DNA of 62,879 nt, the filler included, from Psammoneis japonica (lineage: Eukaryota): NCBI GenBank assembly GCA_008632985.1. It is 5 parts of 5 records of this genome, joined end to end, with 100 filler letters (N's around TTAATTAATTAA, not from the genome) between each part and the next. Parts side by side here need not be neighbours in the genome. Positions count along the whole stretch, not along the records: positions 1 to 12,665 come from QPGO01000509.1; positions 12,766 to 25,471 come from QPGO01000510.1; positions 25,572 to 38,274 come from QPGO01000511.1; positions 38,375 to 50,584 come from QPGO01000512.1; positions 50,685 to 62,879 come from QPGO01000513.1. One strand, written 5' to 3'. This document shows positions 1-62,879 of this stretch, in pieces (position 1 is the stretch's first letter; each line of letters opens with the position of its first letter). Below the pieces are notes generated by a model. The model ran no database searches. It was not told where the DNA came from and saw only the letters and a program-made list of their open reading frames with translations. The translations under genes and the position numbers were made by a program.

Positions 1-96
1 ACATTACAACAATCCAACTACTGCGTACCGCACGCGTGCAAATGACGGACACCATCGTCAGCACCAGACGGAATCAAGCATCAAACACGCGTCGTT

Positions 97-2814
97 TCAA
101 AACACACCGGAACGGACAAAGACCGTCTGAGCACGTTCATTAAATTGCACCAACCCGTCCGCTTCCAGGCTCCTAAGAGTGTTTACTACCCCGTCATGGT
201 GCTGCAATTCGTCTCCTGCATTGGTAATTTCCACAAACTGCTGTACCACGTCCCGCACAGCCATACGAGTGCCTCGCCTCTTTCAAGCACAATTCAGCAT
301 GACATAAGAAAGAATAAAATGAGCAAACGAGAAAACGGAATGAAAAGGATACACACGTATTCGTGTCAACAGTCTTTACTCACATGAGACAAGAGCTCCT
401 TGATTTGGATAGACATGTTTTCCTGCGCCTGACGATCTAAACTCGATTTGCCAGTGGCAATCATGTCCATATCAATCTTACCCGTCCGAGGGTCGGTTGC
501 TGCGGCTTGCGTGGCTACTCGAATCAAGCGTACAGCTTCCTGAGCGTCCTCTCTCGTGACGGTTGCGGAGAAGCGCATCTTGGCCAATGCTTCCGAGAGA
601 CGAATCATGGATTCCAATTGACGAGGGGTGGCTGAAATAGTACGCGAGCCACCTCCACCCATACTTCGCATCTGCAAATAAGCCGTCAGCAACTCCTTGG
701 TTGCTTCGTCACTCAAGTAAGGATGAATATGGTCCTTGGCGTACTCGATATAGTCCCTCAACAGTTCTTGCGTGAGCGGTGGCTGTACGACCGAAGGAGT
801 TTCGTAGTACAATCCAACAAGATGCTGAGCCAAACGCCGGTCGTGTTCCACGTTGGGAGAATCCAAGACCAAGTAAATCAAATCAAACCTGGACAGTAGC
901 GTTGGCGGTAGTTGGATGTTATCCACCACAGACTGGTTGGGATTGTACCTGGACGAGGTAGGGTTTGCCGACGCCAAAATAGAAGTCCTCGCGTGTAGCG
1001 TGGCAATAATACCCGCCTTGGCAATACTGACGGTCTGTTGCTCCATGGCCTCATGAAGTACCGAACGTGTTGAATCCGACATTTTGTCAAACTCATCGAT
1101 ACAGCAGACGCCTAAATCACTAAGAACTAGAGCGCCGCTCTCCAAGACTAAATCCCTCGTCTCGACGTCACGCACAACAGAAGCCGTCAAACCCACGGCG
1201 GAGGATCCTTTCCAGACGTATAAATCCCGCGAGGAGAAATCTTATGAACAAAGCCAAGCAACTGCGACTTGGAGGTTCCGGGGTCACCACAGAGCAAGAT
1301 ATTAATGTCGCCACGCTTGTCTAGAGCGTCATGTTGATCTTGGTCGTCGTCTTCCGGTTCATCATCGTCGCTATCACTGACTTGGCCTTGGTTTTGCTTG
1401 ACACGTACATGGTTGCCACCAAAGAGCATGCAAAGAATACCACGCTTGACATCATCCATTTCCCAAATACTGGGTGCGAGGGATTGGGTCAAGAGGTTGT
1501 AAATGTCCGGTTCCTGCGATAACTTTGTGAGCTCTTCAATACGTTCTGGAGTGAAGCGATACGCTAAGCCACCACTGCGCGTCTCGTCGTTGGCATGAAC
1601 ACGCCTGAAATGAATCACGTCGACATATGTCTTGTACACAGAATTGACCTTGCTAATCTTGGGGTTTACCCGTCGTGGCTGGGCTCGTAGCACCCCGGTG
1701 ATTTCAATACGGTCACCCGGCTGCACCTGATTGACCAAATCGTCAAAGAGAAAGGCGAGAATCGAAGCCGGTGTCTGTCCAGCTGGCACTTGATCGGGTG
1801 TCTCTTGAATACGAAGAGCTTGCTTATCAGAAAAGACGCACTGATTGTGAACAAGAGAAAAGGAGTTACGGCAGTTGCAGACGTTGCACTTGGAGGGTTC
1901 TGGGACGCGTCCACGGTCCACGGCAAAACGCTCAACATTGCCACAAATGCTACACTCAAAGTGCGCCACCTTGAAATCAGGAATGATCGGCGAGCTCCTT
2001 ACCAAGAAACCTTGAATACTCAAAAGAGAGTCCAGTTGATGGGATGGGTCAGTCGTCTCAGATGCGACAACTCCTTGAGACGAAACGGACGGACTTGAAT
2101 ATTAAAAGAAAGCAAGGGCGACTCTGCTTCTTCTTCTTCGTCATCGTCACTATCTTGAGCACGTGCTTGACGCTCTAGCTCACGCTGCTCTATCTGTAAT
2201 TTCTGCACCAGACGTTGCACCACCAAATCAAAGAGCGGTACAATTTCCATAGGATAATGCACGAGCTGGTGATAGAGACGTTGACAAGCCTCGTTATGAT
2301 AGTACAGATGCATCGTGTCCACTTCCAAAGACAATACCTTGTTTTCGTTGCCCGGTATCATCATATCGTGAAGCTTCTGCATGTAAACGAGCGGCGGTGG
2401 ATCTTCTTCTAAATCAGAATCGTCGTCAGAAAAATCCTCAGAATCATCATCATCTTGCGGCTTATTCTGCTTGGCCGAATACTCCATACTACGAAAGGTC
2501 TTGAGGAAGTTTGAAAAGGTATCAGCAGCAGTCGTTACATTAATATTGGTTCCACGCACAACGAGTGTTTCTTCTTCTTCTTCTTCAGGAGGAGGCTCGT
2601 CGTTCTGCTGCTGATTTGAGTCTGAGGCGCATCAGGCGTCAGCAACAAGAGGATGCGTCGTCGTCGTGCGGCATTACGGTCGTTCATTGGGCGTGGACGG
2701 CACAGCATCAGATAAGGGAGTAGGAGGTACGTGAGGACTGGATGGAGGAGAAGGAGGCATACCCCGGGAAGGGGACGCAGGGACCTCATCATTGTCGTCG
2801 CTGTCGCTACTCAT
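97..2814 (-). CDS. MCM4: DNA replication licensing factor MCM4 (one intron 280-383; several apparent single-base assembly indels)
   Basis: Zn finger (CSIC..CNVC), OB-fold QETPDQVPAGQTP, Walker A GDPGTSKSQ, YTSGK(G)SSAVGLTA, CCIDEFDKM, LLSRFDL, ATPRQLES, AATDPRTGKIDMD. ATG at 2814 starts an S/T-P-rich N-terminus. GT..AG intron 383->280, then last exon RRGTRMAV..EADGLVQFNERAQTVFVRSGVF* ending at 97. Confidence 0.93.
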
Positions 2815-3074
2815 CTCTTCAGAAAAAAAATGATGCGTTGCGTTGTGTTTTGGGGGGTGGAGATTTTATGGCGCGTTTCGCGCGGCGAGTGCGCGGAAAA
2901 GAGCAAAAGACGCATTTTTGCATAAAAAGTCTCCAAAATTGCTCGTTTCGCACGACCTCTGAACCACAACATTGACAACGGCCATGTGGACTTCTTGGGA
3001 CGGCCGAGATGAGGCCTGTCACACATGGCTTTTGTCTTGGACCTGTTGAGAGAGGAACTTTGTCGAATCAACTT

Positions 3075-3170
3075 CAGCAGCAGCAACAGCAACAACAGCA
3101 ACAACAGCAACAACAGCAGCAGCAGCAGCAGCAGCAGCAAGGTCAAGAACAACAACAAGAACAAGAACAA
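3075..3170 (+). repeat. (CAG/CAA)n microsatellite
   Basis: Directly visible cagcagcagcaacagcaacaa... array. Confidence 0.95.
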
Positions 3171-5339
3171 CCCACCCAAAACAATGGTGTGTCTCTTTGC
3201 ACATGCTTGCCTCTGCTGGGGCCCTTTGTCAAACACCATGAAACCCACATTCAGCTCCCTTTTGTGCCATCAGATTGGCAGCGTGCAAAGGCTCCATCCA
3301 GCAAGGTTTGCTTGCCAAAGTTTCAGCCCTCTCTCAATTTGCAGGGGGGCAGGAGCAAGAGCTCCTCTCTGCCTTCTTGCCCAGAATCAAGTGCGCGGGT
3401 GCATCTGTGCAAGATGGTGTTGAATCTTGGAGGACATTTGAATGAAGCAGGAGTCAACAGCTGTCAGGTGTGCAAGGTGTTTGAAGACTGTCTCACACCC
3501 TGTCTGTGGCATGAGGTTGAAATTGTGCAGGGGGTGAGCCACTTTCACTTCATGTGGTGACTCTTGTCATGGCCAGCTGGCACACTTGAGGCCCTGTCAA
3601 GCATTTTTGCACCAAGTGAGTGCTGCTCTGTGTTTGTGATGCTGACAAGTGAGCTGCAAAGAGTGGTGGATTTGTTGGCTGGACACAAGAACAATGAGCA
3701 ACAAGAACAACAAAATGGCTGAACATGACAAGCTGCCTTCAAATGTTTCACGCAAGGGGAAACAAGATGGCAAGGGTGCAGCCGCTTTTTAGAAGGAGAC
3801 AAGAAATCACTGTCCCTGGGTTCATCCCTGAGTGTCCAAGCCAGAGCTTGGGCCCAGGAAAGAACCTGCTGGAAATTGACCATGATGACAGGACACAGCA
3901 AAGACTCTCAGCCATTCACTTGACATCAGAAAGCAGATGACAAAGAGCATGCAAACTCTCTTCAACATGAGCACTCCAGTGGAGCAGCAAGAAAGTGCTG
4001 CTCACAATGTTTTTGTCTGTCTTTTACAAAATGACAACACGTCCTTGGGCAGCTTTCTGAGCTCAAGGTGGCACCGTTGGCCAATGAGGTCATGTTCTCA
4101 GCTTGGAAGAAGGCTCCCTCACATTTGAGTTTGGACTTTGGCTTGTGCATCTCTGCTGCAACCAAGCACTTTTTCAAAGTGTGTGTGTGACAAAAAAGAG
4201 AAAATTGTCATTTTTGTTGCAGTGACACAAAAAGTTTCCTTGCAACAACAATTTTTTCTGTGATGCATGAGAGCTGCAGATGCAGTTGCATCTGAGCACA
4301 TGCAGTGTGAGCAGTCATTTTGGGCATGTGGTGCCCTCAGTGTGGCGCTGTGCCACACTGATGCCACAATGCAGGTGGCAACACTGCAGCACTGCAAACC
4401 AAAACAGCGCAGTTCTGTGCAAACAACCATTGTCCCTGTTCATCTCCATTTGTCTCCATGCGTGCACTGGCAGCCAAAAATTTCTCACTTTGTCTCATGC
4501 ACCACAATGTGTGCAGTCACCAACTGTCTTGATTTGTTTCAAGTTGTCTCACATTGTCTTGCTGCTTTGTCCAGGAGGAGGAGAGGCTTCATCTGTCAAA
4601 TGTGACATGATGGGAGGATGCAGAGCACTGCTGAGAGAATCAACTGCAATGAAGAACACAAGTGGCGGTGCTGCAAAACAAGACGACAATGTTTTGCACG
4701 GCAAAGAGAACAGCGCTGCAACTCAAACATCTGTCAATGGCAAGCTCTTTGTTCAGTCATTCAATGACACTGCTCTCACTCCTGGATCTGTCAGCTGCAA
4801 AGCCAAGCTAAAAATTTCTGCTGTCTTCTTCACATTGCACCATTGAGAGCTGAGAGCAAGTCACTTGCTCTGCCAATGCAGAGGGTGTTCTTGATGTTCG
4901 TCACATTGCATGCCACAAATTTGATGTTTTCATGAGTCACGTGCAACTCTTCATTCTGGCATGTCGTCTGTCATGCACCATCTTGCTCAATGGACTGTGT
5001 CATGACCCGGTTCAAGATCCCACTCATGAAAGAGACACGAGTGTTGTGCACTCCATTTCTGTCTTCTTGCACAAGCCACTTCTGGGCCTCATGTTGCCTC
5101 AAACACTCACACTGCAACACCAGATGTTCAACACTTGAAGAGCTTTCACATCAGATTTGGTCATTGAAAGACAACTTGAGCTGTGTGAAAGCAAACACTG
5201 CTTTGTGTGCCCCAGACGGGGTGTCACAAAAGTGCAGAAAGAGCCAGCAGAAAGAAAGCAAGCTCTCCACAACTCTCCATCATTGCCTTTGAGGGCTTTC
5301 TGAAACACATGAGAGTGGCAAAAACTGGACCGCCATTGC

Positions 5340-5487
5340 CACAAGTGGGCTTGCAAGCATGGGATGCACACTCCCAAGACTTGTGATGAAGCAGCACAAA
5401 TTGACAAGACTGGCTGGGGCCGTCAATGGCAGAATGCCATCAACAAGGAAATGGGTGTTGTCAGGAAAGCTTTCAAGATCATTGACA
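5340..5487 (+). mobile_element. Decayed diatom-type Ty1/copia fragment (segment just before RT)
   Basis: Translates KHGMHTPKTCDEAAQIDKTGWGRQWQNAINKEMGVVRKAFK, resembling the K-Y-G..P.T..EA..ID......W..AI.KEM....F motif of diatom copia, with Y->H/C. Confidence 0.7.
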
Positions 5488-5506
5488 TTCTTGCTCTGAA
5501 GCTGCC

Positions 5507-6299
5507 GTGACTCACTTTGCTGCCATGACTGACTCCTCCACAACCAGAGCCATGAGAGTGGCTGGGAATGCTGGGGAGCCAATGACAAATGTGGTTGTAA
5601 GGGCATGAAAAAAGTGGCAAAGATTGCAGCTGTCCTTGAAATCCCCAGTGGTTGAAAGAGTTGGGCACCAGCACAGCTGTGAAAGTTTTGATCTCAACAA
5701 GAGTGCATTGACACAAGGCACAAAATGAGATGCCAACCTTCTGCAGACACAAGCACGACAAATCTGATTTAAGTGGTCATTTTCACCCAGGTGTCAATTG
5801 AAGAAAGTTGCAATGACTCACTCAAGCCAGCTCAAGTCATTGAAAAATGCAGCAGTGCCACCTTCTGCAGACACAAGCAAAGCAAATCTGATTTGCATGT
5901 TCTTTGCACCCAAGTGTCAATTGAAGAAAGTTGCAATGACGTGGCTCACTCTGCTGCCATGACTGACTCCTCCACACAACCAGAGCCATGAGAGCAGCTG
6001 CAAATGCTGGGGAGCCAATGACAAATGTGGTTGTGAGGGCATGAAACAGATGGCAAAGATTGCAGGCTGTCCTTGAAGTCCCAAGCAGTTGAAAGAGACA
6101 GTGTGCACCAGCACAGCTGTGAAAATTTTGATCTCAACAAGAGTGCATTGACACATGGCACAAAATGAGACCCCAACCTTCTGCAGACAAAAGCACGACA
6201 AATCTGATTTAAGAGGTCATTTGCACCCAGGTGTCAATTGAAGAAAGTTGCAATGACTCACTCAAGCCAGCTCAAGTCATTGAAAAATGCAGCAGTGCC
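5507..6299 (+). repeat. Tandem duplication (~434 bp offset) with an extra partial sub-repeat
   Basis: Copies start at 5507 and 5941 and both end in gaaaaatgcagcagtgcc. gttgTAagg (5598) versus gttgTGagg (6034). Confidence 0.9.
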
Positions 6300-8439
6300 T
6301 GTGAACATGGAATTTAAAAAAGGAGAGGATGTTGACCAACAGGCATTTCACCTCATGCAAGACACAAAGTGCAAAACACAGGACTTGCTCACCCCCATGA
6401 CAATGATCGCATTGTAGAAAGGAAGTGGCAGAGCAGAAGGCAGGGCAAAGCCAAACAAAGAAAGGTTGCAAAGCAATGTGGTGAGAGAAAGGGTGTGAGG
6501 TGCAAGCACAGGCAGCCATGACAACAATGCAAACAAATGACTCTGTTGCCAATCTTGATGCTCAGATGTGTTGACATGCAAGTTGAGAACAAAAAGAAAA
6601 CAGTGCTGCAGGGGCTGTGCAAAAGTGAGCAGAAGCCACACTGACCTCTTCTCTTCTGGCAGGCAAAGCTTTGTGGCAAACCCAGAATGATGAACAAGGG
6701 TTGCAGGACAATGTGAGGTCATGCCATGAAACAGAAGATCATGGAAACCAGCTGCCCAGCACATTGAAATGAAAGCCCAGCCACAACAGGACAATGTGAT
6801 GTGCAGATGGCAAGGGGCTGGATGTTGGGAGTGCTGGAAGAAATGACAAAGCAAAGAGCAGAAGAGAGCAGGAAACAGACAACAAGATGATTCAATGCAA
6901 AAATCCAAGCCATGGAACATGCAAATCAGATTGCAACCGCAGCACACAGCCAATGTGTGAAAGTGAGTTCATGAGATCAATTTGTGCAGCAAAGTCAGAT
7001 GTGGGCCACACTGCCAGCAAGTTGTTGCAAGTGCGCTGTTGTTTGGAACAAAAATCTGCAAGTCACAAGTTTCATTCATTGTCATTTCCTCCTCATCTTG
7101 TCAAGATCACATCATGTGCTGAAAGACCAAATTTTGTCAAGCATTGTTTCCTGCTTTGCCAGTTGGCTAGAATGTGGAAGGCCCTTTGACAAGAGCTGGC
7201 TGGCACTTGAGCTCTCACCAAGCACAGATCAACTCTAAATGAGAGTGACAAAAATTTCTGGACATGACTGGTGCCGATGTGCCAAAAAAGAAGCTGACGA
7301 TGCACACACGCTGCTTTTTTGCTCTTGCCATGGCATCACTGTGGTGTGAAATTTGGAAGCACACAGCCCAGAGCAACAGCACAACAGCTCTTTTAATTAA
7401 GTTGAGGAGCATTGACTGCACTTGCCATTTTTTGGCTTAAAACCACAGCAGCATGTTAAAAAACAGTGTGCAGAGTGCAAGGTGTTGCCAAAAGCTGTGC
7501 CTTGCCAGCCACATGCCACAACAGCTGAAGGCTCCACCCCACTGCACATGATGTTCTTGCCTCCTTCTAAGGCATCATCCTGAGCCATGCACTGCTTGAG
7601 AAGAAATGATGATGGCAAACTTGCTGCTGCATGTGAATGACCAGAGAGAGGCAGGTGCGTGGCTTGTGAAGAGGGCACACAGAGTGGAGTCACTGCCTTG
7701 GCTTGCCAAATGACCAACAAGGGGCAGGCAAGGAAAACATCATCTTGACTGCAGGAGTGAGCTGCACAATGGCAAGAGTGAGTCACAGAGTGATGGCTGA
7801 CATGAAACAACAATGCAGCACCATCTGGTGGCTCTGCACTCGCACCTGCAGCGGCACTTGTGCCAGCTCACTTTCCCAAGAGTCTGGTCAAGATGAGAAG
7901 AGTCTGAGAATGAGCAGTGCACACCTCATGTGCACCAGTGTCTGAGTGCTCAAGCCTCCAGCACAGCGAGGCTTGCTCAAGGAGACCAAGAAACTCGTTG
8001 TTGGGAGTGCTCGCAGACAGGGTGAGGCAAGGTGCAAGCATCAGTGCCACACTTGACACTGCACACACGCAGCACAGTGCTGGCGACTCTCTCTGCTCTC
8101 TCCAGCCAGTGGGAGCAGCTCTAGAGGTAGAGCAGCTGCTGGCAGAGAAAATCCAGAATCAGCAACACCTGGCTGGCACTCTACAGCACCTGTGCCAGTC
8201 GTGCAAATGTGGGTCCCGTAACCCGGAAATGTTCAGCAGTGCGGCAGTTCTCAAGCGCCAAGAGACAATGGACTTTGGAGATTCGGAAAAATTGGTCGCA
8301 CTGTCCATCCGTTGCCATGCATCCGAGATGAAAATCAGACGTGGTGCAAGCAGCTACCGGCAGTGTGGTGAATCATCGGCCGATGCTAAAAAGAAGACAC
8401 CATTGCACCACATCATCAAAAGAACATAGAGACAAGAGA

Positions 8440-9760
8440 TCACCATCATTAAGATCTACGTTGACAATCTAAAGCACTGGTTTTTAAACATGTGATTGCA
8501 TTGAAACCCCCAAGCAATCTCTCCACGAGTCGTCACCGGCAATCTCAAGATCCCGCCGCCGACGGTTGGTGTGTCACATGGGCTCCAACCACTGCCAGTG
8601 CTAGCAGCACAAAGGCTCCCACTGCCACCAGCACCTGCAGCAAAAGGCTCCAACCGCCTCCAGTGCCACTGGCACACAGGCACCCACCATCACCACTGGC
8701 TCCCACCGCCACCACTGCCAGCAGCACACAGGCTCCCACTGCCACCACTGCTGGCAGCAAAACACCTCCAATCACCACCACTGCCAGCAGCACGCAGGGG
8801 CACCAACAACACCAGACAAAAAGAATCCAACCACCTCGAATGCTGGTGGCACCCACCGCCACCAGATAAAAAGGACAGTGGTGCACAGGCTCCAACCGCC
8901 GCAAGCGCCAGCAGCTGTGCAGGGTACAGCCTCCCACTGCCACCAGTGCCAGCATCACACAGGGGCGCCCACCGCCACCAGATAGAAATGACAGCAGTGC
9001 ACAGGCTCCAACCGCCGCCAGTGCTGGCAGCCATGCAGGATGCAGCCTCCCACTGCCACCAGTGCCAGCATCACACGGGGGCACCAACTGTCACCAGATA
9101 AAAAAGATGGTTGTACACAGGCTCCAACATTTGCCAATGCCAGCAAACGCACAGGATGCAGGCTCACACTCTAGCAGCAAAAGGCTCCAACCGCCTCCAG
9201 TGCCAGCAGCACACAGGATCACACCGCCACCAGTGCTGGCCTTGACACACAGGCTCCCACTGCAACCACTGGCTAGCAGCAAAAAAGCTCCAACCACCAC
9301 CAGCACCAGCATCACACAGGGGTGCCAACCGCCACCAGATGAAAAGGACAGCAGTGCACAGGCTCCAGCCACCCCCAGTGCAAAAGCAGTGAAAGGCTCC
9401 TGCCGCCGCCAGTGCCACCACATTCAGCCCTGCCATGACATGTGGTCCAGTCCACAAATTTATGTTGAAAACAACACCGTCAGAGACGCCACCAATGAGA
9501 CAGATCTCTTTCAAACTTTCCAACACATTGTCACATCTAGAAGCATGTGCTGTGGCATGGCTGCGGGAATGTGCTGAAGACGCCGCCGCCGCATCATCAT
9601 CGTGAAAGTGCCGTTTGCGTTGGCCTCACGCAAATTTGAATGAGGCCTGATTGGCGCAACTGCCATTTCAGCATCGCCCCACGCAATGTTGCGTGCGTAG
9701 GATCCCACACAAGTTTTGTGAACGCATTGAAGGACAGGCCGAGTGCGACCATTTTTTCAA
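8440..9760 (+). mobile_element. TpA-depleted copy of the minisatellite-containing element found intact at 26.7-28.3 kb (opposite orientation)
   Basis: Internal gcaca(a/g)ggctcc(a/c)ac repeats. 9520-9720 aligns to the reverse complement of 26760-26950 (gccgccgccgcatcatcatcgtgaaagtgccgtt..gcaactgccatttcag). Confidence 0.75.
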
Positions 9761-10479
9761 ATCTCCACAGTCCATGGCCAAAGCAGCTGCGACTTTGAGG
9801 AAACACCACCCTGTCTTGATCTTGTCAAGCCATGAAGACAGAGAGAATGAGCACCCAGAGGGTGGAGTCACAGCATTTGACTTGGCACGCCCCTTGCGAT
9901 GATGTTTGTGCTTCCCACCACAACCACCAACACAACAGAGTGCTTGCTGTCAGTGCAATGTTGCAAATGACACCCAGCCCCCAATTCACCTGGAGCAGGC
10001 TGCAAAACAGTGGTGAGAGAAGCGGACACAAGACATGCAACAACAACGCAAGTGAGCACAAATGGGGGACTGGTGGGGACACTTGCCATGCAGCAGTTTT
10101 TTGCCATGGCAGTGGCTGAATTTTTTTTTGTGGGGTGCAGGTCGTGTGTGGGAGGAAATCTGACCGTTGAGTTCAAACCAAGTGTTGGGTTCAAATTTTC
10201 ATCAAAAAATGTCTGTCATGAACAAAACACAAAACTGTGCAATCTCAGGGATGTCAAATGTGCACAAAGCCAATGGACAGTTCATTGATCACAAGACACA
10301 CATGACGTCCACATGACGTGAGACTGTTGACCACTGCCCGGGATGGCAGCGACAGATTGGTGCCGCACTGTGTGCACCTTCTTCACCCTGGCACAAACAA
10401 AACAGAAGAAACAATCTCACAATGTGTGGGATTCCAACGGGGAAATGCGTGTTGAAATGTGAGACATGTCAAAAATTCA

Positions 10480-10780
10480 AAAAAACACTTGCCATTGATG
10501 CCATCACATCATTGCACACTTGCATGATGTCACGCACAATGCAGAAACAAGAAGAAAAAAAAAAAAATGACAAAACACTTGATGTGTTCCGCACACATGC
10601 AGAACAGGAGAAAAAACATTGCACAAAAAACTCCCAAGGCAGACTGCATGCAATGACAAAGGCACACACCAATGGCACAATGCAGGTCAAACAGCCACAT
10701 TGTTGACAAGGTCAACATCCATTGAGTGACGCCATTTGACAAATGACTCTCATGTGCAATTGGGAGGGGGGACGAATGCA
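10480..10780 (+). mobile_element. Gypsy integrase C-terminal relic followed by a polypurine tract
   Basis: KAHTNGTMQV...VNI resembles the GPY..(Y/H)TNGT..I..NIR integrase tail, followed by GGGAGGGGGGACGAA-TG. Confidence 0.5.
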
Positions 10781-11269
10781 ACATGCGTTGTCATGCACAT
10801 TTCACATGCATGTTCATTTGCCAAATGTCATTGTGTTTCAATTGTGCATCAATCATGGGTTTGCACAAAGGACACATTGATCACACAGAGTTGATCGGAT
10901 GTCTGAAATTGCAAACACAATTGATCGATGATGTCGACAAACTTGTGTGTCAATGTCAATTGTGTGCAGACAATCTGTTGTCACGACATTGTTCCCCGAA
11001 AGGCCTTTTGTCTGCAGAAGCAGCACAAAAGCTCCAGGCCATTGAGAACCTGATTGGAGAAACCCAAAATGATTGAATGCAATCCAATCTCACAATTTTC
11101 ACTTTTTGCACTTTGTTCCACTTTTGTTTGTGCTTGTTCTTCAAGCACAGTGCAGCTCGTCATCCTGGATCAAATGCGCGCATCATCCATGACAACAGTG
11201 GCAAGTTTGTTGGCTGGGAATTCAAATGTCATTGAATCAAGTGGGTGTTGATGATGCTCCAATGACACC

Positions 11270-11890
11270 TTGCAATCCTGTGACCAATGCCATTTGTGAA
11301 CGAACGCGACAGATGGTGGCCAACATCTTGCACACTGTGGTTGCCGCCAACCCTCCTTTGAATGCTTGACAGGCTGAGGCAACAGTGGAAGATGCCCTTG
11401 CTGCAGCAGCATCACATGCTTTACAATGTTCTCATTCAAGGTCAATGGGTGTCTCAAGTGGAGCTCTGGCATTCCAACATGACATGATTTTGGATCTGCC
11501 TGTTGCCACCGATCTTGCCGCAATCCAAGCCAACCGCCAAGTGTTGATTGACAAAAATCTGCAGAGACAGAGTGCAAAGCATCATTCCTGTGATTGTGCA
11601 GTCAGACAAGATGCAGCCACTGGTCAAGACCGTGGATCCCACAAAAAGGAAGGGGCGAGCTTGTGGCCCATGTTGAATTTCACAAGTCCATGCCAACAGG
11701 GCTGTTTTGGCACTGCCAGCACTGTGCATCCTCATTGAGCAGACTGGCATTTGTTGTGTGGCACCACATTGGAGTTGAGGGTTTCTTCCCAACATCTGGG
11801 TTCCCTTCTTCATGCACACCCAGTTTTGAATTTGAGTCAAGTGGCTCCAATGGTGTGCATGTTTCTTGCACCATGGAGGGGAAGAGTGAG
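11270..11890 (+). mobile_element. Decayed Ty3/gypsy integrase plus PPT
   Basis: NPVTNAICERTRQMVANIL..VEDALA..SSGALAFQHDMILDLP..D...I.ANRQVLIDKNL..SCDCAV (consensus NPQ.NAICER.HQ, SPG.L.F.RDM, DY.VG). PPT CATGGAGGGGAAGAG-TG at ~11872-11888. Confidence 0.8.
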
Positions 11891-12158
11891 CAAAATGGGG
11901 GCATGTGCTCAGGGCCAATGTGCCCTCTCTGACACGCGTGTGTTGACCAATGTGTCAGACATTCAAGGAGACCATCAGAAGTTCCCTGATTGGCAATTGA
12001 TGCTGATCGGGTTCCTTCTCTGTTCTCTCGCAACCATCCTTTTTACCTTTTTTCAAGTCATCTCAAGCCAGATCTTGCACTGCATGCACCATGCTGGCGG
12101 GGCGTGTGGCTGCAGTGCTCAACTTGCATGCTGCAACTGTGCACATCAGCGATGGAAG

Positions 12159-12625
12159 CTTTGCTCACGCTCCCAATGAAGACTTTGCAGCAATTGATTG
12201 CGCGCAATGCTTTTTTTCTTTGATGGGGGGACTGGTGGGTGCAGGTGCACAACAGCTCGAAAGAATCCTTTGGCGGTCACTTTTGCATCTCAAGCGACCT
12301 GGCAGGCTTTTCCTTCGAGAACAGGATGACAACTACAGCAGGATGACGACTTGCGGACAACTTTGCTTGCGCTCCCAATGAAGACTTTGCAGCAATTGAT
12401 TGCGCGCGATGCTTTTTTTGTTTGATGGGGGGGGACTGGGTGCAGGTGCATGACGGCTTGAAAGAATCCTTTAGCGGTCACTTTTGCCGTACGTCTCAAG
12501 CGACCTGGCAGGCTTTTCCTTCGAGAATGGGACGACAACTACAGTGGGATAACAACTTAGGTGCGCACAATTGACACCTTCGAGAATGGGATGACAACTA
12601 CAGTGGGACAACGACTTATGGACAA
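12159..12625 (+). repeat. 202-bp tandem duplication plus shorter sub-repeats
   Basis: ctttgct..gctcccaatgaagactttgcagcaattgattgcgcgc at 12159 and 12361; cttcgagaa..gacaactacag repeated three times. Confidence 0.85.
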
Positions 12626-12665
12626 TTGACACTAACGTCACTGTCTTCTACCAAAGAACTAGCTT

Positions 12666-12765
12666 NNNNNNNNNNNNNNNNNNNNNNNNNNNNNNNNNNN
12701 NNNNNNNNNTTAATTAATTAANNNNNNNNNNNNNNNNNNNNNNNNNNNNNNNNNNNNNNNNNNNN
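12666..12765. other. Assembly gap with artificial TTAATTAATTAA linker (also 25471-25571, 38275-38374, 50585-50684; plain N gap 45782-46336)
   Basis: The same stop-in-all-frames 12-mer is centred in ~100-N runs four times. Confidence 0.97.
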
Positions 12766-13795
12766 CTGTCTGCGGCGCACCAGAGAAGTCACCACTCACT
12801 TGACAATCAGCCCAACTCAGGTTGTTGGACAGATGACCCTTGTCTTCAACACAGCCAAAATGAGGACACAAGCAGAGCAGCGTGGTTGATGAAATGCAAT
12901 GAGAGAAAGGCTGCAATTTGTTGGTGTCATGCAGCAACTGCATCGCGTCGATTGCTTCACAACAGTGCAGTGGCACCTGTGTTCAGCGCACCACAGGGCC
13001 CATCACAGACTCTCTGCTGCACTGGCCACTGGAGCAGAGTGCAGTTTTTTGAGGTCTGTGCTGCTGCAGCCTGTGCTCATGTCGAAGGCCAGACAGCTGG
13101 GCTTTCCCGTGCGTGCGTCGAGCGCGTTGCATCATGCAGCACACGCTGCATGCCGTGTGTGCGTCATGCGCATTGCATCATGCAGCACACACTGCTGCAT
13201 CATGCCAGCACCGCACCGCTGGCATGCATGCTGCGCAGTGCAAAACGGCACATTTGTTGGTCAGGCATCGACGCTGCTTGATGCCTCAGCCAAGTCATTG
13301 TTCGAGACAGTTTCTCAAGATGTTCCACCCAATTGGATGACAGCAAACACAACACTTCGAAGGGACTGTCTGAAACAGTGATTCTGGGGGCACACACGCG
13401 ATTTGGTGAGAAACGGCAGGTTGATCTGGTTGCCGCTTAGAGAAGGCTGTGGAGGGAGTTGGAAGCTCGGCCTTGCGCGGTGTGACCGCACGTTGAGTCT
13501 CGCTCACGAATCGTGATGATGACACTTTTCTTTTGTCACAACGTTGACGACCGCCATGGTCCATTTGGGCAAAGAGGTGGATTTTACTAAAAAATGGCTC
13601 CTGCGTGATTTCTACGGCGTCCCCACGCTAAATGGGAACAGATCCGCGATTGCTTGGTCGTGTGCAGCACAATAGATGATGAGTCGCAGATTATTGGCAC
13701 TGTCACCTTTATTGTTGAGTGCCACCCCCGGATGCCAAACGCCATTTTCCCGGTTTGATTTTTTGTGATTTGTGGCTGTTCGACGAAACTGGAAG

Positions 13796-15716
13796 ATGAC
13801 GGACCAGCATCCGCACGGCCAAGGCTCCTCTGGTGAAAAACAAGAAAAATTGGTGCCATCGTCCGCGTATGGGTCGAGTCATGTACGCAAAGCGTGGGCG
13901 AAACCGTACGAACTGTCATCGAACGAACAAGCAGAATCAACAACAAGAGAGTGTGAGGGTTCTCCTCGAACGAACAAAAAGTTTGCGAAGCGTATGCAAG
14001 GCGAGAGACCACGACAGGAAGAATCTCAATCAGAGCACTACCCTCCAGTGTACAAAGGAGATCCGAACCTTGACACACACATCCCAGAACACTCCCCTCT
14101 CGAGTGTTGGTGGCATCGCTCGTCATTCTGTTCGTTCCAGTCTTCGGAGAGAGGAAGAAGACTCCTGTGAAAACCGAGCGGTGCTTCCTGTAAGACGAAA
14201 CTCACAGAATCCTGAGACACATCGACACACCCAAAAGCCCCCCGTTGCAACTGCCGCAGCTGCCGGAGCGTTTGCGGTAGCTGGACCTGGTTCTGCTAAT
14301 GACACAAGCGCGGCTTTGCCGAGACAAGTGGTGGTGGATTCGTCAAATGAGCAACCTTCGATACCCATTGCTGCAGAGTTGGTGTCGGGTCCTGAAGGTC
14401 CTTTAACTCAAGAGATTCGAGAGCAATTACGAGCGGAACTTAGAGAAGCGATGGAAGCAGAGCTACAGAATCGAATTGTTGACGCACAAGTAATTCCTAT
14501 GGATGAGGAGGACTACCAGTCAAAACTACCTGATCAAAAGGAGCATCGAGTTGGACCAGAAGAGACTGCAATGGAAGTTGATGAAGAACGAAACAAGGAC
14601 TCAGAAATTTCGCCTCGGAAGCGCCGAAGGTACTGCATTGCCATCGTCTTTGTAGTTCTTTTGCTAGGGGCCGCAGGGGCAGTCGTGGCTGTGCTGCTAG
14701 CAGGCAAAAATGGCAGCGGCACACCCAGTATCCCTGCAGGCGCTGAGGGTGCCGCAGGAGGAAACAATGACACCGCCCCGCCAACTACAATTAAGCCAAT
14801 TCCGCCTGCACAAATTACGACACCACCCCAAGCTCCGGTTCCAACGCTCGATTCGACACCACTACGTCACCTCCGCCGACACCAGCCCTAACGCCTCCGC
14901 CGACACCACCTCCGACCCGGCCACCGACGCCGACACCGACCCCTCCACCTACCCCACCTCTGACCCGGCCACCAACCCGTCCTCCGACCGGCCACCAACC
15001 CGTCCTCCGACCAGGCCACCTACACCACGCCCAACTCCTTCACCGATCTCAAGGCCTAACTTCTTTTCAACCGAAACGTTCCGTCAGAATTACATACAAA
15101 AATGCTAGAGTATTCAAATACCGGGAGCAACATCAAATGCGTTTCCTTTACTCCAAGTGGTGGCTGGAGTATATTGCACGGGTACAATAGCTACTGGAAC
15201 TTCAACGTACCAAACACAGCCCACGAGAGGATGAAAGAACTATGGGATGAAGGACAAGAACTCAAGTTTGTCGCTTATGCTCCCAATGGCGGTTGGAGCA
15301 TACTTTACGGGCGGAACGGCTACTCCAACTACAACGTCCCGACCGAATTCAATACCAAAATGAGGGAGTTTAACGCTGGTGGGTATGAACTCAAGTGTGC
15401 CGCCTTTACGCCAGACGGTGCAGGTTGGACTATTCTGTATGGCTCTAATGGGTACTTGAGTCGCAACGTGCCACAGGATTCCATCACAAAGTTACAAGAG
15501 CTGAACAGCAATGGATATCATCTCAAACTAATCGCTTACACTTACCCACCACTCAATAATGGCTGGACCATCTTCTACGGCAGAAATGGATACTGGAACC
15601 AGAACGTTCCAATCGAAGCACACGAGAAAATTGGAGAGTATTCCAGTACAGGGTATGAACTGAAGCTGGTGGCTTATACTCCCAACGGTCGCGGCTGGAG
15701 TGTGTTGGCGAACTAA
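13796..15716 (+). CDS. Single-pass (type II) membrane protein: cytoplasmic N-terminus, TM helix, Pro/Thr stalk, four ~49-aa GGWxILYGxNGY..NVP repeats
   Basis: Joined across apparent 1-nt indels from ORFs 13772, 13833, 14710 and 15102. RKRRRY precedes the hydrophobic CIAIVFVVLLLGAAGAVVAVLLA; PPTRPPT stalk; repeats ELKxxAyTPxGxGWxIxYGxNGY. Confidence 0.8.
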
Positions 15717-15799
15717 ACAACAAGATCCCGCATTTGTCGGTAAACTACAGTGGAAAGTCGGTTGCGATGAGATTATAACTTCATGTTGTCTGCTGATGA

Positions 15800-16091
15800 A
15801 GCATTGACAAACGTAAGAACAACAGTTTTTGCAAAAAGAAAACCACGGTGTGTAAAACCAAACAAACCACGATTTTTCTGCCGACCGGGTCGTGCCTGAG
15901 TCTGTCGTGAGTTCAAAATTCTCCTCTGTTAAGGCAAGTAATCGAGAAGCAGCAGAGTTCAAGGGTGCCGACGATAATATCAGCACAATCAGAATATTCT
16001 GTATAAGCATCATTATCAGCTTGGCGTTGTTGATAAAACGGTACCACCAATTTCGATGAGACTTAGACTTGTCTTCGGTCTCCTTTTCCAT
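15800..16091 (-). pseudogene. Truncated thioredoxin/PDI-like gene fragment
   Basis: Hydrophobic leader, then LTEENFE...WFVWFYTPWFSFCK (degenerate FYAPWCxxCK). Similarity is lost immediately afterwards. Confidence 0.55.
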
Positions 16092-16329
16092 TGATTAGCG
16101 TCCAACCAGGGCAGTTATTCAGCACAAAATCGAGACTACTGTATTCAGAAACTCAAGACTTTTCAGAACTCCCCATGTGTTGATGATGTGCCGCTTCCCA
16201 CTTTCCGCATTTCCAATCTGGTGTAATTAGCCTAGAACGATAATCCATTTTCATACATTTTTGTGGGAGCATTTCCGAAATGCCGAACACTTGCCGAACC
16301 TTCTGCACTGTAGGGCAGGAATGACTTCC

Positions 16330-19300
16330 AGGCAGAAAGAGCACATTCACGTCAGCAACCATCACTCTCACCTGATGACGAAAAAAAAAAAGGGTAAGGT
16401 GCCATGCACATGCATGTCACCTCCTGCCAAGCCTGTCACAATTCCTCACAAACTGCATCAATCCTCATTGCAACCATGACTGCCACCCTGCATCCTGACA
16501 CTCTTCCTGATTCCCATGATGTTCCCTTGCTGCAGGCAACAAATGCTCTGCTCAAGGTGGCCCGTGTCACCCCTGGTGTCCTTTGTGCACCTGTCACTGA
16601 TGAATCCATGCTGTGGTGTGCCCAGCACTGGCTCTCATCAGGCTGATCTAGTTGCTGCTGCAAGGACTTGTTTGCTTGCTGTCCTGATTTAATGCCATCC
16701 ATGAACCAAGTCGATGCAACCAGTGTCACACAACTTTTGGTGCTTGCACGCAGAACCAGCACCTCCATCCACAGAAGATGCAGCCAGTTGTTGTCTCCAT
16801 TCCTGCACCTGCATGAGGCATCTCTGCATCTGATGCTGATGCCACACAGCACCCATGGATTTGCCCCATTAGATTGACACAAGAGCAGCAAACTGTCTCT
16901 TGGACATGGCTTTTGATGATCTAACAAGGAAATTGACTGGTCCTGAGAGAGAAGCAGAGATGTCAGGAAAAGTCTGCTTTGGCGTCTTGTTCCAAGAGAA
17001 AGAGCAATGCCACAAGATCTTCCATGATTCAAGCAGATGCAATGATGTTTGCAAAATTGCCATGTGATTCCTGGGAAGAGATGGCTTTTTAAATCAATGA
17101 TTGTTGTTTGCAACAGCAGCTTCATCCCATTTCTCAAATCCGAGTGTCTCTCATTTGCCAGACATTTTGCTTCTGTGCCTGCACCAACTTGACAATGTTG
17201 ATTTTTTGTCTGAGAAGTGTGGAAAATGTCATTGGCAAAATTTGTCCATGACAAATGGCGCGCACCAACAAGGGAGCAAAGAACAAGACACCAACCAAGA
17301 AAACAGCTGGCAAGAACAATCAGAAGCGCCTTGTGCAGCAGTGCAGAGTTGTGGCACACAAGAGAGTGTGGATTAAAAAAATGTGGAGCCTGCTAAAAAA
17401 AAGGAGCAGATTGCCAACTCAGAAAGGGCAGCAGAAGGAACTGGAAATCAGCAATGATGTTGAATCTGGACTGGGCAAATGCAAAACATTTGACAGTGTG
17501 GCTGATGCAATGAAGGCGTGGGAGATGATTGTGAAGATTCGGAGGATGGAAGAATGCAACAGCAGCGGTGCTTTGCCTGAAGACAGCTGCACTTGCAGGT
17601 GTGATCATTTGTGAGTCAGATCCAGAGAATCTTTGTCTTTTGGAAATTGTGAGAGTTGCAGATGACAGTCTGCAGGTTTGGGAGCACCACAGATGCACCA
17701 TGAGTCGTGCACAAATGTGACAATGCCGCTGGGTGAAAGGGTGACCCTGGCGCCAAGGTGGGTGCAATGCTCCAGCCAGCTGACACATTGATGGTGGCTC
17801 CAGTCAAAGCATTGCTGGGGCTGAAGCTGAAGGCTGCAGCAATGACCAGGTCCAGCCATGTTGCCTCTGCCTTTGAGCCAGTTGGTGGCTGCTGGCACAG
17901 TCTCACAAGCAGAAGCATGTTGCCAGCGGCCAAGGTGGCTTGTGTGGCATGACACTCAGCAGAGTGGGCGGCTCGGAGCTGGGCACTGAGTGCCATTGTC
18001 AGTGACAACAACTTGCGCAGGGAGTGCCAGAGAGGTGGTGGCCAGACTGTCTGCTGTTGCAGAGATGCCAAGCAACAGCCAGGGCAATGTTGTTGGAATT
18101 GAGGTCTGGACAAACACCACCACACTGCTTTGACAGCTGTGCTGACCAGATTGGAGCTGGAGAATGCCAAAAAGGCCAGAAATGGTCCCTCCAGAAGGAA
18201 GGCACCATCAAGAAAGTGGACAGCAGTCCATGACCACACTTCTCAGAGAGAGAAAACAAGGCAGCCAGCAATGCAGAAGCGCCAGAAGCTGAAGCTGAAG
18301 CACCAGCGGTGATGAAAGAAAAGAACAAGATTGCTGCAGCTTCTTGAGTGCTTGCAGCCATGAGTGCTGCTTCTGCGGCATGCAAAATGCCTCTGAAGCA
18401 GCGTCACAAAAAAACAGACCCCGCCCCACTCACGCATGGGGGGGCATGGACCACCATCTCCTGTTGGTCTCTGATCTGTGCCAAGGCAACATTGGGGAAG
18501 CACAACATCCAATCTGAGCAGGAGCTTGAGCTGTGGGACATTTGCAAGAATGACAAAGCCCTCATCATCATCTCCAATGATGAGCTGTTGGCAAGCCCCC
18601 TTTTTGTTTGTTGACACATGTTGAGTGCACCTCACTTGACAACACTGGCACCACCATCCAAGGGTGACAGAGCAGTCATTGAGCATTGCACTGCATGAGT
18701 TGACACAGATGACTCCCTCTGAGCTGAATCTTTGGAGGCTTGGAGAGACACCATTGGTGCATGCAGCTTGGCTCCAGGGGTGAAAACTTTGGATTTGAGT
18801 GATGATGGCACCATTTGTGTCACAGAACCTTTGGCCCTTGGTGCAGGCTGTTGGCTGCATTGTCAGGGCTGGGGGGCACCACTCAAATGTGCAATGCTCC
18901 AGTGCTTGTGTGGCATCACAGATGAAAGTGCAGCAGCTTTTTTCAGGGGCCAAAAATGAGAAAAGGGTGTTCCACTTGCATCTGTCACACAGCTCCATTG
19001 GCAGCATGTGCCAAAAATGAGAGATTTGGAGCACTGTTTGAGAGGAGCCCACTGTCTTCCAGCGGGCTGCAAGTTGCGAAGGCAACATGAGGAAATCCAG
19101 ACATCTGGATGGCTGAGCCCTCCAGATGACACAATCTGACAGCTGTTGCTGCAGTGATCGTGATGTGGAGGAGAGTCTTTTGTTTTGTGTGGTGCGAGTC
19201 TGGCAGCTCTGTGTGTGCACAGCAGATGAGCTCATTGGGAATGGTGCTGCCAAGTTGCTCTCCTTTTAATTGAATCCCAACAGTCACAACCAAGCTTGAA

Positions 19301-20350
19301 GAGGGAAAGCCAGATGGGTGGGAGACAAGGAGATGCTGCCTGGGGATGCTGTGTTGACCCCCACCATCTCATCGTCTGCACAAATCTGTCGCTGAAGGCA
19401 ATCTCTGCACCTGGTCAAGCCACTTGCAATGCCAGCTGCAAGTGTTCTCCAGCCAAATTGGCTGGACATTAGAGGGGGCTTGTTCTGGAGTGCCATCACA
19501 TTGCTGTCTGTTGTGATGAATTCTCACACCTCACGAGCCTGTTTTTGTGAGAGTCAGGTTCATCTGCGCAGGATGTGTCTGGTCCTTTTTGACCCTTTCC
19601 CCTCATTCTTCAACCACATTGTCTTCACAATCTAAGACATGACATTGTCCATGTTGTTTTTGGAGATCTTGGTGGTGCAACTGCATTTCTGGGCTTTGCA
19701 CTTGGTGAAATGAAGAGGTGGAGGATGGTTTGGCCGGGCACCTCACCTCCTCTTGGCTGCGCGGATGCCACAAACCACTGCTGGTGCCAGGTTCCATAAA
19801 ATTTGGCAGAGTCACTCAGAACCACCTCTGGGAGCTCATGTGGTGAGTGTGCTGTGATGTGTGTCCTCATTGGTTCATTGTTGTGTGTTTCGTTCCACTC
19901 GCCACATTTGCACCGCCTTGCTTGCTTGTCAGCAGTTTGCCAGCACGGAGTGTCTGTGGCTGCTGCGAGAGCCACATGACATGTGTTCTTTGACAACATT
20001 TGTTCATTTGGGGAATCAGATCCTGGAGTTTTCATTGTCTGGTTGTGGACAAATGTGGAAGATGGAGTTTGCTGCAGCAGGCGAACGTGCAATTGCGCTG
20101 TGTCTCTCGACGGCAGAGTTGGCAGCGAGCGTGTGCACATTGTCCCATGAGCACCAAACCAGCAGATGATGTGTTTGGATTTAGATGGCTCAATGGCTGT
20201 CATTGTTTGTTAGTCTGCCAGTGTTCATTAGAGTTGCGACTGTGTTGGAGCAACATCACATCATGGTCATGCCAGGTGCGGCACGGCGGTGGCACGGGCA
20301 CAATGCGGTGGCCCTTCCGGACTTCTTTTGCGTGTTTTCGACATGTGTTT
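16330..20350. other. TpA-depleted block of decayed coding/repeat sequence
   Basis: Near absence of TA from ~16.4 to ~19.6 kb, with TA returning gradually toward 20.35 kb. Confidence 0.85.
18480..19170 (+). pseudogene. Hypermutated partial paralogue of the LRR gene at 22.9-24.1 kb
   Basis: ttggggaagc..acatccaatctga..ggagcttga.ctgtggg, ttggatttga, tttggccctt and gaggaaatc.agac..caatctgaca are shared with 23221-24080. Confidence 0.85.
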
Positions 20351-21684
20351 GTAAAAAGCATAAAAAATTACCAATCTTTTAATCATTTATGACGCAATTA
20401 TGGAAAAAATATCCCAACGCATTCGGCGCTCACCGTGCAAACAACACGACAATGGCCGAAATGCCGTTCGTTCTCGAAAAATTAGAGGGGCAGCCTCCAA
20501 CTTTTTTCAGGGTATATCTCGTTTGATATAGGTAACAAACTTATGAAGAAAGTTGGAGGCATACCCACCTCCATTGCGTTCAACGAACGGCATTTCAGCC
20601 ATTGTCGTGTTGTTCTGCACGGTGAGCTCATAGAATTCGCGCTCAAGACGTTTGAGCGTTTTTCCATAAATCGCACGCATTCGCAAAAACTACTGTCTTA
20701 TTTTTATCCGTTTTTCCAGTGAAATTTCCAAAATGCCACAAACCACTGCTGGTGCCAGGTTCCATAAAATTTGGCAGAGTCACTCAGAACCACCTCTGGG
20801 AGCTCATGTGGTGAGTGTGCTGTGATGTGTGTCCTCATTGGTTCATTGTTGTGTGCTTTGTTCCGCTCACGTTTGCATTTTGCTTGTCAGCTTGCCAGCA
20901 TGGATGTCTGTGGCTGCTGCGAGAGCCGCGCGACATGTGTTCTTTGACAACATTTGTTCATTTGGGGAATCAGATCCTGGAGTTTTCATTGTCTGGTTGT
21001 GGACAAATGTGGAAGATGGAGTTTGCTGCAGCAGGCGAACGTGCAATTGCGCTGTGTCTCTCGACGGCAGAGTTGGCAGCGAGCGTGTGTACATTGTCCC
21101 ATGAGCGCCAAACCAGCAGATGATGTGTTTGGATTTAGATGGGCTCAATGGCTGTCATTGTTTGTTAGTCTACCAGTGTTCATTAGAGTTGCGACTGTGT
21201 TGGAGCAACATCACATCATGGTCATGCCAGGTACGGCACGGAGGTGGCACGGTGCACAGTGCGGTGGCCCTTCCGGACTTCTTTTGCGTGTTTTCGACAT
21301 ATATTTGTAAAAAGCATAAAAAATAACCAATCTTTTAATCATTTATGACGCAATTATGGAAAAAATATCCCAACGCGTTCGGCGCTCACCGTGCAAACAA
21401 CACGACAATGGCCGAAATGCCGTTCGTTCTCGAAATCTTAGAGGGGAAGCCTCCAACTTTTTTCAGGGTATATCTCGCTTGATATGGGTAACAAACTTAT
21501 GAAGAAAGTTGGAGGCCTACCCACCTCCATTGCGTTCAACGAACGGCATTTCAGCCATTGTCGTGTTGTTTGCACGGTGAGCTCAGAATTCGCGCTCAAG
21601 CCGTTTGAGCGTTTTTCTATAAATCGCACGCATTCGCAAAAAATACTGTCTTATTTTATCCGTTTTTCAAGTGCGTTCCAAAAT
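19765..21684 (+). repeat. Recent head-to-tail tandem duplication, period 968 bp (19765-20732 / 20733-21684)
   Basis: Both copies start atgccacaaaccactgctggtgccagg and end ..ttccaaaat; highly similar throughout. Confidence 0.95.
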
Positions 21685-21724
21685 CCAAAAGTTTCCAAAT
21701 TATTGTTAAAATTCTCAACGCACC

Positions 21725-22741
21725 ATGACGGTCTCTGAAAGTCAATCTCATGTGTCACTGCTGCAAATTGCAGCAGCACAATGGCTCGCCAAGCTCTCCG
21801 TTCGAATTCCGTACAATCGCCCGTTGGCACTCAAAGTGATTCTCGCCGTACCTCTGCTGCCATTAGCAGTTGCTGTTTTGTGCTTTTGTGTCAATCAAAT
21901 CACACCCGGAATTGTATTTCTGGTGCTCTTTTTGGTGATTGCATCGTACGCTCTCCATGTAGCCTCTACCCATTCGGCATATCCATTGCTACCCGAAGCC
22001 ACTCGAGGACGACGCCTGAGCGCTTCTCAAATTCGTGCCAAAAGCACCCCACTCTACGATGTCTACACTCCGCCGGGCCCCAAGCAAAATGTGCCTTGCG
22101 CTTTGCTCCTTGTTCCAGGTGCCAGGATTCGACCTGAATCCTATTCCGTAATTGCTCGATTACTGTCGGACGAGGGTATTCTCGTGATTGTTCAAAATAC
22201 GGCTCGGTCGAGCTATTATTTGCCATCCACGCTTACCGGTTCTGGGCCAGAAGAATTGCAACAAATCATGAGAGAGGTGGAGAAGGAGTACGAAATTCAA
22301 GAATGGGCCATTGGAGGGCATGATTCGGGTACTATTCCTGCAGCTCTTTGTGCACAACGATTGGGCGTTTCGAAACTTGTCCTGTGGGGTCCATCCACAA
22401 ATCAGTGGCGAGTGAATTTGAGCAAATCTCAAGTAATTGTCTTGGTCGTTCTGGTTGGTGACACGACGGATCGTATCGATAAGAATATTGAGAGTCGCCT
22501 TCCACCCATGGCTACTACTAGTTCATCAAGCAAAGGAGGGGTTACAATTTATTCCGTAATAAAGGGCGGCAACCGTTCGGGGTTTGCTCACTACAAATGT
22601 GAACATGCGCACGGAGAAGAGACGCTTCCCTTGCAAGAGCAGCAGCGACAGTGTGTGAGTGTGACTTCGCTGTTTTTGAAGCGTAGCCAAAGCTATTATA
22701 CGGATCAAAACTGCGACTACAATCTCATCGAGTCTTCGTGA
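21725..22741 (+). CDS. Membrane-anchored alpha/beta-hydrolase fold protein (Abhydrolase_5-like), probably catalytically inactive
   Basis: Two N-terminal hydrophobic helices; LLVPGARIRPESYSVIARLL; WAIGGHDSG (usually GHSxG); IKGGNRSGFAHY (usually GGNHxxF). Confidence 0.75.
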   Translation: MTVSESQSHVSLLQIAAAQWLAKLSVRIPYNRPLALKVILAVPLLPLAVAVLCFCVNQITPGIVFLVLFLVIASYALHVASTHSAYPLLPEATRGRRLSASQIRAKSTPLYDVYTPPGPKQNVPCALLLVPGARIRPESYSVIARLLSDEGILVIVQNTARSSYYLPSTLTGSGPEELQQIMREVEKEYEIQEWAIGGHDSGTIPAALCAQRLGVSKLVLWGPSTNQWRVNLSKSQVIVLVVLVGDTTDRIDKNIESRLPPMATTSSSSKGGVTIYSVIKGGNRSGFAHYKCEHAHGEETLPLQEQQRQCVSVTSLFLKRSQSYYTDQNCDYNLIESS

Positions 22742-22881
22742 AACTTAATCATCCAGTCGCCCTTCTACTATGGAGCTTTGCTGTTCAAGCTGACGAGCTT
22801 CATATTGAGAATGCTAGCAAGGATTGCGATTCGAATGGTACAACTGGAGACTGCAAGCTTCACTGCTTGTATCGGCGAGTG

Positions 22882-24078
22882 ATGAAGGATCCCATAATAG
22901 TTGCCCCTCTCAAATTGAGGAACTCGAAAAGCTCACGGCCAAACGGATTGATCCAATTACGTGCAAACCGGATCATGGTGGAAGTCGTGTCAACAATGGA
23001 AAGCTCAAATTCAATAGACCCATCCAGACCACAACGGAAGCACACAAGGTTGTCTTTTACGAATGCGTCGACTGGCCGTCCAATCAGCAGAAAGATGCAA
23101 ACTGGTCCAAGCGGTCGATGAATTATCGTGGTCACACCTGCAAAATGTGAAAAAGCTCATCTTTACATATTATGGCTTTGGAACTGAGGGAGCAATAGAA
23201 CTAGCTCGGGGGCTGTCTAGGAGCAACGTTGGGGAAGCAACATCCAATCTGAAGGAGCTTGACCTGTGGGTCATGGACAATGAATCGCTTGCCATCATCT
23301 CTGATGAGCTCTTGGCAAACCCTTTCTGTCAGTTGACAAGCTTTGAATATGCTTCAGTTGATGACAGTGATGACACCCCCAGGGTGGCGGTCATTTAGCA
23401 GGGCATTGCAAACTAACACATCACTGACCAAACTGAGTTTCCAAGGACTTAATAACTTCGGGTGTGTATGTGCACTTTTTGAAGGGCTGAAATACAACAC
23501 CAGTGTGGAAACCTTGGATTTGAACAACAATGAAGAAGGCGACGCAGTGTGTTTGGCCCTTAGCGAGCTGTTGGTTGCATCGTCGGGGCGCCGCTCAAAC
23601 GTGTAATCCTCTCTAACAGCTTCATCACGGACGAGGGTGCGGTGGCTCTTGCACAGGAGCTCATAAATGACAAAGGCTTGGACTCTTTAGATCTGAGTCA
23701 CAACGACATTGGTGAGAGAGGCATTTCTGCCTTGTTGGAGGCAGTGAGAGATCACAACAGAACCATTACTTGTCTCGATTTATCTCAATCTGGTCGGCGG
23801 CGTTACAGTGTACCAGAACTTAACAACATGATGATCGATCAGATTAGTTTCTACTGCTCGCTCAATCGTGCTGGTCGTCAACATGTGGGAGACACATCTG
23901 TACCAGCCGCCTTGTGGCCATGCATCTTGTACAAGGAACACATCAACTGTGACCCAAGTTAATGTTTGGAATGATCCGAGAGAGGCCCGACATCTTCCAG
24001 TGGGGTGCTAGTCGCAAAGGCGACACGAGGAAATCTAGACGTCCAGGTGGTTCGAGCTCTGTAGACGATACAATCTGA
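22882..24078 (+). CDS. RNI-like leucine-rich-repeat protein (frameshifted in this assembly)
   Basis: ALQTNTSLTKLSF, GLKYNTSVETLDL, LDLSHNDIGERGISALLEAV..NRTITCLDL, and the C-terminal LNRAGR..ALWPCIL motif typical of expanded diatom LRR families. Split across four ORFs. Confidence 0.75.
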
Positions 24079-24385
24079 CATCTACTGCCGTGATTGCGAC
24101 TTGTGGGTAGTCTATTGTAATGAATCTAGTAGTAGTGGTGTATGCATAATTTTGTTTTATACAGCAGGTCCAGTTCGCCCCTGTAATATGGACGTCGGCG
24201 GTTCACCCTGACGAGCTACGTAATGTTCCTCCCAATGAGTACCTACGTATAATATCTAGAAAGTAGGGTGTCGCCATCGGTACAAAGACATTGGCACCCT
24301 GACACAAACATGAAAAGCAATGTGCTCGTTCTATTCATATTATATAAACTGCAGTACAGGTTGTACAAACCGACCACTCCTTTGC

Positions 24386-25470
24386 TCAAGCTGTATGAAC
24401 CCGCACGTCAATCACATTCAAATCCAACTCTTGCTTGAGTGTAGATAAATCTGTCAAGAGTGCGTGCAAGCTTTCGTCATCAAGGATACGCGAGGTCGTA
24501 CACTCGGCCTCCACCACAAATTCTCGTGTTTTGGTCTTGTTTGTCATTTGCAAGTCGGTCGAAAGCGACTCGACCGATAGGCCCTTGTCCGCCAACCGTT
24601 CGGCAACACTGGCCAGTACGCCGGGTCTGAAAAAAAAAGAGAAAGAATATCATAAGCATTTACAAACCAATACCAATAACGCACGGTGCCCTATTTCATA
24701 ACCAAACTTGACTTACTTGTCTGCCCCGACACACTTGACACGAATTCCCATGACCGCTTGATCGTAGGTTCCAGTCATTCGTCTATTCAAGTGGTGGCAC
24801 GAATATCCAATGGCTTCAGAGCTTTTTCATTCATAACACCGTCAATGAGATCCTTTCTCTGTTTCGGCGGCACGCTCACATGCATCAATATAACAAACTC
24901 TTGTCCCAATCGTACCATGCTGCTATGCGTCACATTCCACCCCTATCGGCAATGCATCTCGCCAACAACGCCACAACGCCGACTCGATCCGGACCACTGG
25001 CGGAAATACACACATGATGCAAATCACGATCCAACTCGACGGGCCCTGTAAAGACATCGTGAAATCCTTCCTTCATGATACTCATGGTGGCTCCCGTCAC
25101 GGCTCCACCAGCCATGTCTTCTCCGTGCATGACATCACCACCACGCATGGCACTTAAAATACAAGTCCAAACCAAAGACACGCCGCCACAAAGGGAATAC
25201 GAGCGTACATGGGCATGAAAGCAAAATTGACTGCAGTCGCTGGAACCCACACTTTCCAAAGTGCTGACAAGTCGTCGGCCATGTTTTCCTTGTATTCCGC
25301 CAGGACACGTCCAAAATCGGGCTTGTCACTCATGACAAACTCTCGTGTACAGTAGAATGCCGGAAAGTACATGAATGGATGGTGGACACATTGATCCAAA
25401 AACACTTGTGCCCCGAGCGCCGCCATGCCCTTGACATCCTTTAGTTTTTGACGCAACGACTTGGCCGCAA
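24386..25470 (-). CDS. Mpv17/PMP22-family membrane protein fused to two C-terminal ACT domains (5' end lost in gap; intron 24627-24716)
   Basis: QVFLDQCVHHPFMYFPAFY..WKVWVPATAVNFAFMP..RIPFV (Mpv17), then HVCISASGPDRVG.VA.LA..IA and, across a GT-AG intron, VKCVGADKPGVLASVAERLADKGLSVESL (ACT). Confidence 0.8.
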
Positions 25471-25571
25471 ANNNNNNNNNNNNNNNNNNNNNNNNNNNNN
25501 NNNNNNNNNNNNNNNTTAATTAATTAANNNNNNNNNNNNNNNNNNNNNNNNNNNNNNNNNNNNNNNNNNNN

Positions 25572-26479
25572 TGGCCATTGAGTTTGATAATGTCTTTTAA
25601 TTCTGGTCCACGAAGTATGGTCACTAGCTCATGTGTAATGTACTTTACATATTGCATCGCAGACGTGTCAAGCCGACTCGTTCGCAATGATTTTGCAAAC
25701 TCTAGAAAACCATATAGAGACGATGGGTTGGCATTTCTAGTACTATCCTTATCTGCTGCTGACATCACTGCTGGAGTAACTTGTACTGCTGGAGGCTTTA
25801 TCTCCATGTCAGCCGGAGATTGCGGTGTGGTTGCAGCTGCGGTTGCAGGCTCTGAGGAAGAATGGCGGTCTTTTTCTGCTGACGGTTTTGTTGCTTCCTT
25901 GTCTCGAGGAGTCTTCAATAGAGAAATAGAAGATGCATTGTTCACATCTCTGAGGAGGCGGTTGAATGCCCTTTCATCTCTTGTTTTGGATACAACCGTG
26001 CTGTAGATCTTGCGTTCCGTTACTTTGGTGAAGTCGTGATAGTGAGGGGCGGTGCAGGTGTCGCCATGCCCGGAGTCCTCATGGCTCATATCCACTGTGA
26101 CGAAGAGCCATTTTCCAATGGGCCTTGTACGTAACTCAGAGAATGGGAAGCTAAGGATGTTCATCCATTTACTCTTAAATGCCCGTAGCATGTCGTCTTC
26201 CGCAACGCCAACTTGATCGAGAATGTGAACGGCGTCAGGGTGCTCCTCTCTAGCTTTCTTACCCATTGTGACTAGGAACCACTTCTTTCCCGGCTGAAAT
26301 GTTGTATGGCGATTAGGGTCTTGCACATGAGTGACAAAGACTCGAAGACGGGTGCAAATGTCCCTTTTGAGGGCTTCTAGGTCGTTGCTGGCGGCTGCCG
26401 ACGGAGCTGCTGCGGCGGCACCCAAAGTGGAGTTGTTATTTCCCGTCTCCTGAATAATATCATAGCGATGTTTTTGCAC
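25572..26479 (-). CDS. Hypothetical protein (3' end runs into gap)
   Basis: ~300-codon ORF of normal composition (Tyr present); no recognisable domain. Confidence 0.5.
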
Positions 26480-26719
26480 GTGTTGTTAGTGTTGTCATAT
26501 AACAGCAATAACAAGCCGAAACATCGGCGTGGAACGCATTACTTTCGATAAACGACATCGTCAACAGAAGCGGCACTCACCATTTTTTTTTGTCGCGGTG
26601 AAGTGCGGAAAAAATGTTTTTTGCGGTGGCCCCTCAGCCATGATATATGTTATTCAACTATTTATATTCCTGGTACAAAGTTAATTTTTCTACGCTACTA
26701 TGTCGCCGAAAAAAGCAAA

Positions 26720-28255
26720 TTTTGGCGATAATGGACAGCTTGTCGAGTTCATTTTTGGCATGCCAGTATAAACTGTACATATATTCTACGTACGTAATTT
26801 CACGTAGGGTCATACTGAAATGGCAGTTGCCCATCAGCTCATTCAAATTTTGCACGACGCCAACGGCACTTTCACGATGATGATGCGGCGGCGGCGGCAG
26901 CACTTTCCCGCAGCCATACCACAGCACATCTTTCTTGACGTGACAATATAGATGATTGTTGATGACTGATTCTGGAGAATGGCCCGTTTTGCACAAACCA
27001 CAGGAGTTTTGTTGATGCATGAACAACACACGGTTGGCCTGTCAACTTGTTCTTACGGCTATGTTTCTGTGGATGTATGAACGGCATGCGGCGCCTTTGT
27101 ACTACTGACACTTGTAGTGGCTGGATCCTTTGTATTATTGCCACTTGTGGTGGTTGAGAGCCTTTGCACTGCTGCAGAAGGATGGTTGGAGCGTTTGTGC
27201 TGCTTCAGAAAGATGGTTGGAGCCTTGGTACTACTGCCACCTGTTGTGGTTTGAGACTTTGTATTGCTACCACATGTGGTGGTTGGGAGCCTTTGTACTG
27301 CTACATAAGGATGGCTGGAGCCTTTGTACAAATGAAGTAGGACAGTTGGGGCCTTTGTGCCACTTCAGAAAGGACGGTGGGAGCCTTGGCACTGCTGCCA
27401 CCACTTTGTATTGCTACCACTTGTGGTGGTTGGGAGCCTTATTCTGCTGTTGAAGGATTGTTGGAGTATTTGTCCTGCTTCAGAAAGATGGTTGTGGCCT
27501 TTGAACCACTTCAGAAAGGACAGTTGGAGCCTTTGTACCAGTGCTAGACGACTGCTGCCTGTGGCAGTCGGAGTCTTTGCATTGCTACCACGTGTGATGG
27601 TTGGGAGCCTTATTCTGCTATTGAAGGATGGTTGGAGCATTTGTCCTGCTTCAGAAAGATGGTTGTGGCCTTTGTACTACTTCAGAAAGGATGGTTGGAT
27701 CCTTTGTACGAGTGCTAGACTGCTGCTGCCTGTGGCAGTCGGAGTCTTTGTATTGCTGCCGCTTGGAGTGGTTGGGAGCCTTATTCTGCTATTGAAGGAT
27801 GGTTGGAGCGTTTGTGCTACTGCAGAAAGATGGTTGTGGCCTTTGTACTACTTCAGAAAGGATGGTTGGAGCCTTTGTAAGAGTGCTAGACTACTGCTGC
27901 CTGTGGCAGTCGGAGTCTTTGTATTGCTGCCGCTTGGAGTGGTTGGGAGCCTTATTCTGCTATTGAAGGATGGTTGGAGCGTTTGTGCTGCTGCAGAAAG
28001 GATGGTTAGAGTATTTGTATTAAGAAATCCCATATGTAGAAACAATGATGTAGTCAACATCGAAGCTTCAAATCGTAGCCTACTGTACTGTTGCGCCATC
28101 GTGGTTTCTCACGCGCACGTCGTGCTGGTTATTTGATGCATCTTCGAGATCGCCGCATACAGCTACACAGAAATGAGTATGTAGAATCCTACACGGGTTT
28201 GTACTGGCATGCCAAAAATGAAACTCGACAAGCTGTCCATTCGCAAAAATGTCTG
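26720..28255. mobile_element. Foldback-like non-autonomous element: ~95-bp imperfect inverted repeats flanking a minisatellite with 171-bp units
   Basis: atggacagcttgtcgagttc.atttttggcatgccagta (~26730) is inverted at ~28202-28241. tgggagccttattctgct recurs at 27431, 27602, 27773 and 27944. Confidence 0.65.
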
Positions 28256-28366
28256 TGCATGGCATGCTGTGCACAGCGCGAGCGGCGGGGACAGTCCATG
28301 AATGACGTCAATGTGACAACATGATGCGCATCTGTCTATCCTATCTAACAACAAAATTTTTCAGTC

Positions 28367-28790
28367 ATAAGCAGTGTGCACCTAAATTTTGTGGGAAAAA
28401 AACCGTTAAATAATTAAGTGGATGAATATGTTTCAATGATCATATCTCTCCCTCAAACACTATCATCCGAACAAACCCTCAGTGTCTTACCCCCCTTTTC
28501 ATATACGAGGAATTTGGTTCTGCTGTTCGTTTTCTCCGATAACGCGATTTGGGAAAACAGCCGTTAAATTTATTAGTGAATGGATATATTTAACNGGTTT
28601 TTTCTCAAATCGCGTTATAGGAGAAAACGAACAGCAGAACCAAATTCCTCGTATATGAAAAGGGGGGTAAGACACTGAGGGTTTGTTCGGATGATAGTGT
28701 TTGAGGGAGAGATATGATCATTGAAACATATCCATCCACTTAATTATTTAACGGTTTTTTTCCCACAAAATTTAGGTGCACACTGCTTAT
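28367..28790. mobile_element. ~424-bp near-perfect palindrome (MITE-like hairpin, possible TA target site)
   Basis: Arms ~28367-28567 and ~28591-28790 are reverse complements with a few mismatches (ATAAGCAGTGTGCACC..GGTGCACACTGCTTAT). Single n at 28595. Confidence 0.7.
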
Positions 28791-29384
28791 TGCCAAAAAT
28801 TTCCGTTGCTTTGAATGTCTATATGAACTAAAAAGAGGAAGAAAATTTCAACCGAATCAAAATTGATACTGTTGGACAAAAATGTTGGTATATTAAAGCC
28901 GACTTTACATACACACTCTATAGCCAAGTAACGTTCTTTAAATATTAATATAGTTAATGTCTTTTTACCTATATTAAATTTTCAACATTCACACGAATAA
29001 CTGAGATGCCAACCGGCAGCAACCCGCGCCGCCAGCATACAAACAACACGCCATACTTACTGCACTGCAACAGCAACGCCGCACATTGGGCGCCAACAAT
29101 CCAAGACCTGCAAGTACGTGAAGAGACGACCCAACGGCAATCGGGTAGTCGTGTGTTGTGTGTGTGTGTTTTCTTTTAATGTGGGCGAGGCATTGTGCCA
29201 ACAACAAGAACGAGATTGACTACTCGGTTGATCACCACTCCAACGTACTATTTTTATTATTTTCGTCGGTGGTAACCTTTGACTTGTGGTACAACTTCTA
29301 CGTGGTTTCTACGCCGTATTTGTTCTGGAGTTGAAAAACGCTAAACGAGTGCTTTTGAAGTAGTTTTGAACGAGAAACACAACC

Positions 29385-32300
29385 ATGAGAGCAACAACAA
29401 CAAAAACCATGATACTCAAATGTCTGCTATATCTACTTTTATTGAATTGTTTTGCTTCTGCCCAAATTGTCAGTGTCGGTCCGTTTGTGGATACCGACAC
29501 GTGTTATGGTGCTCTGAGTGCGTCCGACTGTTGTCCCGATGACAACTTGATTGATCGTCAAGAATATGTCACGTTTGTTCAACTCTCGGGTCCCGACGGA
29601 TTCTTGGAAAATGTTACCTCCTTTCCGGAATTGCCGGTGATTTTGCAACTCAATTTCAATGCCCTCGCATGTCTCTGTACCAATTTGGAGGGAGCCGCCG
29701 ATGATTGTTGTATCGGTGACAAGGCACGCATCAATATCACGGGTGTCGATGAAGGACAAGTGACACCCTATCTCTTTTCTGTCTGTCTATTTACCGACAC
29801 CTCGATCAATCGCGTCATCTCCAGCAATGCACCCAGTGCCTCACCGACAATCATGCCTTCGTCTGCACCCAGTCTTGTTCCGGGAACACCCACCATGGCA
29901 CCCACCACGAGCGGCCCCACGTTGACGGCGGCACCTTCGTTGGAAACGACACCGGATTTTGAAACCGTCATGGTGCCCTATCCCATTGCGGTACAAGATG
30001 GATTGGTACAAGAGGTGGATCCCTCGTCGTATACGGACGATTTGATTGCCGCCATGAATATGGTGGCCACCAATGTCGCGCTCTCAGAATTTCGAATGCG
30101 ACGACGACGACAATTGCGTGTTGCCAACCGACGATTGGCTGTCATGGTGCGAACACCCACGGCCATTACAGGAACGATTGTGATTCGTAAGTAAACAAAA
30201 AAGAACGTGTACAGAGGCTTGCCATTTGCATATGACACTCACCCACTCTCTCTCTCTCTCTCTTTTCTTTTTCAACAACACAGCTTGTCCGGATGGCATT
30301 CCCGATACAGACGAATGCCGCGAAGTCAATCACATGGTGATTCTCGAGATTACCGACGAGGACGATCCGGCTGCGGTGCGGGATGCCTACCAACAAGCCT
30401 TGACGGAAGCCATTTTTGTCAATGGTGATTTGCAAACGGCCCTGACGGTTGTCAACCCCAATTCTGTCGTGCGAATCTTGTCTCCCGCCGACGCACCGAC
30501 TCCGGCACCGGCACCCGACGGTGGCATTTCGGGGGGAGGCATTGTCGGGATTGTCATTGCTGCATCCGTCGTTACCATTGCCGGTGTCGGGTACTTTGTG
30601 TTTCGTCGCAAACGTGCGCAAGACAAGGATGACGATTGTCCGTACATGCCTTCGACGGAAGACAAGGCGGCCGTGTTGGGTGCCGGAACGGCATCGTATG
30701 GCAAGGGAAACAAACGCAATGATACCGATACCGAATTGGCTGTTGCGTCCGCAGCCAAAAAAACAGACGATTCCTCTTCGAATGCAGGATCGAGTGGATG
30801 GTCTTCGTCGGCGGGTGTGTCGAGTCTCAATTCCGAACAAGACGATGCACAACGAGGTGCGAGTTTGGCAGCCATGGGAGTGGCGAGTGCACGATCGGCC
30901 AGCAAGATTGAAAGCGGCGACGTGCCGGACGCGACGGTGATGCGTGCCGATTTGGACAGTGCCATTGATTCGGGTGATTGGGCCGCGGTCGGTGCCACGG
31001 CGTCACTCTTGGCGGCCGCATCGGATTCGCAATCCCATTCCTCCAAGAGCCGCAAATCGGGCACGTCTGCCTCGAGGGGTGGATCGTCCGCCTCGTCCAT
31101 TGACGCGGCGCGTGTGGCCGAGTTGGATCACTTGGTGGATGCCGGCGATTGGGAGGGTGTCGTCTTGGCGGCGGCCCGGTTTGAAAAGTCCAAAGGAGAG
31201 TCGTCCACGTCGAAATCGGAATCGATAAGCAAGAATTCCGGTTCGCAGTCGGGTTCCGCGACGCGCAGTGGAACGGTTGGATCGTCCGAGTATTATACGG
31301 GTTCGTATTCGGGTACGGGAAGTGGTAGCTATGGCACCTCCTCGGGATACTCGCAAGGCGAAACCACCAGTCTCAGTGACAGTCCGAGCAAGCAGGCGAA
31401 GCGTGCCGAGATTCGTAATGAAGTCGAGGCACTGGTGCGTCGTGTCGTGCCGGACGAGATTGACAATTTGGATGAAATGATGTTGCAGTTCCGTGGACGC
31501 GAAGAGGAATTGGTGGAGACCTTGAGGACCATGCAGGAACGCAGCATTGCCCAGCGTGCAAGGGCGGCGGACCGCCAGAGTGCCAAGATTCAGGCGCGCG
31601 ATGAGGTTCGTAAAGCGAGGCAGGGTGATAACGCCGCCGCAGCAGCGGCGGCTGGAGGCGGTTTTGACGGAGGATTGTCGGGAGGAGCCGTGGCTGGTAT
31701 TGCCGCGGGTGCGGCAGTTGGTGGAGCAGCGCTTGGTGCGGCCGGAGCCGCTGTAGCGGCCAAGAGCAAAAAGGATGATAAGGACGATAAAGCGAAGGCT
31801 GCACCGGCTCTCAAGTCGGAGGACGAAGGCGGCACGGCTGAGACGGAGCGAAAGCGCAGGAGAACAGCGCTCGAGGAGGCTATTGATGCTGGTGACTGGG
31901 AGGCTGTCGGGGAAGCGGCTGCCATGATGAGTGATGCGAGTGTCACAACGGCGTCGTCGCGGTCCGTTCCAGCCTCGTTGGATACAGACGCGAGCAGCCG
32001 AAAGAAGAGGACCGGTGTCAATGCCGAGCGTGCGGCAGAGCTTGACGCGTTGATTGACAAGGGTGACTGGACGGGAGTCATGGCTGCGGCGGGTAACTTT
32101 TCCAAGACAGAGAGAGAAGGCAAGAGCATGACTAGCAGTAGTCCCGATACGAGCCGGGACGATGGCAAGAGCACGGGTACTGGTAGTGGCGGAAGCAAAC
32201 GAAGAAGCTGGTTTGGAAGGAAGAAATCGGATACTTCAGCCGGCAAGAGCGACGATGCCAGTTCTGGATCGTCCAAGGCCAAAAAGGCCAAGGCATTAAA

Positions 32301-32529
32301 GGAGGAACAGGATGCACTGGCTCAAGCGGAGGTTTGGATGCAGATTGCGGAACAGAGCAAAGCAGAAGGATCAACCGAGGAAGCCGGCGCGAGTGATGCT
32401 GCCGATTGGGCGATTGCAAGAAGTTTGTCCGCTCTGCGACATGCCGAAGCGGGCGGGGAACTCAAGGGAGATTCCGTAAAGAAACCAGCCGACGATGAAG
32501 CAGTAAGCACTGGTGACAAGAGTGTTTGA
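29385..32529 (+). CDS. Type I membrane protein: signal peptide, Cys-rich ectodomain, TM helix, long Ser-rich tail with repeated xxxGDWxxV helices (intron 30187-30283)
   Basis: In-frame GT-AG intron joins ORFs 29385 and 30226. TM IVGIVIAASVVTIAGVGYFVF-RRKR; four GDW motifs; EVEALVRRVVPDEIDNLDEMMLQFRGREEELVETLRTMQER. Confidence 0.88.
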
Positions 32530-34289
32530 GGCTAATCATTTCGTTCTTTGTGTGTGTAGTGTGGTGCAACTCCCTGGTAGTATGCAGTGTGTTTTTTGTG
32601 CCATTTGTGATTGTGAAGCAGAATTATCTTAAGCGTTCGTCGAAACTCTAATAACATGAATTAAGTTCTTTGAGCAGCCTTTATTTTGTATTTTCGTGAT
32701 TGGCACCGAGAGGTAGTTGTTGATTGCATCGAATTCGAGTAGCTAGAGAAGTGTCTATTACGCACAGCAGTGGTGTCGAAAACAACGGTAAACTCGATTG
32801 CGGTGTCATTGCAGGGCCCCACTGTACATAGGGTCCTGCTAGCTAGTAGAGCATGGCTAGTAATAGTTGTCCATGACAGAATTGCTGCTGGTCAGCTCTC
32901 GAGACCACACGTGCTGTGCTGTAAGATAAGAGCTGCGGTGCGATGCTGTCTCAACGCAAAACGACAATTCTTGGAGAAATGTGAGCACCACCGTACTTGA
33001 CGGTGAATCTACAGCATGTCTCGAAACACAACATGCCAAGGAGATTTGTTGGGTGCTGCCAATCAAATCCAACAAAAACCACCCATGGCCATGGCTTCAC
33101 ACGGGACTCCATTTGCTTCAGATTCAACCTTGACAGTCAAAGTTCCATTGAAGCAAGCAATGCCCTCAACACAAAAATTGAGAGAAACATTGCCGGATGG
33201 AAGAAAAATGGTCACACCCTGTTCAAGATGGAGAGCTGCCAAAGCAGACAGACCGTCCCAAACAGGAAATTTCAGCAACATTGACAGCCTCATCATGGTG
33301 TTGTTTGAAATTGAAGAAAGGGGATTGACAGAGAAGCAACATTGCTGGTTGAAGCTTGCAAACTGAGTTCTGCCTCACACCTGCCCTGTGTGACATAATC
33401 CAATCTTTGGCATGTCCTACTCTGCACAGCCAGCATGGAGAAAATGCATGGACAGCTGCTTGAGAAAGGCAGTGTGCAAAGAAGATTGAATTGTTGCCTT
33501 TGTGGGTAGAAAATGTTGTGAAGCCAAGCAGCGATCCACATCAATTTTCCCATTTCATGGACAGCATTGTTGAAAAACATCACGCAAAAAAATGGCAACA
33601 AAGGGTGCTGGATGCACTGGTGCAATTTTGTCTGACATGCCCACCTTTGCTTCTTTCCTTGAATGCATTCTTTGTCATCATGCACACTGTCATCATTCAC
33701 ATCTTTGTCCAAAGGAAAAGCAACTAAACAGCAGCGAGGCACTGGATTTTGGCACAAAAAGAGTGGGGTTGCTTGCGTGGACACAATCATTTTCTGCGGC
33801 AACTCCACTGTGGACAATGATGCTGAAAAAAAAAACACTCAGCCATCAGAGGCCACAACACAGTGGCTGTCACTTTCCTTTTGCCAATTGTTGTCTTTTA
33901 ACAGCACACAAATGTGTCCATTGTTTGACATTTTTGCTTTAAAAACATTTGCATGCGTTGCATTTAATTTGTCCGTTTTGTGCCACTTCATGTCAACTGT
34001 TTTTTTTTAAATGAATTTTCCCAATCCATTTCAACTGGCCTTCTTTTTGATTTTCACATGTTTCATTTTGACAACATTGTCAATTTCATTTTTGTCATTG
34101 ATCTTTGACAGTGGTCATCAATGGCTCCACCCCCTGCATGCGCCACCCGCAGTGGCTGGTGTCCCCTGTGTGCCCAAGTCCTCCCCTCTGCACTTCTGGC
34201 CTCACAATTGTCTCCAGCACTTTCCATGATCTCATTGCATCTGTCACTGCCTGGATTTTAGTGCACATTGCACATGCATGACATTCTGC

Positions 34290-34850
34290 CTGTTTCACAA
34301 CAGTGCATCCTCTCCCCAAAATGCTTTTGACCAGAGCATGCACTGTTGTGATTCATGCACCTTCCGCGTGAATCACCAACTGTTTTTTGGCCATGGCGGT
34401 CAACAAGTTTACCCCGTCCCATGACAAGGTCAATCCTGACCCTTCCTTCCAATCCATTCATGAGTTTGACTTTGATGAAACAGAACATTTTACCAATGGT
34501 TTTGGATTTGAATTGTTTGGACCCAAGCTCAAAAGCACAACTGCAATGCGTGCATCCAAAAAGCAGTTTTCGGAGACAACAAGTTCATCCCCCTCTCCAG
34601 AATTCCTTGCCCTTCCCTTCCTTTGTCACAAGCTGAAGTTGCATCACATTCCACATGTTGCAGATGTTGTCCACACCAATGACATTGTCAGGAAAACTCT
34701 TGGACACCCTGACATTTGGTCCTGCATCAGCACTCACGGTTGGTCCTTAAAGAAATCACGCACGCTGAAAGGTGAATGTGTTCTTTGATGTCAAAATTTG
34801 GAGGAAGCTCTCTGTTTCTCCAAACCACCTGGAGAGACAGGAAAAGAACA
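34290..34850 (+). repeat. Decayed coding segment with an inverted paralogue at ~39730-40690
   Basis: PEFLALPFLCHKLKLHHIPHVADVVHTNDIVRKTL versus PEFLVLLFLCHKLKLRCIPCVAKVICTNNIVGKTL; also EHFTNGF..FGPK..SKKQF in both copies. Confidence 0.85.
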
Positions 34851-37800
34851 GGATTGCTGCATTGTGCTTCACCACAACATCAAGGCGATGGTGGAATTTG
34901 TCCACATGACAATCACCGGCAACGACCCAAATGATCCCATCTCTGGCAAGCCTTGTTTCTGCTTTTTCAAATGCAAAAATCTCACAGCATTGATCAACAA
35001 TCAAGCCCACAAAATGCACGGTGCATGCTTTGTCACCAACATTGTCATGCACCACGTCCAGTGCAAACCCAAGGACATGGATTGTTGGTTCATGCAGATT
35101 TTTTGCCATGTCAACACCCAAAAGGAATGGCATTTGTTCATCAACAGCTTTCTGGTCACACGTTTTTTCCAACAAACTGGGTTCCCAGGAGGATGAGATC
35201 AAGGGGTTCCTTGGAGACAAAATCGGCAACATTGAGAACTCTGTGACAATGGCAGGTGATTCCCTTGCATGTTGCGAGGCTTGCAAAGAAAAAATCAATT
35301 ACATGTTGAATGATGAATTTGGGAAGCACTGTCCCCAGGAGCAACCAGGCATTCGACCCAGGCACAGCAAGCTGCTCACAATGCTTCACAGCAGAATGCA
35401 TGATCAGAGGGCTGACTGCATGGAAGACGATGACAAATGAGAGTGCAAATCCAAAGCCAAATGGAAAATGAGGAGGATCCACAAAGTTGGCACCTGCTTG
35501 CGTGACAGCAAGCCCCCACCTTGGCCTCAATTGCCTGCCTGCATCTGTTTTCTCATGAATCCTTTCCTCCGTTGATTGTGTGTGTCCCAACAGAGGCTTC
35601 CTTGACCATCCCCAAAAAGAAGGACAAGACCGCATTGCACTCGAAACCGGCACATCCTTCATTGTCTGGTGATGTGCCATCGTCCAGGGAGGCACACCGC
35701 ACTCTCACTGCCGACCTTCCGACATTTTCGGAAATCATGGACCCCGGAAAACATCCTCCCCCTGCCAAAGTTCTTCCTTTCAATGCATGTTCTTCTTGGT
35801 GTGGGGTTTCCACCAATCGCCCGGCCATTTTGTCCTCCCCCCCAACCCCAAAGACATGTTGTGGCTGGACCAGTCTGCCATCCGCCAGTGCTTTGACCCA
35901 TCCAAGTGTCCACCTGTCACCTCAGAGGAAGTTGCTGCCCATGTGTCATGCCTCCACATCATTGACAAGGCAACTGACACCAAGCGTGTGCTGCATCATT
36001 CTGCTGCAGACTTTTGCCAAGCAGACAACTTGTGGGAAAACTGGCACACATTCTCCAACAAAACTCTCTTGAGCGATCACACCACCGCATCCCGTGTGCA
36101 AGCTGAGTGCCCTCCTCACCTGGACCACTGCCCGGAGGAACTCTCCATTGCCCGACAAGCAAACGCCATGCACAGAAGACACTTTGGGTCTCTTTGTGCA
36201 TGCATTCCTGCCCTTCTTCTTTTTATTTTGTTGAAGGGTGAGTCCAACCTAAAACAAGATGGATGGGTTGCAGTTCAGTCCGGCAAAAGATGAAGGATCA
36301 AGTTTGGTTGTGCTGGGCAGTCACATCATCCAAAGGAGCCCGGCTCTGCCAAGTCTGACAAACCCAAGGCCACCTGCGGTCTCAATGTTTTTCCATCCTC
36401 CTGACAAAAACTTTGATGTGAATGAGTCATCCAAAATCAAGGCCATGGTGGCAGACATTCTCGACTTGGCTCAGCTTTGAAAAAAACAAGGCAGAGCTGC
36501 AGAAACTCAGGAATCTGCCACCATTCAACTGGTTGCTTTGGTGCAAGGAGCATTCCAAAGTTTTGTGCGACAAAATGGGTTGCCCACTCTTCCTGCAGGA
36601 GGATGTCACCATGCAGGGACTGTGCATTTCCCGTGGTCAATTCTGTGGCAGACGCTTTGACAACAAAAACTGCACCTGGCGGCAATGTGGGAAAACAGCC
36701 GCTGGTTGTTTTCTTTGTCATGGGTGCCTTTGGCAACATGTGGTTGTTCAAGGCAGTCACCAATGGCAGATCTCCCACTGGTCAATGCCATGACAATGAG
36801 TGTGACATGAAGCCAATGCTGACTTGCATGCACCACAATCAAGCTCAGCTGGACTTTGTTTTTCAAGACTTGGACCTGCATCACAATGGTCCATCCCATC
36901 CTGATGTTGCCCTGTCCACCAGCACATTCAAGCATCTCTTGCCAGACAACAACAGGCTGTGGGCCAATGTTGCAATTGGCAGAGGCAGCAACACGGGACT
37001 TCCCAAGGTGTGCACAGATCAGCTGAAGTTCCCTACATTCCCCATGAGGGACTGTCACTTGCAGGCTCCTGTCACTGTTCTTTGCCATTTCAAGAACATT
37101 GTGTGCAAATCAGGCCCTGACCCGAAGCGAGTCATCAGACTGGCGATTCTGGCAGGTCATCTGAGAGGATGCCACCGTTTCTGCCATGTTGGGGACAAGC
37201 ATCTGCCTGACCCATGTTGCGAAGGCACAGACCCATTTCTTCAATTCACCAATTGTTTGATGAATGAGTTCAGCGTGTTGTTTGGCAACCCACAGGTGGG
37301 ACAGATCAGCCCAACCAATTTGACATGCGAGAAGTTTTCTGATGTCTTTCTTGACGAAAGGTGCGCGAGAATGGCAAATGACCTGGTGGACCTCATTGTC
37401 AACAAAATCTGCACACTGGCAAAAATTTGAGAAGCTGACATGCTTTGTGGACAAAACAAGAGAACAAATTGTGGCAGCAGAGTGTGGTGCAGCTTTCAAC
37501 AAGGTTGACTGCTTGATGAAATTGACAAGCTCTAACAGGAGTCTACACACCAACAAGGAGGGGGGGATGTGGTTAAAGGAGGGGAGGAGGGAACACACAG
37601 ATGACCCGCACCTCTGCCGTGACTCTGCATGGACATGTTTTGCATGTTCCATTTTTCTGAAGAATGGAATCAAATGATGATGAGGAACACCAGACAGTGT
37701 GGGAGGAGCTGTGGAAAGAAAGATGCAGGTTGATGCATGATGTGTGGAACAACATGAAAGAGTGGAGTGATGAAGCAGTTGAGCACATGCACTCAACCAC

Positions 37801-39104
37801 CCGCATGTTCTCCACATTTGACACAAGAGACTTTGTGAACAATGCCCTCAATTGTGGGTTTACCATGCACAAGTGCAAGGAGTGTTGGGACTGTGTCGCG
37901 AATCACCAGGACAGGTGGGGCATGAGGCACTGTGTGCACAGTCATTGCCACAAAGATGGGTGGAGTCAAATGAGAGATGAGTTCGCAGTGGGATCCGTGG
38001 GCTAAATGGAGTTTGCCATGGATGTGGATGACATTCATGGTTTGAGGGACAAGTCACTCATCAGCTTGCCGACTTGTTGAGTGGATGATGAAGGAACGTG
38101 CGGACCACTTGGACAAAGTTCAAGGTGGGGAGGAATGTTCCAACTGGTGATGGACAAAGATGGGATCACCTTTGATGCCCCAACACTGGCAAAGTGATTC
38201 AATCATGATGTGAGATGTGACATGCCTGACAACCTTTGGTTTTGTGATGGACTTGAGTTCTTTTGTTTGTCACCNNNNNNNNNNNNNNNNNNNNNNNNNN
38301 NNNNNNNNNNNNNNNNNNTTAATTAATTAANNNNNNNNNNNNNNNNNNNNNNNNNNNNNNNNNNNNNNNNNNNNGCAAGCAAGCGCTGAGTGCAATTTTT
38401 GGGGGCACCATGTCTCCATTGTTGTTCTGGAGCAAACAGCAAATGGTGTTGATTTGGCTGATGCAGCCAACGTGCACGTGCACCTTGACAATCTGTCGCG
38501 CTGCATTCTGACATTTTGGAATGAAAAGAAGTGCTTGCATTTGCATCCCTCTGTCACAACAGAAATGTGCAAGCTTTCCCTGGCCCTTTTGGAGCAGTCG
38601 GTGGGTGAGTGAAAGCAGACCTGTTGAAAGATGCAGATGACGCCATTTTGACACCATTTTGATGCATTGTCATCTGGTGGTGTCCTTGTCATTTGTGATG
38701 AAGTGCCATGCTCTCTGGTTTTGCAGAGCGCGCATCAGTGATCTGCCCCCCTTTTCAGTGGCAATTTTTGTTCCTTTGGCAGACAAAACATTTGTGGTTT
38801 CAAACCTCATCAGCTGCGCAGCTGGCAATGAGTGGTTGCCTGTGCAAGACAAATGATTTCTGCCAGGAAGCCCAACTCTCAACTGTCAAATCACTTGTGC
38901 CACCAAACATCCTCCTTTGCATCCTGTCAATGTACGAGCCCTCTTTTGCTGCAGAAACTGACAATCAACAACATTTTGGTTTTTGCATCACAAGCTGAAA
39001 TTTGAGTGACAATGCTTTCTGTGCATTGACTTTTGTTCCGCTTTCCTCAATGAACTCTGAACATTGCTTTTGCTTGCACACACAGTGCATCAATGAACAC
39101 CAAA

Positions 39105-39683
39105 TCAATGCTCTGTTGTCTGGCATTTTTTAAGTTGCAACAGGCTTGCACTGCAGCTCAGCTCACAGCTTTTGTTGTCATTGTCCACTTTGCTGTCTTT
39201 GTTTTCTTCCTCATTGCCTCTGTTGTTTGGTTTGTCCATTTTCTCTTCATTGTCTTCATTGTCGCCAGAAAGCTCTGTTGTTGCTTGTGTTCTTGTCTCC
39301 GTCCCCACCAGCTTTTCAGTGGTTTGGCCCTTTCTTTTTCCTTTTCCTTCACTCTCCTTTTTCTTTGCATTGGCATGCCATGTGTCGAGCTGCACATCTG
39401 GCTCACTTGCCCTGTCATCCTTCACCTCCCCAAGCAGGGCAGTGAGTTGCTTCATTCCACCATCCTTCCAAGAGTCACGCTGATGCAACGGGTCTGTGTG
39501 CAAGGGCGCCGGTTTTGTTTCCTTCTCCTCCTCTTTGCTCCACTCTTCCTTTCCCTCTTGCTTGGATTTTTGCTCCCAAACCTTCCAGCAATTTTCCAAT
39601 GCCAACAGCACCATTGCCTGGTTGCTTGCCATGACCAGCTCTGTGACCTTTGTGTTGCCTGACTCCGCCATCCTTCTCCACAT
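39105..39683 (-). pseudogene. Decayed ORF of a multicopy, probably transposon-associated diatom protein family
   Basis: ASNQAMVLLALENCWKVW...PLHTD...SWKDGGMKQL..L..VKDDR resembles an SDEA..LL..ENY...W / YT / GW..EG...DR pattern I recall from repetitive diatom hypothetical proteins. Family assignment not verified. Confidence 0.45.
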
Positions 39684-40899
39684 GAGACAGGGTCATTGAG
39701 GTCCTTGACGGCAATCACGGCAGTGCTCCTCCTCTTTTTTGGTCTCTCCTGGAAGGGCAGTGAAATGTGGAGCATCCTCCAAATTGTGGTGGCAAAGAAT
39801 GCACTCACCTTTGTTCTGGCGGGACTTCTTCATCAAGCAACCACAAGTCATTGTGCAGGACCATGCGCTGGGACATCTGAGAGTTTTCCCAACAATGTTG
39901 TTTGTGCAGATGACTTTGGCAACACAGGGAATGCAACGAAGCTTCAGCTTGTGGCAAAGAAAAAGAAGCACAAGGAACTCTGGGGTGGGCAACCAAGACA
40001 CGCCCCAGCTCCAGGTGGGGCCTTGTTCCACTGAACTGTGACATCGATGGTTTTTTGGATCACACAGCATGTCGTGCATGCAGAATTGTGCAGCGCTTTT
40101 GTGAAATTTTGTGTCATTTTGTGGTGCACTTGTTGAGCAATCCATCCAACAACTTTTGACATTTTTGTCATGCAGCGCAATTCTGCAATGTCTTGAGAAT
40201 CACATGGGGCAGGCGCACCTGCAAAAACGTTGAGTGGCAAGAGGCTCAATTGTGCCACAAACTTGGCCGTTCATTTGATGTTGAAGATGAGTGTGTCTGT
40301 TGATTAAATTCTTGCACTGCGGAGCTTGTGCACAGAATTCTGCGGGCCCGATGTCACATGGAGTCCCACCCATGCGCCCCAATTTGTTCTCTCCACAAAC
40401 TGCTTTTTGGATGCATGCAGTGCAATCATGCTCCTGAACTTGGGCCCAAATGGCTCCACTCTGAAGCCATTGGTGAGATGTTCTGTGTTGTTGAAATTGA
40501 CATCATCAGGAAAGACAAAGGAGGGGTTGGGGTCGACCTCCTCCACTGATGGGGCAAAGTCATTGACCGGCCACCATGGCCAGTTGTCTGTTGGTGGAAC
40601 ATGCAGAAAGTGCATGAATCACAACAGCCCATGCTCTGGTCAAATTGACTTTGGGGAGACGGTGTGCTTTTGTGAAATGTGCAGGAGTTGGCATGTGCAG
40701 AAAAAAACACAGAGAACACAGCAAACACACCAACACAGAGCTCCGGAAACAAGTGTGGTGCAACAAGGAAATGTGCACACACGCAGAGGTGACTGGGCAG
40801 ACATGGGCAGCAGCATGTGGCGCGACACACAAGGGGGTGAAAACAAAAAAGCACAAACCAGTTTGAGGGCCAAATTGTCAAAGGCATGGAGCGCGGGTT

Positions 40900-43800
40900 G
40901 TCACGACCCAAAGCTTCTTTGACCACATGAAATTTGCAAATGTGAGTTGCTTGAGCATGAACAACCAACACAAATGGACAAAAAAAATCTGCGCGAAAAG
41001 GTCAAACACCTTGCACCATGAAAAGCGTCTTTGACCACATGACATTTGCAAATGTGAGTTGCTTGAGCATGAACAGCCAATGCAAATGGGCAAAAAAAAT
41101 CTGCGCAAAAAGGTCAAACACCTTGCGCCATGAAAAGAACATTCAAGTGTTGGCATCACAGTCAAAAGAGTGACACAAACAAAATGCAGTGGCGCGGCAA
41201 AAACCAATGAAAGTGATTGCCGCCACATTGCAGGCTCTCATGTGCTTGGCTTTTGGGTGGCTTCTGTGCAAAAAGCACCCCGGGCAATCTCTGGACCACC
41301 GCCTCAAAGGTCAAATGGCTTCAAACAAAGCTTTGACAAAGAAACTTGGCAGTTGCTGTTGGTTTTGCAGCGTCAGTGCTCAGGTTCAAATTTTTCCTTT
41401 TTTGGGTTCAAACTTTCAACTTCAACCAACTTGGGTTTTAAGTTTGAATTTTGAACCCAGCTGGGTCCAAAATTGCAGTTTTTGACCCGCCCCGAAAAAG
41501 GAAGGCGTGCACTTCTCACGAGGCAGCAGGCGACCTGTGCACATTTCCTGTCAGTTTCAGCTGCACTTGAGCAGACACACCAGACAATCTTTGGACCACC
41601 GCCTCAAAGGTCACATGGCTCCAAACAAAGCTTTGACAAAGAAACTTGGCAGTTGTTGTTGATTTTGCAGCATCAGTGCTCGGGTTCAATTTTTAACCTT
41701 TTTGGGCTCAAACTTTCAATTTCAACCAACTTGGGTTTTAAGTTTGAATTTTGAACCCAGCTGGGTCCAAAGCAGCAGTTTTCAACCCAACCCAAAGCTT
41801 GAAAAGGTCAAACACCTTACATTGTGAAAACAATGTTCAAGTGCTGGCATCACAGTCAAATGAGTGACACAAACAAAATGCAGTGGCGTGGCAAAAACGA
41901 ATGAAAGTGATTGCCGCCACATTGCAAGCTCTGATGTGCGTGGCTTTTGGGCAGTTTCTGTGCAAAAAGCATGCCAGGCAATCTCTGGGCCGCCGCCACC
42001 TCAAAGGGCAAATGGCTCAAAACAAAGCTTTGACAAAGAAACTTGGCAGTTGCTGTTGGTTTTGCAGCATCAGAGCTCAGGTTCAAATTTTTCCTTTTTT
42101 GGGTTCAAACTTTCAATTTCGACCAACTTGGGTTTTTAAATTTGAGTTTTGAACCCAGCAGGGTCCACAACTGCAGTTTTCAACCCGCCCCAAAAAAGGA
42201 AGGCGCGCACTTCTCATGAGGCAGCAGGTGACCTGCGCACATTTCCTGTCAGCTTCAGCTGCACTTCAGCAGACATGCCGCAGTTCTTGGCCCGTTCATT
42301 TTCTGCTTGGCCTGGCACAACCCAAATCCATGATGATTTGGCACATTTTGCCCTGCAGAAGAGTTTTTGGGAGTGTTCTCTGGCTCGCGACACCAAACAA
42401 CATGCAAAGTGACAAGGACAACAAGGTTTTGCCAATTTCAAAAATGTGGTTTGCTGCATGCATGCAGACAAAAGGTTGTTTTTGTCATGCCCTTTGTGAC
42501 ATTTGAAGGCTGCAACACGTCGCCGTGGTGCATCAACTCTCATTGGCAGCTGTGTGCTGCGCTCCTCCCCATGCATCACGCGTCCATGCGGCTCTTTGCC
42601 AACGTGCGCTGACACTGCACGGTTTTGGCGGAACAGTGTGGGTGCGCACGAAGGAACATGCAGAGCTGCACAGAGTTTCACGCGTTCGACAGTGATCAAC
42701 GTTGCTGCAGACAACTCCCGCTCAGGGTTTCGAACCCCTGGCCTCCTGCCTGATGGCTGCGATGAACCACTCCGCTGTGAATTCACAGTGCAGTGTGCAT
42801 GCAGACAAAAGGTCATTTTTGTCACGCCCTTTGTGACATTTAAAGGCTGTGACACGTTGCCGTGATGCGCTGACTCTTGTCAGCAGCTGTGTGTTGCAGG
42901 TTGTTTCTGAGTTGCTTTGCAGTGTGCTCTTGATGGAGTGCTGCACATCGTGGCACAAGGCGTGATGATCTCAAGAGTGCACAGGCTCGCATGAGTGGCT
43001 GATGGCAAAAAATGGTGTTGGGGGTTTGCATTGACAACATTTCCTCTGTTGTGTTGTGACTGACCTCATGCACTGCCACTCATGCTGTTTGTTTCTCTGA
43101 GGCTTTGTGTGCTCACATCCAATTGACTTGCGCGCACTTTCTCTTTCTGTGCTGCGCTTTTGTTCTGCAGGCTCTGCATTGTTGTGAGGTGCCCCAGAGA
43201 CACTTTTTCTCTGCCAGCTCATCATGGTGGCTCCAACAACGTGGGCCACTTCTTTTGGCTGTGCTGCAGTTGAGCTCAAGAGTGCACAGGCTTGCATGGG
43301 TGGCTGATGGCAAAAAATCATCTTGGGGGTTCGCACTGACAACATTGCCTCTGTTGCGTTGCGACTGACCTCGTGCACTGACCTTCATGCTTTGTGCCTT
43401 GCTGAGGCTTTGTGTGCTCACAGTTGTTTGGCTTGTGTGTGATTTCTCTTTCTGTGCCGCGCCTTTGTTCTGCAGGCTCTGCATTGTTGTGAGGCACCCC
43501 AGAGACACTTTTTCTCAACCAGAGCATTGTGGTGGCTCCAACGGTGCAAACCACTTCTTTTGACTGTGCAGCAGCTTTGTGACCCAACAAATTTGGCAAG
43601 TGAAAGAGGAGCCATCAAAAGATGCAGATGATGCCATTTTGATGCATTTTCGTCTGGCGGCGTCATTGTCGCTCATGACAAAGAGCCGCGCTTTCTTGCT
43701 TTTTGCTGCGTCTGTGTGAGAAAAGTGTGTGCTTGGCTCTTGGGCAGTTTCTGTGCAAAAAAGTGCCGGGCATTCTCTGAACCGCCCTCTCAAAGGCCAA

Positions 43801-46800
43801 ATGGCTCTGAACAAAGCTTTGACAAAGCAGCTCAGCAGCTGTTGTTGGTTTTGCAGCGCCGGTGTTCGGGCTCAATTTTTTCCCTTTTTTGGGCTCAAAC
43901 TTTCAATTTTAACCAACTTGGGTTTTCAGTTTCGATTTTGAGCCCGATTGGGTCCAAAATTGCAGTTTTCGACCCGACCCAAAGCTTTGGTCACAAAACA
44001 CTTGCAAGTGCAAGTTGCTTGAGCATGAATGATCAACGCAAATGAAAAAAAAAATCCTCATGAAAAGGTCAAACACCTTGCGCCATGAAAAGAATGTTCA
44101 AGTGTTGGGGTCACAGTCAAAAGAGCAACAAAAACAAAATGCAGCGGCGCAACAAAACCAATGAAAGTGATTGCCGCCACATTGTGGGCTCTGATGTGCT
44201 TGGCTCTTGGGCAGTTTCTGCAGAAAAAGCACGCCAGGCAATCTCTGGACCGCCGCCTCAAAGGTCAAATGGCTCCAAACAAAGCTTTGACAAAGGAACT
44301 TGGCAGCTGTTGTTGATTTCTCAGCGTCAGTTCTTGGGTTCAAATTTTTCCTTTTTTGGGCTCAAACATTCAATTTCAACCAACTTGGGTTTCAAACTTG
44401 AATTTTGAACCCAGCTGGGTCCAAAATTGCAGCTTTTGACCTGCAGCCTCAGTGGCGGGGTTCAATTTTTTCTTTTTTGGGTTCAAACTTTCAACTTTGA
44501 CCAGCTTGGGTTGCAAATTTGAATTTTGAACCCAGCTGGGTCCAAAATTGCAGTTTTCAACCCGGCCCAAAGCTTTGGTCACAAAACGCTTGCAAGTGCA
44601 AGTTGCTTGAGCATGAATGATCAACGCAGATGAAAAAAAAAATCCTCATGAAAAGGTCAAACACCTTGCACCATGAAAAGAATGTTCAAGTGTTGGGGCC
44701 ACAGTCAAAAGAGCAACAAAAACAAAATGCAGCGGCGCAACAAAAGCCAATGAAAGTGATTGCCGCCACATTGTGGGCTCTGATGTGCTTGGCTCTTGGG
44801 CAGTTTCTGCAGAAAAAGCGCGCCAGGCAATCTCTGGACCGCCGCCTCTGAGGTCAAATGGCTCCAAAAAAAGCTTTGACAAAGGAACTTGGCAGCTGTT
44901 GTTGATTTCTCAGCATCAGTGCTTGGGTTCAAATTTTTCCTTTTTTGGGTTCAAACTTTCAATTTTGACCAGCTTGGGTTGCAAACTTGAATTTTGAACC
45001 CAGCTGGGTCCGAAATTGCAGTTCTTGACCCGACCCAAAGCTTTCTTCACAAAACATTTGCAAGCGCAGTTGCTTGAGCATGAACGATCAACGCAAATGA
45101 AAAAATCCTCGTGAAAAGGTCAAACACCTTGCGCCATGAAAAGAACGTTCAAGTGCTGGCATCACAGTCAAAAGAGCAACAAAAACAAAATCATGCAGCG
45201 GTGCAACAAAAACCTGTGAAAGTGATTGCCGCCACATTGTGGGCTCTGATGTGCTTGGCTCTTGGGCAGTTTCTGCAGAAAAAGCATGCCAGGCAATCTC
45301 TGGACCGCCACCTCAAAGGTCAAATGGCTCCAAACAAAGCTTTGACAAAGGAACTTGGCAGCTGTTGTTGACTTCTCAGCATCAGCTCTTGGGTTCAAAT
45401 TTTTCCTTTTTTGGGCTCAAACATTCAATTTCAACCAACTTGGGTTTCAAACTTGAGTTTTGAACCCAGCTGGGTCCAAAGTTGCAGCTTTTGACCTGCA
45501 GCCTCAGTGGCGGGGTTCAATTTTTTCTTTTTTGGGTTCAAACTTTCAATTTTGACCAGCTTTGGTTGCTGACTTGAATTTTGAGCCCAGCTGGGTCCAC
45601 AGCTGCAGCTTTTGACCCGAGACGCGCCCCAGGTCTAGGTGGCACCTCGCAATGCTGAACTGTGACATCTGCAGTTTTTTGAATCGCGTCGCATGTCGCG
45701 CACGTACATTTCTACGTGATTTTGGCGAAATTTTGCATGATTTTATGGTGCATTGATCAGGCCATCCATTGAACAACTTTTNNNNNNNNNNNNNNNNNNN
45801 NNNNNNNNNNNNNNNNNNNNNNNNNNNNNNNNNNNNNNNNNNNNNNNNNNNNNNNNNNNNNNNNNNNNNNNNNNNNNNNNNNNNNNNNNNNNNNNNNNNN
45901 NNNNNNNNNNNNNNNNNNNNNNNNNNNNNNNNNNNNNNNNNNNNNNNNNNNNNNNNNNNNNNNNNNNNNNNNNNNNNNNNNNNNNNNNNNNNNNNNNNNN
46001 NNNNNNNNNNNNNNNNNNNNNNNNNNNNNNNNNNNNNNNNNNNNNNNNNNNNNNNNNNNNNNNNNNNNNNNNNNNNNNNNNNNNNNNNNNNNNNNNNNNN
46101 NNNNNNNNNNNNNNNNNNNNNNNNNNNNNNNNNNNNNNNNNNNNNNNNNNNNNNNNNNNNNNNNNNNNNNNNNNNNNNNNNNNNNNNNNNNNNNNNNNNN
46201 NNNNNNNNNNNNNNNNNNNNNNNNNNNNNNNNNNNNNNNNNNNNNNNNNNNNNNNNNNNNNNNNNNNNNNNNNNNNNNNNNNNNNNNNNNNNNNNNNNNN
46301 NNNNNNNNNNNNNNNNNNNNNNNNNNNNNNNNNNNCTTTTTTGGGTTCAAACTTTCAATTTTGACCAGCTTGGGTTGCAAACTTGAATTTTGAACCCAGC
46401 TGGGTCCAAAATTGCAGTTCTCGACCCGACCCAAAGCTTTCTTCACAAAACATTTGCAAGCGCAAGTTGCTTGAGCATGAGCGATCAACGCAAATGAAAA
46501 AATCCTCGTGAAAAGGTCAAACACCTTGCGCCATGAAAAGAACGTTCAAGTGTTGGCATCACAGTCAAAAGAGCAACAAAAACAAAATCATGCAGCGGCG
46601 CAACAAAAACCTGTGAAAGTGGTTGCCGCCACATTGTGGGCTCTGATGTGCTTGGCTCTTGGGCAGTTTCTGCAGAAAAAGCATGCCAGGCAATCTCTGG
46701 ACCGCCACCTCAAAGGTCAAATGGCTCCAAACAAAGCTTTGACAAAGGAACTTGGCAGCCATTGTTGATTTCTCAGCGTCAGCTCTTGGGTTCAAATTTT

Positions 46801-49800
46801 TCCTTTTTTGGGCTCAAACACTCAACTTCAACCAACTTGGGTTTCAAACTTGAATTTTGAACCCAGCTGGGTCCAAAATTGCAGCTTTTGACCTGCAGCC
46901 TCAGTGGCGGGGTTCAATTTTTTCTTTTTTGGGTTCAAACTTTCAACTTTGACCAGCTTGGGTTGCAAACTTGAGCTTTGAACCCAGCTGGGTCCAAAAT
47001 TGCAGCTCTCGACCCAGCCCAAAGCTTTCTTCACAAAACATTTGCAAGCACAAGTTGCTTGAGCATGAGCGATCAATGCAAATGAAAAAAATCCTCATGA
47101 AAAGGTCAAACACCTTGCGCCATGAAAAGAATGTTCAAGTGCTGGCATCGCAGTCAAAAGAGCAACAAAAACAAAATCATGCAGCGGCGCAACAAAAACC
47201 TGTGAAAGTGATTGCCGCCACATTGTGGGCTCTGATGTGCTTGGCTCTTGGGCAGTTTCTGCAGAAAAAGCATGCCAGGCAATCTCTGGACCGCCACCTC
47301 AAAGGTCAAATGGCTCCAAACAAAGCTTTGACAAAGGAACTTGGCAGCTGTTGTTGATTTCTCAGCATCAGTTCTTGGGTTCAAATTTTTCCTTTTTTGG
47401 GCTCAAACTTTCAATTTCAACCGACTTGGGTTTCAAGTTTGAATTTTGAACCCAGTTGTGTCCAAAATTGCAGTTTTTGACCCGCCCCAAAAAAGGAAGG
47501 TGTGCACTTCTCACGAGGCAGCAGGCGACCTGTGCACATTTCCTGTCAGTTTCAGCTGCACTTGAGCAGACACTCCAGACAATCTTTGGACCGCTGCCTC
47601 AAAGGTCACATGGCTCCAAACAAAGCTTTGACAAAGAAACTTGGCAGTTGTTGTTGATTTTGTGGCATCAGTGCTCGGGTTCAATTTTTTCCCTTTTTGG
47701 GCTCAAACTTTCAACTTCAACCAACTTGGGTTTCAAGTTTGAATTTTGAACCCAGCTGGGTCCAAAACAGCAGTTTTCAACCCAACCCAAAGCTTGAAAA
47801 GGTCAAACACCTTGCGTTGTGAAAACAATGTTCAAGTGCTGGCATCACAGTCAAATGAGTGACACAAACAAAATGCAGCGGCGTGGCAAAAACGAATGAA
47901 AGTGATTGCCGCCACATTGCAAGCTCTGATGTGCGTGGCTTTTGGGCAGCTTCTGTGCAAAAAGCATGCCAGGCAATCTCTGGGCCACCGCCACCTCAAA
48001 GGTCAAATGGCTCCAAACAAAGCTTTGACAAAGGAACTTGGCAGCTGTGTTGATTTCTCAGCATCAGTCTTGGTTCAAATTTTTCCTTTTTTGGGTTCAA
48101 ACTTTCAAGTTCAACCAACTTGGGTTTTAAATTTGAATTTTGAACCAAGCAGGGTCCACAACTGCAGTTTTCAACCCACCCCAAAAAAGGAAGGCACGCA
48201 CTTCTCATGAGGCAGCAGGTGACCTGCGCACATTTCCTGTCAGTTTCAGCTGCACTTGAGCAGACATGCGCAGTCTTGCCGTCATTCTGCGTGCCTGGCA
48301 CACCAAGTCCATGCTGATTGGCACATTGCCCTGCAGAAGAGTTTTGGGATGTCTGGCTCGTGACACCAAACAACATGCAAAGTGACAAGGACAACAAGGT
48401 TTTGCCAATTTCAAAAATGTGGTTGTTTCTGAGTTGCTTTGCAATTTGCTCTTGATGGAGTGCTGCACATCGTGGCACAAGGCGTGATGATCTCAAGAGT
48501 GCGCAGGCTCGCATGAGTGGCTGATGGCAAAAAATGGCATTGACGGCTTGCGTTGACGACATTTCCTCTGTTGTGTTGTGACTGACCTCATGCACTGCCA
48601 CTCATGCTGTGTGTTTCTCTGAGGCTTTGTGTGCTCACATCCAATTGACTTGCACGCACTTTCTCTTTCTGCGCTGCGCTTTTGTTTTGCAGGCTCTGCA
48701 TTGTTGCGAGGTGCCCCAGAGACACTTTTTCTCTGCCAGCTCATCATGGTGGCTCCAACAATGTGCTCAAGAGTGCACAGGCTTGCATGGGTGGCTGATG
48801 GCAAAAAATCATCTTGGGGGTTCGCACTGACAACATTGCCTCTGTTGCGTTGCGACTGACCTCGTGCACTGACCTTCATGCTTTGTGCCTTGCTGAGGCT
48901 TTGTGTGCTCACAGTTGTTTGGCTTGCGTGTGCTTTCTCTTTCTGTGCTGCGCCTTTGTTCTGCAGGCTCTGCATTGTTGCAAGGCACCCCAGAGACACT
49001 TTTTCTTGACCAGAGCATCGTGGTGGCTCCAATGGTGCAAGCCACTTCTTTTGACTGTGCAGCAGCTTTGTGACCCAGAAAATTTGGCAAGTGAAAGAGG
49101 AGCCATCAAAAGATGCAGATGACGCCATTTTGATGCATTTTCGTCTGGCAGCGTCATTGTCGCTCATGACAAAGAGCCGCGCTTTCTTGCTTTGTGCTGC
49201 GTCTGTGTGAGAAAGTGTGTGCTTGGCTCTTGGGCAGCTTCTGTGCAAAAAGTGCCGGGCATTCTCTGAGCCGCCCTCTCAAAGGCCAAATGGCTCTGAA
49301 CAAAGCTTTGACAAAGCAGCTCAGCAGCTGTTGCTGGTTTGCAGCGCCGGTGTCGGTTCAATTTTTTCCTTTTTTGGGCTCAAACTTTCAATTTTGACCA
49401 ACTTGGGTTTTCAACTTCGATTTTGAACCCAGCTGGGTCCAAAATTGCTGTTTTTGACCCGACCCAAAGCTTTGGTCACACAACACATTTGCAAGTGCAA
49501 GTTGCTTGAGCATGAGTGGTCAACGCAAATGAAAAAAAATCCTCATGCTGAGCATGACGATGGCAATGAAAAGAAATCCTCCGAAAGACACCTTGCCCAT
49601 GAAAAGAATGTTCAAGTGTTGGGGTCACAGCCAAAAGAGCAGCAAAAACAAAATGCAGTGGCACAACAAAAGCCAATGAAAGTGATTGCCGCCACATTGT
49701 GGGCTCTGACGTGCTTGGCTCTTGGGCAGTTTCTGCAGAAAAAGCGCGCCAGGCAATCTCTGGACCACCACCTCAAAGGTCAAATGGCTCCAAACAAAGC

Positions 49801-50584
49801 TTTGACAAAGGAGCTTGGCAGCTGTTGTTGATTTCTCAGCGTCAGTTCTTGGGTTCAAATTTTTCCTTTTTTGGGCTCAAACATTCAATTTGAACCAACT
49901 TGGGTTTCAAACTTGAATTTTGAACCCAGCTGGGTCCAAAATTGCAGCTTTTGACCTGCAGCCTCAGTGGCGGGGTTCAACAATTTTCTTTTTGGGTTCA
50001 AACTTTCAATTTTGACCAGCTTGGGTTGCAAATTTGAACTTTGAACCCAGCTGGGTCCAAAATTGCAGTTTTCGACCCAACCCAAAGCTTTGGTCACAAA
50101 ACGCTTGCAAGTGCAAGTTGCTTGAGCATGAATGATCAACGCAAGTGAAAAAAAAATCCTCGTGAAAAGGTCAAACACCTTGCGCCATGAAAAGAATGTT
50201 CAAGTGTTGGGGCCACAGTCAAAAGAGCAACAAAAACAAAATGCAGTGGCGCAACAAAAGCCAATGAAAGTGATTGCCGCCACATTGTGGGCTCTGATGT
50301 GCTTGGCTCTTGGGCAGTTTCTGCAGAAAAAGCGCACCAGGCAATCTCTGGACCGCCGCCTCCAAGGTCAAATGGCTCCAAAAAAAGCTTTGACAAAGGA
50401 GCTTGGCAGCTGTTGTTGATTTCTCAGCATCAGTGCCTGGGTTCAAATTGCTCCTTTTTTGGGCTCAAACTTTCAACTTTGACCAGCTTGGGTTGCAAAC
50501 TTGAATTTTGAACCCAGCTGGGTCCAAAATTGCAGCTCTCGACCCGACCCAAAGCTTTCTTCACAAAACATTTGCAAGCACAAG
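40900..50584 (+). repeat. Complex satellite array (~300-590 bp units) with a ~6-kb higher-order duplication
   Basis: aaaaggtcaaacacctt recurs at ~40997, 41108, 41802, 44063, 44651, 45114, 46511, 47100, 47797 and 50165. 41.45-44.9 kb is repeated at 47.45-50.58 kb. Confidence 0.93.
42715..42785 (-). other. tRNA-like remnant (Pol III A and B boxes), possible SINE head
   Basis: Minus strand CAGCGGAGTGG (A-box with TA->CA) and CAGGGGTTCGAAACCCTG (B-box/T-arm stem-loop). No clean cloverleaf. Confidence 0.3.
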
Positions 50585-50684
50585 NNNNNNNNNNNNNNNN
50601 NNNNNNNNNNNNNNNNNNNNNNNNNNNNTTAATTAATTAANNNNNNNNNNNNNNNNNNNNNNNNNNNNNNNNNNNNNNNNNNNN

Positions 50685-52360
50685 TTCTCAACTGTCGGCC
50701 ACTCGCAATCTAGCCCAATCACCCGCTCACCTTCTGGTCTCTGCTTTGTGAGGTCTCGCAGAGCATCAACAGCCGTGTCCATTTCGGCGTTGCTGTGTGG
50801 GACACGAATGTCTTCAGGGTTAATTTTGCAGACAGGGAATTCATCGTCAGCAGCGGAGGTGGTTGCAGTGCAGCTCTTGTTGTGCAACTCTTCAAATTCT
50901 TGCAAGGATGGAATCATGTCAAGAAGGAAAGCTTTGTCGGCACCAGGTTTGTCGGTGAATGCAAGCTCCACCGGATCCTGCCCGTGCGCTTCAACTGTCT
51001 TCAGAAAGGCGGACATTGCATTCCGCATCTGGTCATGGCCATCGGACACCACGTGGTGTTGCATTCTCATCTCACCAAACTCATTTGCACAGGTGACAAG
51101 CCCCTTGAATGTGGGGTTGCTGTGGCATTGACAAAGGTGCTTCGCCTCTTTGAATGAAGCATCAATGTGCAGGCGACGAGCTCCCCTCTTCTTCACCTCT
51201 TTGTCCAAATGCGGGCGAGTGGACTTGTGATGCTCCTTGTGGACATGAGCGTGGTGCTTCCCAGTCGGGACAAGTCCGTCGTGTCCCGATTTGTCAGAGA
51301 ACGGTGAGCACATGCTTCGCCGAACTGTTGGATTCAACATCCTCTCACGCTTGCACTTGTTCTCCCGTTTGATGTGTTCGCGGCAGTGCTTTTTGGAGTG
51401 CAACTCAAGAAGCAGGCTGGAAAGGGCTTCCGGGCACATTCCTTTGTCGTGCACTGGACGCATGAGGTCTGGCACTGTTTCCTCATTCACTCCGGCCCTG
51501 TGAGCAAGGAAAGCAGGAAACTCATCGCCGCATCCATGAGGAAGCAGTTCAGTGGATGCGGGGTTGCAGCCCACAAAAGTGTGTTGTGTCACGTCATCGT
51601 CACCTTGCCTTCATTGTTCCTTGCAGCCATGACAAATGCATTGGGCTGTCATGGCACAGTGGCACGTGTTCAGTGCAATGACTCGTCTTGCACAGTGATT
51701 CGTTTGACATCCGTGAACACCAACTCGATGGTTCGATCCGCATGAGACACAAAATGGAGTGGCTTCTGGACCCCACCTGATGTGAGGCAGCCAAACAATG
51801 ATCTCTCAGTAGCATGAGGGCTCTTCACAATCGACACCAAGCTTCTGACAGGTCTTCCGTGCATCTGTGACGGGAATTCTCCAATCACTTTCTTTTGGCT
51901 GCTCCAAGAGCCACCTTCTGTTCAGAGCCCCACCGAGATTCCCAGTGGTTTCTTGCCTGAGTTGATCACGAACTGCCCTCAGGCATTTGAGCATGGTCCC
52001 GCCAGGTCCACTGATGTCTTCATCCATGAGATCATCACACTCAGCAAAATCATCCAGCTCTGCCACCACAGGAGGCAAGTCCTCAATCCTCAAAGAGGGC
52101 TCGTCTCTGTCTGGGTCTTGCTGTCCTTCTTCTTCATCCACATCTTGAACTTCTGGTGGATTGTGTTCCTCTGCCCTGGGAGGAGTTACTTGAGTTCTCA
52201 CAGCGCCGCCATTCAGAGCCGCAGCCATGGCCTCCCTGCCCTTCTGGGCCTTTTTTGCAGCCATTTGCCTCCTCCTCTCTGCTTTCTCCTCTGGAGTCAA
52301 AGCTCGCCTCTTCTTCCTTTGTTTCTTATCCTTTGATCCTTTCTTTCTGCCTGGTGCCAT
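50685..52360 (-). mobile_element. Decayed putative transposon gene (DUF6729-like region) running into a DEDD 3'-5' exonuclease motif I
   Basis: EFPAFLAHRAG..LMRP..LLELHSK, HIDASFKEAKHL..FKGLVT..NEFGEMR, then RVIGLDCEWP at the gap. NLS-like N-terminus MAPGRKKGSKDKKQRKKRR. Domain naming is from recall only. Confidence 0.55.
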
Positions 52361-52709
52361 GGTTGTTGTTGACGACAATACGATTCGAACGTCGGTGCGG
52401 TATGGAGTGTGGAGTTGTTTTTTGCGAGTTGTCTTGCGGGGTTTGTTTCTGCAATTTTTTGGGCGCGGTTCCACCACACAAGTATTTATTGCTGAAGCGA
52501 GCGTGAAAGATTGGCTCCGCGTCTTCTGATTGGCTGAATCCCAAGATCTTTTACTCTTCGCGCGGTTTCGACGTGTTTTTGGCAGTACAAAACCCACGTA
52601 CTGGGGTTCGAGCTCTCGAGTAAAAGATCCAGTAGCATGAACTATGAGCCGCTCTAGCTAGGGCTACTCTAGAGAGAGAGAGTAGAGTCCATAGTCTTAC
52701 CGCGCGCGA

Positions 52710-53192
52710 TAAGGACCGGCTAAATGCGCTCGTCTAAACCAGGTTTTGCGCCCCAAAATGCGCAAAAGTTGGCTACGTGTATCTGTGTAGACACAGTACT
52801 GTTAGATGACGTCACAGCCTCCCTCCAACCCTGCGCGCTCTGCATGCGCGCTGCCGCGAGCTTCAACACCCGTGACTGAGATCCTGTGCGACATTCTTGA
52901 GATCTGCATGTTTGAACGACTCAACCAGCAAGTACTATCACTTGCTTGAGTAGGTGATAGCTGCAAATGTATGTAATAGTGAGTTTTATGGCAGTCACTT
53001 TGTTTCTAATTACTTCTGTGATTCTGTGCAGTTGCTAGCTAGTAGCTCATCACGGCGAGTGAGATGCAACGTTTCGGTGTAAGCCACGTAGAATCCTAGT
53101 ATGTTTCTACGCAAGAGCGCATTTTTGCGCATTTAGCGCAAAATGAGCCCCAAAAACTCAAAAATGCGCACTGCGCATTTAGCCGGTCCTTA
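52710..53192. mobile_element. Non-autonomous hAT-type MITE (483 bp)
   Basis: Perfect 20-bp TIRs TAAGGACCGGCTAAATGCGC (52710-52729) and GCGCATTTAGCCGGTCCTTA (53173-53192). 8-bp TSD GCGCGCGA at 52702-52709 and 53193-53200. Subterminal AAATGCGCA motifs. Confidence 0.93.
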
Positions 53193-53302
53193 GCGCGCGA
53201 ATCTTTATTATTTTCGTCGCCGCCCGTGTTAATCTCCAATCTCTTTGTGAAGTGTCATCCTTATTCCCACAGTAAGGAAATATCGACTCTCAGATTGCCG
53301 CC

Positions 53303-55669
53303 ATGTCATCGTCACAGCAAGCGACCCGTCGAGCATCGGCACAGAACGCCTTGGAAAATTACTCGGAGGGTGTGCAGACAATGGTGCGAGAGCAAGTGGA
53401 AGATCATTATTCGAGCCGTTCGGTCGCATCCTTGACACACAAGCAGCTCTTGGTCGTGAGCAAGGGCATGGGACTCGTACCTGTGCATGCCCCGTCAGTC
53501 TTGTCCTTTCTCGAAAGACAATGTCATGAAACTTCCGCTGCGAAAAATTGCTGCAAAACCGTTATGCTTGATGAAGAAGTTGAGATCTCTAGAGAAAAAA
53601 TCGCCTCTCTACACTTGACGGCTTCTTCAATGGAAGAAGTCTATGAATTGACTAGAGACAGCGTTGCTCTATCCTATGTTCAGAGCGTACGAAGCGACCA
53701 TGATCGTCTTCATTATCACACCCCGATTTGTCATGCGATCCGAGGACACTACGGAGTCAAAAACAACAAAGGTTTTCCACGCAAGGCAGGTATATGGCTA
53801 GATCAACTCGCCAAATACCAGAACCCCGACTGCCGGGACGGTGCCTGGGGGAAAATGGGTAACATACCGTACTTGAACTTGCCTGTCTTGGCCGCCTTGC
53901 CCATGTGCGTCTTTGTTGATTCTGCCACTGCCCGACGGGCCACTATCCCCCTCCTAGACCGACGCTTTCCACTAGATGCCTACTTGAGAGGAGCGGTACG
54001 GCTACTCGCTTACACCTTTCCCCGAACTGGTGGGCTGCAACGGCGTGAAGATGGCCTGCCTCGAAAACATCCGGAATACCCATGGACAACGATAGGAGGC
54101 TCTCAGAACGTTTTTGTTGCAGAGTTGCTCAAAGTTTTGGATTCCAACATCATTCAATATGCGCTGGGATGCTGCGAAGAACTTTACGGCTCGATGAACG
54201 ATAATGGCGTGCCCAACTTCCCCATTTTCTCGCCCTGGTTTCGGACATGGCCGATGGTAGAACGGTCCATGGGGATGTCTTTCAAGGGCCTTTATATGGA
54301 TTCATCTTCCTGGACGGTCGCAGCACTTGTTGTGGCCATCATGGATGTGCTATCCAGTGCCATGTATGATGTCGTCTTTACCGAACGCGCGCCAGAGGAG
54401 AGCAAATTGCTTTCAGTTGTGGAAAACCTCTTCGATGACTCCATGAAGAATGGGCTTTTTGATTCGCTTTCTGACGAGCTAGTACACTTTCGAGATCTCA
54501 GCCCACTTCATGTTCGTGAGTTTCTTGATTTGCTGGACGAAGGCTACGAGACATTACTCAGGACGGAGTTCAGGTCTTCCAAACCTGTCGACTACGAGCA
54601 TATGGTCCAGATGCTCGCAGCGAAATGGAAGGATCGCGGCGCTGAAATTGATCTGCTTAAAACATTCCCGTGGACATCCGAATCTATGAACGGAATGTGT
54701 CGTGGTCAAGACATTTTGAATCGTCTTCGGTCCAGCTTTATCACCCACGCGGACATATTTTCGGTAGCGGACAAGGTGGACATTGCGTTGGGATTGATTT
54801 GTGGGCTGGGTGGATCCAGCAACTTGGATCGTCTTGAGGCGGCGCTCTTTTTCCAAAGAAAAAGTAAGCCATTGTCGTCGTCGTCGTCCGCGACCCCATT
54901 CGTGTGGGCGCACGAGAGGAACCGAATCCGCGTTGCGGAGGCTGCCCTTTGTGTTGGAAATGATCGTCTGGAAAATGATGTTCCACTTTTTACTTTGGCA
55001 CCACTTGTCAATCTCCAGACACTTGGCGTGTGGATGAAAGTACATTTGAGCTGGGATGAATGTCGCATCGAGGCTGAGCAGGCGGCGCTAAAGACTCGAA
55101 TATTAGGAATGATGAACCAAGTTGGCGGGTATCTCTGCGTCATTCACTCTGACATGACCTGTCAGTTCGTCGTCGTAAGCAATCGGGAACTTCAAGAGGC
55201 GTTGCAATCGTTGTCACACATACCGACAGGCTCCCGCTCGCCAGGCAACCCACTTCAACTAGAAATCTACGGCAGCCTTCACTTTACGACATTTTGTGAT
55301 AGCGTTGGAAGCACAGTTTGTTTCCTCTGGTTGAAGGAAGAGCTGGTGGTCGACAGTGGCATCAAGCGACTTCGTGAGAGAACGCAATTCACGCACCAAT
55401 TATCTTGGTGCAGACGCGGACCAACCGACGACAAAGCCAGCACAGGGGTGACCAACCGCGTCGATGATTCCGGATTAAAATCTTTCCAATCTGAACTGTC
55501 CACAATGGAAGAGTCAGCTTTCCGGGGCTCAGCTCCCGTGGTCTTCTGGCGTGAGGGTCATCTCGCATGCGGGTTGAAAATGGAGACCGTGATTCAATTA
55601 TTTCGAGACGGAGACTTCGAAGATTACGACGTGCGACCCGTAGTGAGACGATCAAGTGCTCCGTGGTGA
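53303..55669 (+). CDS. Hypothetical protein, 788 aa
   Basis: Uninterrupted long ORF of normal composition; no domain recognised. Confidence 0.8.
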   Translation: MSSSQQATRRASAQNALENYSEGVQTMVREQVEDHYSSRSVASLTHKQLLVVSKGMGLVPVHAPSVLSFLERQCHETSAAKNCCKTVMLDEEVEISREKIASLHLTASSMEEVYELTRDSVALSYVQSVRSDHDRLHYHTPICHAIRGHYGVKNNKGFPRKAGIWLDQLAKYQNPDCRDGAWGKMGNIPYLNLPVLAALPMCVFVDSATARRATIPLLDRRFPLDAYLRGAVRLLAYTFPRTGGLQRREDGLPRKHPEYPWTTIGGSQNVFVAELLKVLDSNIIQYALGCCEELYGSMNDNGVPNFPIFSPWFRTWPMVERSMGMSFKGLYMDSSSWTVAALVVAIMDVLSSAMYDVVFTERAPEESKLLSVVENLFDDSMKNGLFDSLSDELVHFRDLSPLHVREFLDLLDEGYETLLRTEFRSSKPVDYEHMVQMLAAKWKDRGAEIDLLKTFPWTSESMNGMCRGQDILNRLRSSFITHADIFSVADKVDIALGLICGLGGSSNLDRLEAALFFQRKSKPLSSSSSATPFVWAHERNRIRVAEAALCVGNDRLENDVPLFTLAPLVNLQTLGVWMKVHLSWDECRIEAEQAALKTRILGMMNQVGGYLCVIHSDMTCQFVVVSNRELQEALQSLSHIPTGSRSPGNPLQLEIYGSLHFTTFCDSVGSTVCFLWLKEELVVDSGIKRLRERTQFTHQLSWCRRGPTDDKASTGVTNRVDDSGLKSFQSELSTMEESAFRGSAPVVFWREGHLACGLKMETVIQLFRDGDFEDYDVRPVVRRSSAPW

Positions 55670-56165
55670 CCTCCTAGATATGTCAACCTATGTACCGTGC
55701 CAGAAGGACCCTTCAACCCGAATATATGTTAGTTTTTTTGGCGTGCCGGCCGGATCGCCGCTCCTACTGAACTGTGCTATGAATTCTAAAATTCCTTCAG
55801 GGCAGTAGCAGTAGCTAGCTGCTAGCTAATAGCACCGACGCCTCTCGAATACGTGAACGGGAGGTTGTTGCCGGCAGGGCTACTCCAGCCCCCCTTGATA
55901 CAGTCGAGGCAAGTTATTCTCTTCCCCCCAGCAGGAAACGCGCCTGCAGTAATCGTCGCAGACTAGAATGTTGCAAGCTCTGGTTCCTACACTGTATCTG
56001 CTGCAAGGTATTCTTTATAGAGAGTGAAAATTGGCATACCGGTATAGAAAAATGCAGGATTTTCTGAGCATTCCTGTCTCGCTGTCGAATAGAATGTGAA
56101 TTCCCAGAAAAAGGACAACAAAAAACAACCGAAACCAACCCCCATGCAGCTGGCGGCATGCCCAG

Positions 56166-56738
56166 TGACAGGCAGCTTGCTTGTGTTAGCTTGTACATCA
56201 CCCTGATAAATTCTATTACATAAATCCTTGCCGCATCGTCCTTTGTCGTTGCTGCTGCAACACCTTCGATGCAATGAATGAATAACAAACACTGAACGGC
56301 CGATACAAAAGGATGAAGTGCAAAAGATGTTTCTAATTGTTGTTGTTCCATTCTTAAATGTCTTAAGAATGGCGCAGGGCAGGTACATGAAATGGTGTTT
56401 TGCCAATGGCTTTGGCATGGAGTTGTTTTGATAGAGGTAGAGAAAGAACTGGGTACTCGCCTGAGAGTGTCTTGGGTGATCAAGTCCGTGCACTAACAGG
56501 AGAGAGCAAGCTAGAGCCTAATCTAGAAACAGTACCTTGCGATAATGCTTTGTCTAGAAGTTGTGAGAGATTCTGAGCTAGTCTCAGAGTCGACATGGCT
56601 GTCAGAACGGATAGATTCCGACAGGTTGTTGAAACACTCCGAAAGATCAGCAAATTTCAGTCATAAACCCGACTGAACATATGTGCTATCTTCGAACATG
56701 CGGTTCCAATATAAAAGGGTCATGTGGGATCCCTGTCA
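56166..56738 (-). repeat. Probable 3' LTR of the copia element (573 bp)
   Basis: PPT AAGGGGGG (minus strand, 56746-56739) abuts TG; 7-bp inverted termini TGACAGG (56166) and CCTGTCA (56732-56738). The 5' LTR is outside the window, so the far end is inferred. Confidence 0.65.
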
Positions 56739-59700
56739 CCCCCCTTGAACCGAATGAGGGAAGATGAGAAGGAGCTCATGACAACATGTGTGCAGGTAGG
56801 CGCCATAGGGCACGGTCGACCATAACCCAAATTTTGTCTGCACATTGAGTTTTGGTGAGGCAGTCCGCTAATTGACTTTCCGCGGGGACCCAAACAAGTA
56901 AGTGATGACCGAGTCGCTGCCCTTCGCGGACACATTGGAAGCGTCGCTCAACATGTCGGGTTCGTCGAGTTTGTTGGTCGTTTTGGGCCATTTGGACTGC
57001 GGCTTGGTTGTCCAACATGAGGATCATGGGAGCAGTGGACAGGCACTGGGAGTCAATGGAGCAGTGGCGAGTGCCAAGGAAGGTGAAGTCGCAGGCCAAC
57101 ATGCGCAGGTGAGCAACAGCCATGGCGCCAGTGCAGGCACCCATCCACTCGGATTCGGCAGCGGACATTGCGACAGGGGTTGGGACAGTGGAATTGGCTT
57201 CCACTGTTGCCCCATTGAAGTAGACCATAAATCCAACGGTCGACTTGGCGGTGTCCGGACAATCCTGCCAGCTGGCATCGGCGAAGACCACAAATTCAGA
57301 ATGACTGACATTGTGAGCTTCGCAAATCGCGTGAACAGGGCTCGCGGTAGGATCAGAATAAAATTTGATGGCGAGGTCTTGATGTTTGCAGAGACAGCCA
57401 AAAAGGTGGACGAGAGCATCAAAATCCTTCACACCAGGGTTGGTGCAAGCCTTTGCAAGTTTGCAGGTGATCCAGAGAATGTCAGTGCGAGTGTTGCAGG
57501 CAAGATGAAGGATGGAGCAGACAGCGGATCGAAAATGGAGACCAGGATGCTTGTTCGCGATTTGCTTGGATTCGGCGGCGTCCTTGGGTTGATTCGCCTT
57601 GGAGCACACATGGTCAACGGGGGCTGGGGTGCCCTGAAAGCTGGGGCTGCCCCAAGGCGAGGTGGGAGCAAGGAACCGCTTGAGGAGATTGCGCACATGT
57701 CGATGTTGGTCGAGAGAGAAGGAGCCGTCGGAACATCGGTGAGTGTGCATCTGCAAGAACCAGGTGACGTCACCGTTGAATGTGATGTTGCACCTGGATC
57801 GCACGAGGTTCTCAAAATCCTTCTCGACTCTGTCGTGAGACCCAAAGCAGATGATGTCATCCGTGTAGAAAATGAGCTTGAGACATGAGCCGTCGGGGAA
57901 GTGCTTGGCAAAGAAGGTGGGATCTGCTTTGGAATTGGTGCATCCTTGGGCAAGTGAAAATTCGGAGAGCTCGGTGGACCACCAAAGACTGCTGCGGATG
58001 GTCCCGCACATGCCTTTCTTGAGATGAAGGGGTGCACCAAAGCATTCAGCATGTTCAGGAAAATGTTGCTTCAGAATCGGGTCGAAGCAAACAAAGAGGC
58101 GGCCGCGAGCAGGGGCTTGAAGGCAAGCACCGACAAAATCACCATTCTTGACGTGTTGTTTGGCCTTTGCTGCAAAAGCTGGGAAGAGCTTGATGGCACG
58201 AGAGGATGCGTTTGGTGACCAATTGTCGTCATCGGCTGATTTGCGTTGCATGTCGCCGCGCGCACAGTGTCGAGCCTTGAGTTTCTCCAGAGAGCCGTCA
58301 GATTTCTCTTTGGCACGTAGAGCAAGTGTGGCGCCGATGATCTCATCGTCTGGACGGGGGACATTCATGAAGAGCGAAGGCTTCATTGTCCACGATGAGG
58401 TTCTTGAGCTCAGATCGGACGGCACGAAGCCAGGCGTCACGAATCGCAGGAGGTTGTCTGAGGATGGCTCGAAAAGAGCAGGGAATGGGCAAGCAGTCAT
58501 CAACAGGAATCGAAGAGGTGGCCTGGACGGCTTCCAAGGCCTGTTGCAAAGGATCTGGGCATTTGTGCCAATTGCAGTCAGGCCAAGGGGATTTCGACGG
58601 AGGCGCTGCATGCAGATTCCATGGCGAGCGAGTCGTCGAAGAGAGTTTGTTCGAGAAGATCGACTGGGGGGAGTGGAGGAGGTCACAGCGTAGAGTTGCT
58701 CCTCGTCCGCGAAGCGTGCGGAAGTGCGGAGGCCAGCGTTGGTGCGAGTGGATCATCTGAGACCAGTTGCAGCGGGTGCAGGGGATGGTGGCTCTGAATC
58801 GGATTCATCAGATTCCGGAGGCGCTTCAGTGAGAGTAGAGGGAGAAGGGGGTGAGTCAGCATCAAGGAAATCTTGAATGGCACCCGCATGTTCATCCACA
58901 GGATTCTCGTTGCATGTCTTTGGGCCGGAGGCGTTGTTGGAGATGTTCCGGATCGGGAGTGCGCCAGAAAAGGGGACGTGGTCGTGCACGAGTGATGATT
59001 CGAAAAGTTCGTCGAAGACAGCGTCATGCGTGACAATCAGATTCTTGGTGCCGATGCCCTCAGGAACATGGATGAGGCAACCAGCCTGGTTTGGTGCAAA
59101 ACCGACATGAATGCCACGAGATCGACGTTGAATCTGTTGTTGAGTGGTGGTCGGGCAACGAGTTTCCGGGTTGAGAGGTTGGCATCTGTCGAAAGTGACG
59201 GGACATCCGAAGACCCGAAAATTGCCAATCTTTGGAAGTCTGTTTGAATGCATGGCAGTGCGGTGCAGCCAGTGAGCTGTCAGGGAGCCGTGTGCCTTTA
59301 GCTGGGAGGACGTTCAGGATGGCGATGGCATGAACGAATGCATGATGGCAGAAGTGTGCCGAGAGTCTTGCGTTGACAAGAAGGCAACGAATCATCTTGC
59401 TTGCGACTTGCCACATGCGTTCCGCAACCCCGCTCTGCTCCTGGTGACATGGAGCGGCGACTTCGACCTTGATTCCATTGTCTTCACCAAAGGCAAGAAA
59501 TTCGGAGGACAGAAAACATGTTGCAGAGTCCGCGCGGACGAAGTTTGTGTCTTGGATTTGTCCCTGGGATTGTACTTTGGTCATCCATGATTTAAAAGCG
59601 GCGATGATGTTGCCAGATGATGGGCTCTCAAGGCCACGAACACCGCAGCAGTGTCCTTTGTGGGTTGCCAAAAAGAGGTGGGTGGGGAAAAGACGTTTTT

Positions 59701-62700
59701 GGGGTGAGTGCGACTGTGTGAGGGTTGGGAATTATGTCCACAAACACACGTGAAAATGTGTGTGTTGGTTCAGTTGGGTCACACTTAACGCGGTTGCGCT
59801 TTCGGGAGATGGCGATGCGCGCGTTGTCGAGATGGTCGTCAGTCCCGGGGGCAATGTGGCAGTCGCGCCAAACTTCGCCAACTGTGCCCGCCAAAAGGCT
59901 CTGAGAGGAGCGACAACCGAAACGGTGACCTGCAAGGTCAAGGTCGATTGCATGTGTCGTTGGTTTCGATGAGCCTTGGGCGTTGGTTGCTTCCGTCAAC
60001 GGGGGGTCAGAAGTGGGTTCTGCAGCAGCGGTGGCATCGTGACAGGAGCGCTTGTGATGGAGAATCAGGAAGCTGAATGTGTGTCCGTCGCCAAAATCAA
60101 GTGTCGTGATGTTGGTGGTGATTCGGACATTGAAGAGTTCATTGGCCATGAAGGAGGGCACCGAAAACAAGTTCCGGTTGAGGCCGGGGATGCGACAGAC
60201 GCGATCGAGAACAAGGTTGACCGGATGTCCTTGGTCGTCTTGAAAATGGAGGGTGACGGATCCAACTTTCGTGGCATGAATGGTGGTGCCGTCTGCAACA
60301 ACAACAGGGACGTGACAGGGGGTGCTGTCATCAAGTGAGTCATGACGAACGAAATGAGAAGAGGCACCAGAGTCGACAAACCAACTGCTGATGTCCGTGA
60401 GGTCGGAGTCGCGGGGCAGTTGGTGAGGTCGGCACTGGTTGGGATCGTCGGCCATGCATGCAACTTGAACGTGACAATCAGCGGTGTCGCATGAGAAACG
60501 GGGGATGGTGTCAACCGCATCGATAGAGTCACAGCTGAGATCAGATGTGATGGAGTCGTCATCATCGTCAGAGATTGCAGTGTGCCTGGATGCGCAAGAT
60601 GCCGTGGTGAAAGCGTCGTGGAAATCGAAGCAGACTGGTGACACCGCGGGAGAGTTCCCGGGGGGCGGTTCATCAAAAGGGTGGGCCGCAGCATCATCCG
60701 GTTCGCATGGGCGATGGATCAAAGACGGCACAGTGGATGATGAACCCGCGCTGGAGTCGCAATCATGATGGGCTAGAGGAGGTGGACCAGAGGAGGTCGA
60801 GCAGGCCGATGAAGGTTCATTGCCATCAGGTGTGCATGAGCGACAGAGCAAAAGCGGCATGGCAGATGAGGAATCTGTGCTGGAGCTGCAGTCGTGGTGT
60901 GCAAGAGGCGGAGGACCAGCAGAGTTCAAGTTGGTGGAGAAAGTTTTGTTGCCATCAATCGAAGAGGTGTCATCGAGGAGGTCCTGGAGAGTGATGGCAG
61001 GCATTGTTCCATGAGTGGAGGAAGATGCGATCGAGTCACTCGTGGAGTGGCAGGCCGATGAGTCGTCATCAAAGGAGACGTGGCGTGGTTCCAGGGTTGG
61101 GATAGAGTCTGAACAGGAGGGACAACAAGGGTGAGCATCCTCCATGTCAGCTCGAGCAGCACAGAAAATGATTTGGTCCTTCGGTGGAGGTGCCTTTGCG
61201 CGGCAGTGCATGGTGGGTGCAGTGGCTGTGAGAGCGGTTTGTTTTGAGTCCTTTGCGAGTTCGGGACAGTCGGGACGAAGGTGCCCCTTTTTTCTGCAGT
61301 GATGGCACATGACTTTGCTCAGGTCGTGAGGAGGTTTGGCAGCAGGTTGATCCTTGGGTGTGCCCTTCTTCAGATCGCGGAGCCGAGAGCGACATTCGGA
61401 GGCGTTGTGGTTGCGTTTTCCACAGCAGTCGCAGATCTCGGTGGCGTTAGGTTGGTTTGGGCGACGTTGCTGCTGTTGCTGTCGTTGTGCATTCCGAGGA
61501 GCGCGTTTGACGGCAGCAAGGTGAGCATGGTTGTTGTGAGAGCGGGAGCGGGAGCCATGCGAGAGCCGATCACGATGCTGTTGGTTGTGATGCTGCTCGT
61601 CGATGTCATAGAACGTTTGCTGGATGTCCTTGAACCGGGGAGCGGTGGCAGAGGAGAGACGAGCAGCAGTTCGAAATTCGGATTCGAATTGCTTGATGGC
61701 AGCATCGCAGCGGGGATGGCTGCCCATTTGGCTGAGAAAATGGGTGCTGATTTCCGCATCAGTCTTGACTGGAAGGCCGGCGTTCTTGCAGCTCCGGAGT
61801 TTTCGCTCAAACCGTTGGATGAAGCTGCTGGCGGACTCGTCCGAGTTGCGAAAGACTTGCAGGTGGTCGTTTGAACAGCAGTTGCTGTGTTCCTGAGTGA
61901 TGGGCACACAGCGCAGCTGGAGTTCTTCGAGAGCAAGTTTGCCGGAACGAGATCCAAGGTCAGAAATGTCAGATTGGTGTGTTGCATCCACATGCGTCCA
62001 GAGGAGAGCACAGAGGGCGTTGTCGGCATGGTCTGGAAGTGGGCGGAGAGGGACAGAGGGAAAATCATTGAGCAGACCATTGAATTCTGGAAAAGATGCA
62101 AAGGTCCCACGCAAGTCATTCAAGAATGCACAAAACTTTTGTCGTCGCGTGTGCGGATTCTGATGGTGCTTCAGAGTGCGCAAATTTGTGTGAGATGCAT
62201 GCTTCATCAGAGAATTCGACAAGGATTCCGAGGTGCGCTCGTTTGCAACATGAGAGAAAACAGTGTCGTTGACTGATGAGTGATGAGCGGACGGGGAAGC
62301 GGGGTGTGGTCGTGGGGTGAGGGCAAGGCGGAACATGAGTTCCAAGTGAAGGGACTCGGCGTCGCGCATCATGTCCTGAAAACGACGAAGTGCAAGAGTG
62401 CTTGCTTCGCAAGCAGGGTGTCGACAAAGGAGGCGCTCGAAAGACATTTTCGCCGAATCGACAGTGTCACAAAGCTCAACGGCACGTTCATTCTCACGAT
62501 GGAAAAACGGTGCGAGAGCTTGTTGGGTGTCGAAGAGAGCCTCGAAGGTGACGAGACGAACCTGGACGTTGATGTCATTGTCGACGGACAGATCAGGCGC
62601 GTCAGAGGTGTCGGACGAAGCTGGAGCAGGTGAGTCAACTGCAGGAGTGTGAGCAGGAGAGGCAAGAGCCTTGTCAAGTGCTCCATCCATTTCGTTCAAC

Positions 62701-62879
62701 ATGGGAGCAACAACATCAAAAAGTTGAGTCGCAGAGGTTGAAGATGATGGGTCGACATGGGAGAGAGCAGGAGTGGCTTGATCCGTTGGAGATGAAAGCG
62801 GGGGGAATTCCTCAGGGACCCCAGTGGTGCATGACATTGGGTGGCGGGTCGTCAGCAATGGGTTGAGACCCCCCTTGAG
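56166..62879 (-). mobile_element. Ty1/copia LTR retrotransposon (gag-PR-IN-RT-RH), near complete, TpA-hypermutated
   Basis: Two CCHC knuckles (CDCCGKRNHNASEC, CHHCRKKGHLRPDC); protease WFVDSGASSH; integrase VFVD..RADS..QEQSGVAER; RT LKARHCARG, YTDD; RNase H FADASW, AESE, DNQAA, TRHVERR, QLADCLTK. Integrase lies upstream of RT. Confidence 0.96.

Follow-up and report, generated by a model that had tools for sequence, protein, structure and literature searches.

Near-complete regional loss of TpA to TpG and CpA in a diatom-like genome: probable in-place hypermutation of silenced selfish or junk DNA

About 60% of the 63-kb stretch of DNA analysed here (the window; 37,158 of its 61,972 non-N bases) lies in blocks from which the dinucleotide TA has almost disappeared, and we consider it probable that they consist of silenced, selfish or junk DNA that was rewritten in place by a regional TpA->TpG/CpA hypermutation, kin to a process described in Bigelowiella natans. 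Pooled, the blocks hold 102 TA, where the genic ratio of 0.60 would predict 1,433 and base composition 2,388, a deficit for which the Poisson probability underflows; roughly 90-97% of the expected TA has been lost. Measured by kilobase, TA observed/expected (o/e) ranges over 0.53-0.83 where genes lie (1-2950, 14-16 kb, 21-33 kb and 52-56.7 kb) and falls to 0.00-0.11 for the majority of kilobases within 3-8, 10-12, 17-20, 33-52 and 57-62.9 kb, with TG and CA at o/e 1.5-2.3 across these TA-poor stretches; the longest TA-free run measures 2,502 bp. These counts confirm the TA-poor blocks beside TA-normal genes that a first-pass annotation had described. Relative to genic dinucleotide fractions, the combined deficit of TA and CG in the blocks (2,498) roughly matches the surplus of TG and CA (2,173). 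Of the four block groups, three are low in CpG as well (o/e 0.15-0.6), a point to which the first-pass annotation gave no emphasis, and the copia block is the exception. The evidence is a historical footprint in this one window, whose contigs are joined by N44-TTAATTAATTAA-N44 linkers at 12666, 25472, 38275 and 50585 and which includes a 554-N gap at 45782, adjacency across linkers and gap being uncertain. Its features are the following.

366..2923, minus strand: MCM4 gene (MCM, MCM_OB and MCM_lid matches), control of normal composition (TA o/e 0.60, CG o/e 1.09), abutting block D1
2950..8100, unstranded: hypermutated block D1 (TA 15 vs 342 expected, o/e 0.044; CG o/e 0.15)
8101..9700, unstranded: partly mutated stretch D1b, of 116-bp tandem units (TA o/e 0.31, CG o/e 0.46)
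9701..12330, unstranded: hypermutated block D1c, with a TA-free run at 9698-11422
12766..13437, unstranded: hypermutated block D1d, opening the second contig (TA 0 vs 35 expected; CG o/e 0.60)
16396..20351, unstranded: hypermutated block D2, with graded edges (TA 14 vs 242 expected, o/e 0.058; CG o/e 0.22)
20352..33010, unstranded: unmutated comparison region (TA o/e 0.60, CG o/e 0.98)
33011..40900, unstranded: hypermutated block D3 (TA 27 vs 532 expected, three of the 27 falling within the linker 38275-38374 that interrupts it; CG o/e 0.29)
40901..50584, unstranded: satellite-like array (TA 12 vs 647 expected, o/e 0.019; CG o/e 0.46)
50685..52186, unstranded: hypermutated block D3c (TA 3 vs 83 expected; CG o/e 0.57)
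56900..62879, minus strand: dead Ty1/copia retrotransposon (RVT_2 and Pol_BBD matches), running past the window end (TA 18 vs 305 expected; CG o/e 0.90, i.e. CpG retained)

Block D1 (TG o/e 1.97, CA o/e 1.80) begins ~100 bp upstream of the start region of MCM4, with one TA at 2923 and the next at 3790; the named best matches of the MCM4 fragment are almost all from diatoms, at 72-76% identity, other matches reaching 80%, which supports a diatom origin of the DNA. Over 9701-12665, TA o/e is 0.064 and CG o/e 0.42, normal TA resuming at ~12334 and continuing to the contig end. The left edge of D3 is abrupt, at 33010, and the right edge of D3c, between 52187 and 52327, adjoins a genic region. D2, with a TA-free run at 17394-19267, includes diverged paralogues of 23200-24094 and 20731-21684, and the comparison region beside it contains genes, copy 2 of a tandem pair (20733-21684), the paralogue 23200-24094 and a 171-bp tandem array at 27.1-28.0 kb. 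None of the 92 ORFs of at least 110 aa from the non-copia blocks had a real Pfam match (D3 gave none, and D1 ORFs also showed no recognisable coding content), and only the copia block has an identifiable selfish origin.

The direction of change can be read from paired copies. At 69 TA sites of less-mutated copies, the mutated copy has CA (27) or TG (20) in 47, TA in 9 and other dinucleotides in 13, whereas non-TA dinucleotides are retained at 42-80% in the same pairs. The tandem pair 19765-20734 / 20733-21684 displays five changes of TA to TG/CA and 0 in the opposite direction: 20136 is CA where 21090 is TA, 20217 and 20278 are TG where 21172 and 21233 are TA, and 20345 and 20347 read TGTG where 21301 and 21303 read TATA. 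Likewise, 5599 is TA and 6035 TG; the four TA of 45617-45781 are two CA and two TG in 39993-40157; TA in one copy is CA or TG in the other between 18.4-19.2 kb and 23.2-24.1 kb; and the 49 TA of 26.6-28.2 kb correspond at 8.3-9.9 kb to 5 kept, 24 CA and 11 TG. The array 26670-28154, itself unmutated, is a relative of D1b lying on the other strand (a purine/pyrimidine-alphabet match over 1,558 columns). All aligned sites put forward in the first-pass annotation, from 20136/21090 through the 40.0 kb/45.6 kb pair, held on re-checking. Together with the conserved Tyr columns of the copia element, the paired copies support a mutational loss of TA in the direction proposed there, TA->TG/CA (A:T->G:C) on either strand.

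The copia block retains parts of gag, Pol_BBD, an integrase remnant and RT/RNase H. In translation, Tyr (encoded by TAY) occurs at 3 of 637 and at 1 of 1,084 positions, as compared with 3.0-4.7% in relatives. At the 39 polyprotein columns where at least 75% of 16 relatives have Tyr, the element has Tyr once, Cys 12 times, His 11, Phe 6, Arg 3, Trp 2 and other residues 4; the claim that transposons are inactivated thus stands for one retrotransposon, which has been destroyed. In the RT frame 1 of 24 conserved Tyr columns is kept, with 7 turned into Cys and 6 into His, including those of the conserved YGL and LYxG stretches, while conserved columns of other residues are kept at 18-77%. Along the element, Cys and His replacements succeed one another as at random (12 runs vs 12.5 expected), which argues that both strands were hit independently. 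Its match to the relative P0124 is split into 5 overlapping pieces, indicating at least three frame changes. Judging from related sequences, TA loss is not a family trait, as 56 of 56 related metagenome copia loci have TA o/e of 0.48-1.00 and Tyr is at least 1.67% in 150 of the 150 best representative relatives (median 3.5%).

How the blocks are distributed bears on what is targeted. In the tandem pair only copy 1, left of ~20352, is mutated and copy 2 is intact; the 171-bp array has normal TA, in contrast to its mutated relative at 8.3-9.9 kb; and the copia edge falls ~120 bp inside the pol reading frame, TA being normal at 56776-56899, the last ~120 bp of pol. Word depth in D2 equals that of the flanking genes, with which it shares one contig of the read assembly, as fits a single copy, and D2 is probably just that. 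Therefore, the earlier idea of repeat targeting in the RIP sense finds little if any support, and the pattern fits better a regional process with sharp edges, acting on a chromatin-domain-like target and not clearly driven by homology. The change was made in place, on DNA, since satellites and a probable single copy are affected and edges lie within a duplicated segment and within pol. In the satellite-like array (units of ~112, 121, 300, 466 and 589 bp, broken by the 554 N), 22 columns mix TG and CA among copies, whereas seven other double-transition classes gave 1-7 columns each. The majority of columns, however, differ little among copies (e.g. 10 CA : 1 TG), so that much of the change there would be older than amplification, or homogenised.

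The 88 surviving TA are strongly skewed in context (chi-square P = 7e-42): 29 lie in TTAA, 7.4 times the genic share (3.9-fold on a baseline of TA re-created from CA/TG), 19 in CTAA/TTAG (3.1 times), and 0 in ATAT or ATAC/GTAT, where ~20 were expected. In polarised pairs the mutated sites were 5/5 for ATAT, 9/9 for ATAC and 4/7 for CTAA. TA followed by a pyrimidine thus appears to be favoured (TAY > TAG > TAA), a preference read from survivors, some of which may be TA newly made later from CA or TG.

Several explanations other than in-place hypermutation have to be weighed. A sequencing or assembly artefact, with a modified base mis-called in repeats or polishing errors replacing TA, might be suspected from the single-base insertions that distinguish the window from the read assembly (e.g. 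at 14864, 14987, 15063 and 16380), some of them errors of the window, and from the origin of every run found in one sample. The absence of TA does recur in reads: the separate assembly of run X1 provides a 6,148-bp contig (depth 60.6, word depth ~60) that matches 13543-19686, of which 3.3 kb belong to a TA-free block, with 0 substitutions, the three read runs being from one sample and one study, possibly the assembly's own source, and in a contig form that hides rare variants. An artefact is therefore largely refuted and scarcely credible, the more so because strand-specific miscalls predict mixed calls and CG created as often as TA is lost, whereas CG is low, and because the amino-acid replacements and frame changes of the copia element are real decay. 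We give just as little credence to the view that the blocks are of foreign or selfish origin and had been poor in TA from the outset, owing to selection on TA/UA (nuclease or restriction avoidance), with no host mutation; many genomes avoid TA and most blocks are of no identifiable ancestry, but conserved Tyr became Cys or His even in YGL and LYxG, the copia relatives are TA-normal and paired copies have TA in one and TG/CA in the other. Marginally less improbable is a biased mismatch repair or gene conversion that fixes G:C at TpA in late-replicating or heterochromatic DNA, with no dedicated mutator. In bacteria, short-patch repair is known to alter the frequencies of oligonucleotides, and GC is slightly raised in some blocks (0.55 in copia); yet the same blocks lose CpG to TpG/CpA, against a GC-favouring direction, and a near-total, dinucleotide-specific loss with a preference for the 3' base is hard to produce in this manner. 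The B. natans mutations, moreover, arise at 1000-fold over background and in bursts in some lines only (10.64898/2026.01.13.699255).

The remaining alternatives concern the substrate and the base attacked. Double-stranded RNA of a transposon could be hyper-edited A-to-I beside U by an ADAR-like or ADAT-derived enzyme and copied into new insertions by reverse transcription; one block is a retrotransposon, and such enzymes prefer U 5' of the edited A, as the preprint states (10.64898/2026.01.13.699255). Against this, satellites, a probable single-copy block of local paralogues and part of one tandem copy are also affected, the copia block ends within pol, whose last ~120 bp have normal TA, as does the sequence beyond, and the signature is found in 0/56 related loci and 0/150 related proteins. 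The inferred 3' preference, pyrimidine over G, is the opposite of that of ADAR. The B. natans mutations also occur de novo in resident single-copy DNA (10.64898/2026.01.13.699255). This route seems to us very unlikely. The main alternative for the chemistry is that the same regional hypermutation strikes the T of TpA, with a TET/JBP-type dioxygenase oxidising thymine in silent chromatin. TpA being self-complementary, an A->G change 3' of T and a T->C change 5' of A leave the same sequence, and RTA > YTA is an equally good reading of the context result. In dinoflagellate DNA 5-hydroxymethyluracil is concentrated at TpA, silent repeats of kinetoplastids carry base J, and 5-formyluracil mispairs with G, so that 5-hydroxymethyl- or 5-formyluracil would lead to T->C. 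We nevertheless hold thymine oxidation to be rather unlikely, there being no sign of such bases in diatoms, here or in the available text of the literature examined, and the B. natans authors preferring, as a proposal, an ADAT2-like deaminase (10.64898/2026.01.13.699255). Our own preference for the hypermutation is tentative and falls somewhat short of an even chance, namely a TadA/ADAT2-like enzyme deaminating adenine in DNA; the window is silent on the enzyme.

The first-pass annotation knew of no description of such a process, which is now outdated: in a 2026 preprint, Mettrop et al. (bioRxiv 10.64898/2026.01.13.699255) report the same signature in B. natans, where giant-virus and virophage DNA integrated in the genome is hypermutated de novo from TpA to TpG/CpA. 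Of 231 de novo mutations seen in two viral insertions, 230 were A->G or T->C, all 230 at TpA, and the genome has 124 TpA-poor, CpA+TpG-rich clusters. The process here, likened by signature alone, looks like one of the same kind. Both hit TpA to give TpG/CpA and leave discrete regions, poor in TpA and rich in CpA and TpG, beside normal DNA; reverse transcriptase and transposase domains are enriched among the TpA-poor genes of B. natans, where defence against invading DNA has also been proposed. They differ in lineage (a diatom-like stramenopile here, a rhizarian there), in evidence (a footprint alone versus a measured mutation rate), in depth (TA o/e 0.02-0.06, far below the 0.45 of the B. natans viral region), in identified targets (copia and satellites versus viral insertions) and in the CpG loss overlaid in most blocks here, the preprint text at our disposal making no mention of CpG, diatoms or context beyond the dinucleotide. 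The literature searched yielded no diatom report of TpA-only hypermutation; our findings add to the B. natans case another lineage, a loss close to saturation, targets that include a retrotransposon and satellites, and the inferred TAY > TAG > TAA preference.

RIP of ascomycete fungi is alike in being an irreversible, in-place, dinucleotide-specific transition hypermutation of selfish DNA that marks base composition strongly, in sharp contrast to genes. However, it changes C to T, mostly CpA->TpA, thereby making the TpA that is destroyed here, and it senses duplication and mutates both copies, whereas one tandem copy and one array are spared in the window. APOBEC3 and ADAR of animals also inactivate selfish elements by enzymatic base editing, ADAR preferring U 5' of the edited A; but APOBEC makes C->T/G->A changes on single-stranded cDNA and ADAR acts on RNA, whereas in the window resident DNA that is not retro-derived is affected, and the two strands were hit independently.

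The course of events that we consider probable starts from silenced selfish or junk DNA (one copia, a satellite array and unannotatable sequence), in which A:T pairs of TpA were turned into G:C in place, giving TpG or CpA according to the strand hit, near to completion and halting at sharp edges beside active genes. Coding capacity was lost without new stop codons, Tyr becoming Cys or His. Chromatin state may be the targeting cue, and the process may be a defence against foreign DNA, just one block having an identifiable selfish origin.

The loss of CpG is a layer separate from that of TpA. Outside the copia block, a second, separable process has removed CpG from the other three block groups, most simply the deamination of 5-methylcytosine in methylated repeats, and diatom transposons are CpG-methylated by DNMT5a (PMC9998398). 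In D1-D3 such decay (CpG->TpG/CpA) explains the missing CpG and some of the surplus TG/CA; it cannot remove TpA, so that the initial view that neither RIP nor 5-methylcytosine decay explains the TpA deficit was correct. The two layers come apart in both directions: in the copia block TA is gone but CpG remains (o/e 0.90), and in the 27-28 kb array CpG was lost but TA remains, kilobase 27001-28000 having CG o/e 0.30 but TA o/e 0.70.

Discrete regions of the window are nearly devoid of the dinucleotide TA. By kilobase, genic DNA has a TA observed/expected ratio (o/e) of 0.53-0.83, while most of the large blocks are at 0.00-0.11 and have TG and CA raised to 1.5-2.3; by block, TG and CA reach 1.3-2.0 with TA at about 0.05. 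Overall, a genic TA o/e of 0.58-0.61 compares with 0.00-0.06 in the blocks, and the depletion is confined to the following regions, listed on the basis of TA o/e:

2950-8100, TA-depleted block (D1)
9701-12330, TA-depleted block
12766-13437, TA-depleted block
16396-20351, TA-depleted block (D2)
33011-40900, TA-depleted block (D3)
40901-50584, TA-depleted block, a satellite-like array (40.9-50.6 kb)
50685-52186, TA-depleted block
56900-62879, TA-depleted block (copia block)

Pooled, and with the block at 9701-12330 extended to 12665, these regions cover 37,158 of the 61,972 non-N bases (60%) and contain 102 TA, against 2,388 expected from base composition and 1,433 from the genic ratio of 0.60; the longest TA-free runs extend up to 2.5 kb. 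When dinucleotide fractions in the blocks are set against the genic baseline, TA + CG fall short by 2,498 and TG + CA are in excess by 2,173, the fractions of all remaining dinucleotides shifting by no more than about 0.011. The analysis confirms the TA depletion, which goes far beyond what chance would give. Artificial spacers (44 N, TTAATTAATTAA, 44 N) join the contigs at 12666-12765, 25472-25571, 38275-38374 and 50585-50684, each adding three TA and stops in all six frames, and a 554-N gap lies at 45782-46335; order and adjacency over the spacers and the gap may not be real.

The block edges are sharp (2923, 16395, 20352, 33010, about 52187 and 56899), and the final TA ahead of D1, at 2923, lies about 100 bp upstream of the start region of an essential gene:

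366-2923, minus strand, MCM4, with MCM_OB, MCM and MCM_lid matches

The best matches of a 276-aa piece of this MCM4 have 72-80% identity, none being near 100%, and those that are named come nearly all from diatoms (Mayamaea, Epithemia, Nitzschia, Fragilariopsis, Skeletonema, Cyclotella and others); judged by its sequence, the window DNA is eukaryotic and diatom-like.

As far as can be tested, the TA loss is not an artefact. The stretch was found in one sample (three runs, one study) and in no listed RNA data set, and the public run X1, assembled separately from the window, contains a fraction of 0.88 of the sampled words. An X1 contig of 6,148 bp, with a word depth of 60.6, spans 13543-19686 with no substitutions and four one-base insertions, and takes in 3.3 kb of D2, whose depth equals that of the genes flanking it on this contig; X1 may be the source of the window assembly, so that the support comes from reads and not from a second, independent isolate. 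Within 19.7-21.7 kb some parts are covered solely by short or paralogous contigs, and run X3 contributed no contigs. Besides the reads, if a modified base were miscalled on one strand, CG would be expected to arise as well, yet CG is depleted, which argues against an artefact. At 14864, 14987, 15063, 16380 and other positions the read-derived contigs differ from the window by one additional base, with no substitutions, as would be expected if the window assembly contained small indel errors. Over 12766-13471 the sole substitution between the window and the X1 contig is at 13191, where the window has A and the reads G, a CpG-type difference (CA vs CG) within a hypermutated block.

The direction of the change was examined in three pairs of mutated and less-mutated copies within the window, aligned with lenient scoring of transitions. 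The 69 TA of the less-mutated copies correspond in the mutated ones to 9 TA, 27 CA, 20 TG and 13 other dinucleotides, that is, to CA or TG at 47 of the 69 sites; retention of other dinucleotides in the paired copies is 42-80% (43% for CG). In a 955-bp tandem pair (copy 1, 19765-20734; copy 2, 20733-21684) five TA of copy 2 read TG or CA in copy 1 and none in the reverse direction, the corresponding figures for CG changed to CA or TG being six and two. On checking, all the site pairs which the first-pass annotation had listed as TA facing TG or CA were confirmed. Alignment of the satellite families in register yielded 22 columns mixing TG and CA between copies, as compared with 1-7 mixed columns in each of seven control double-transition classes; therefore, the ancestral palindromic step was mutated on one strand in some copies and on the other strand in others. 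The mixed columns are for the most part lopsided, however, and much of the change therefore either predates amplification or was homogenised.

A coding target is provided by the last block:

56.8-62.9 kb, minus strand, copia element with RVT_2 and Pol_BBD matches

As TA is part of the tyrosine codons (TAY), this element offers a clean test of direction. In its two long reading frames Tyr stands at 3 of 637 and 1 of 1,084 positions, with Cys and His at 4-6%; in 16 relatives of 42-47% identity, among which one is named as Fragilaria crotonensis, Tyr makes up 3.0-4.7%. The RT/RNase H part was aligned with MAFFT, a Tyr column being one with Tyr in at least 75% of the relatives; at the 24 columns so defined the window has Tyr 1, Cys 7, His 6, Phe 5, Trp 2, Leu 2 and Arg 1, and conserved residues other than Tyr are retained in 18-77% of their columns. 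Individual replacements can be seen directly in this alignment (GAYLQA to GACLQA, KGIYGL to KGMCGT, LLYLAYNT to ILHLACNT and FGYL to FGCL). Over the whole polyprotein (tblastn) there are 39 conserved Tyr columns, now Tyr 1, Cys 12, His 11, Phe 6, Arg 3, Trp 2 and other residues 4, so that 23 of 39 TAY codons have become Cys (TGY) or His (CAY) and one is retained. Both strands of the element were mutated independently, without long single-strand tracts: the Cys outcomes (A to G on the sense strand) and the His outcomes (antisense) number 12 and 11, and strand-coordinated clustering was not seen, since they form 12 runs where 12.5 are expected by chance. The tblastn matches are fragmented, pointing to at least three frame changes, and this copia copy is therefore dead; false long reading frames nonetheless persist in the blocks because the change of TA to TG or CA cannot create a stop codon. 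An alignment-based scan of metagenomes (an earlier scan with a single RT protein had found no relative) gave 56 related copia loci, all 56 of them with a TA o/e of 0.48-1.00, and among the best representative relatives Tyr was at least 1.67% in 150 of 150, with a median of 3.5%. Judging from these relatives, TA loss is not a trait of the family.

The TA that survive are not a random sample. Of the 88 survivors, 29 are TTAA (7.4-fold its share in genic DNA) and 19 are CTAA/TTAG (3.1-fold), and none falls in ATAT or ATAC/GTAT, where about 20 are expected (chi-square for context bias, P = 7e-42); TTAA is still 3.9-fold enriched over a baseline of TA able to arise anew from CA or TG. In the polarised pairs the mutated fractions are 5/5 for ATAT, 9/9 for ATAC and 4/7 for CTAA. 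On a simple reading of the survivors, mutability would follow the order TAT > TAC > TAG > TAA and, for a thymine target, the same order would read ATA > GTA > CTA > TTA.

CpG loss is a separate, additional layer. Blocks D1-D3 have a CG o/e of 0.15-0.6, the copia block one of 0.90, and the array at 27-28 kb combines a CG o/e of 0.30 with a TA o/e of 0.70; a single enzyme for both losses was dropped, the two being uncoupled in precisely these regions. Decay of 5mC is unable to remove TA, and as an explanation for the blocks it also leaves aside that the TpA loss is the larger one and that the copia block lost TpA while keeping its CpG. As regards CpG itself, the accessible text of a published study describes diatom transposons as CpG-methylated via DNMT5a, and the RID-related DNMT4 as present in many diatoms (PMC9998398); the methylation of transposons therefore makes 5mC decay the simplest reading of the CpG loss.

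With regard to what is targeted, a recognisable selfish origin was found for the copia block alone, another block being the satellite array. A Pfam search of 92 ORFs (at least 110 aa) from the non-copia blocks returned nothing real, only low-complexity poly-Q noise; no viral genes were seen in the window blocks, no deaminase was found among the Pfam matches of the window and block ORFs, and nine long relic ORFs compared with the window by tblastn matched solely themselves or their own repeat copies. The only Pfam matches of D1, which are spurious, arise from a long CAG/CAA (poly-Gln-like) tract at 3075-3180, at the start of this block. The ORFs at 23018-23962 (plus strand) look leucine-rich-repeat-like by eye (e.g. 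LDLSHNDIGERGISALLEAV) and sit in an unmutated paralogue of part of D2; D2 may thus contain host sequence that was duplicated and hypermutated. A protein shared between 18.2-19.4 kb and 22.9-24.4 kb was considered and discarded, as the tblastx matches are short and in several frames and the similarity is at the nucleotide level.

The first-pass annotation envisaged a repeat-targeted, host-driven A:T to G:C mutation at TpA which inactivates selfish DNA, a RIP in reverse. Direction, context and effect are borne out by our data; a homology trigger is not. Fungal RIP changes C to T, creating TpA and depleting CpA/TpG, and the pattern observed here is the opposite. Its targeting differs too: the edge at 20352 cuts through tandem copy 1 and copy 2 was left unchanged, TA is normal in the 171-bp array at 27.1-28.0 kb although the related array at 8.3-9.9 kb has been mutated, and the copia block ends some 120 bp within pol, all of which argue against RIP-like homology sensing. 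A duplication trigger, under which every copy over a length threshold would be mutated as in RIP, is likewise at odds with the two spared repeats and with the depth of D2, equal to that of flanking genes. ADAR-type RNA hyper-editing fixed by retrotransposition would leave its signature in retro-copied sequence alone and over the entire copied unit, but satellites and paralogue-derived DNA are affected and, again, the copia edge is inside pol. We infer that a chromatin-domain target fits better than homology sensing. The spared array (27093-28007) consists of 171-bp tandem units, has further periods of 33, 98, 129 and 146 bp and lies in a 259-aa ORF with a weak HTH_23 match; its relative, on the opposite strand, is the mutated 116-bp array at 8.3-9.9 kb.

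The first-pass annotation knew of no description of the process, but TpA hypermutation of integrated viruses is already reported in a preprint on Bigelowiella natans (bioRxiv 10.64898/2026.01.13.699255). According to its accessible text, 231 of 302 nuclear mutations in mutation-accumulation lines fell in one giant-virus and one virophage region, and 230 of these 231 were A to G or T to C, all at TpA; rates in the viral regions were about 1000-fold over background, only some lines being affected, and the de novo mutation is ongoing and burst-like, with about 1e-7 to 1e-6 mutations per site in each generation (10.64898/2026.01.13.699255). The same text describes 124 TpA-poor, CpA+TpG-rich clusters in the genome, TpA-poor genes enriched in reverse transcriptase and transposase domains, and a proposal by its authors of ADAT2-like DNA adenine deamination as a defence; diatoms, CpG and wider sequence context are not mentioned in it (10.64898/2026.01.13.699255). 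Beyond this preprint, searches of open-access PMC and bioRxiv brought up nothing comparable, whether for diatoms or for other taxa. The window shares with B. natans both the TpA-restricted change to TpG or CpA and the confinement to discrete regions with a normal remainder, and we file it under the kind first reported there, known here from its sequence footprint. To this kind it adds a diatom-like lineage, saturation, retrotransposon and satellite targets, an independent layer of CpG loss and a candidate extended motif.

Tentatively, and with somewhat less than even confidence, we propose that diatoms and chlorarachniophytes may share an ancient, chromatin-guided defence that erases TpA from double-stranded genomic DNA (transposons, satellites and integrated viruses), prefers TAY and can saturate, and whose enzyme would be a natural adenine (or thymine) editor of nuclear DNA. 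If this were true, the enzyme should be findable through genes common to footprint-bearing species and missing from footprint-free ones, the second lineage turning the enzyme search into a comparative problem; and if the process is the same as in B. natans, TpA hypermutation would be a defence in at least two SAR branches, diatoms included. Diatoms are ecologically dominant and genetically tractable, and a natural A:T to G:C editor of chromosomal DNA would be of interest to base-editing research. As the diatom case shows, the process at completion eliminates all tyrosine codons, together with two of the three stop codons; the false reading frames left behind are long and can mislead gene callers, transposons are hidden from homology-based annotation, and local GC content rises. 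In addition, sharp edges beside the promoter of an essential gene would provide a readout of heterochromatin boundaries written in sequence.

Several features of normal composition lie between the blocks. Two long ORFs on the plus strand (53303-55669 and 30226-32529; 788 and 767 aa) had no Pfam match at E <= 0.01. An Abhydrolase_5 (alpha/beta-hydrolase) gene occupies 21725-22741 (plus strand), between unmutated repeat copies. Elsewhere in the window, a near-perfect palindrome at 28349-28808 is made of two 225-nt arms that are 94% complementary and separated by 10 nt; one N falls at 28595.

Follow-up and report, generated by a model that had tools for sequence, protein, structure and literature searches.

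TA-depleted blocks and surviving TA steps

We analyzed a 62,879-nt stretch of DNA (the window) from the diatom Psammoneis japonica, which consists of five joined parts and whose positions are counted along the whole stretch. The following features were found.

369–2098, minus strand: MCM4 gene, with normal TA content
2924–12471, unstranded: block of old, repeat-derived DNA depleted in TA (4.2 TA/kb versus ~40 in flanking DNA; CG also low), containing 3000–8100
3000–8100, unstranded: surviving TA steps (n = 15), comprising 0 RTAY, 12 YTAR and 7 TTAA
4671–5181, plus strand: repeat with relatives elsewhere, whose TAs are here aligned mostly with TG or CA, in no case with TA
5503–6299, plus strand: tandem duplication (5503–5859 and 5937–6299, 91.7%)
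16312–20181, unstranded: second TA-depleted block, whose edge extends into the first of the two copies at 19765–21684
19765–21684, plus strand: tandem duplication of ~970 bp (94.7%), with partial editing of the first copy at the edge of the domain
33011–52326, unstranded: third TA-depleted block, with a high-copy element and satellite arrays
56900–62879, minus strand: young copia element (RVT_2), TA erased and CG mostly kept, with an ORF at 56779–58752 containing four Tyr codons

TA density was 0–4 TA/kb in the depleted blocks and 31–59 TA/kb outside them, the MCM4 region being normal. The MCM4 matches bearing an organism name were diatoms, except for two non-diatom matches of lower identity. 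Pieces of the first block matched dispersed repeats at 65–85% identity, and its five longest frames showed no credible Pfam domain. The relatives of 3000–8100 likewise reached only 65–85%, and BLASTN of this region against the copia loci L090–L159 gave no match.

An earlier note on this DNA had proposed that RTAY is erased from 3000–8100 while TTA/TAA and YTAR survive, and its list of the TAs there proved complete: 15 in 5.1 kb, at 3790, 4025, 4809, 5598, 5770, 6210, 6315, 6415, 7168, 7236, 7394, 7398, 7438, 7457 and 7568. None of them was GTAC, ATAT, GTAT or ATAC. Compared with the shares in TA-normal DNA (RTAY 30.5%, YTAR 17.6%, TTAA 4.8%), the counts of 0/15, 12/15 and 7/15 gave P = 0.004, 2e-7 and 3e-6, respectively, values that are slightly optimistic because the TAs at 5770 and 6210 belong to the two copies of a single repeat. 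A uniform depletion across the NTAN tetramers was rejected against normal DNA, relative survival in the window ranging from 0 (ATAC, ATAT) to 0.39 (TTAA). The flank signature of TA loss in the window is thus confirmed as real.

The duplications and the copia ORF were examined for the same signature. Between the copies of 5503–6299, GTAA (5598) reads GTGA in the second copy, and TTAA was common to both. In the alignment of 19765–20734 with 20733–21684, the changed sites GTAC, CTAC, GTAC and ATATAT (two TAs) were found in the edge zone (20130–20400) as had been described; TTAG (three times), GTAA and ATAA were kept in both copies there, as were TTAA and TTAT. Elsewhere the earlier list was incomplete: CTAT at 21618 had also changed, ATAG at 20530 had changed in the other copy, and both copies retain four RTAY (~20412–20530, beyond the edited domain). 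The four surviving Tyr codons of the copia ORF (56779–58752, minus strand) all follow a pyrimidine, as claimed (C-TAC three times, T-TAT once), and all four carry T at −3.

Flank rule and spectrum in young copia copies

Next, 23 partly edited copia copies, mostly from one family, were compared with unedited copies (730 sites, 3993 observations, 200 site bootstraps). The reference, with 282 TA sites, was unedited, and the compared copies showed graded loss. When a single exposure was fitted for each copy, the effects were blurred, since editing is patchy, and block exposures were used instead. The copia family of the window itself was unusable for rates because no TA-rich copy occurred among the 16 stretches fetched; its columns holding both TG and CA confirm direction only. 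In this way, the comparison of mutated and unmutated TA sites that the earlier note had suggested yielded a measured flank preference.

Read on its own strand, an edited A was favored 3.3-fold (3.0–4.7) by T or C over G or A at +1 (block-exposure effects: T 1.91, C 1.69, G 0.67, A 0.47). At −2, A had an effect of 1.45 and the other bases 0.86–0.91. Therefore, of the enzyme-like preference for (not T)-T-A-Y proposed earlier, T-A-Y was supported, whereas the exclusion of T at −2 was not: within TAY contexts A alone stood out (1.66), and TTAY compared with (C/G)TAY gave 1.11 (0.80–1.48). TTA reads TAA on the opposite strand, which accounts for its survival; the survival of TTA and of TAA is therefore a single fact viewed from two strands. 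Effects beyond the earlier claim were observed at −3 (A 1.81, G 1.22, C 0.88, T 0.51; roughly 1.8 for A and 0.5 for T) and at +2 (T 1.36, C 1.31, G 0.92, A 0.61; roughly 1.3 for Y and 0.6 for A), and positions farther out ranged from 0.81 to 1.29. A special preference for TACG was rejected (0.49 versus 0.47 for TACT and 0.50 for TATA). These measurements showed that the fastest context is 5′-R-(A)-T-A*-Y-Y-3′ and the slowest T-N-T-A-A-A. All 15 TAs of 3000–8100 fell within the slowest 21% of predicted editing rates, with a median at the 4th percentile.

TA was edited to TG (1429) or CA (1167), and the double change to CG was seen at most twice per copia copy. A>G occurred at 1075 of 2597 TA targets, compared with 0.6–1.2% at CA, GA and AA; by a rough estimate, other contexts were spared 60–100-fold. 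The rare non-TA edits followed the same +1 pyrimidine rule in 52 of 60 cases: inside the domains, rates were 1.43% at AAY, 1.25% at CAY and 0.34% at GAY versus 0.05–0.18% at NAR, and outside them 0–0.31%. CG also decayed in the same domains (CG>TG 3.0% inside versus 0.7% outside). This decay was shown to be slower than TA loss and to lack the R/Y flank rule, CG survival being 0.62–0.65 in all four R/Y flank classes.

Strands, domains and transfer to unrelated DNA

The direction of editing followed whichever strand reads TAY: YTAY became TG in 741 cases versus CA in 280, and RTAR became CA in 234 versus TG in 87. Strand coordination was not found in the copia copies, where 1161 of 2240 neighboring edits lay on the same strand against a null of 1136 ± 20, and copia editing had no clear sense/antisense bias (0.90; 0.80–1.01). 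The LTR twins of one element differed (11/14 edited versus 0/14). Together, these data showed that both strands are edited without coordination, in several-kb domains, after insertion. Copia copies 95–99% identical to an unedited copy already showed loss, indicating that editing is recent. In old copies, 61 of the 169 TAs present were newly arisen, so that survivors there are not all original; none of the 61 was ATAT or ATAC, showing that the mutator also filters newly arisen TAs.

The fit was then compared with survivors in unrelated DNA not used for fitting, and across 136 hexamer classes rho was −0.78. In eight arbitrary 10-kb stretches, relative NTAN survival was 0.014 to 0.43, with 6 RTAY in depleted versus 616 in normal DNA and 59 versus 338 YTAR. 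Approximately one-third of this DNA was affected (27,532 of 78,818 classified bases), and therefore the process shapes the P. japonica genome. Short-read contigs (run X1) covered five stretches of 3176–8305 (245–2420 bases each, depth 34–41) with 0 substitutions; as this run may be the assembly's own sample, the comparison tests base calls and not a second strain.

Candidate mechanisms and known mutators

We propose that the TA footprint was left by an A:T>G:C mutator that is targeted locally and acts on repeats in the chromosomes once they have inserted. Each strand's A is an independent target whose rate is set by its own flanks, and a TA site survives only if both As are slow. This need for two slow As explains the disappearance of RTAY and the persistence of YTAR, TTAA most of all. 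The chemistry may be enzymatic deamination of deoxyadenosine to inosine, which would be copied as G, and the agent a zinc deaminase that is brought to silenced and probably methylated chromatin and acts over many rounds as an anti-transposon defense, like that proposed for Bigelowiella. We regard this targeted mutator with its deaminase chemistry as reasonably probable, and among the mechanisms weighed we infer adenine deamination to be the likeliest. More tentatively, we suggest a natural editor of adenines (or converter of thymines) in the nuclear DNA of diatoms. It would be drawn to the chromatin of silenced transposons, start in the 5′ part of young retrotransposons and then spread, reading 5′-R-(A)-T-A*-Y-Y-3′ with ~60–100-fold selectivity for T at −1. 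Among the candidates found, some look like ordinary TadA, ADAT2 and dCMP deaminase, and the others are a fusion that includes a deaminase and a single AID/APOBEC-like gene; nothing found links any of them to TA loss. Locus L173, considered as an APOBEC, was a false match. The coordinated runs often left by a processive single-strand deaminase, and a clear sense/antisense bias, were absent, which argues against such an enzyme. Furthermore, the −3 and +2 effects are nearly palindromic, and therefore part of the rule may reflect duplex shape or chromatin access rather than an enzyme pocket.

Because T-A*-Y is R-T*-A on the other strand, sequence does not separate a modified A from a modified partner T. 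Thus, oxidation, O4-alkylation or amination of the T in 5′-R-T*-A-3′, which would make it pair with G or become C/5mC, leaves a formally identical signature in genome data, and the co-located CG decay is as expected for a chromatin-bound base modifier. We nevertheless consider it unlikely, as engineered adenine deaminases preferring T at −1 and Y at +1 are described. We know of no nuclear DNA enzyme with such thymine chemistry. Slightly less likely still is error-prone repair, in which a Pol eta/iota-like polymerase would fill patches in methylated repeats and insert G opposite T, as at the WA hotspots of somatic hypermutation. TA is such a hotspot on both strands, the best non-TA context is AAY, and domain-like two-stranded editing suits patches; however, editing at AA is tens of times rarer than at TA and similar to that at CA, transversions at A are almost absent (9/15,363), short-range strand coordination is lacking, and TA loss greatly outpaces the CG loss supposed to trigger the patches. 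A flank-blind mutator whose survivors reflect base composition, back-mutation or selection could draw on the newly arisen TAs of old copies, but it is very improbable given that the bias was measured at known TA sites of young copies, extends to edit direction and non-TA edits, and predicts unrelated DNA. Least probable is a sequencing or assembly artefact from long reads miscalling modified bases in repeats, against which the substitution-free read contigs stand.

The editing seen here was compared with known systems. In Bigelowiella natans, integrated NCLDV and virophage sequences have been reported to undergo TpA hypermutation, with a deaminase proposed but not shown, and with ongoing mutation at a ~1000-fold raised rate in some lines (231 de novo mutations; Mettrop et al., bioRxiv 10.64898/2026.01.13.699255). 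As described there, and as found here, TA becomes TG or CA on both strands, with A:T>G:C almost only at TpA, confined to mobile or foreign DNA with genes spared. Bigelowiella is a rhizarian with viral targets, whereas the diatom is a stramenopile in which copia, other repeats and satellites are affected, loss is almost complete and CG decays too. Fungal RIP, as generally described, is also a repeat-confined dinucleotide hypermutation after insertion, but it acts by C>T, chiefly at CpA, and generates TpA; here TpA is removed by A:T>G:C, and CA>TA inside the domains (8/4490) was not above that outside. APOBEC-type cDNA editing before integration would leave coordinated one-strand runs, in contrast to the uncoordinated edits and differing LTR twins.

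An analogy with TadA had been suggested earlier, and it held in part. Bacterial TadA is described as editing RNA at YTACGAA in a stem-loop, a +1 C>T change abolishing editing (PMC12255301). The P. japonica process shares A>G with T at −1 and a good C at +1, but not that motif, since TAT equals TAC, A is favored at −2, G at +2 is neutral, and +3/+4 are nearly flat. Agreement was better with the engineered TadA editors ABE8e, ABE3.1 and ABE8e-YA, described as having TA and YAY>YAR preferences (PMC13225742, PMC12528748): genome-wide A>G at TA, T at −1, and YAY over YAR, with Y at +1, are common to both. ABE3.1 and ABE8e-YA edit YA and therefore CA too, whereas CAY was edited here at ~1% (24/1919) in a natural, domain-targeted process. 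Amphioxus BjADAT2/3, a natural ADAT2 deaminating A in DNA, is reported to prefer GAA and TCG (PMC10354150). In contrast to this preference, GAR was at background here (4/2282) and CG decay had no R/Y flank rule. Pol eta in somatic hypermutation, with WA hotspots (PMC7884765), shares the TA>TG hotspot on both strands, but AA was not a comparable target (AA>AG 44/3640) and transversions were nearly absent. The motif hence departs from those of natural TadA, BjADAT2 and Pol eta and argues against them, and none of the compared deaminases has it.

In the literature searched, which mostly excluded subscription journals, we found no diatom report of such TA loss and no follow-up of the Bigelowiella preprint. 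The main text of that preprint has no match for flanking, trinucleotide, context or diatom (bioRxiv 10.64898/2026.01.13.699255). For natural A>G mutation of chromosomal DNA, one earlier case is on record, in a single alga, with a main-text motif going no further than TpA. The signature described here, the fingerprint of a putative DNA-editing defense left in the dead transposons of a diatom, allows the 231 Bigelowiella mutations to be used in testing whether both systems rely on the same enzyme; a shared flank rule would suggest an ancient defense of the SAR supergroup. If real, a natural and highly selective adenine editor would be of interest to base-editing work. Being strand-resolved and quantitative, the signature also turns the enzyme hunt into a pass/fail assay, in which a candidate must show TAY/TAR of ~3-fold, A/T at −3 of ~3.5-fold, and AAY and CAY off-targets near 1%.

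Surviving TA steps in the window

The assembly containing the window is eukaryotic and 91 Mb in size; among the 120 matches listed for MCM4 relatives, those with an organism name were diatoms (51–60% identity), except for two non-diatom ones (40–47%). The window alternates between TA-normal DNA, with 31–59 TA/kb, and blocks with 0–4 TA/kb, in which TG/CA was in excess. The surviving TAs described in the earlier note lie in the following block.

2924–12471: TA-depleted block of old repeat-derived DNA, with 65–85% relatives elsewhere

Within 3000–8100, 15 TAs were counted, all of them already listed in the earlier note (R, A/G; Y, C/T). None was RTAY, 12 were YTAR, and 7 were TTAA; the chance of these counts, given the shares in TA-normal DNA, was 0.004, 2e-7, and 3e-6, respectively. 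The NTAN tetramers did not show the equal depletion expected without a context preference: their survival relative to normal DNA spanned 0 (ATAC and ATAT) to 0.39 (TTAA) across the window, and 0.014–0.43 across eight arbitrary 10-kb stretches. In the latter stretches, depleted and normal DNA contained 6 versus 616 RTAY and 59 versus 338 YTAR. Five stretches within 3176–8305 were matched without any substitution by contigs of the short-read run X1, which may be the assembly's own sample. For a duplication, the earlier note had described GTAC, CTAC, and ATATAT sites as changed and TTAG, ATAA, and GTAA as kept; this held for the edge zone, although two further changed sites, as well as four RTAY sites that both copies retain outside the edited domain, had been left out.

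Other features of the window were also observed. A 500-bp TA-free, CG-rich segment (30730–31225) lies within a 781-aa open frame, and its composition probably reflects coding rather than editing. A nearly TA-free, satellite-like array with internal palindromes occupies 40900–50550 in units of ~300 and 590 bp, and an inverted repeat (28349–28808; 225 bp, 94% complementary, 10-nt spacer) is located in TA-normal DNA. The segment 16300–19700 is also present, with ~100% identity, on another contig (L051, G000:C166), a recent duplication or redundant haplotig.

Editing rates and flanking bases

Because survivors cannot tell rates from back-mutation, unedited copies were sought, and TA-rich members were found in three copia groups (families B, C, and D) by an RVT_2 search and DNA searches. 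One family B copy with 282 TA sites served as reference; TA retention in other family B copies ranged from 272/282 down to ~20/250. In the fit, the two strands of each TA competed as separate targets, and exposure was free per 15-site block per copy; blocks without edits and sites with altered neighbors were omitted. Thirty copies were tabulated at first, and seven were excluded: three with shared descent, one of low identity, and three nearly unedited. L129 and L132 had the same state at 97/97 edited sites, indicating shared descent, which was judged by eye for L142 and L146. Four older family B copies and two fragments were left unused. The final data set, the bulk of it family B, comprised 23 copies, 730 sites, and 3993 observations, with intervals by site bootstrap.

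Positions are numbered from the edited A on its own strand. At +1, relative rates were 1.91 (1.74–2.40) for T, 1.69 (1.48–2.01) for C, 0.67 for G, and 0.47 (0.36–0.53) for A; at +2, T 1.36, C 1.31, G 0.92, and A 0.61; at −2, A 1.45, C 0.91, G 0.88, and T 0.86; and at −3, A 1.81, G 1.22, C 0.88, and T 0.51. More distant positions showed 0.81–1.29. The +1 and −3 trends recurred in families C and D, in a cruder fit with references only about 90% identical. The observation in the earlier note was confirmed, and its interpretation was partly supported: the proposed T-A-Y preference held (TAY/TAR, 3.3 (3.0–4.7)), but the proposed avoidance of T at −2 was not supported (TTAY/(C,G)TAY, 1.11 (0.80–1.48)). 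The ATAY/(C,G)TAY rate ratio was 1.66. TTA survives because the other strand reads TAA. The four surviving copia Tyr codons follow a pyrimidine, as had been described, and all four also have T at −3.

The direction of editing followed the strand, in that YTAY became TG in 741 cases versus CA in 280, and RTAR became CA in 234 versus TG in 87; symmetric classes were about even (467/493 and 134/160). The +1 effect is therefore a property of the edited strand. The −3 and +2 effects were near mirror images and, by a direction-only fit, strand-specific only in part. Non-TA A>G changes (in at most two copies) within edited domains numbered 21/1464 at AAY, 24/1919 at CAY, 7/2089 at GAY, and 8/6635 at NAR, compared with 0–0.31% in every class outside. 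With two older copies added, NAY accounted for 87/124 distinct non-TA sites versus 45% expected. By hazard arithmetic (83% of TA sites edited versus 1.3% at AAY/CAY), selectivity for T at −1 was roughly estimated as 60–100-fold.

Predicted rate correlated with survival over 136 hexamer classes (rho −0.78) in 315,703 depleted and 84,537 normal bases outside the fit, which are not fully independent, as the old-repeat part has related copies. All 15 survivors of 3000–8100 fell in the slowest 21% of predicted rates. Newly arisen TAs in old copies numbered 61/169, and none of the 61 was ATAT or ATAC, indicating that the filter is still acting.

Domains and timing of editing

Edits lay in domains of several kb each. 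The 5′ half was 70–100% edited and the 3′ end mostly untouched in 6/10 of the youngest edited copies. Polar editing, with a peak 0.5–2.5 kb from the 5′ end and fading 3′-ward, was observed in family B copies L121, L125–L127, L157, and L159; in several other copia copies, the 5′ LTR was less edited than the adjoining internal DNA. This pattern suggests that editing nucleates close to the promoter or gag region and then spreads. LTR twins were unequally edited (11/14 versus 0/14), indicating that editing occurred after insertion. Neighboring edits showed no strand coordination (1161/2240 same-strand pairs versus 1136±20 by permutation), and no clear transcript-strand bias was found (sense/antisense odds, 0.90 (0.80–1.01)); these results argue against cDNA editing and a single processive pass.

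CG>TG changes reached 3.0% inside domains versus 0.7% outside. CG loss was slower than TA loss and followed no R/Y flank rule, which would be consistent with ordinary methylated-CG decay in the same chromatin. A young copia element at 56900–62879 has lost TA and kept CG (64 CG/kb), whereas old blocks such as 2924–12471 have lost both (13–23 CG/kb), indicating that TA is erased before CG decays.

A very young copia family was also observed (L090–L119 and L120–L159), with at least 15 copies 98–99% identical over the RT region, many nearly unedited alongside fully edited relatives; it is a burst caught mid-editing. One copia element carries an insertion at L090:1078–1404, a 327-bp element that has short terminal inverted repeats and is present in many 94–98% copies.

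Known systems and candidate enzymes

In Bigelowiella natans, mutation accumulation has revealed TpA hypermutation (bioRxiv 10.64898/2026.01.13.699255), and the diatom process matches it as described there. The main text of that preprint mentions no flanking, trinucleotide, context, or diatom, although its figures or supplements may hold a logo. Our literature search found no report of TpA editing in diatoms. The process had been described in one preprint; the present analysis extends it to a second lineage and measures its signature. RIP acts in the opposite direction.

The product was almost purely A>G, with 9 transversions in 15,363 A positions, and TadA-fold editors on DNA can reportedly show T at −1 and Y at +1 (PMC13225742, PMC12528748). 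For these two reasons, we favor a chromatin-recruited zinc deaminase acting on deoxyadenosine, which is somewhat likely to be the agent. The analogy with TadA drawn in the earlier note holds loosely: natural TadA is described as requiring YTACGAA and losing activity with T at +1 (PMC12255301), and the GAA preference is reported for BjADAT2 (PMC10354150), neither of which the diatom signature matches. Chemistry on the partner T instead of the A is unlikely. A repair patch by a Pol eta-like polymerase, whose reported hotspot is WA (PMC7884765), is slightly less likely again and fits poorly, as AA was barely edited.

Putative deaminase genes of this genome, named from motifs and Pfam matches, include TadA-like (with an N-terminal extension), ADAT2-like, and dCMP deaminase-like candidates, together with the following two.

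L172:1060–2022 (G000:C2), minus strand: AID/APOBEC-like candidate, 320-aa open frame (APOBEC_N, E 7e-10; NAD1, E 2e-10; HAE and PCxxC motifs)
L170:16–1491 (G000:C79), minus strand: deaminase fusion candidate, 491-aa frame (zinc deaminase domain, then a second domain)

The second domain of the 491-aa frame looks like a 2-oxoglutarate/Fe(II) oxygenase.

Follow-up and report, generated by a model that had tools for sequence, protein, structure and literature searches.

A composite transposon relic, tandemly duplicated just upstream of an alpha/beta-hydrolase gene in the diatom Psammoneis japonica (GCA_008632985.1), lies at the edge of an intergenic domain from which TpA has been almost entirely erased. 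The mutator is specific for TpA and acts by chromosomal position; the tandem copy adjoining the domain has lost five TpA sites that the gene-proximal copy retains. Our leaning, which stops short of a firm conclusion, is that the tandem arose at a pre-existing edge of this domain and that the edge has been nearly static. The usual mutation bias is AT-ward. A GC-ward, TpA-specific mutator of mobile DNA runs counter to this bias, and we found one described in a single preprint, on an unrelated alga; finding it in a diatom as well suggests that this genome-defence chemistry is more widespread. What the present locus adds is that the edge of such a domain beside a gene can be sharp and long-lived, and that duplication is not the trigger.

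The window (the whole stretch of DNA analysed, 62,879 nucleotides) consists of small contigs joined by N linkers, with the locus on contig C512 (G000:C512; window positions 12766–25471). The artificial linkers (12666–12765, 25472–25571, 38275–38374 and 50585–50684) each comprise 44 N, a 12-base TTAA repeat and a further 44 N; features spanning them are not contiguous. Throughout the window, near-TA-free, low-CG blocks alternate with normal DNA, the TA observed/expected ratio in a window scan being near 0 inside the blocks and mostly 0.4–1.1 outside. The tandem sits between one such block (about 16400–19500) and the hydrolase gene. The features of the locus are:

16400–19509, no strand: TA-erased, CG-poor intergenic block, mostly single-copy; left edge located separately
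19510–20331, plus strand: right part of the element A relic, matching copies on C65, C138, C187 and C42 at 80–86%; the last bases of its right end are deleted
19765–20732, plus strand: tandem copy 1, distal to the gene and adjoining the erased block; 968 bp, 24 TA
19888–19977, no strand: stretch in which the substitutions and small indels separating copy 1 from copy 2 are densely packed; on either side the copies are identical, over 123 and 158 bp
20136–20347, no strand: the edge zone in copy 1, where five TpA sites have mutated away from the ancestral state (T>C at 20136; A>G at 20217, 20278, 20345 and 20347)
20332–20737, plus strand: MITE B core of copy 1, TA-retaining, with both terminal repeats lost; about 20 near-full dispersed copies
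20418–20627, no strand: long inverted repeat internal to MITE B, found as a self-match; counterpart in copy 2 at 21378–21592
20733–20737, plus strand: 5-bp microhomology at the copy junction, ATGCC, present in the right part of the MITE (C75, C163, C66) and in element A at 19765–19769
20733–21684, plus strand: tandem copy 2, gene-proximal; 952 bp, 28 TA
21288–21684, plus strand: MITE B core of copy 2, ending about 40 bp before the ATG of the gene; right end altered
21725–22741, plus strand: alpha/beta-hydrolase gene (PF12695), 338 aa, of normal TA content; start in agreement with homologs

In 500-bp bins across 16501–19500, the TA observed/expected ratio is 0–0.13 and that of CG 0–0.25. The original prediction had described this neighbour as a repeat block; a genome search instead found 16400–19509 to be mostly single-copy at the sensitivity of the search, with short dispersed repeat remnants of 66–85% identity. 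The block is bounded on the left by a probable membrane-protein gene (13869–15716) in two frames, the second of which carries repeated GGWSIL-type motifs; the gene gave no Pfam match and only weak leads in the protein atlas. The N-terminus of the hydrolase was compared with those of homologs and its start agrees with theirs; six homologs match at 42–52% identity over 93–97% of the length. Elsewhere, the window contains a hairpin with 225-bp arms (28349–28808) and a large TA-free array (41100–50550) with units of 300, 467 and 589 bp. The assignment to the diatoms accords with the silicon-transporter family, to which the wider genome has 24 matches, some ten of which are close to full length; at C38:226311–230342 (G000) three silicon-transporter repeats lie within one 1511-aa frame.

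The duplicated unit is itself composite. In the genome search, its positions 1–546 match one dispersed family and positions 568–956 another, and these matches indicate that the right part of element A was fused to the core of MITE B at about 20331; the fusion, with both adjoining termini lost, is identical in copy 1 and copy 2. Since A and B match separate dispersed families, the TA-poor left and TA-rich right halves of each copy are in the first place a family boundary. The contrast was predicted correctly as a matter of counts (one TA in each copy at the left end, 19 in each at the right), but only in part as a mutation gradient, the halves being largely two repeat families, superimposed on a boundary older than the duplication. 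Element A is old and TA-erased, and is related to a family of non-coding DNA transposons of 1.88 kb with CTACCGG terminal inverted repeats and variable 4-bp target duplications; young copies of this family are mostly over 99% identical, and the element has been recently active. Dispersed copies of MITE B are about 430 bp long, non-coding and bounded by terminal inverted repeats, with ends reading TTAA, TTGA or TCAA. They are thus short, non-coding, dispersed elements with terminal inverted repeats and a target duplication, whereas the tandem copies have lost both termini. In size class, terminal inverted repeats and ends the dispersed copies resemble MITEs with TTAA target duplications, and from its GG termini MITE B may be Kolobok-like, piggyBac being the alternative superfamily; the copies in the tandem were multiplied by duplication, not transposition. 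The MITE B palindrome folds, as single-stranded DNA, with an energy of −75.6 kcal/mol (z −12.9). The A part of copy 2 is erased although it now lies between two TA-rich B cores, so the edge of the domain predates the duplication.

The predicted 968-bp tandem at 19765–21684 is genuine, with copies of 968 and 952 bp, and two near-identical contigs carry both copies. Contig C166 wholly repeats C512 at 99.8% identity, with 2 mismatches and 18 gap openings, and we read the two contigs as the two haplotypes. Within the tandem they differ by one 1-bp indel (a base of a G run) and show zero TA differences; elsewhere, they differ by 2 mismatches and a complex indel, namely an indel at the gene start with a linked substitution at 21760, and a substitution near 19160. 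A contig of run X1, possibly the assembly's own sample, has the C166 form at the gene start and at 21760, and the C512 form near 19160. The depth in X1, taken from contigs and not reads, is 59–61 in the flanks, 86 for a copy-2-specific contig and, by subtraction, about 60 for copy-1-type sequence (20690–20701); stacked haplotypes would predict about 30. The coverage check proposed with the original prediction therefore came out on the side of a tandem, since copy-specific depth is not halved and each haplotype contig has both copies. Among the X1 contigs listed, beyond which there are 139 further records, none crosses the copy junction.

The haplotypes differ at the hydrolase gene. In C166 and in the X1 contig, the bases bearing the ATG (21725) are absent from the interval 21718–21760; in the C166 allele no in-frame ATG follows for about 180 codons, and because of these two features the C166-type allele could be a null allele. 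At 21760, the linked substitution sets TG against TA. An allelic partner was sought for another contig of the window and none was found.

Copies 1 and 2 align at 94.65% identity over 972 columns, with 30 mismatches and 11 gap openings. Their TA counts (copy 1/copy 2) are 1/1 in 19765–20130, 3/8 in 20131–20350 and 19/19 in 20351–20732, for totals of 24 and 28. The five additional TA to TG/CA changes, predicted for the copy nearer the depleted block, were placed exactly: copy 1 has CA at 20136 and TG at 20217, 20278, 20345 and 20347, and copy 2 retains TA at all five counterparts (21090, 21172, 21233, 21301 and 21303). A-family outgroups carry TA at 20217 in two of four cases and at 20278 in one of four, with mixed TG and CA states at 20136; at the MITE columns 20344 and 20346, some copies have TA and others both TG and CA. 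Most TA columns among the 22 aligned B copies show the three states TA, TG and CA, with CG rare, which fixes TA as ancestral in the MITE; together with the A-family states, the alignments make TA the ancestral state at the five sites, lost in copy 1 only. We infer that these losses postdate the tandem, in keeping with the prediction that mutation went on after duplication. Two further TA-class differences, at 20530 (TA in copy 1, TG in copy 2) and 20665 (CA in copy 1, TA in copy 2), are most likely gains of TA, to judge from the outgroups, in which 12 of 13 other MITE copies have G at 20530 and 12 of 13 have C at 20665; the polarised count of TA losses therefore stays at 5:0.

The polarity check on the full alignment thus gave a one-sided result, with zero polarised TA losses in copy 2 relative to copy 1, but the 5:0 asymmetry is weak by itself (two-sided sign test, p=0.0625; at face value 6:1, p=0.125), as is its contrast with neutral changes, which a hand tally put at 8 in copy 1 and 7 in copy 2 (Fisher p=0.11). 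As to position, the five lost sites of copy 1 lie to the left of 21 kept ones (exact one-sided rank test with 20368 and 20665 omitted, p=0.008). An apparent skew of CpG decay towards copy 1 (7:2 at face value) was discarded, several CG of copy 2 being derived from TA or CA, as TA-rich outgroups indicate. The CG of copy 1 at 19891 and 19946 are gains, and a combined test of TA and CG losses (12:2) was dropped because only 19896 and 20420 hold as copy-1 CpG losses. The differences between the copies are also patchy: two gaps as long as the identical tracts of 123 and 158 bp occurred together in 0.3% of 20,000 uniform simulations (p=0.003). This patchiness suggests conversion or a mosaic history, which loosens the dating of the tandem.

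With five informative sites, the tandem is a low-power example, and the stronger evidence comes from dispersed copies. Among 13 young A-related copies, taken from 30 loci with the older subfamilies and the divergent C122 omitted, 95 of 133 substitutions are TpA>G (2403 site-copies); 65 of the 95 come from a single copy, C96, and some events are common to several copies. Other contexts are hardly touched in the same copies (CpA>G 5/6545, ApA>G 1/3588, GpA>G 1/2939). The second commonest change is CpG>TpG (9/2432), TpA loss being about ten times more frequent per site, and C>T at CpA accounts for one event against the 95. C96 (C96:186298–188180), which lies between an erased block and the 3′ end of a gene, has lost 64 of 98 TA with 7 other and 5 CpG changes, and its losses fall on both strands (30 to TG, 34 to CA). 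Strand-coordinated bursts, considered since four of the five tandem sites and most sites in the C32c copy of MITE B are A>G on one strand, were rejected on C96 (31 runs versus 33.4 expected).

Several comparisons show that the mutator acts by chromosomal position. The TA content of MITE B copies follows that of their flanks (Spearman 0.63, p=0.005, n=18 of 22 aligned; copy 2, C32b, C32c and C371 were dropped as non-independent). The cleanest positional control is a same-site comparison: the copy C27, which has an ATG 62 bp from its left end, has lost one of ten sites in its gene-side third, and the same ten sites have been lost in 9/10 cases in C164, 10/10 in C161 and 9/10 in C96 (28/30 in total). 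In copy 2 almost all TA has gone at distances above about 640 bp from the ATG, and in C27 above about 450 bp. A close parallel to the edge-side losses of the tandem is found at C32:499235–500512, where three MITE B copies stand in a row upstream of a gene and keep most TA to about 1.4 kb; the outer copy, C32c, has lost 7 of 19 sites, all towards the end adjoining an erased block, and the TA-free block starts exactly there. Sequence context does not account for the sparing of the copy 1 MITE, which keeps ATAT, ATAC and GTAA sites, contexts mostly lost elsewhere. The expectation that position matters, and not duplication as such, is thus borne out by the C27 control and by the two MITE halves of the tandem, each with 19 TA; the predicted sparing of the gene-proximal segment in both copies is equally exact (19/19 TA in 20351–20732). 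Both MITE cores having remained almost untouched after the copies parted, the mutator is indifferent to duplication. As a separate observation, C297 and C371 form a 3.1-kb pair (93% identity) in which one member keeps 35 TA and the other 2; C297 begins with 600 bp rich in TA, the counterpart of which in C371 is erased, a paired contrast much stronger than that of the tandem locus.

There are counter-examples. Both flanks of C38 are erased, but it has lost only 2 of 98 sites, and C53 has lost 0 of 98; the losses of C142 do not face an erased flank; C73a is an intact MITE B between TA-poor flanks, and C67 an erased one about 200 bp from TA-rich DNA. Losses among copies that are alike in neutral divergence range from 0 to 64 of about 98 TA sites. 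The gradient of losses along C96 (p=3e-6) was set aside as a clean demonstration: part of it belongs to the element itself, since fewer sites are also lost in the last third of C161 and C164, which have TA-poor DNA on both sides. Resistant CTAC and CTAG contexts cluster in the right half of C96, and without them the halves stand at 34/38 versus 25/38 (p=0.026). From these counter-examples and the partly intrinsic gradient, it follows that timing, episodic activity and position are mixed.

The tandem does not look recent, contrary to what had been proposed. With TA and CG columns masked, the B cores of copies 1 and 2 differ at 5 of 253 columns, close to the 5–12 per about 250 neutral columns that separate each tandem core from six dispersed sister MITEs. 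On the mutator's clock the duplication is fairly old. Age estimates for transposon copies of this genome will come out too high if TA sites are left unmasked. All six sisters lie in TA-poor surroundings and have lost 7–13 of the 15 TA sites kept by both tandem copies; copy 1 has lost 5 of its 26, all within 20136–20347. Because its MITE stayed intact at 1–1.4 kb from the gene, the edge can have crept by about 200 bp at most, and an edge that has barely shifted is a better fit than an advancing one.

In the history we favour, the 5-bp microhomology ATGCC would have served to duplicate an A–B composite relic just upstream of the hydrolase gene. The duplicated unit would already have straddled the edge of a domain in which TpA is converted to TpG or CpA, with both strands hit. 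After the copies parted, the distal copy would have lost five more TA in a 210-bp zone on the domain side; both MITE cores would have been left almost untouched, the mutator presumably being held off near genes. Silent chromatin may guide the mutator, and the loss of TpA would be explained by adenine deaminated to inosine and read as G.

The main rival for this history is that unequal crossing-over at ATGCC joined two diverged single-copy alleles, one of which had already undergone a burst of TpA loss in the edge zone. We regard this as possible, though on the unlikely side. Both alleles would then have been mostly gene-adjacent, and, with the same tentative standing, the 5:0 count would be silent on position after duplication. 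Such a joining would explain how the copy 1 MITE is intact at 1–1.4 kb from the ATG despite erasure beyond about 640 and 450 bp in copy 2 and C27, as well as the large, patchy divergence and the unlike right ends of the copies. It would also accord with Bigelowiella natans, in the available description of which hypermutation affects only some lines (10.64898/2026.01.13.699255), and with two possible allele pairs of this genome, C73/C383 and C297/C371, which differ by 0.75% and 5.8%. Against it, no more than 2 substitutions separate the haplotypes here over 12.7 kb, and 0–3 separate two further redundant contig pairs over 3–4 kb, whereas the copies differ by about 3%; moreover, most TA survives in the triple MITE on C32 as far as about 1.4 kb from an ATG without such a history.

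For the chemistry, we infer adenine deamination in DNA by analogy with the published case discussed below; its main rival, which we consider unlikely, is that the T of TpA is modified (for example, oxidised and then mispaired with G) or that an error-prone polymerase is responsible. As TpA is palindromic, adenine deamination and thymine modification are inseparable by sequence, and the lack of strand runs in C96 gives no sign of a processive single-strand editor. The WA signature is that of polymerase eta, and the sparing of ApA (1/3588) is unlike it. The published parallel also favours a deaminase, in its accessible text as a hypothesis only (10.64898/2026.01.13.699255). The positional reading would be unchanged under either form of this rival. 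The genome has nine PF00383 matches, including one with HAE and PCVMC (L105) and one with HAE and a PCIM motif that the end of the frame truncates (L108); these ADAT2/TadA-like genes are expected to be tRNA editors and are not diagnostic of the mutator. Nor are the 27 PF00145 C5-methyltransferase matches (among them C297, C301, C10 and C28), several of which are clustered or broken by stops and may be borne by mobile elements. Profile searches for Tet_JBP and MT-A70 gave no match, and neither did their positive controls.

A broader proposal, which we hold to be doubtful, is that diatoms possess a chromatin-guided, adenine-editing DNA defence, a reverse RIP, that would nibble outwards from silenced domains until stopped by barriers such as the palindromic MITE B. 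At a similarly speculative level, duplication of MITE B would have moved the protected edge about 1 kb off the gene, a reading to which the triple B on C32 also points. However, most B copies inside erased blocks are themselves erased, so any barrier effect of MITE B would need to be context-dependent.

The original prediction, in which the duplication is recent and a front of mutation, starting from the adjacent block, is continuing to consume it, is in our view improbable. The clustering of copy 1 losses on the block side is what such a front would produce; C32c shows a like pattern, C101 does so weakly (p=0.08), and in the part of the literature available to us RIP shows a comparable gradient that reaches into adjoining sequence (PMC2973834). 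The neutral distance between the copies, as large as that between dispersed sisters, speaks against a front, as does C96, which is less diverged (7 other changes in 1865 bp) and yet has lost 64/98 TA, compared with 5/26 in copy 1. Outward spread also sits poorly with a copy 1 MITE that keeps 19 TA while sisters of like age are nearly erased, and with haplotypes that are identical in TA across the tandem. That the assembly wrote two haplotypes in tandem is very hard to credit: C512 is small and redundant and its junction is spanned by no listed read contig, but both copies occur in both haplotype contigs, copy-specific depth equals or exceeds that of the flanks, and the junction has microhomology with the ancestral end of the MITE.

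We therefore return to the tandem at a nearly static, positional edge, and compare it with known systems. A search for TpA erasure in diatoms, with subscription journals and bioRxiv supplements outside its coverage, found no literature report, the sole relevant source being the preprint on B. natans. In the diatom Phaeodactylum tricornutum, CpG decay is described in DNMT5-methylated transposons, and the accessible part of that article mentions neither TpA nor adenine (PMC9998398). As in that case, so far as that part describes it, the erased blocks here are CG-poor, CpG>TpG ranks second among the changes, and C5-methyltransferase matches occur in the genome; unlike it, TpA loss exceeds CpG loss about tenfold per site, and several erased MITEs keep most of their CG.

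Among the hallmarks of RIP are a RID/DNMT4-type methyltransferase and premeiotic timing. Here, as in RIP, mobile DNA is marked by dinucleotide-specific transitions, which grade off across hundreds of bases where mutated DNA meets spared DNA; in Leptosphaeria maculans, the available account describes RIP leaking into flanking DNA (PMC2973834). The likeness is confined to this edge gradient, which is seen in copy 1, C27 and C32c. RIP, as described there, makes TpA from CpA, whereas here TpA is destroyed, with the single C>T at CpA noted above; RIP targets duplicated sequence, whereas here an adjacent, 95%-identical pair keeps 19 TA per MITE half. As a mechanism RIP was accordingly rejected, the direction being reversed and duplication not the trigger.

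The closest system is TpA-restricted hypermutation of integrated NCLDV and virophage DNA in B. natans (Mettrop et al., bioRxiv 10.64898/2026.01.13.699255). According to the main text of that preprint, hypermutation was measured in single-copy viral inserts and target duplication is not required; the de novo rate is about 1000-fold above background in a subset of lines; and adenine deamination is proposed, not shown, with a candidate ADAT2-like deaminase carrying HxE and PCxxC (10.64898/2026.01.13.699255). In both systems, as far as that text goes, A>G and T>C occur almost only at TpA, on both strands and in defined regions, without a need for duplication, and action is uneven, among lines there and among copies here. 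They differ in host, B. natans being a chlorarachniophyte and ours a diatom, and in target, here non-coding transposon relics in intergenic islands of a few kb; erasure is here near completion, with edges mappable to a few hundred bases beside genes, and the main text of the preprint, abstract to conclusion, does not describe edge gradients. The signature at our locus thus matches the recently described B. natans mutator, and the value it adds is that the edge is positional and long-lived.

Follow-up and report, generated by a model that had tools for sequence, protein, structure and literature searches.

Loss of TpA dinucleotides, and with them of tyrosine codons, in a Ty1/copia-like element and other repeats of the diatom Psammoneis japonica

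Known dinucleotide-directed mutation and the window studied

The closest described system is that of the alga Bigelowiella natans, in whose mutation-accumulation lines de novo TpA>TpG/CpA changes were observed in integrated viral DNA (Mettrop et al., bioRxiv 10.64898/2026.01.13.699255). In the accessible text of that preprint, these are chromosomal mutations about 1000-fold above the background rate, and the TpA-depleted genes of B. natans are enriched in reverse-transcriptase and transposase domains (10.64898/2026.01.13.699255). From the preprint's figures (211 mutations, 6169 TpA, 3132 generations) we calculate a rate of about 1e-5 per TpA and generation in B. natans. In ascomycete RIP, C is changed to T, mostly at CpA, which creates TpA, raises the AT content, and makes stop codons. 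APOBEC3 enzymes edit the cDNA of retroviruses and LTR elements and ADAR enzymes hyper-edit repeat RNA; both depend on an RNA or cDNA intermediate and change one strand only (G>A or A>G). In transposons carrying 5mC, the decay of CpG also yields TpG and CpA, and methylation of diatom transposable elements is reported in the accessible part of PMC9998398. Our literature search found no report of TpA>TpG/CpA hypermutation in a diatom.

The window, by which we mean the whole stretch of DNA analysed, comprises 62,879 nt of Psammoneis japonica (GCA_008632985.1), a diatom, in five parts joined with 100 N, of which positions 50,685-62,879 are QPGO01000513.1. Four TA-free blocks, one of them the internal region of a copia element, make up 40,042 of the 62,879 bases (64%). 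We consider it likely that this element, a copy of a diatom Ty1/copia (CoDi-like) LTR retrotransposon, is dead and that its internal region was brought near saturation by region-confined chromosomal TpA>TpG/CpA mutation separate from CpG decay.

Architecture and tyrosine content of the element

Table 1. Features of the window, in window coordinates
Feature	Position	Strand	Remarks
TA-depleted internal region of the Ty1/copia LTR retrotransposon (gag, protease, integrase, RT, RNase H)	56900..62879	-	18 TA; reaches the window end
gag-protease frame, 1 Tyr, open at the window end	59631..62879	-	Pol_BBD at residues 826-905
Integrase region, two frames; frame changes near 59688 and 59250	58789..59689	-	tblastn matches to integrase parts of P0004, P0008, P0016
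RT-RNase H region, 3 Tyr; frame changes near 58360 and between 58789 and 58558	56779..58555	-	Pfam, tblastn
pol 3' tail, 121 bases, TA not depleted	56779..56899	-	4 TA, o/e 0.56
Polypurine tract aagggggg, immediately upstream of the LTR	56739..56746	-	read from the sequence
3' LTR, TG...CA, 338 bases, TA not depleted	56401..56738	-	17 TA, o/e 0.67
TA-free, CG-poor block, unrecognisable repeats	2809..13587	.	TA o/e 0.08, CG 0.34, TG 1.89, CA 1.77
TA-free, CG-poor block, overlapping at its edge with one tandem-duplicate copy	16396..20228	.	TA o/e 0.06, CG 0.19
TA-free, CG-poor block, segmental duplication and ~590-base tandem repeats	32928..52378	.	TA o/e 0.04, CG 0.40

Pfam searches of the element (Table 1) returned RVT_2 (PF07727, 49.5 bits against a cut-off of 31.6) and Pol_BBD (44.3 bits, above cut-off), with SH3_retrovirus slightly under its cut-off (25.3 bits against 27) and no Pfam match to rve. 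The gag-protease frame carries two Cys-His motifs and a DSG motif, read by eye, which we take to be knuckle-like and protease motifs, respectively, with no Pfam match behind the names. The protease, integrase, RT, and RNase H matches obtained by tblastn are colinear with the relatives, integrase lying upstream of RT; P0004 and P0008, with both of which the segments of the element are colinear, have the domain order PF22936, PF00665/PF25597, PF07727, and the end of the pol frame is strongly similar to fragment P0190. As judged from its sequence, the element is a Ty1/copia LTR retrotransposon of the diatom CoDi-like lineage, which both the RVT_2-type RT and the domain order fit. The 3' LTR and the polypurine tract were found, and the 5' LTR and primer binding site fall outside the window. 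No paralogue of the element was detected elsewhere in the window by blastn or tblastn. In protein collections, the closest relatives reached at best 47% identity in a longer and 52% in a shorter search, and the best cluster representatives 67% over 107 aa and 61% over 279 aa; no copy of the same family was found there, and no relative was poor in Tyr. Exact look-up of the RT ORF and of a 788-aa host ORF in the protein collection found neither. The strong GC skew of the element was considered as a sign of mutagen asymmetry and rejected, since related copia loci have the same negative sense-strand skew, which is thus a family trait. A tetranucleotide strand analysis was uninformative, its background (18 long loci of 67 from metagenomes) having a base composition unlike that of the element.

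The initial annotation had counted a single Tyr in a 1076-aa gag-protease ORF and three in a 636-aa RT-RNase H ORF, and our recount of these ORFs (59628-62858 and 56776-58686, both on the minus strand) gave exactly the same figures; two ORFs of the integrase region have none in 166 and 203 aa. Cys makes up 4.1-4.6% and His 4.2-6.1% of the two long ORFs. Among the 16 closest long relatives, Tyr ranges over 3.0-4.7%, Cys over 1.4-2.0%, and His over 3.2-4.4%, and Tyr is at least 1.67% in every one of the 150 best cluster representatives. Tyrosine was lost because the TA dinucleotide was lost: the internal 5,980 bases (56900-62879) hold 18 TA (o/e 0.06) against 305±13 in 1000 shuffles (minimum 260), with o/e values of 1.32 for TG, 1.52 for CA, and 0.90 for CG. 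Matched regions of 67 related metagenome copia loci, scanned with an alignment built from 10 sequences, have TA o/e values of 0.38-0.97, none of them close to 0.06. The span first assigned to the depletion (56776..62858) holds for the internal region only, as the depletion ends at about 56900, short of the final 121 bases of pol and of the LTR.

By the genetic code, loss of TA turns TAY (Tyr) into TGY (Cys) or CAY (His), TAA and TAG stops vanish, and no sense codon or codon junction becomes an in-frame stop. Long open frames in such DNA are therefore uninformative about function, and the polyprotein frames remain open and seemingly intact while what they encode is ruined. Just 1-8 TAA and TAG triplets per frame are left in the element.

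We further compared the element with contigs of the best public DNA run, in which 60% of the sampled words of 53000-62879 were matched and which may be the source of the assembly itself, hence not fully independent; no RNA run was among those listed as matching. For the host gene adjoining the element, a run contig of 3262 bases has 0 differences. On the 9.9-kb stretch, 181 of 784 run contigs are at least 99% alike, and nearly all contigs lie on the element, where contig depths sum to 274-831, compared with 31 in single-copy sequence. TA is restored at only 3-5 of the best-supported 40 of 536 variable places, a set biased to variants private to the present copy. An extra single base is present at 59684, 58356, and 58666 relative to all covering contigs, and at 59243 relative to part of them (136 of 326 in depth); with the contigs free of these bases, a family consensus would read through as a single open frame of about 2,030 codons or more. 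The single-copy contig coming from the host gene stops at 56425, about one word length inside the repeat, and one run contig joins 62229 to 56476, which hints at other copies with a different 5' structure.

Direction, strand symmetry, and regional extent of the loss

To follow the fate of conserved tyrosines, the element was aligned with 16 long relatives, 42-47% identical to it in the RT region and all with PF07727, one of which comes from Fragilaria crotonensis; P0017-P0019 (24-25% identity) were excluded. At the 50 columns with Tyr in at least 60% of these relatives, the element has His at 13, Cys at 12, Phe at 8, Leu at 4, Arg at 3, other residues at 9, and Tyr at a single one. The same changes are rare within the 16 relatives (Y>C 1/767, Y>H 13/767; Fisher p 4e-24 for the excess in the element). 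The opposite change, H>Y, occurs at 0 of 27 changed His columns in the element against 28 of 138 in the relatives. That TA was the ancestral state, as initially proposed, is thus borne out by 25 of the 50 columns having become His or Cys with no change in the reverse direction. Overall divergence is equal in intact relatives that kept far more of their conserved Tyr: P0002 (47% identity to the consensus; 21 of 55 kept) and P0004 (51%; 25 of 41 kept), against 45% identity for the element. Similarly, the 17 Tyr of the closest fragment, P0145 (60% identity), correspond in the element to His at 4, Cys at 6, Phe at 3-4, others at 3, and Tyr at 1. The minor changes expected are also raised among changed columns of the element relative to the relatives, namely V>A (6/24 against 13/133), a count the initial annotation had suggested, L>P (4/59 against 3/268), and T>A (9/47 against 29/323), with p values of 0.02-0.05.

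Most motifs that had been read as former tyrosine motifs were confirmed against the consensus of the 16 relatives: AYLQ corresponds to ACLQ in the element, GIYG to GMCG, LLYLAYN to ILHLACN, QHRYV to QHRHV, and IGYL to FGCL. In G-C-LI-H-VP, the codons of which (ggt tgc ctc atc cat) lie within 59066-59086 on the minus strand as described, His stands at a Tyr column and Cys at a Trp column, and the Cys of AP-C-HQEQ was wrongly taken for a former Tyr, as the relatives carry Glu there.

Cys outcomes, which require A>G on the sense strand, and His outcomes, which require A>G on the antisense strand, number 12:13 (binomial p = 1), and they are interleaved and unclustered, with 14 runs where 13.5 would be expected; at 58053/58044 and again at 57507/57498, just 9 bases separate two opposite outcomes. 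The proposal that both strands were struck is supported by these counts, and a predominance of one strand was not seen. A cruder comparison of composition gives about 46 extra Cys and about 28 extra His over the averages of the relatives, a possible sense-strand bias that is absent from the column-based count. The base preceding the Tyr codon is T in 5, G in 3, C in 3, and A in 2 of the His outcomes, and C in 8, A in 2, T in 1, and G in 1 of the Cys outcomes, which is suggestive of an influence of the preceding base on the outcome, the counts being too small for a rule.

The depletion is real in the element and is not peculiar to it, contrary to its initial treatment as a trait of the element. 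The three other TA-free blocks amount to 34 kb, include ~590-base tandem repeats and a segmental duplication, and bear no retroelement signature; a Pfam search of 88 ORFs of 100-179 aa in these blocks and of 36 ORFs of at least 180 aa outside the element found no credible family in the blocks, the few weak sub-threshold matches being taken as chance. In the largest, 19-kb block, TG and CA are exactly equal in number (1946:1946). An excess of CA over TG at 8.5-9.5 kb was considered as a one-strand signature and rejected, as this is a C/A-rich low-complexity repeat. The host genes between the blocks are normal (TA o/e 0.61 in the MCM4 gene, 0.47 in the 788-aa ORF). At a block border, the tandem pair 19765-20734 / 20733-21684 has TG or CA in the copy nearer the block and TA in its twin at 6 sites, with the reverse pattern at 1 site.

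CpG behaves differently, with its o/e of 0.90 in the element against 0.19-0.40 in the other TA-free blocks, which indicates that TA loss and CpG loss are separate processes. Decay of CpG driven by 5mC was therefore rejected as the cause of the Tyr loss: the CpG of the element is untouched while its TpA is gone, and Tyr codons contain no CpG. Between the duplicated segments of the 19-kb block (41036-45068 and 47032-50582), CG differs from TG/CA at 28 and 19 sites, against 1 and 3 at TA. Within this block the TA-free state is clearly older than the duplication, so at least some of the mutated DNA was copied later.

The TAs that survive differ strongly in their flanks from those of non-depleted sequence (chi-square p 1e-26), a background made up of genes and spacers rather than the true ancestors of the blocks: 65 of 112 are in Y-TA-R against 148 of 856, and 5 of 112 in R-TA-Y against 281 of 856.

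Our locus resembles that of B. natans, as presented in the accessible text of the preprint, in that TpA is the only target, TpG and CpA are the products, both strands are affected, and the struck tracts are sharply bounded foreign DNA in an otherwise normal genome (10.64898/2026.01.13.699255). It differs in its host, a stramenopile rather than a chlorarachniophyte (rhizarian), and in its targets, which are an LTR retrotransposon and unclassifiable repeats here and giant-virus and virophage inserts there. The depletion is near saturation here (o/e 0.04-0.08), whereas that text gives a Rho of 0.45 for the NCLDV region of B. natans, and we observe the end state alone, whereas the mutation events themselves were observed in B. 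natans. The accessible text on B. natans describes neither a flank preference like ours (R-TA-Y over Y-TA-R) nor a spared LTR nor any separation from CpG decay. With RIP the window shares dinucleotide-specific transitions on both strands, bounded tracts, chromosomal repeats as targets, and inactivated transposons, but the process here is opposite, as TpA is destroyed, the GC content rises, and no in-frame stops arise; in place of the excess of TpA and the rise in AT, we find TpA nearly absent and CpA and TpG in excess. Decay of methylated CpG has left its trace in the repeat blocks of the window, but the target of the process described here is TpA. As with APOBEC3 and ADAR, a retroelement is hypermutated with a nearest-neighbour preference, which is deaminase-driven in those systems, but here the outcomes are symmetric, and non-retroelement repeats show them as well.

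Alternative explanations and significance

A DNA-level, region-targeted attack on thymine instead of adenine is unlikely. In this scheme an enzyme of the TET/JBP type would oxidise or hypermodify T at TpA, to 5-hydroxymethyluracil or something like base J, and mispairing or misrepair would then turn it into C, leaving CpA on one strand and TpG on the other. It would give the same products with the same strand symmetry as adenine chemistry, and 5-hydroxymethyluracil in dinoflagellate DNA prefers TpA according to older literature, which counts in its favour; the sequence of the window, however, fits either chemistry equally, and we know of no thymine-modifying enzyme that gives near-complete T>C conversion. 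The only experimental report proposes, in its accessible text, an ADAT2-like adenine deaminase, as a proposal without proof (10.64898/2026.01.13.699255).

Very unlikely is editing during retrotransposition, by an ADAR-like enzyme on the RNA (sense A>G) and a deaminase on the minus-strand cDNA (sense T>C) followed by integration. In its favour are the retrotransposon nature of the element and the preference of ADAR enzymes for a 5' U, given in the accessible text of the preprint (10.64898/2026.01.13.699255); one replication cycle could also in principle gather both types of change. Yet the 34 kb without retroelement features, tandem repeats included, are equally TA-free, the 12:13 outcomes are interleaved at a spacing of 9 bases without strand-coordinated runs, and the border effect concerns tandem copies of non-retroelement sequence. 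The spared end of pol, moreover, lies close to the polypurine tract on its upstream side, in the part that stays single-stranded longest during reverse transcription. In place of changes on one strand bounded by an intermediate, we see both strands changed, and the depleted tract, which leaves out the pol tail and LTR, differs in extent from the transcript or cDNA unit. The initial claim that the mutagen acts on genomic DNA and not on RNA or cDNA does not follow from two-strand changes alone, but it gains support from the other TA-free blocks, the equal numbers of TG and CA in the largest of them, the spared pol tail and LTR, and the de novo changes seen in chromosomal DNA of B. natans; mutation at the DNA level, region-targeted and TpA-specific, is the best reading.

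We regard it as highly improbable that a living family evolved to avoid TA, for example under a host nuclease or RNase reading TA/UA, and tolerates Cys or His for Tyr. The extra base is absent from all covering contigs at three of the four frame-shift sites and from part of them at the fourth, the catalytic Asp/Glu motifs are present, and identity to the consensus is on par with that of the intact relatives P0002 and P0004. Open frames are, however, expected in any case, as TA>TG/CA makes no in-frame stops, and 49 of the 50 conserved-Tyr columns were lost. Among these are 58125, 58008, 57849, 57612, 57507, 57396, 57093, and 59332, all of them Tyr in 16 of 16 relatives; at 57360, the ninth such column, the element has kept Tyr. 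Cys at such columns is almost absent from intact relatives, and the TA-free state is common to sequence without recognisable coding content. A sequencing or assembly artefact, such as systematic miscalls at modified bases in repeats, is scarcely credible: the four single-base insertions could be long-read consensus errors and the best run matches only part of the sampled words, but contigs derived from reads (of a run that is perhaps the assembly's source) also lack TA, with few of the best 40 differences restoring it, the change is coherent in the proteins, where Tyr has given way to precisely Cys or His, and the genes alongside are normal.

Under region-confined chromosomal mutation at TpA, one or other A of the TA step would undergo an A:T>G:C transition, giving TpG or CpA, and both strands would be struck because this step is palindromic. 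The process would act on chromosomal DNA in sharply bounded tracts of repeated or foreign DNA, sparing neighbouring genes, and would run faster than, and separately from, the CpG>TpG/CpA decay of methylated transposons. It is presumably enzymatic, most simply a deaminase that would convert adenine to hypoxanthine at 5'-TA-3' in silenced chromatin, and its role may be genome defence, analogous to fungal RIP and of the same kind as the process in B. natans. Counting against this, depletion is missing from the LTR and from the 121-base tail of pol, which are part of the element too, and no simple targeting rule fits. There is perhaps an even chance that diatoms possess a natural, chromatin-targeted A:T>G:C editor that acts at TpA of resident chromosomal DNA, prefers R-TA-Y, and strips transposons and satellites of TA at a pace well beyond that of methyl-CpG decay.

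So far described in a single, very recent preprint on one alga, a rhizarian, the signature is now extended to diatoms, which are major and genetically tractable phytoplankton, and it would represent a genome defence that resembles RIP but runs in the opposite chemical direction (AT>GC at TpA). For annotation, it is a warning that ruined transposons keep long frames and get called intact, and that spurious long ORFs appear in all six frames. For the dating of repeats, it offers two clocks, a fast one in TA loss and a slow one in CpG loss, and in diatom genomes TA o/e could be a simple marker of the chromatin that is targeted. The enzyme behind the signature would amount to a naturally occurring A>G (or T>C) editor of DNA, of clear interest for base editing; if diatoms do have such a TpA editor, a natural adenine (or thymine) DNA editor awaits identification and, together with the chlorarachniophyte case, it would point either to an old genome defence across the SAR lineage or to repeated invention.

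Tyrosine loss and the TA dinucleotide in the copia element

A Ty1/copia retrotransposon lies at 56776-62879 on the minus strand, its 5' end outside the window. RVT_2 (49.5 bits) and Pol_BBD (44.3 bits) were recovered from it by Pfam, SH3_retrovirus scored slightly below the cut-off (25.3 bits), and tblastn showed a protease-integrase-RT-RNase H order colinear with long relatives. The tyrosine counts of the initial annotation (1 in 1076 aa and 3 in 636 aa) were exact; two integrase-region ORFs contain no Tyr, and Cys (4.1-4.6%) and His (4.2-6.1%) are raised. Tyr makes up 3.0-4.7% and Cys 1.4-2.0% of residues in the 16 closest long relatives (42-47% identity, one from Fragilaria crotonensis), and none of the best 150 cluster representatives falls below 1.67% Tyr.

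Five in-frame pieces of the element were translated and aligned with these 16 relatives, and columns with Tyr in at least 60% of at least eight relatives were taken as conserved (n=50). At these columns the element carries His 13, Cys 12, Phe 8, Leu 4, Arg 3, other residues 9 and Tyr 1. Leave-one-out controls on the relatives gave Y>C in 1/767 and Y>H in 13/767, with 83% of Tyr kept. As most relatives are mutually close, the more distant copia proteins P0002 and P0004 are fairer controls (identity to consensus 47% and 51%, against 45% for the element); they retained 21/55 and 25/41 conserved Tyr, with Cys or His at only 4 and 1. H>Y was found in 28 of 138 changed His columns of the relatives and in 0 of 27 of the element. 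The proposal that TA was the ancestral state is supported, and Cys at such Tyr columns is very rare in intact relatives. Set against P0145, the nearest fragment (60% identity over 279 aa), the element has His 4, Cys 6, Phe 3-4, Leu 1, Trp 1, Thr 1 and Tyr 1 opposite the fragment's 17 Tyr.

Of seven motifs originally read as Tyr turned Cys or His, five are fully backed by the relatives' consensus; in G-C-LI-H-VP the His stands at a Tyr column and the Cys at a Trp column, and AP-C-HQEQ fails, the relatives having Glu there. Other TA-dependent changes had been expected, which held in part: V>A, L>P and T>A are modestly elevated in the set of changed columns (p 0.02-0.05), and I>M, I>T and I>V show no such rise. 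Four columns that are Tyr in relatives are now Arg (CGC or CGG; 62330, 61568, 60194 and 57996). Such a change is TA>CG, with transitions at both positions of the step and a second hit needed in a non-TA context, and would produce new CpG.

Cys at a Tyr codon records a changed A on the sense strand, and His one on the antisense strand. The Cys:His ratio of 12:13 and a chance-level alternation (14 runs, 13.5 expected) uphold the claim that both strands are hit; opposite outcomes lie as near as 9 bases. The Tyr loss is underlain by the loss of a dinucleotide: 18 TA occur at 56900-62879 against 305±13 in 1000 shuffles (minimum 260), with an excess of TG (observed/expected, o/e, 1.32) and CA (o/e 1.52). 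Matched regions of 67 related metagenome copia loci have TA o/e of 0.38-0.97 and share the negative sense-strand GC skew of the element, which is therefore a family trait outside the anomaly. The depletion stops at about 56900, within pol and, on the upstream side, 162 bases short of the LTR. Possible causes of this edge are recombination with a copy that had not been mutated and a chromatin boundary beside the neighbouring gene.

TA-free blocks across the window

A window scan found four TA-free blocks summing to 40,042 of 62,879 bases (64% of the window). TA depletion is not limited to the copia element, and the host genes between blocks are normal. A Pfam search of 36 ORFs of at least 180 aa from the window outside the element, and of 88 ORFs of 100-179 aa in the three non-element blocks, gave no credible family in the ORFs of those blocks.

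Dinucleotide content (o/e) of blocks, genes and element parts
Feature	Position	Strand	TA	CG
TA-free block	2809-13587		0.08	0.34
TA-free block	16396-20228		0.06	0.19
TA-free block (19 kb)	32928-52378		0.04	0.40
TA-free block (element)	56900-62878		0.06	0.90 (normal)
MCM4 homologue, three ORF pieces (introns or frame changes)	369-2631	minus	0.61	normal
Single-exon 788-aa ORF, no Pfam family	53303-55669	plus	0.47	normal
3' LTR, 338 bases	56401-56738		17 TA, 0.67, normal
Last 121 bases of pol	up to 56899		4 TA, normal (polypurine tract likewise)

Of the 112 TA surviving in the four blocks, 65 stand in Y-TA-R (37 being TTAA), 5 in R-TA-Y and none in ATAT or ATAC/GTAT; non-depleted sequence has 148/856 and 281/856 for the first two contexts (chi-square p 1e-26). 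This flank rule is provisional, its background being genes and spacers rather than the true ancestors of the blocks.

The 19-kb block, in which TG and CA number 1946 each, contains tandem repeats of about 590 bases and a segmental duplication (41036-45068 against 47032-50582, 91-93% identity). Both duplicated segments are TA-free and differ by CG<>TG/CA at 28 and 19 sites against 1 and 3 at TA, with 4 and 7 TG<>CA double differences. As they differ mainly at CpG, the duplication is later than the TA loss. A tandem duplication of about 970 bases (19765-21684) straddles the edge of the second block; its inner copy has TG/CA at 6 sites where the outer twin has TA, and the reverse at 1 site, which suggests that the process spreads or grades at borders.

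Strand-biased mutation was considered and rejected for a C/A-rich low-complexity repeat at 8500-9500 (CA 87-88 and TG 28-32 per 500 bases) and a TG-rich internal repeat at 27090-28007 (TG 147 and CA 40 per kb), both compositional. Four pairs of 44-N runs with 12 bases between (12666-12765, 25472-25571, 38275-38374 and 50585-50684) recur with odd regularity, about every 12.3-12.8 kb, and a single 554-N run lies at 45782-46335; the N runs are probably masks or scaffold gaps. A short palindromic motif of about 39 bases (56350-56388), immediately outside the LTR, may be a miniature repeat of very high copy number: it recurs in many contigs of a public DNA run with unrelated flanks, and the depth bin at 56300-56629 is 2928 (single-copy sequence: 31).

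Interpretation and rival explanations

The simplest account is a region-targeted, DNA-level TpA->TpG/CpA process acting on both strands, as in Bigelowiella natans; the original observation is confirmed, and its interpretation supported and widened. TA is gone and CpG intact in the element, and both are gone in the other blocks, indicating that TA loss outpaces CpG decay and does not depend on it. No simple targeting rule accounts for the sparing of the LTR and the pol tail. The chemistry may be adenine deamination or thymine modification, and the targeting signal might be chromatin, small RNA or homology. A variant in which the chemistry falls on thymine is unlikely, and editing of an RNA or cDNA intermediate, given hits on both strands and blocks beyond the element, is more doubtful still.

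A living family purged of TA is slightly less probable again. This copy has four frame changes (58356, 58666, 59243 and 59684), which are either its private insertions or assembly errors (long-read consensus). One base is absent in all covering contigs of the public run at 58356, 58666 and 59684, and in part of them at 59243, so that the family consensus would be a single frame of about 2,030 codons. TA>TG or TA>CA turns TAY into TGY/CAY and NTA into NTG/NCA, and a junction NNT/ANN into NNC/ANN or NNT/GNN, none of them a stop; of the existing stops, TAG is converted to sense, and TAA either to CAA or to TGA, still a stop. TGA is accordingly the sole common stop in the element (15-56 per frame, against 1-8 for TAA+TAG). 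As TAA and TAG are removed and no stops added, many wrong-frame ORFs of 100-330 aa arise; open frames here say nothing about function, and a single-frame consensus is no sign of a living family. The loss of 49 of the 50 conserved Tyr, eight of them Tyr in 16/16 relatives, argues against one. In one run contig, 62229 in the gag region is joined to 56476 in the LTR, and homology to the related protein P0008 likewise begins at 62228; the 5' LTR of other copies may sit near 62229, in which case 62230-62879 may be a variant 5' part.

Of the words sampled from 53000-62879, 60% occur in the public run. Over 3262 bases of the neighbouring gene the run's contigs show 0 differences, and their summed depth on the element (274-831, against 31 for single-copy sequence) indicates a multi-copy family. 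There are 536 variable places (410 transitions). In the 40 listed, every covering contig differs from the window, a bias to copy-private variants that prevents them from showing whether copies share TG/CA outcomes; 15 are CpG<>TpG/CpA, only 3-5 restore TA, and 3 have TA kept in the window and lost in other copies. With so few restorations the reads agree on TA absence, making a sequencing or assembly artefact the least credible rival, even though the assembly may itself have been built from this run.

Host and precedent

The best-aligned homologues of the MCM4 fragment share 70-79% identity with it, those named to species being diatoms (71-75%), which indicates a diatom host; a few higher-scoring multi-domain matches from other organisms reach only 56-60%. 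Diatom transposons are known to be CpG-methylated (PMC9998398), which explains the CpG loss in the older blocks. The sole diatom mutation-accumulation study gives a GC>AT bias, and its searched passages contain neither hotspots nor transposable elements (PMC6604790). Literature searches turned up no account of TpA loss in the repeats of diatoms.

A full-text search brought up one directly relevant work, a preprint (10.64898/2026.01.13.699255). In it, 231/302 nuclear mutations of B. natans mutation-accumulation lines lay within two integrated viral regions; of these, nearly all were A>G or T>C, every one of that type being on TpA; TpA-depleted genes were enriched in reverse-transcriptase and transposase domains, an ADAT2-like deaminase was proposed, and a term search returned no mention of diatoms or retrotransposons. 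The signature is otherwise known from this single 2026 preprint, in another supergroup lineage. The B. natans system is likewise TpA->TpG/CpA, on both strands and region-targeted; there it falls on integrated viral regions, whereas in the diatom Psammoneis japonica it would act on transposons and other repeats and be almost complete.

Follow-up and report, generated by a model that had tools for sequence, protein, structure and literature searches.

Loss of TpA uncoupled from loss of CpG in a Ty1/copia retrotransposon and other repeats of the diatom Psammoneis japonica

One end of the stretch of Psammoneis japonica DNA analysed here (62,879 nucleotides, hereafter the window) is almost free of the dinucleotide TA yet rich in CG. 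Positions 56860-62879 contain 20 TA against 306.9 expected from base composition, an observed to expected ratio (o/e) of 0.065, and 384 CG against 425.0 (o/e 0.90). What removed TA from this DNA and how is that loss related to the decay of CG? The initial annotation had proposed that TpA mutation saturates quickly after insertion, that CpG deamination accumulates slowly, and that the two converge on TG and CA to form a two-speed clock.

The window comprises five assembly pieces, joined by linkers (44 N, TTAATTAATTAA, 44 N) at 12666, 25472, 38275 and 50585, and the stretches taken for older relics therefore sit on other pieces of the same assembly. Their composition had been described correctly. 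Those at 3-8 kb and 16.4-19.5 kb are low in both dinucleotides (o/e TA 0.04 and CG 0.14 over 3000-8000; TA 0.05 and CG 0.18 over 16400-20000), and a further stretch at 50.7-52 kb is intermediate (TA 0.05 and CG 0.55 over 50700-52300). Gene-bearing stretches give o/e values of 0.59-0.63 for TA and 0.94-1.09 for CG, host genes such as MCM4 retaining TA at about 0.6. MCM4 and the copia relatives both point to a diatom as the host. Against this host-gene baseline the 18 TA (o/e 0.06) of 56900-62879, which holds 381 CG (o/e 0.90), 592 TG and 438 CA, correspond to a Poisson probability of 3e-55 for 18 or fewer. Among the 16 dinucleotides depletion is limited to TA and CG. TG and CA are overrepresented in the TA-poor blocks (o/e 1.3-2.0), and the summed frequency of TA, CG, TG and CA is constant across all blocks at 0.23-0.26 per base, as predicted if these dinucleotides interconvert by transitions.

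TA-free blocks occupy 39,392 of the 61,972 non-N bases (about 64%), with block CG o/e ranging from 0.21 to 0.90. Their edges are sharp, TA per 100 bp dropping from 3-7 to 0 at about 56900, and blocks with TA o/e of 0.04-0.08 adjoin genes at 0.59-0.63. The focal block is a copia element; the other blocks and two shorter repeats are as follows.

2811..13580, no strand assigned: TA-free block, TA o/e 0.083, CG o/e 0.34; crosses a linker and spans two assembly pieces
16261..20220, no strand assigned: TA-free, CG-poor block, TA o/e 0.061, CG o/e 0.21; TA-normal paralogue at 23.2-24.1 kb
32931..52370, no strand assigned: TA-free block, TA o/e 0.038, CG o/e 0.40; three assembly pieces, includes a tandem array at 41-50.6 kb
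9500..9780, no strand assigned: TA-free, CG-retaining repeat copy, with a TA-normal copy inverted at 26710-26975
52703..53199, no strand assigned: short multi-copy MITE-like element that has kept its TA, with 27-bp inverted repeats at the ends (96% identity)

A Pfam scan of the ORFs in 2811..13580 gave no domains, and over all TA-free blocks other than copia none of 114 ORFs matched above the curated cut-off, the best weak match being to Secretin_N_2 (E 0.0018, under its cut-off). These 114 are drawn from 147 ORFs of at least 90 aa; the 33 outside the scan all come from the tandem array at 41-50.5 kb. By the Pfam scan these blocks would be unclassified repeats, and the copia copy is the sole TA-free block still yielding protein-domain matches.

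Pfam matches identify 56860-62879 as the interior of a Ty1/copia retrotransposon on the minus strand, with the order gag, protease, integrase and reverse transcriptase read from the translation.

56900..62879, minus strand: TA-free Ty1/copia internal region (Pfam RVT_2, Pol_BBD, SH3_retrovirus), cut short where the assembly piece stops, with the 5′ LTR outside the window
59628..62879, minus strand: gag-protease frame, 1083 aa, still open where the window stops; its translation contains two CX2CX4HX4C zinc knuckles, and Pol_BBD matches residues 833-912 (E 2.4e-11)
59060..59731, minus strand: frame-shifted piece, from the ORF list, at the position expected for the integrase core
58753..59313, minus strand: integrase C-terminal piece, SH3_retrovirus (E 2e-5, 24.9 bits, slightly below the Pfam cut-off of 27), terminating at an in-frame stop immediately preceding the reverse transcriptase frame
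56776..58752, minus strand: reverse transcriptase / RNase H frame, 658 aa, RVT_2 (E 5.8e-13), nearly Tyr-free
56742..56899, minus strand: last ~125 bp of pol and the purine tract CAAGGGGGG (element strand), with 5 TA and a normal TA density (o/e 0.53)
56350..56741, minus strand: putative 3′ LTR, beginning TG after the purine tract, with 20 TA (o/e 0.67) and CG o/e 0.57

The piece at 59060..59731 matches no Pfam family, and the integrase core (rve) was not detected in the element. One in-frame stop and two frame changes interrupt the polyprotein; the copy is dead. We infer that 56350..56741 is the 3′ LTR and that the 5′ LTR lies beyond the end of the piece, there being no second LTR copy within the window. 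The putative LTR is very high-copy, with a summed contig depth of 2617 as opposed to 31 for the adjoining unique gene (depth sums are not copy numbers), and loose contig ends fall at 56348-56396. Other copies, in contigs of run X1 (DNA of a single sample), are homologous across the boundary at about 56900 (pieces from 56693 and 56775, among 13 of 944 pieces listed). Within the window no further copies of the family were found by blastn, tblastn or purine/pyrimidine coding, and two protein searches gave no same-genome copies; the closest relatives are only 60-67% identical, over short fragments. The TA that survive in the element display a tetranucleotide bias.

Comparison with these relatives informs on the direction of change. 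Tyr makes up 0.6% of the reverse transcriptase / RNase H frame as opposed to 3.7-5.8% in 24 relatives. At 12 columns where Tyr is conserved in at least 70% of the relatives the element has Tyr once, Cys five times and His four times; conserved Ile columns hold Val five times and Thr twice, with other residue classes 50-100% retained. Aligned with P0286, the closest relative found (60% identity), 17 Tyr positions become Cys (6), His (4), Phe (3), Tyr (1) and others (3). Translated to the sense strand, ten replacements represent TA to TG (five Tyr to Cys, five Ile to Val) and six or seven represent TA to CA (four Tyr to His, two Ile to Thr and at most one Val to Ala, if the codon was GTA). The replacements indicate that TA was removed by mutation, in the direction of TG and CA, that both strands were affected about equally, and that purifying selection was not acting on the element. 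The normal TA and Tyr of relatives rule out low TA as a trait of the copia family: metagenomic copia reverse transcriptase relatives have TA o/e of 0.39-1.13 at 53 of 53 loci, none of 600 windows of 500 bp from these loci falls below 0.2, and Tyr-poverty of the focal degree occurs in none of 148 further library representatives (all with Tyr of at least 1.7%).

Paralogues within the window give the same answer. Where a TA-normal copy has TA, the TA-free copy has TG or CA at 26 of 27 sites, 13 of each, so that the end point initially proposed for TA loss is borne out here as in the Tyr to Cys or His replacements. The block at 16261..20220 and its paralogue at 23.2-24.1 kb, a match detectable only under purine/pyrimidine coding, show this change at 17 of 17 sites, with CG kept at none of 20; 9500..9780 has lost TA at nine of ten sites relative to the inverted copy at 26710-26975 and kept CG at 11 of 13. 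Short TA-normal paralogues of TA-free repeats thus occur. Among the 40 of 1232 variant rows listed for contigs that match the window, four adjacent variant pairs read TG in the window but CA in every other contig, or vice versa, five rows preserve TA in other copies at positions that are TG or CA in the window, and the copia copy has lost at least seven CG retained by all other contigs. To judge from these variants the copies diverged after the onset of TA loss, with the caveat that TG/CA doubles could in principle stem from ancestral CG. A young tandem duplicate (12157-12353 and 12359-12559), which allows the two dinucleotides to be compared at equal age, differs by 20 transitions and one transversion. 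One of its TA sites is kept in both copies, three are changed in one and four are TG/CA doubles; for CG, six sites are kept in both and six changed in one.

Another tandem duplicate lies at a block edge (19765-20734 and 20733-21684), and here the copy nearer the block has lost six TA and the other one, numbers too few to support spreading from the edge.

The long reading frames previously remarked on in the element are present, with ORFs of at least 100 aa on both strands, but they are a by-product of TA loss and not an independent sign of youth. Conversion of TA to TG or CA cannot create stop codons and destroys TAA and TAG; in six frames 257 of the 279 stop codons of the element are TGA, as opposed to 91 of 150 in the neighbouring gene.

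How then do the two losses relate? One element has one age, and the copia copy is missing at least 90% of its TA but no more than about 10-15% of its CG. Of 118 windows, each 500 bp long, 11 have TA o/e below 0.15 with CG of at least 0.7, and one, the tandem repeat at 27001, has TA of at least 0.4 with CG below 0.3. Such uncoupling is not confined to copia: the repeat copy at 9500..9780 is a second case, 12766-13580 has TA 0.02 and CG 0.68, and 42450-43000 has TA 0.04 and CG 0.70. The data support TA loss and CG loss as separate processes. The uncoupling that the initial annotation put forward is upheld, as is the more complete loss of TA; the two-speed clock goes beyond the data because no age is measurable and methylation state may govern the loss of CG. 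In all blocks TA has reached its floor and so carries no time information past an early phase. Nor does CG retention follow transversions. Three TA-free copies differ from their paralogues by 18/206, 35/456 and 25/260 transversions (8.7%, 7.7% and 9.6%) and keep 0/8, 0/12 and 11/13 CG, respectively. Similar transversion distances with such unlike retention speak against CG loss as a simple function of age, and the pattern fits a dependence on local methylation.

These three pairs favour the leading alternative, namely that the copia copy kept its CG for lack of CpG methylation on its family or locus and not through short residence, TA and CG loss being independent and unordered. Copia loci from other organisms (L022, L030, L032, L033 and L036) with CG o/e of 0.23-0.36 and TA o/e of 0.39-0.67 also favour it. 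Set against this, CG loss without TA loss occupies a single one of the 118 windows, the copia copy alone among TA-free blocks gives protein-domain matches, and that copy is already minus the seven or more CG noted above. We consider the alternative a serious one, if somewhat doubtful. It touches the clock reading only and is compatible with the main mechanism.

That mechanism, which we think likely, builds on the observed composition, the direction of change on both strands, its restriction to certain blocks and the absence of purifying selection. The diatom host would hypermutate long repeats at TpA, a separate and slower process would remove CG, and the copia copy would be past the first of these. 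Hypermutation would act at the DNA level and proceed to near completion, changing A:T to G:C on either strand, but solely where the step is TpA, and so leaving TG or CA. The second process, most likely deamination of 5-methylcytosine at CpG, would act on DNA of this kind to strip it of CG and likewise yield TG and CA; in the copia copy it would have scarcely begun, and CG state may to that extent reflect time. Targeting may depend on the chromatin being silenced or foreign, and a minimum length may apply. As for the chemistry, a deaminase that acts on DNA could convert adenine to inosine, which is what the Bigelowiella natans preprint proposes.

That organism provides the closest precedent. 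According to the main text of the preprint (Mettrop et al., bioRxiv 10.64898/2026.01.13.699255), mutation-accumulation lines of B. natans acquired 231 new mutations across two integrated viral regions, of which 230 are A to G or T to C, all at TpA; the TpA rate is about 6e-7 per site per generation, some 1000 times background, and reverse transcriptase and DDE domains are overrepresented among TpA-poor coding sequences. The likeness to the window is that only TpA is affected, that the products are TpG and CpA with TpA depletion coupled to CpA and TpG enrichment, and that the process stays within foreign or repeat DNA, with genes next to it evolving normally. The hosts differ, a diatom (Stramenopila) here and a chlorarachniophyte (Rhizaria) there, as do the targets, an LTR retrotransposon and unclassified repeats as opposed to a giant-virus insert, and a rate has been measured in B. 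natans alone. So does the extent, which is saturated over tens of kilobases, 64% of the window, as opposed to 124 clusters in a 95-Mb genome. The words 'CpG' and 'diatom' do not occur in the main text of the preprint, supplements aside, nor does that main text deal with how TpA loss relates to CG decay, with a tetranucleotide bias among surviving TA or with short repeats being spared.

The same footprint might be left by other chemistry if the thymine of TpA were modified, for example by TET/JBP-type hydroxylation, and misread as C. TpA is self-complementary, so that A to G on one strand cannot be told by sequence from T to C on the other, and the 13:13 ratio of TG to CA accords with either. 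Thymine modification at TpA is known in some protists; we know of no established T-to-C outcome. The sole experimental precedent proposes adenine deamination, itself a proposal (main text of bioRxiv 10.64898/2026.01.13.699255), and on balance we regard the thymine route as unlikely.

Less likely still is editing of RNA or single-stranded cDNA during retrotransposition, with ADAR-like or APOBEC-like timing, under which the copy would arrive TA-free, contrary to a loss 'after insertion'. In its favour, the element is a retrotransposon, editing gradients exist along retroviral cDNA, and the sparing of the LTR and the adjoining 160 bp loosely resembles them. The animal ADAR and APOBEC systems also leave a deaminase-type, context-specific transition signature against selfish nucleic acids, and metazoan ADARs favour a 5′ U, a point cited in the B. 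natans preprint. They act on one RNA or cDNA strand, however, and leave an asymmetric signature, whereas here both strands are affected equally and non-retroelements are affected too: tandem arrays and repeats without a trace of reverse transcriptase are equally TA-free, non-coding repeats have TA-free and TA-normal paralogues, and a given site can be TG in one copy and CA in another (in the 40 of 1232 variant rows listed). Such editing predicts one sense-strand outcome; the occurrence of both TA to TG and TA to CA speaks against an ADAR-type change fixed by reverse transcription. In B. natans, moreover, the process acts on integrated single-copy DNA in dividing cells (main text of bioRxiv 10.64898/2026.01.13.699255). 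The idea that low TA is inherent to the element, through selection or codon usage, or that it arose as an artefact of sequencing or assembly, has only the composition itself to commend it and is scarcely credible, given that conserved Tyr are destroyed, relatives have normal TA, independent run X1 contigs show no differences over 3262 bases of the adjoining unique gene and contain 40% of the sampled words of the element, and block boundaries fall within single assembly pieces beside normal genes.

Hypermutation at TpA may also be compared with better-known systems. As in the repeat-induced point mutation (RIP) of fungi, heavy transition-only mutation of repeats kills transposons and the blocks have sharp boundaries. 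RIP, though, changes C to T mostly at CpA and enriches TpA, whereas here TpA is erased and G+C rises; erasure in the direction A:T to G:C rules out fungal RIP. The B. natans target is single-copy, as the main text of that preprint describes it (bioRxiv 10.64898/2026.01.13.699255). CpG decay of methylated transposable elements would account for the CG-poor, TG- and CA-rich composition of the other blocks (CG o/e 0.14-0.55) but cannot remove TA, and it has scarcely affected the focal element (0.90). In a model diatom, transposable elements are known to be methylated at CG (PMC9998398).

Three sequences in the window are multi-copy and have nevertheless kept TA: the putative 3′ LTR (o/e 0.67), the adjoining ~160 bp and the MITE-like element (TA o/e 0.90, CG o/e 1.14), the last represented by about ten contigs with a summed depth of about 630, the unique gene having 31 (again sums and not copy numbers). 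A simple model in which every repeat is mutated therefore fails, as it does for the short TA-normal paralogues. The normal TA of the LTR could also stem from an assembly join or from a consensus drawn from many copies. Fungal RIP does not act on repeats below a few hundred bases in length, and here too very short repeats may be exempt. A more ambitious reading is of a persistent diatom defence that converts TpA to TpG or CpA in long repeats, an A:T-directed mirror of RIP that spares short repeats and LTRs, prefers certain sequences (ATAT and ATAC/GTAT fully erased, TTAA refractory), is possibly SAR-wide and is complete long before CpG decay. Taken whole, this is held tentatively, at a little under an even chance. 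The same signature in a rhizarian alga means that it could be an old system of the SAR supergroup, and, if true, early completion at TpA before CpG decay would define an ordered, two-stage path of transposon degradation.

Full-text literature searches, subscription journals and supplements aside, gave no report of TpA-specific loss in diatoms, and a term search of the available text of two diatom transposon papers (PMC2806351 and bioRxiv 10.1101/2025.10.24.684338) did not find it either. To date a single preprint, on a single chlorarachniophyte, reports hypermutation of foreign DNA directed at TpA. A saturated diatom footprint would extend the phenomenon to a second lineage, one that is ecologically dominant and includes transformable model species, in which the enzyme and its targeting could be pursued genetically.

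The observed order, TA first and CG later or never, provides a testable model for the ageing of silenced DNA. Divergence dating of transposon insertions that relies on transitions would come out inflated in such DNA, and gene callers may be misled by the spurious long ORFs that it carries on both strands. TA-free repeats also evade ordinary similarity searches, and several of the paralogies described here became visible only after purine/pyrimidine recoding.

The initial annotation held that TA is nearly gone from 56860..62879 while CG remains abundant, and the counts bear this out: 20 TA are present against 307 predicted from base composition, and 384 CG against 425. The gene-bearing parts of the window have observed/expected ratios (o/e) of 0.59-0.63 for TA and 0.94-1.09 for CG, and even against this baseline the TA deficit of the copia stretch gives P = 3e-55. 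A scan identifies four TA-poor blocks (2811-13580, 16261-20220, 32931-52370 and 56831-62870), totalling 39,392 of the 61,972 non-N bases. The description of 3-8 kb and 16.4-19.5 kb as poor in both dinucleotides, with 50.7-52 kb intermediate, was likewise accurate.

TA and CG content (o/e) of the other blocks
3.0-8.0 kb: TA 0.04, CG 0.14
16.4-20 kb: TA 0.05, CG 0.18
50.7-52.3 kb: TA 0.05, CG 0.55

All four TA-poor blocks have more TG and CA than expected, and the summed frequency of TA, CG, TG and CA is 0.23-0.26 per base throughout the window, as expected for transitions within pyrimidine-purine steps. Four identical linkers of 100 bases (44 N, TTAATTAATTAA, 44 N), at 12666-12765, 25472-25571, 38275-38374 and 50585-50684, separate pieces of 12.2-12.7 kb. 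Since the window strings together separate assembly pieces, adjacency across linkers is meaningless and the blocks are to be regarded as loci of one assembly, not as neighbours.

The minus-strand frames of the element encode, in order, a gag with zinc knuckles, a protease (Pol_BBD, 2.4e-11), an integrase C-terminus (SH3_retrovirus, 2e-5, marginally below its cut-off) and a reverse transcriptase (RT; RVT_2, 5.8e-13), the domain order being that of Ty1/copia. The integrase core is without a Pfam match, and the polyprotein is interrupted by one in-frame stop and changes frame twice. On its plus strand 56900-62879 has 2045 G and 1233 C, so that the sense strand is C-rich, an asymmetry unexplained by roughly symmetric TA>TG and TA>CA changes. 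The host is a diatom, as judged from MCM4 (366-2631, minus strand, in three frame pieces probably reflecting two short introns), for which the best named matches, at 71-75% identity, are exclusively from diatoms, including Mayamaea, Nitzschia, Epithemia, Fragilariopsis, Skeletonema, Cyclotella, Chaetoceros and Thalassiosira, and from the named RT relatives of the element, which belong to Fragilaria crotonensis. An alpha/beta hydrolase at 21710-22741 (+) is an ordinary host gene; long open reading frames at 30184-32529 and 53276-55669 are both without a Pfam match. Contigs of sequencing run X1 match the adjacent unique gene with zero differences at depth 31. Over the element itself the contig pieces are numerous and diverged, with depths that add up to 270-1100. 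Several copies of the copia family therefore exist in that organism, although such sums are not copy numbers.

The direction of change can be read from proteins. Of 42 relatives found, 24 (P0121-P0141, P0143, P0145 and P0146) were aligned with the RT frame and 18 were omitted, a conserved column being one in which at least 12 relatives are represented and 70% or more of them share a residue. Most residue classes in such columns are 50-100% retained by the element. At the 12 conserved tyrosine columns it has Tyr once, Cys five times and His four times, the exact products of TAY>TGY and TAY>CAY. Conserved isoleucine has become Val five times (T|ATH>T|GTH) and Thr twice. The tyrosine content of the frame is 0.6%, compared with 3.7-5.8% in relatives. 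Against P0286, the closest fragment in an exhaustive library search (60% identity), 17 tyrosines correspond to six Cys, four His, three Phe, one Tyr and three others. Sense-strand outcomes TA>TG and TA>CA are about equal in frequency. The replacements of tyrosine by Cys or His indicate that the ancestor possessed TA and that loss proceeded regardless of protein function; on this protein evidence the copia copy is judged a mutational corpse, and an adapted, TA-avoiding lineage is ruled out.

Related copia RT loci from metagenomes have TA o/e of 0.39-1.13 in 53 of 53 cases, and none of their 600 windows of 500 bp falls below 0.2. Tyrosine poverty to the degree of the element occurs in none of 148 further library representatives. 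TA poverty is not a trait of the copia family as sampled in these loci and representatives. Some of the metagenome loci combine low CG (0.23-0.36) with ordinary TA, so CG loss without TA loss exists in other organisms.

Recoding the window as purine/pyrimidine revealed paralogies that ordinary blastn missed, three of which pair a TA-free with a TA-normal copy.

Paralogue pairs, TA-free copy first
18983-19200 and 23923-24140: TA to TG/CA 8/8, CG kept 0/8, transversions 18 in 206 aligned
18440-18960 and 23180-23670: TA to TG/CA 9/9, CG kept 0/12, transversions 35 in 456 aligned
9500-9780 and 26710-26975 (inverted): TA to TG/CA 9/10, CG kept 11/13, transversions 25 in 260 aligned

Pooled over the three pairs, 26 of 27 TA sites of the normal copies read TG (13) or CA (13) in their depleted partners, in agreement with the proposal that TA loss converges on these dinucleotides. 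The third pair joins the copia copy as an example of TA lost with CG intact.

Long reading frames are no sign of youth, because a change of TA to TG or CA never creates a stop and destroys TAA and TAG. Over six frames 257 of 279 stops in the element are TGA, compared with 91 of 150 in the neighbouring gene, and frames of at least 100 amino acids occur on both its strands.

Does TA loss run ahead of CG loss, as a two-speed clock would have it? The losses are uncoupled and that of TA is the more complete. The copia copy has at least 90% of TA gone with CG near par, and among 118 windows of 500 bp TA below 0.15 accompanies CG of at least 0.7 in 11 and CG below 0.7 in 55, the reverse state (TA at least 0.4, CG below 0.3) occurring only once, in a tandem repeat at 27001. 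That repeat, at 27093-28007, has periods of 98-171 and lies within an open frame (27336-28136); nowhere else in the window does low CG (o/e 0.25-0.35) go with normal TA. A young tandem duplicate (12157-12353 and 12359-12559; 20 transitions, one transversion) allows equal time for both site types, with small counts: one TA is kept in both copies, three are changed in one and four are TG/CA doubles, and six CG are kept in both and six changed in one. In a tandem duplication of approximately 960 bp at the edge of a TA-free block (19765-21684, 94.7% identity) the copy nearer the block has lost six TA kept by the other, and the reverse is seen once. Among the 40 of 1232 variant rows listed, the copia copy has lost at least seven CG compared with all other contigs, and at five or more positions that read TG or CA in the window other copies retain TA. 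The part of the claim that is not supported is the use of CG state as a measure of age, since the three paralogue pairs show similar transversion distances and opposite CG retention, and the window contains no LTR pair. We consider a clock and a difference in methylation status about evenly matched as readings of CG state. For the lower CG of the other blocks the simplest explanation is deamination of 5-methylcytosine; in a model diatom, transposable elements are known to carry CG methylation (PMC9998398).

Surviving TA are non-random in context. With linkers excluded there are 129, among which TTAA is 5.4-fold over-represented and ATAT and ATAC/GTAT are absent (0/129, against 202/892 in normal DNA; chi-square P = 7.6e-22). 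Twelve of 18 survivors in the copia copy are TAG on the plus strand, six of these TAGAG. Certain short multi-copy sequences are spared.

Spared sequences
56350-56741: putative 3' LTR, TA o/e 0.67, summed depth 2617, TA kept
up to 56899: approximately 160 bp of pol and the purine tract preceding the putative 3' LTR, normal TA density
52703-53199: multi-copy MITE-like element, 497 bp, bounded by 27-bp inverted repeats, TA o/e 0.90, CG o/e 1.14

The stretch 56350-56899 is TA-normal yet contiguous with the TA-free copia interior. A length threshold or chromatin targeting may spare short multi-copy sequences; alternatively, the TA-normal putative LTR may represent an assembly join or a many-copy consensus. 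At 56824 the window has TA and nine of nine other contigs have TG. The MITE-like element directly adjoins a TA-free block.

What process is responsible? The diatom signature matches that measured in mutation-accumulation lines of Bigelowiella natans, where, according to a preprint, two integrated viral regions gained 231 mutations, 230 of them A>G or T>C and all at TpA. The rate there is approximately 6e-7 per site per generation, some 1000-fold above background, with the process active in some lines only (10.64898/2026.01.13.699255). A class of coding sequences with near-zero TpA is enriched there in reverse transcriptase and DDE domains, and the enzyme that the authors suggest, though without proof, is an adenine deaminase of ADAT2 type that acts on DNA (10.64898/2026.01.13.699255). 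By analogy, a mechanism of this type is the most likely in the diatom repeats: the A of TpA would be deaminated at the DNA level, on either strand, in silenced repeat DNA. Thymine-directed chemistry at TpA is also compatible with the sequence, because TpA is self-complementary and the two would look the same. Editing on RNA or cDNA is unlikely, as both strands are affected equally, arrays and non-coding repeats are affected to the same degree, and copies carry TG or CA at the same site (at least four such differences between the copia copy and other contigs among the 40 of 1232 variant rows listed).

A search for TpA-specific loss in the full-text literature and papers on diatom transposons found only the B. 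natans preprint, the main text of which mentions neither diatoms nor CpG (10.64898/2026.01.13.699255). The diatom case is probably a further instance of this recently described kind of hypermutation. New with it are a second supergroup, a saturated footprint, a comparison of TA loss with CG decay, a dependence of TA survival on sequence context and the finding that short repeats are spared.

Other structures were noted. Inverted repeats at 34271-34860 and 39720-40699, with matched segments of 315 and 266 bp some 5-6 kb apart, emerge only after purine/pyrimidine recoding, where they match at 88% (65-73% in nucleotides); they may mark the two termini of one large element that has been heavily mutated. 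A complex tandem array at 41000-50584 has periods of 112-466, higher-order units of approximately 2.2 kb at 91-93% identity and a gap of 554 N at 45782-46335; TA o/e is 0.02 and CG o/e 0.45, with AT likewise low (0.55-0.66) and AA/TT high. A near-perfect palindrome at 28349-28808, with arms of 225 nt that are 94% complementary and separated by 10 nt, lies in AT-rich surroundings (GC 0.38) with normal TA.
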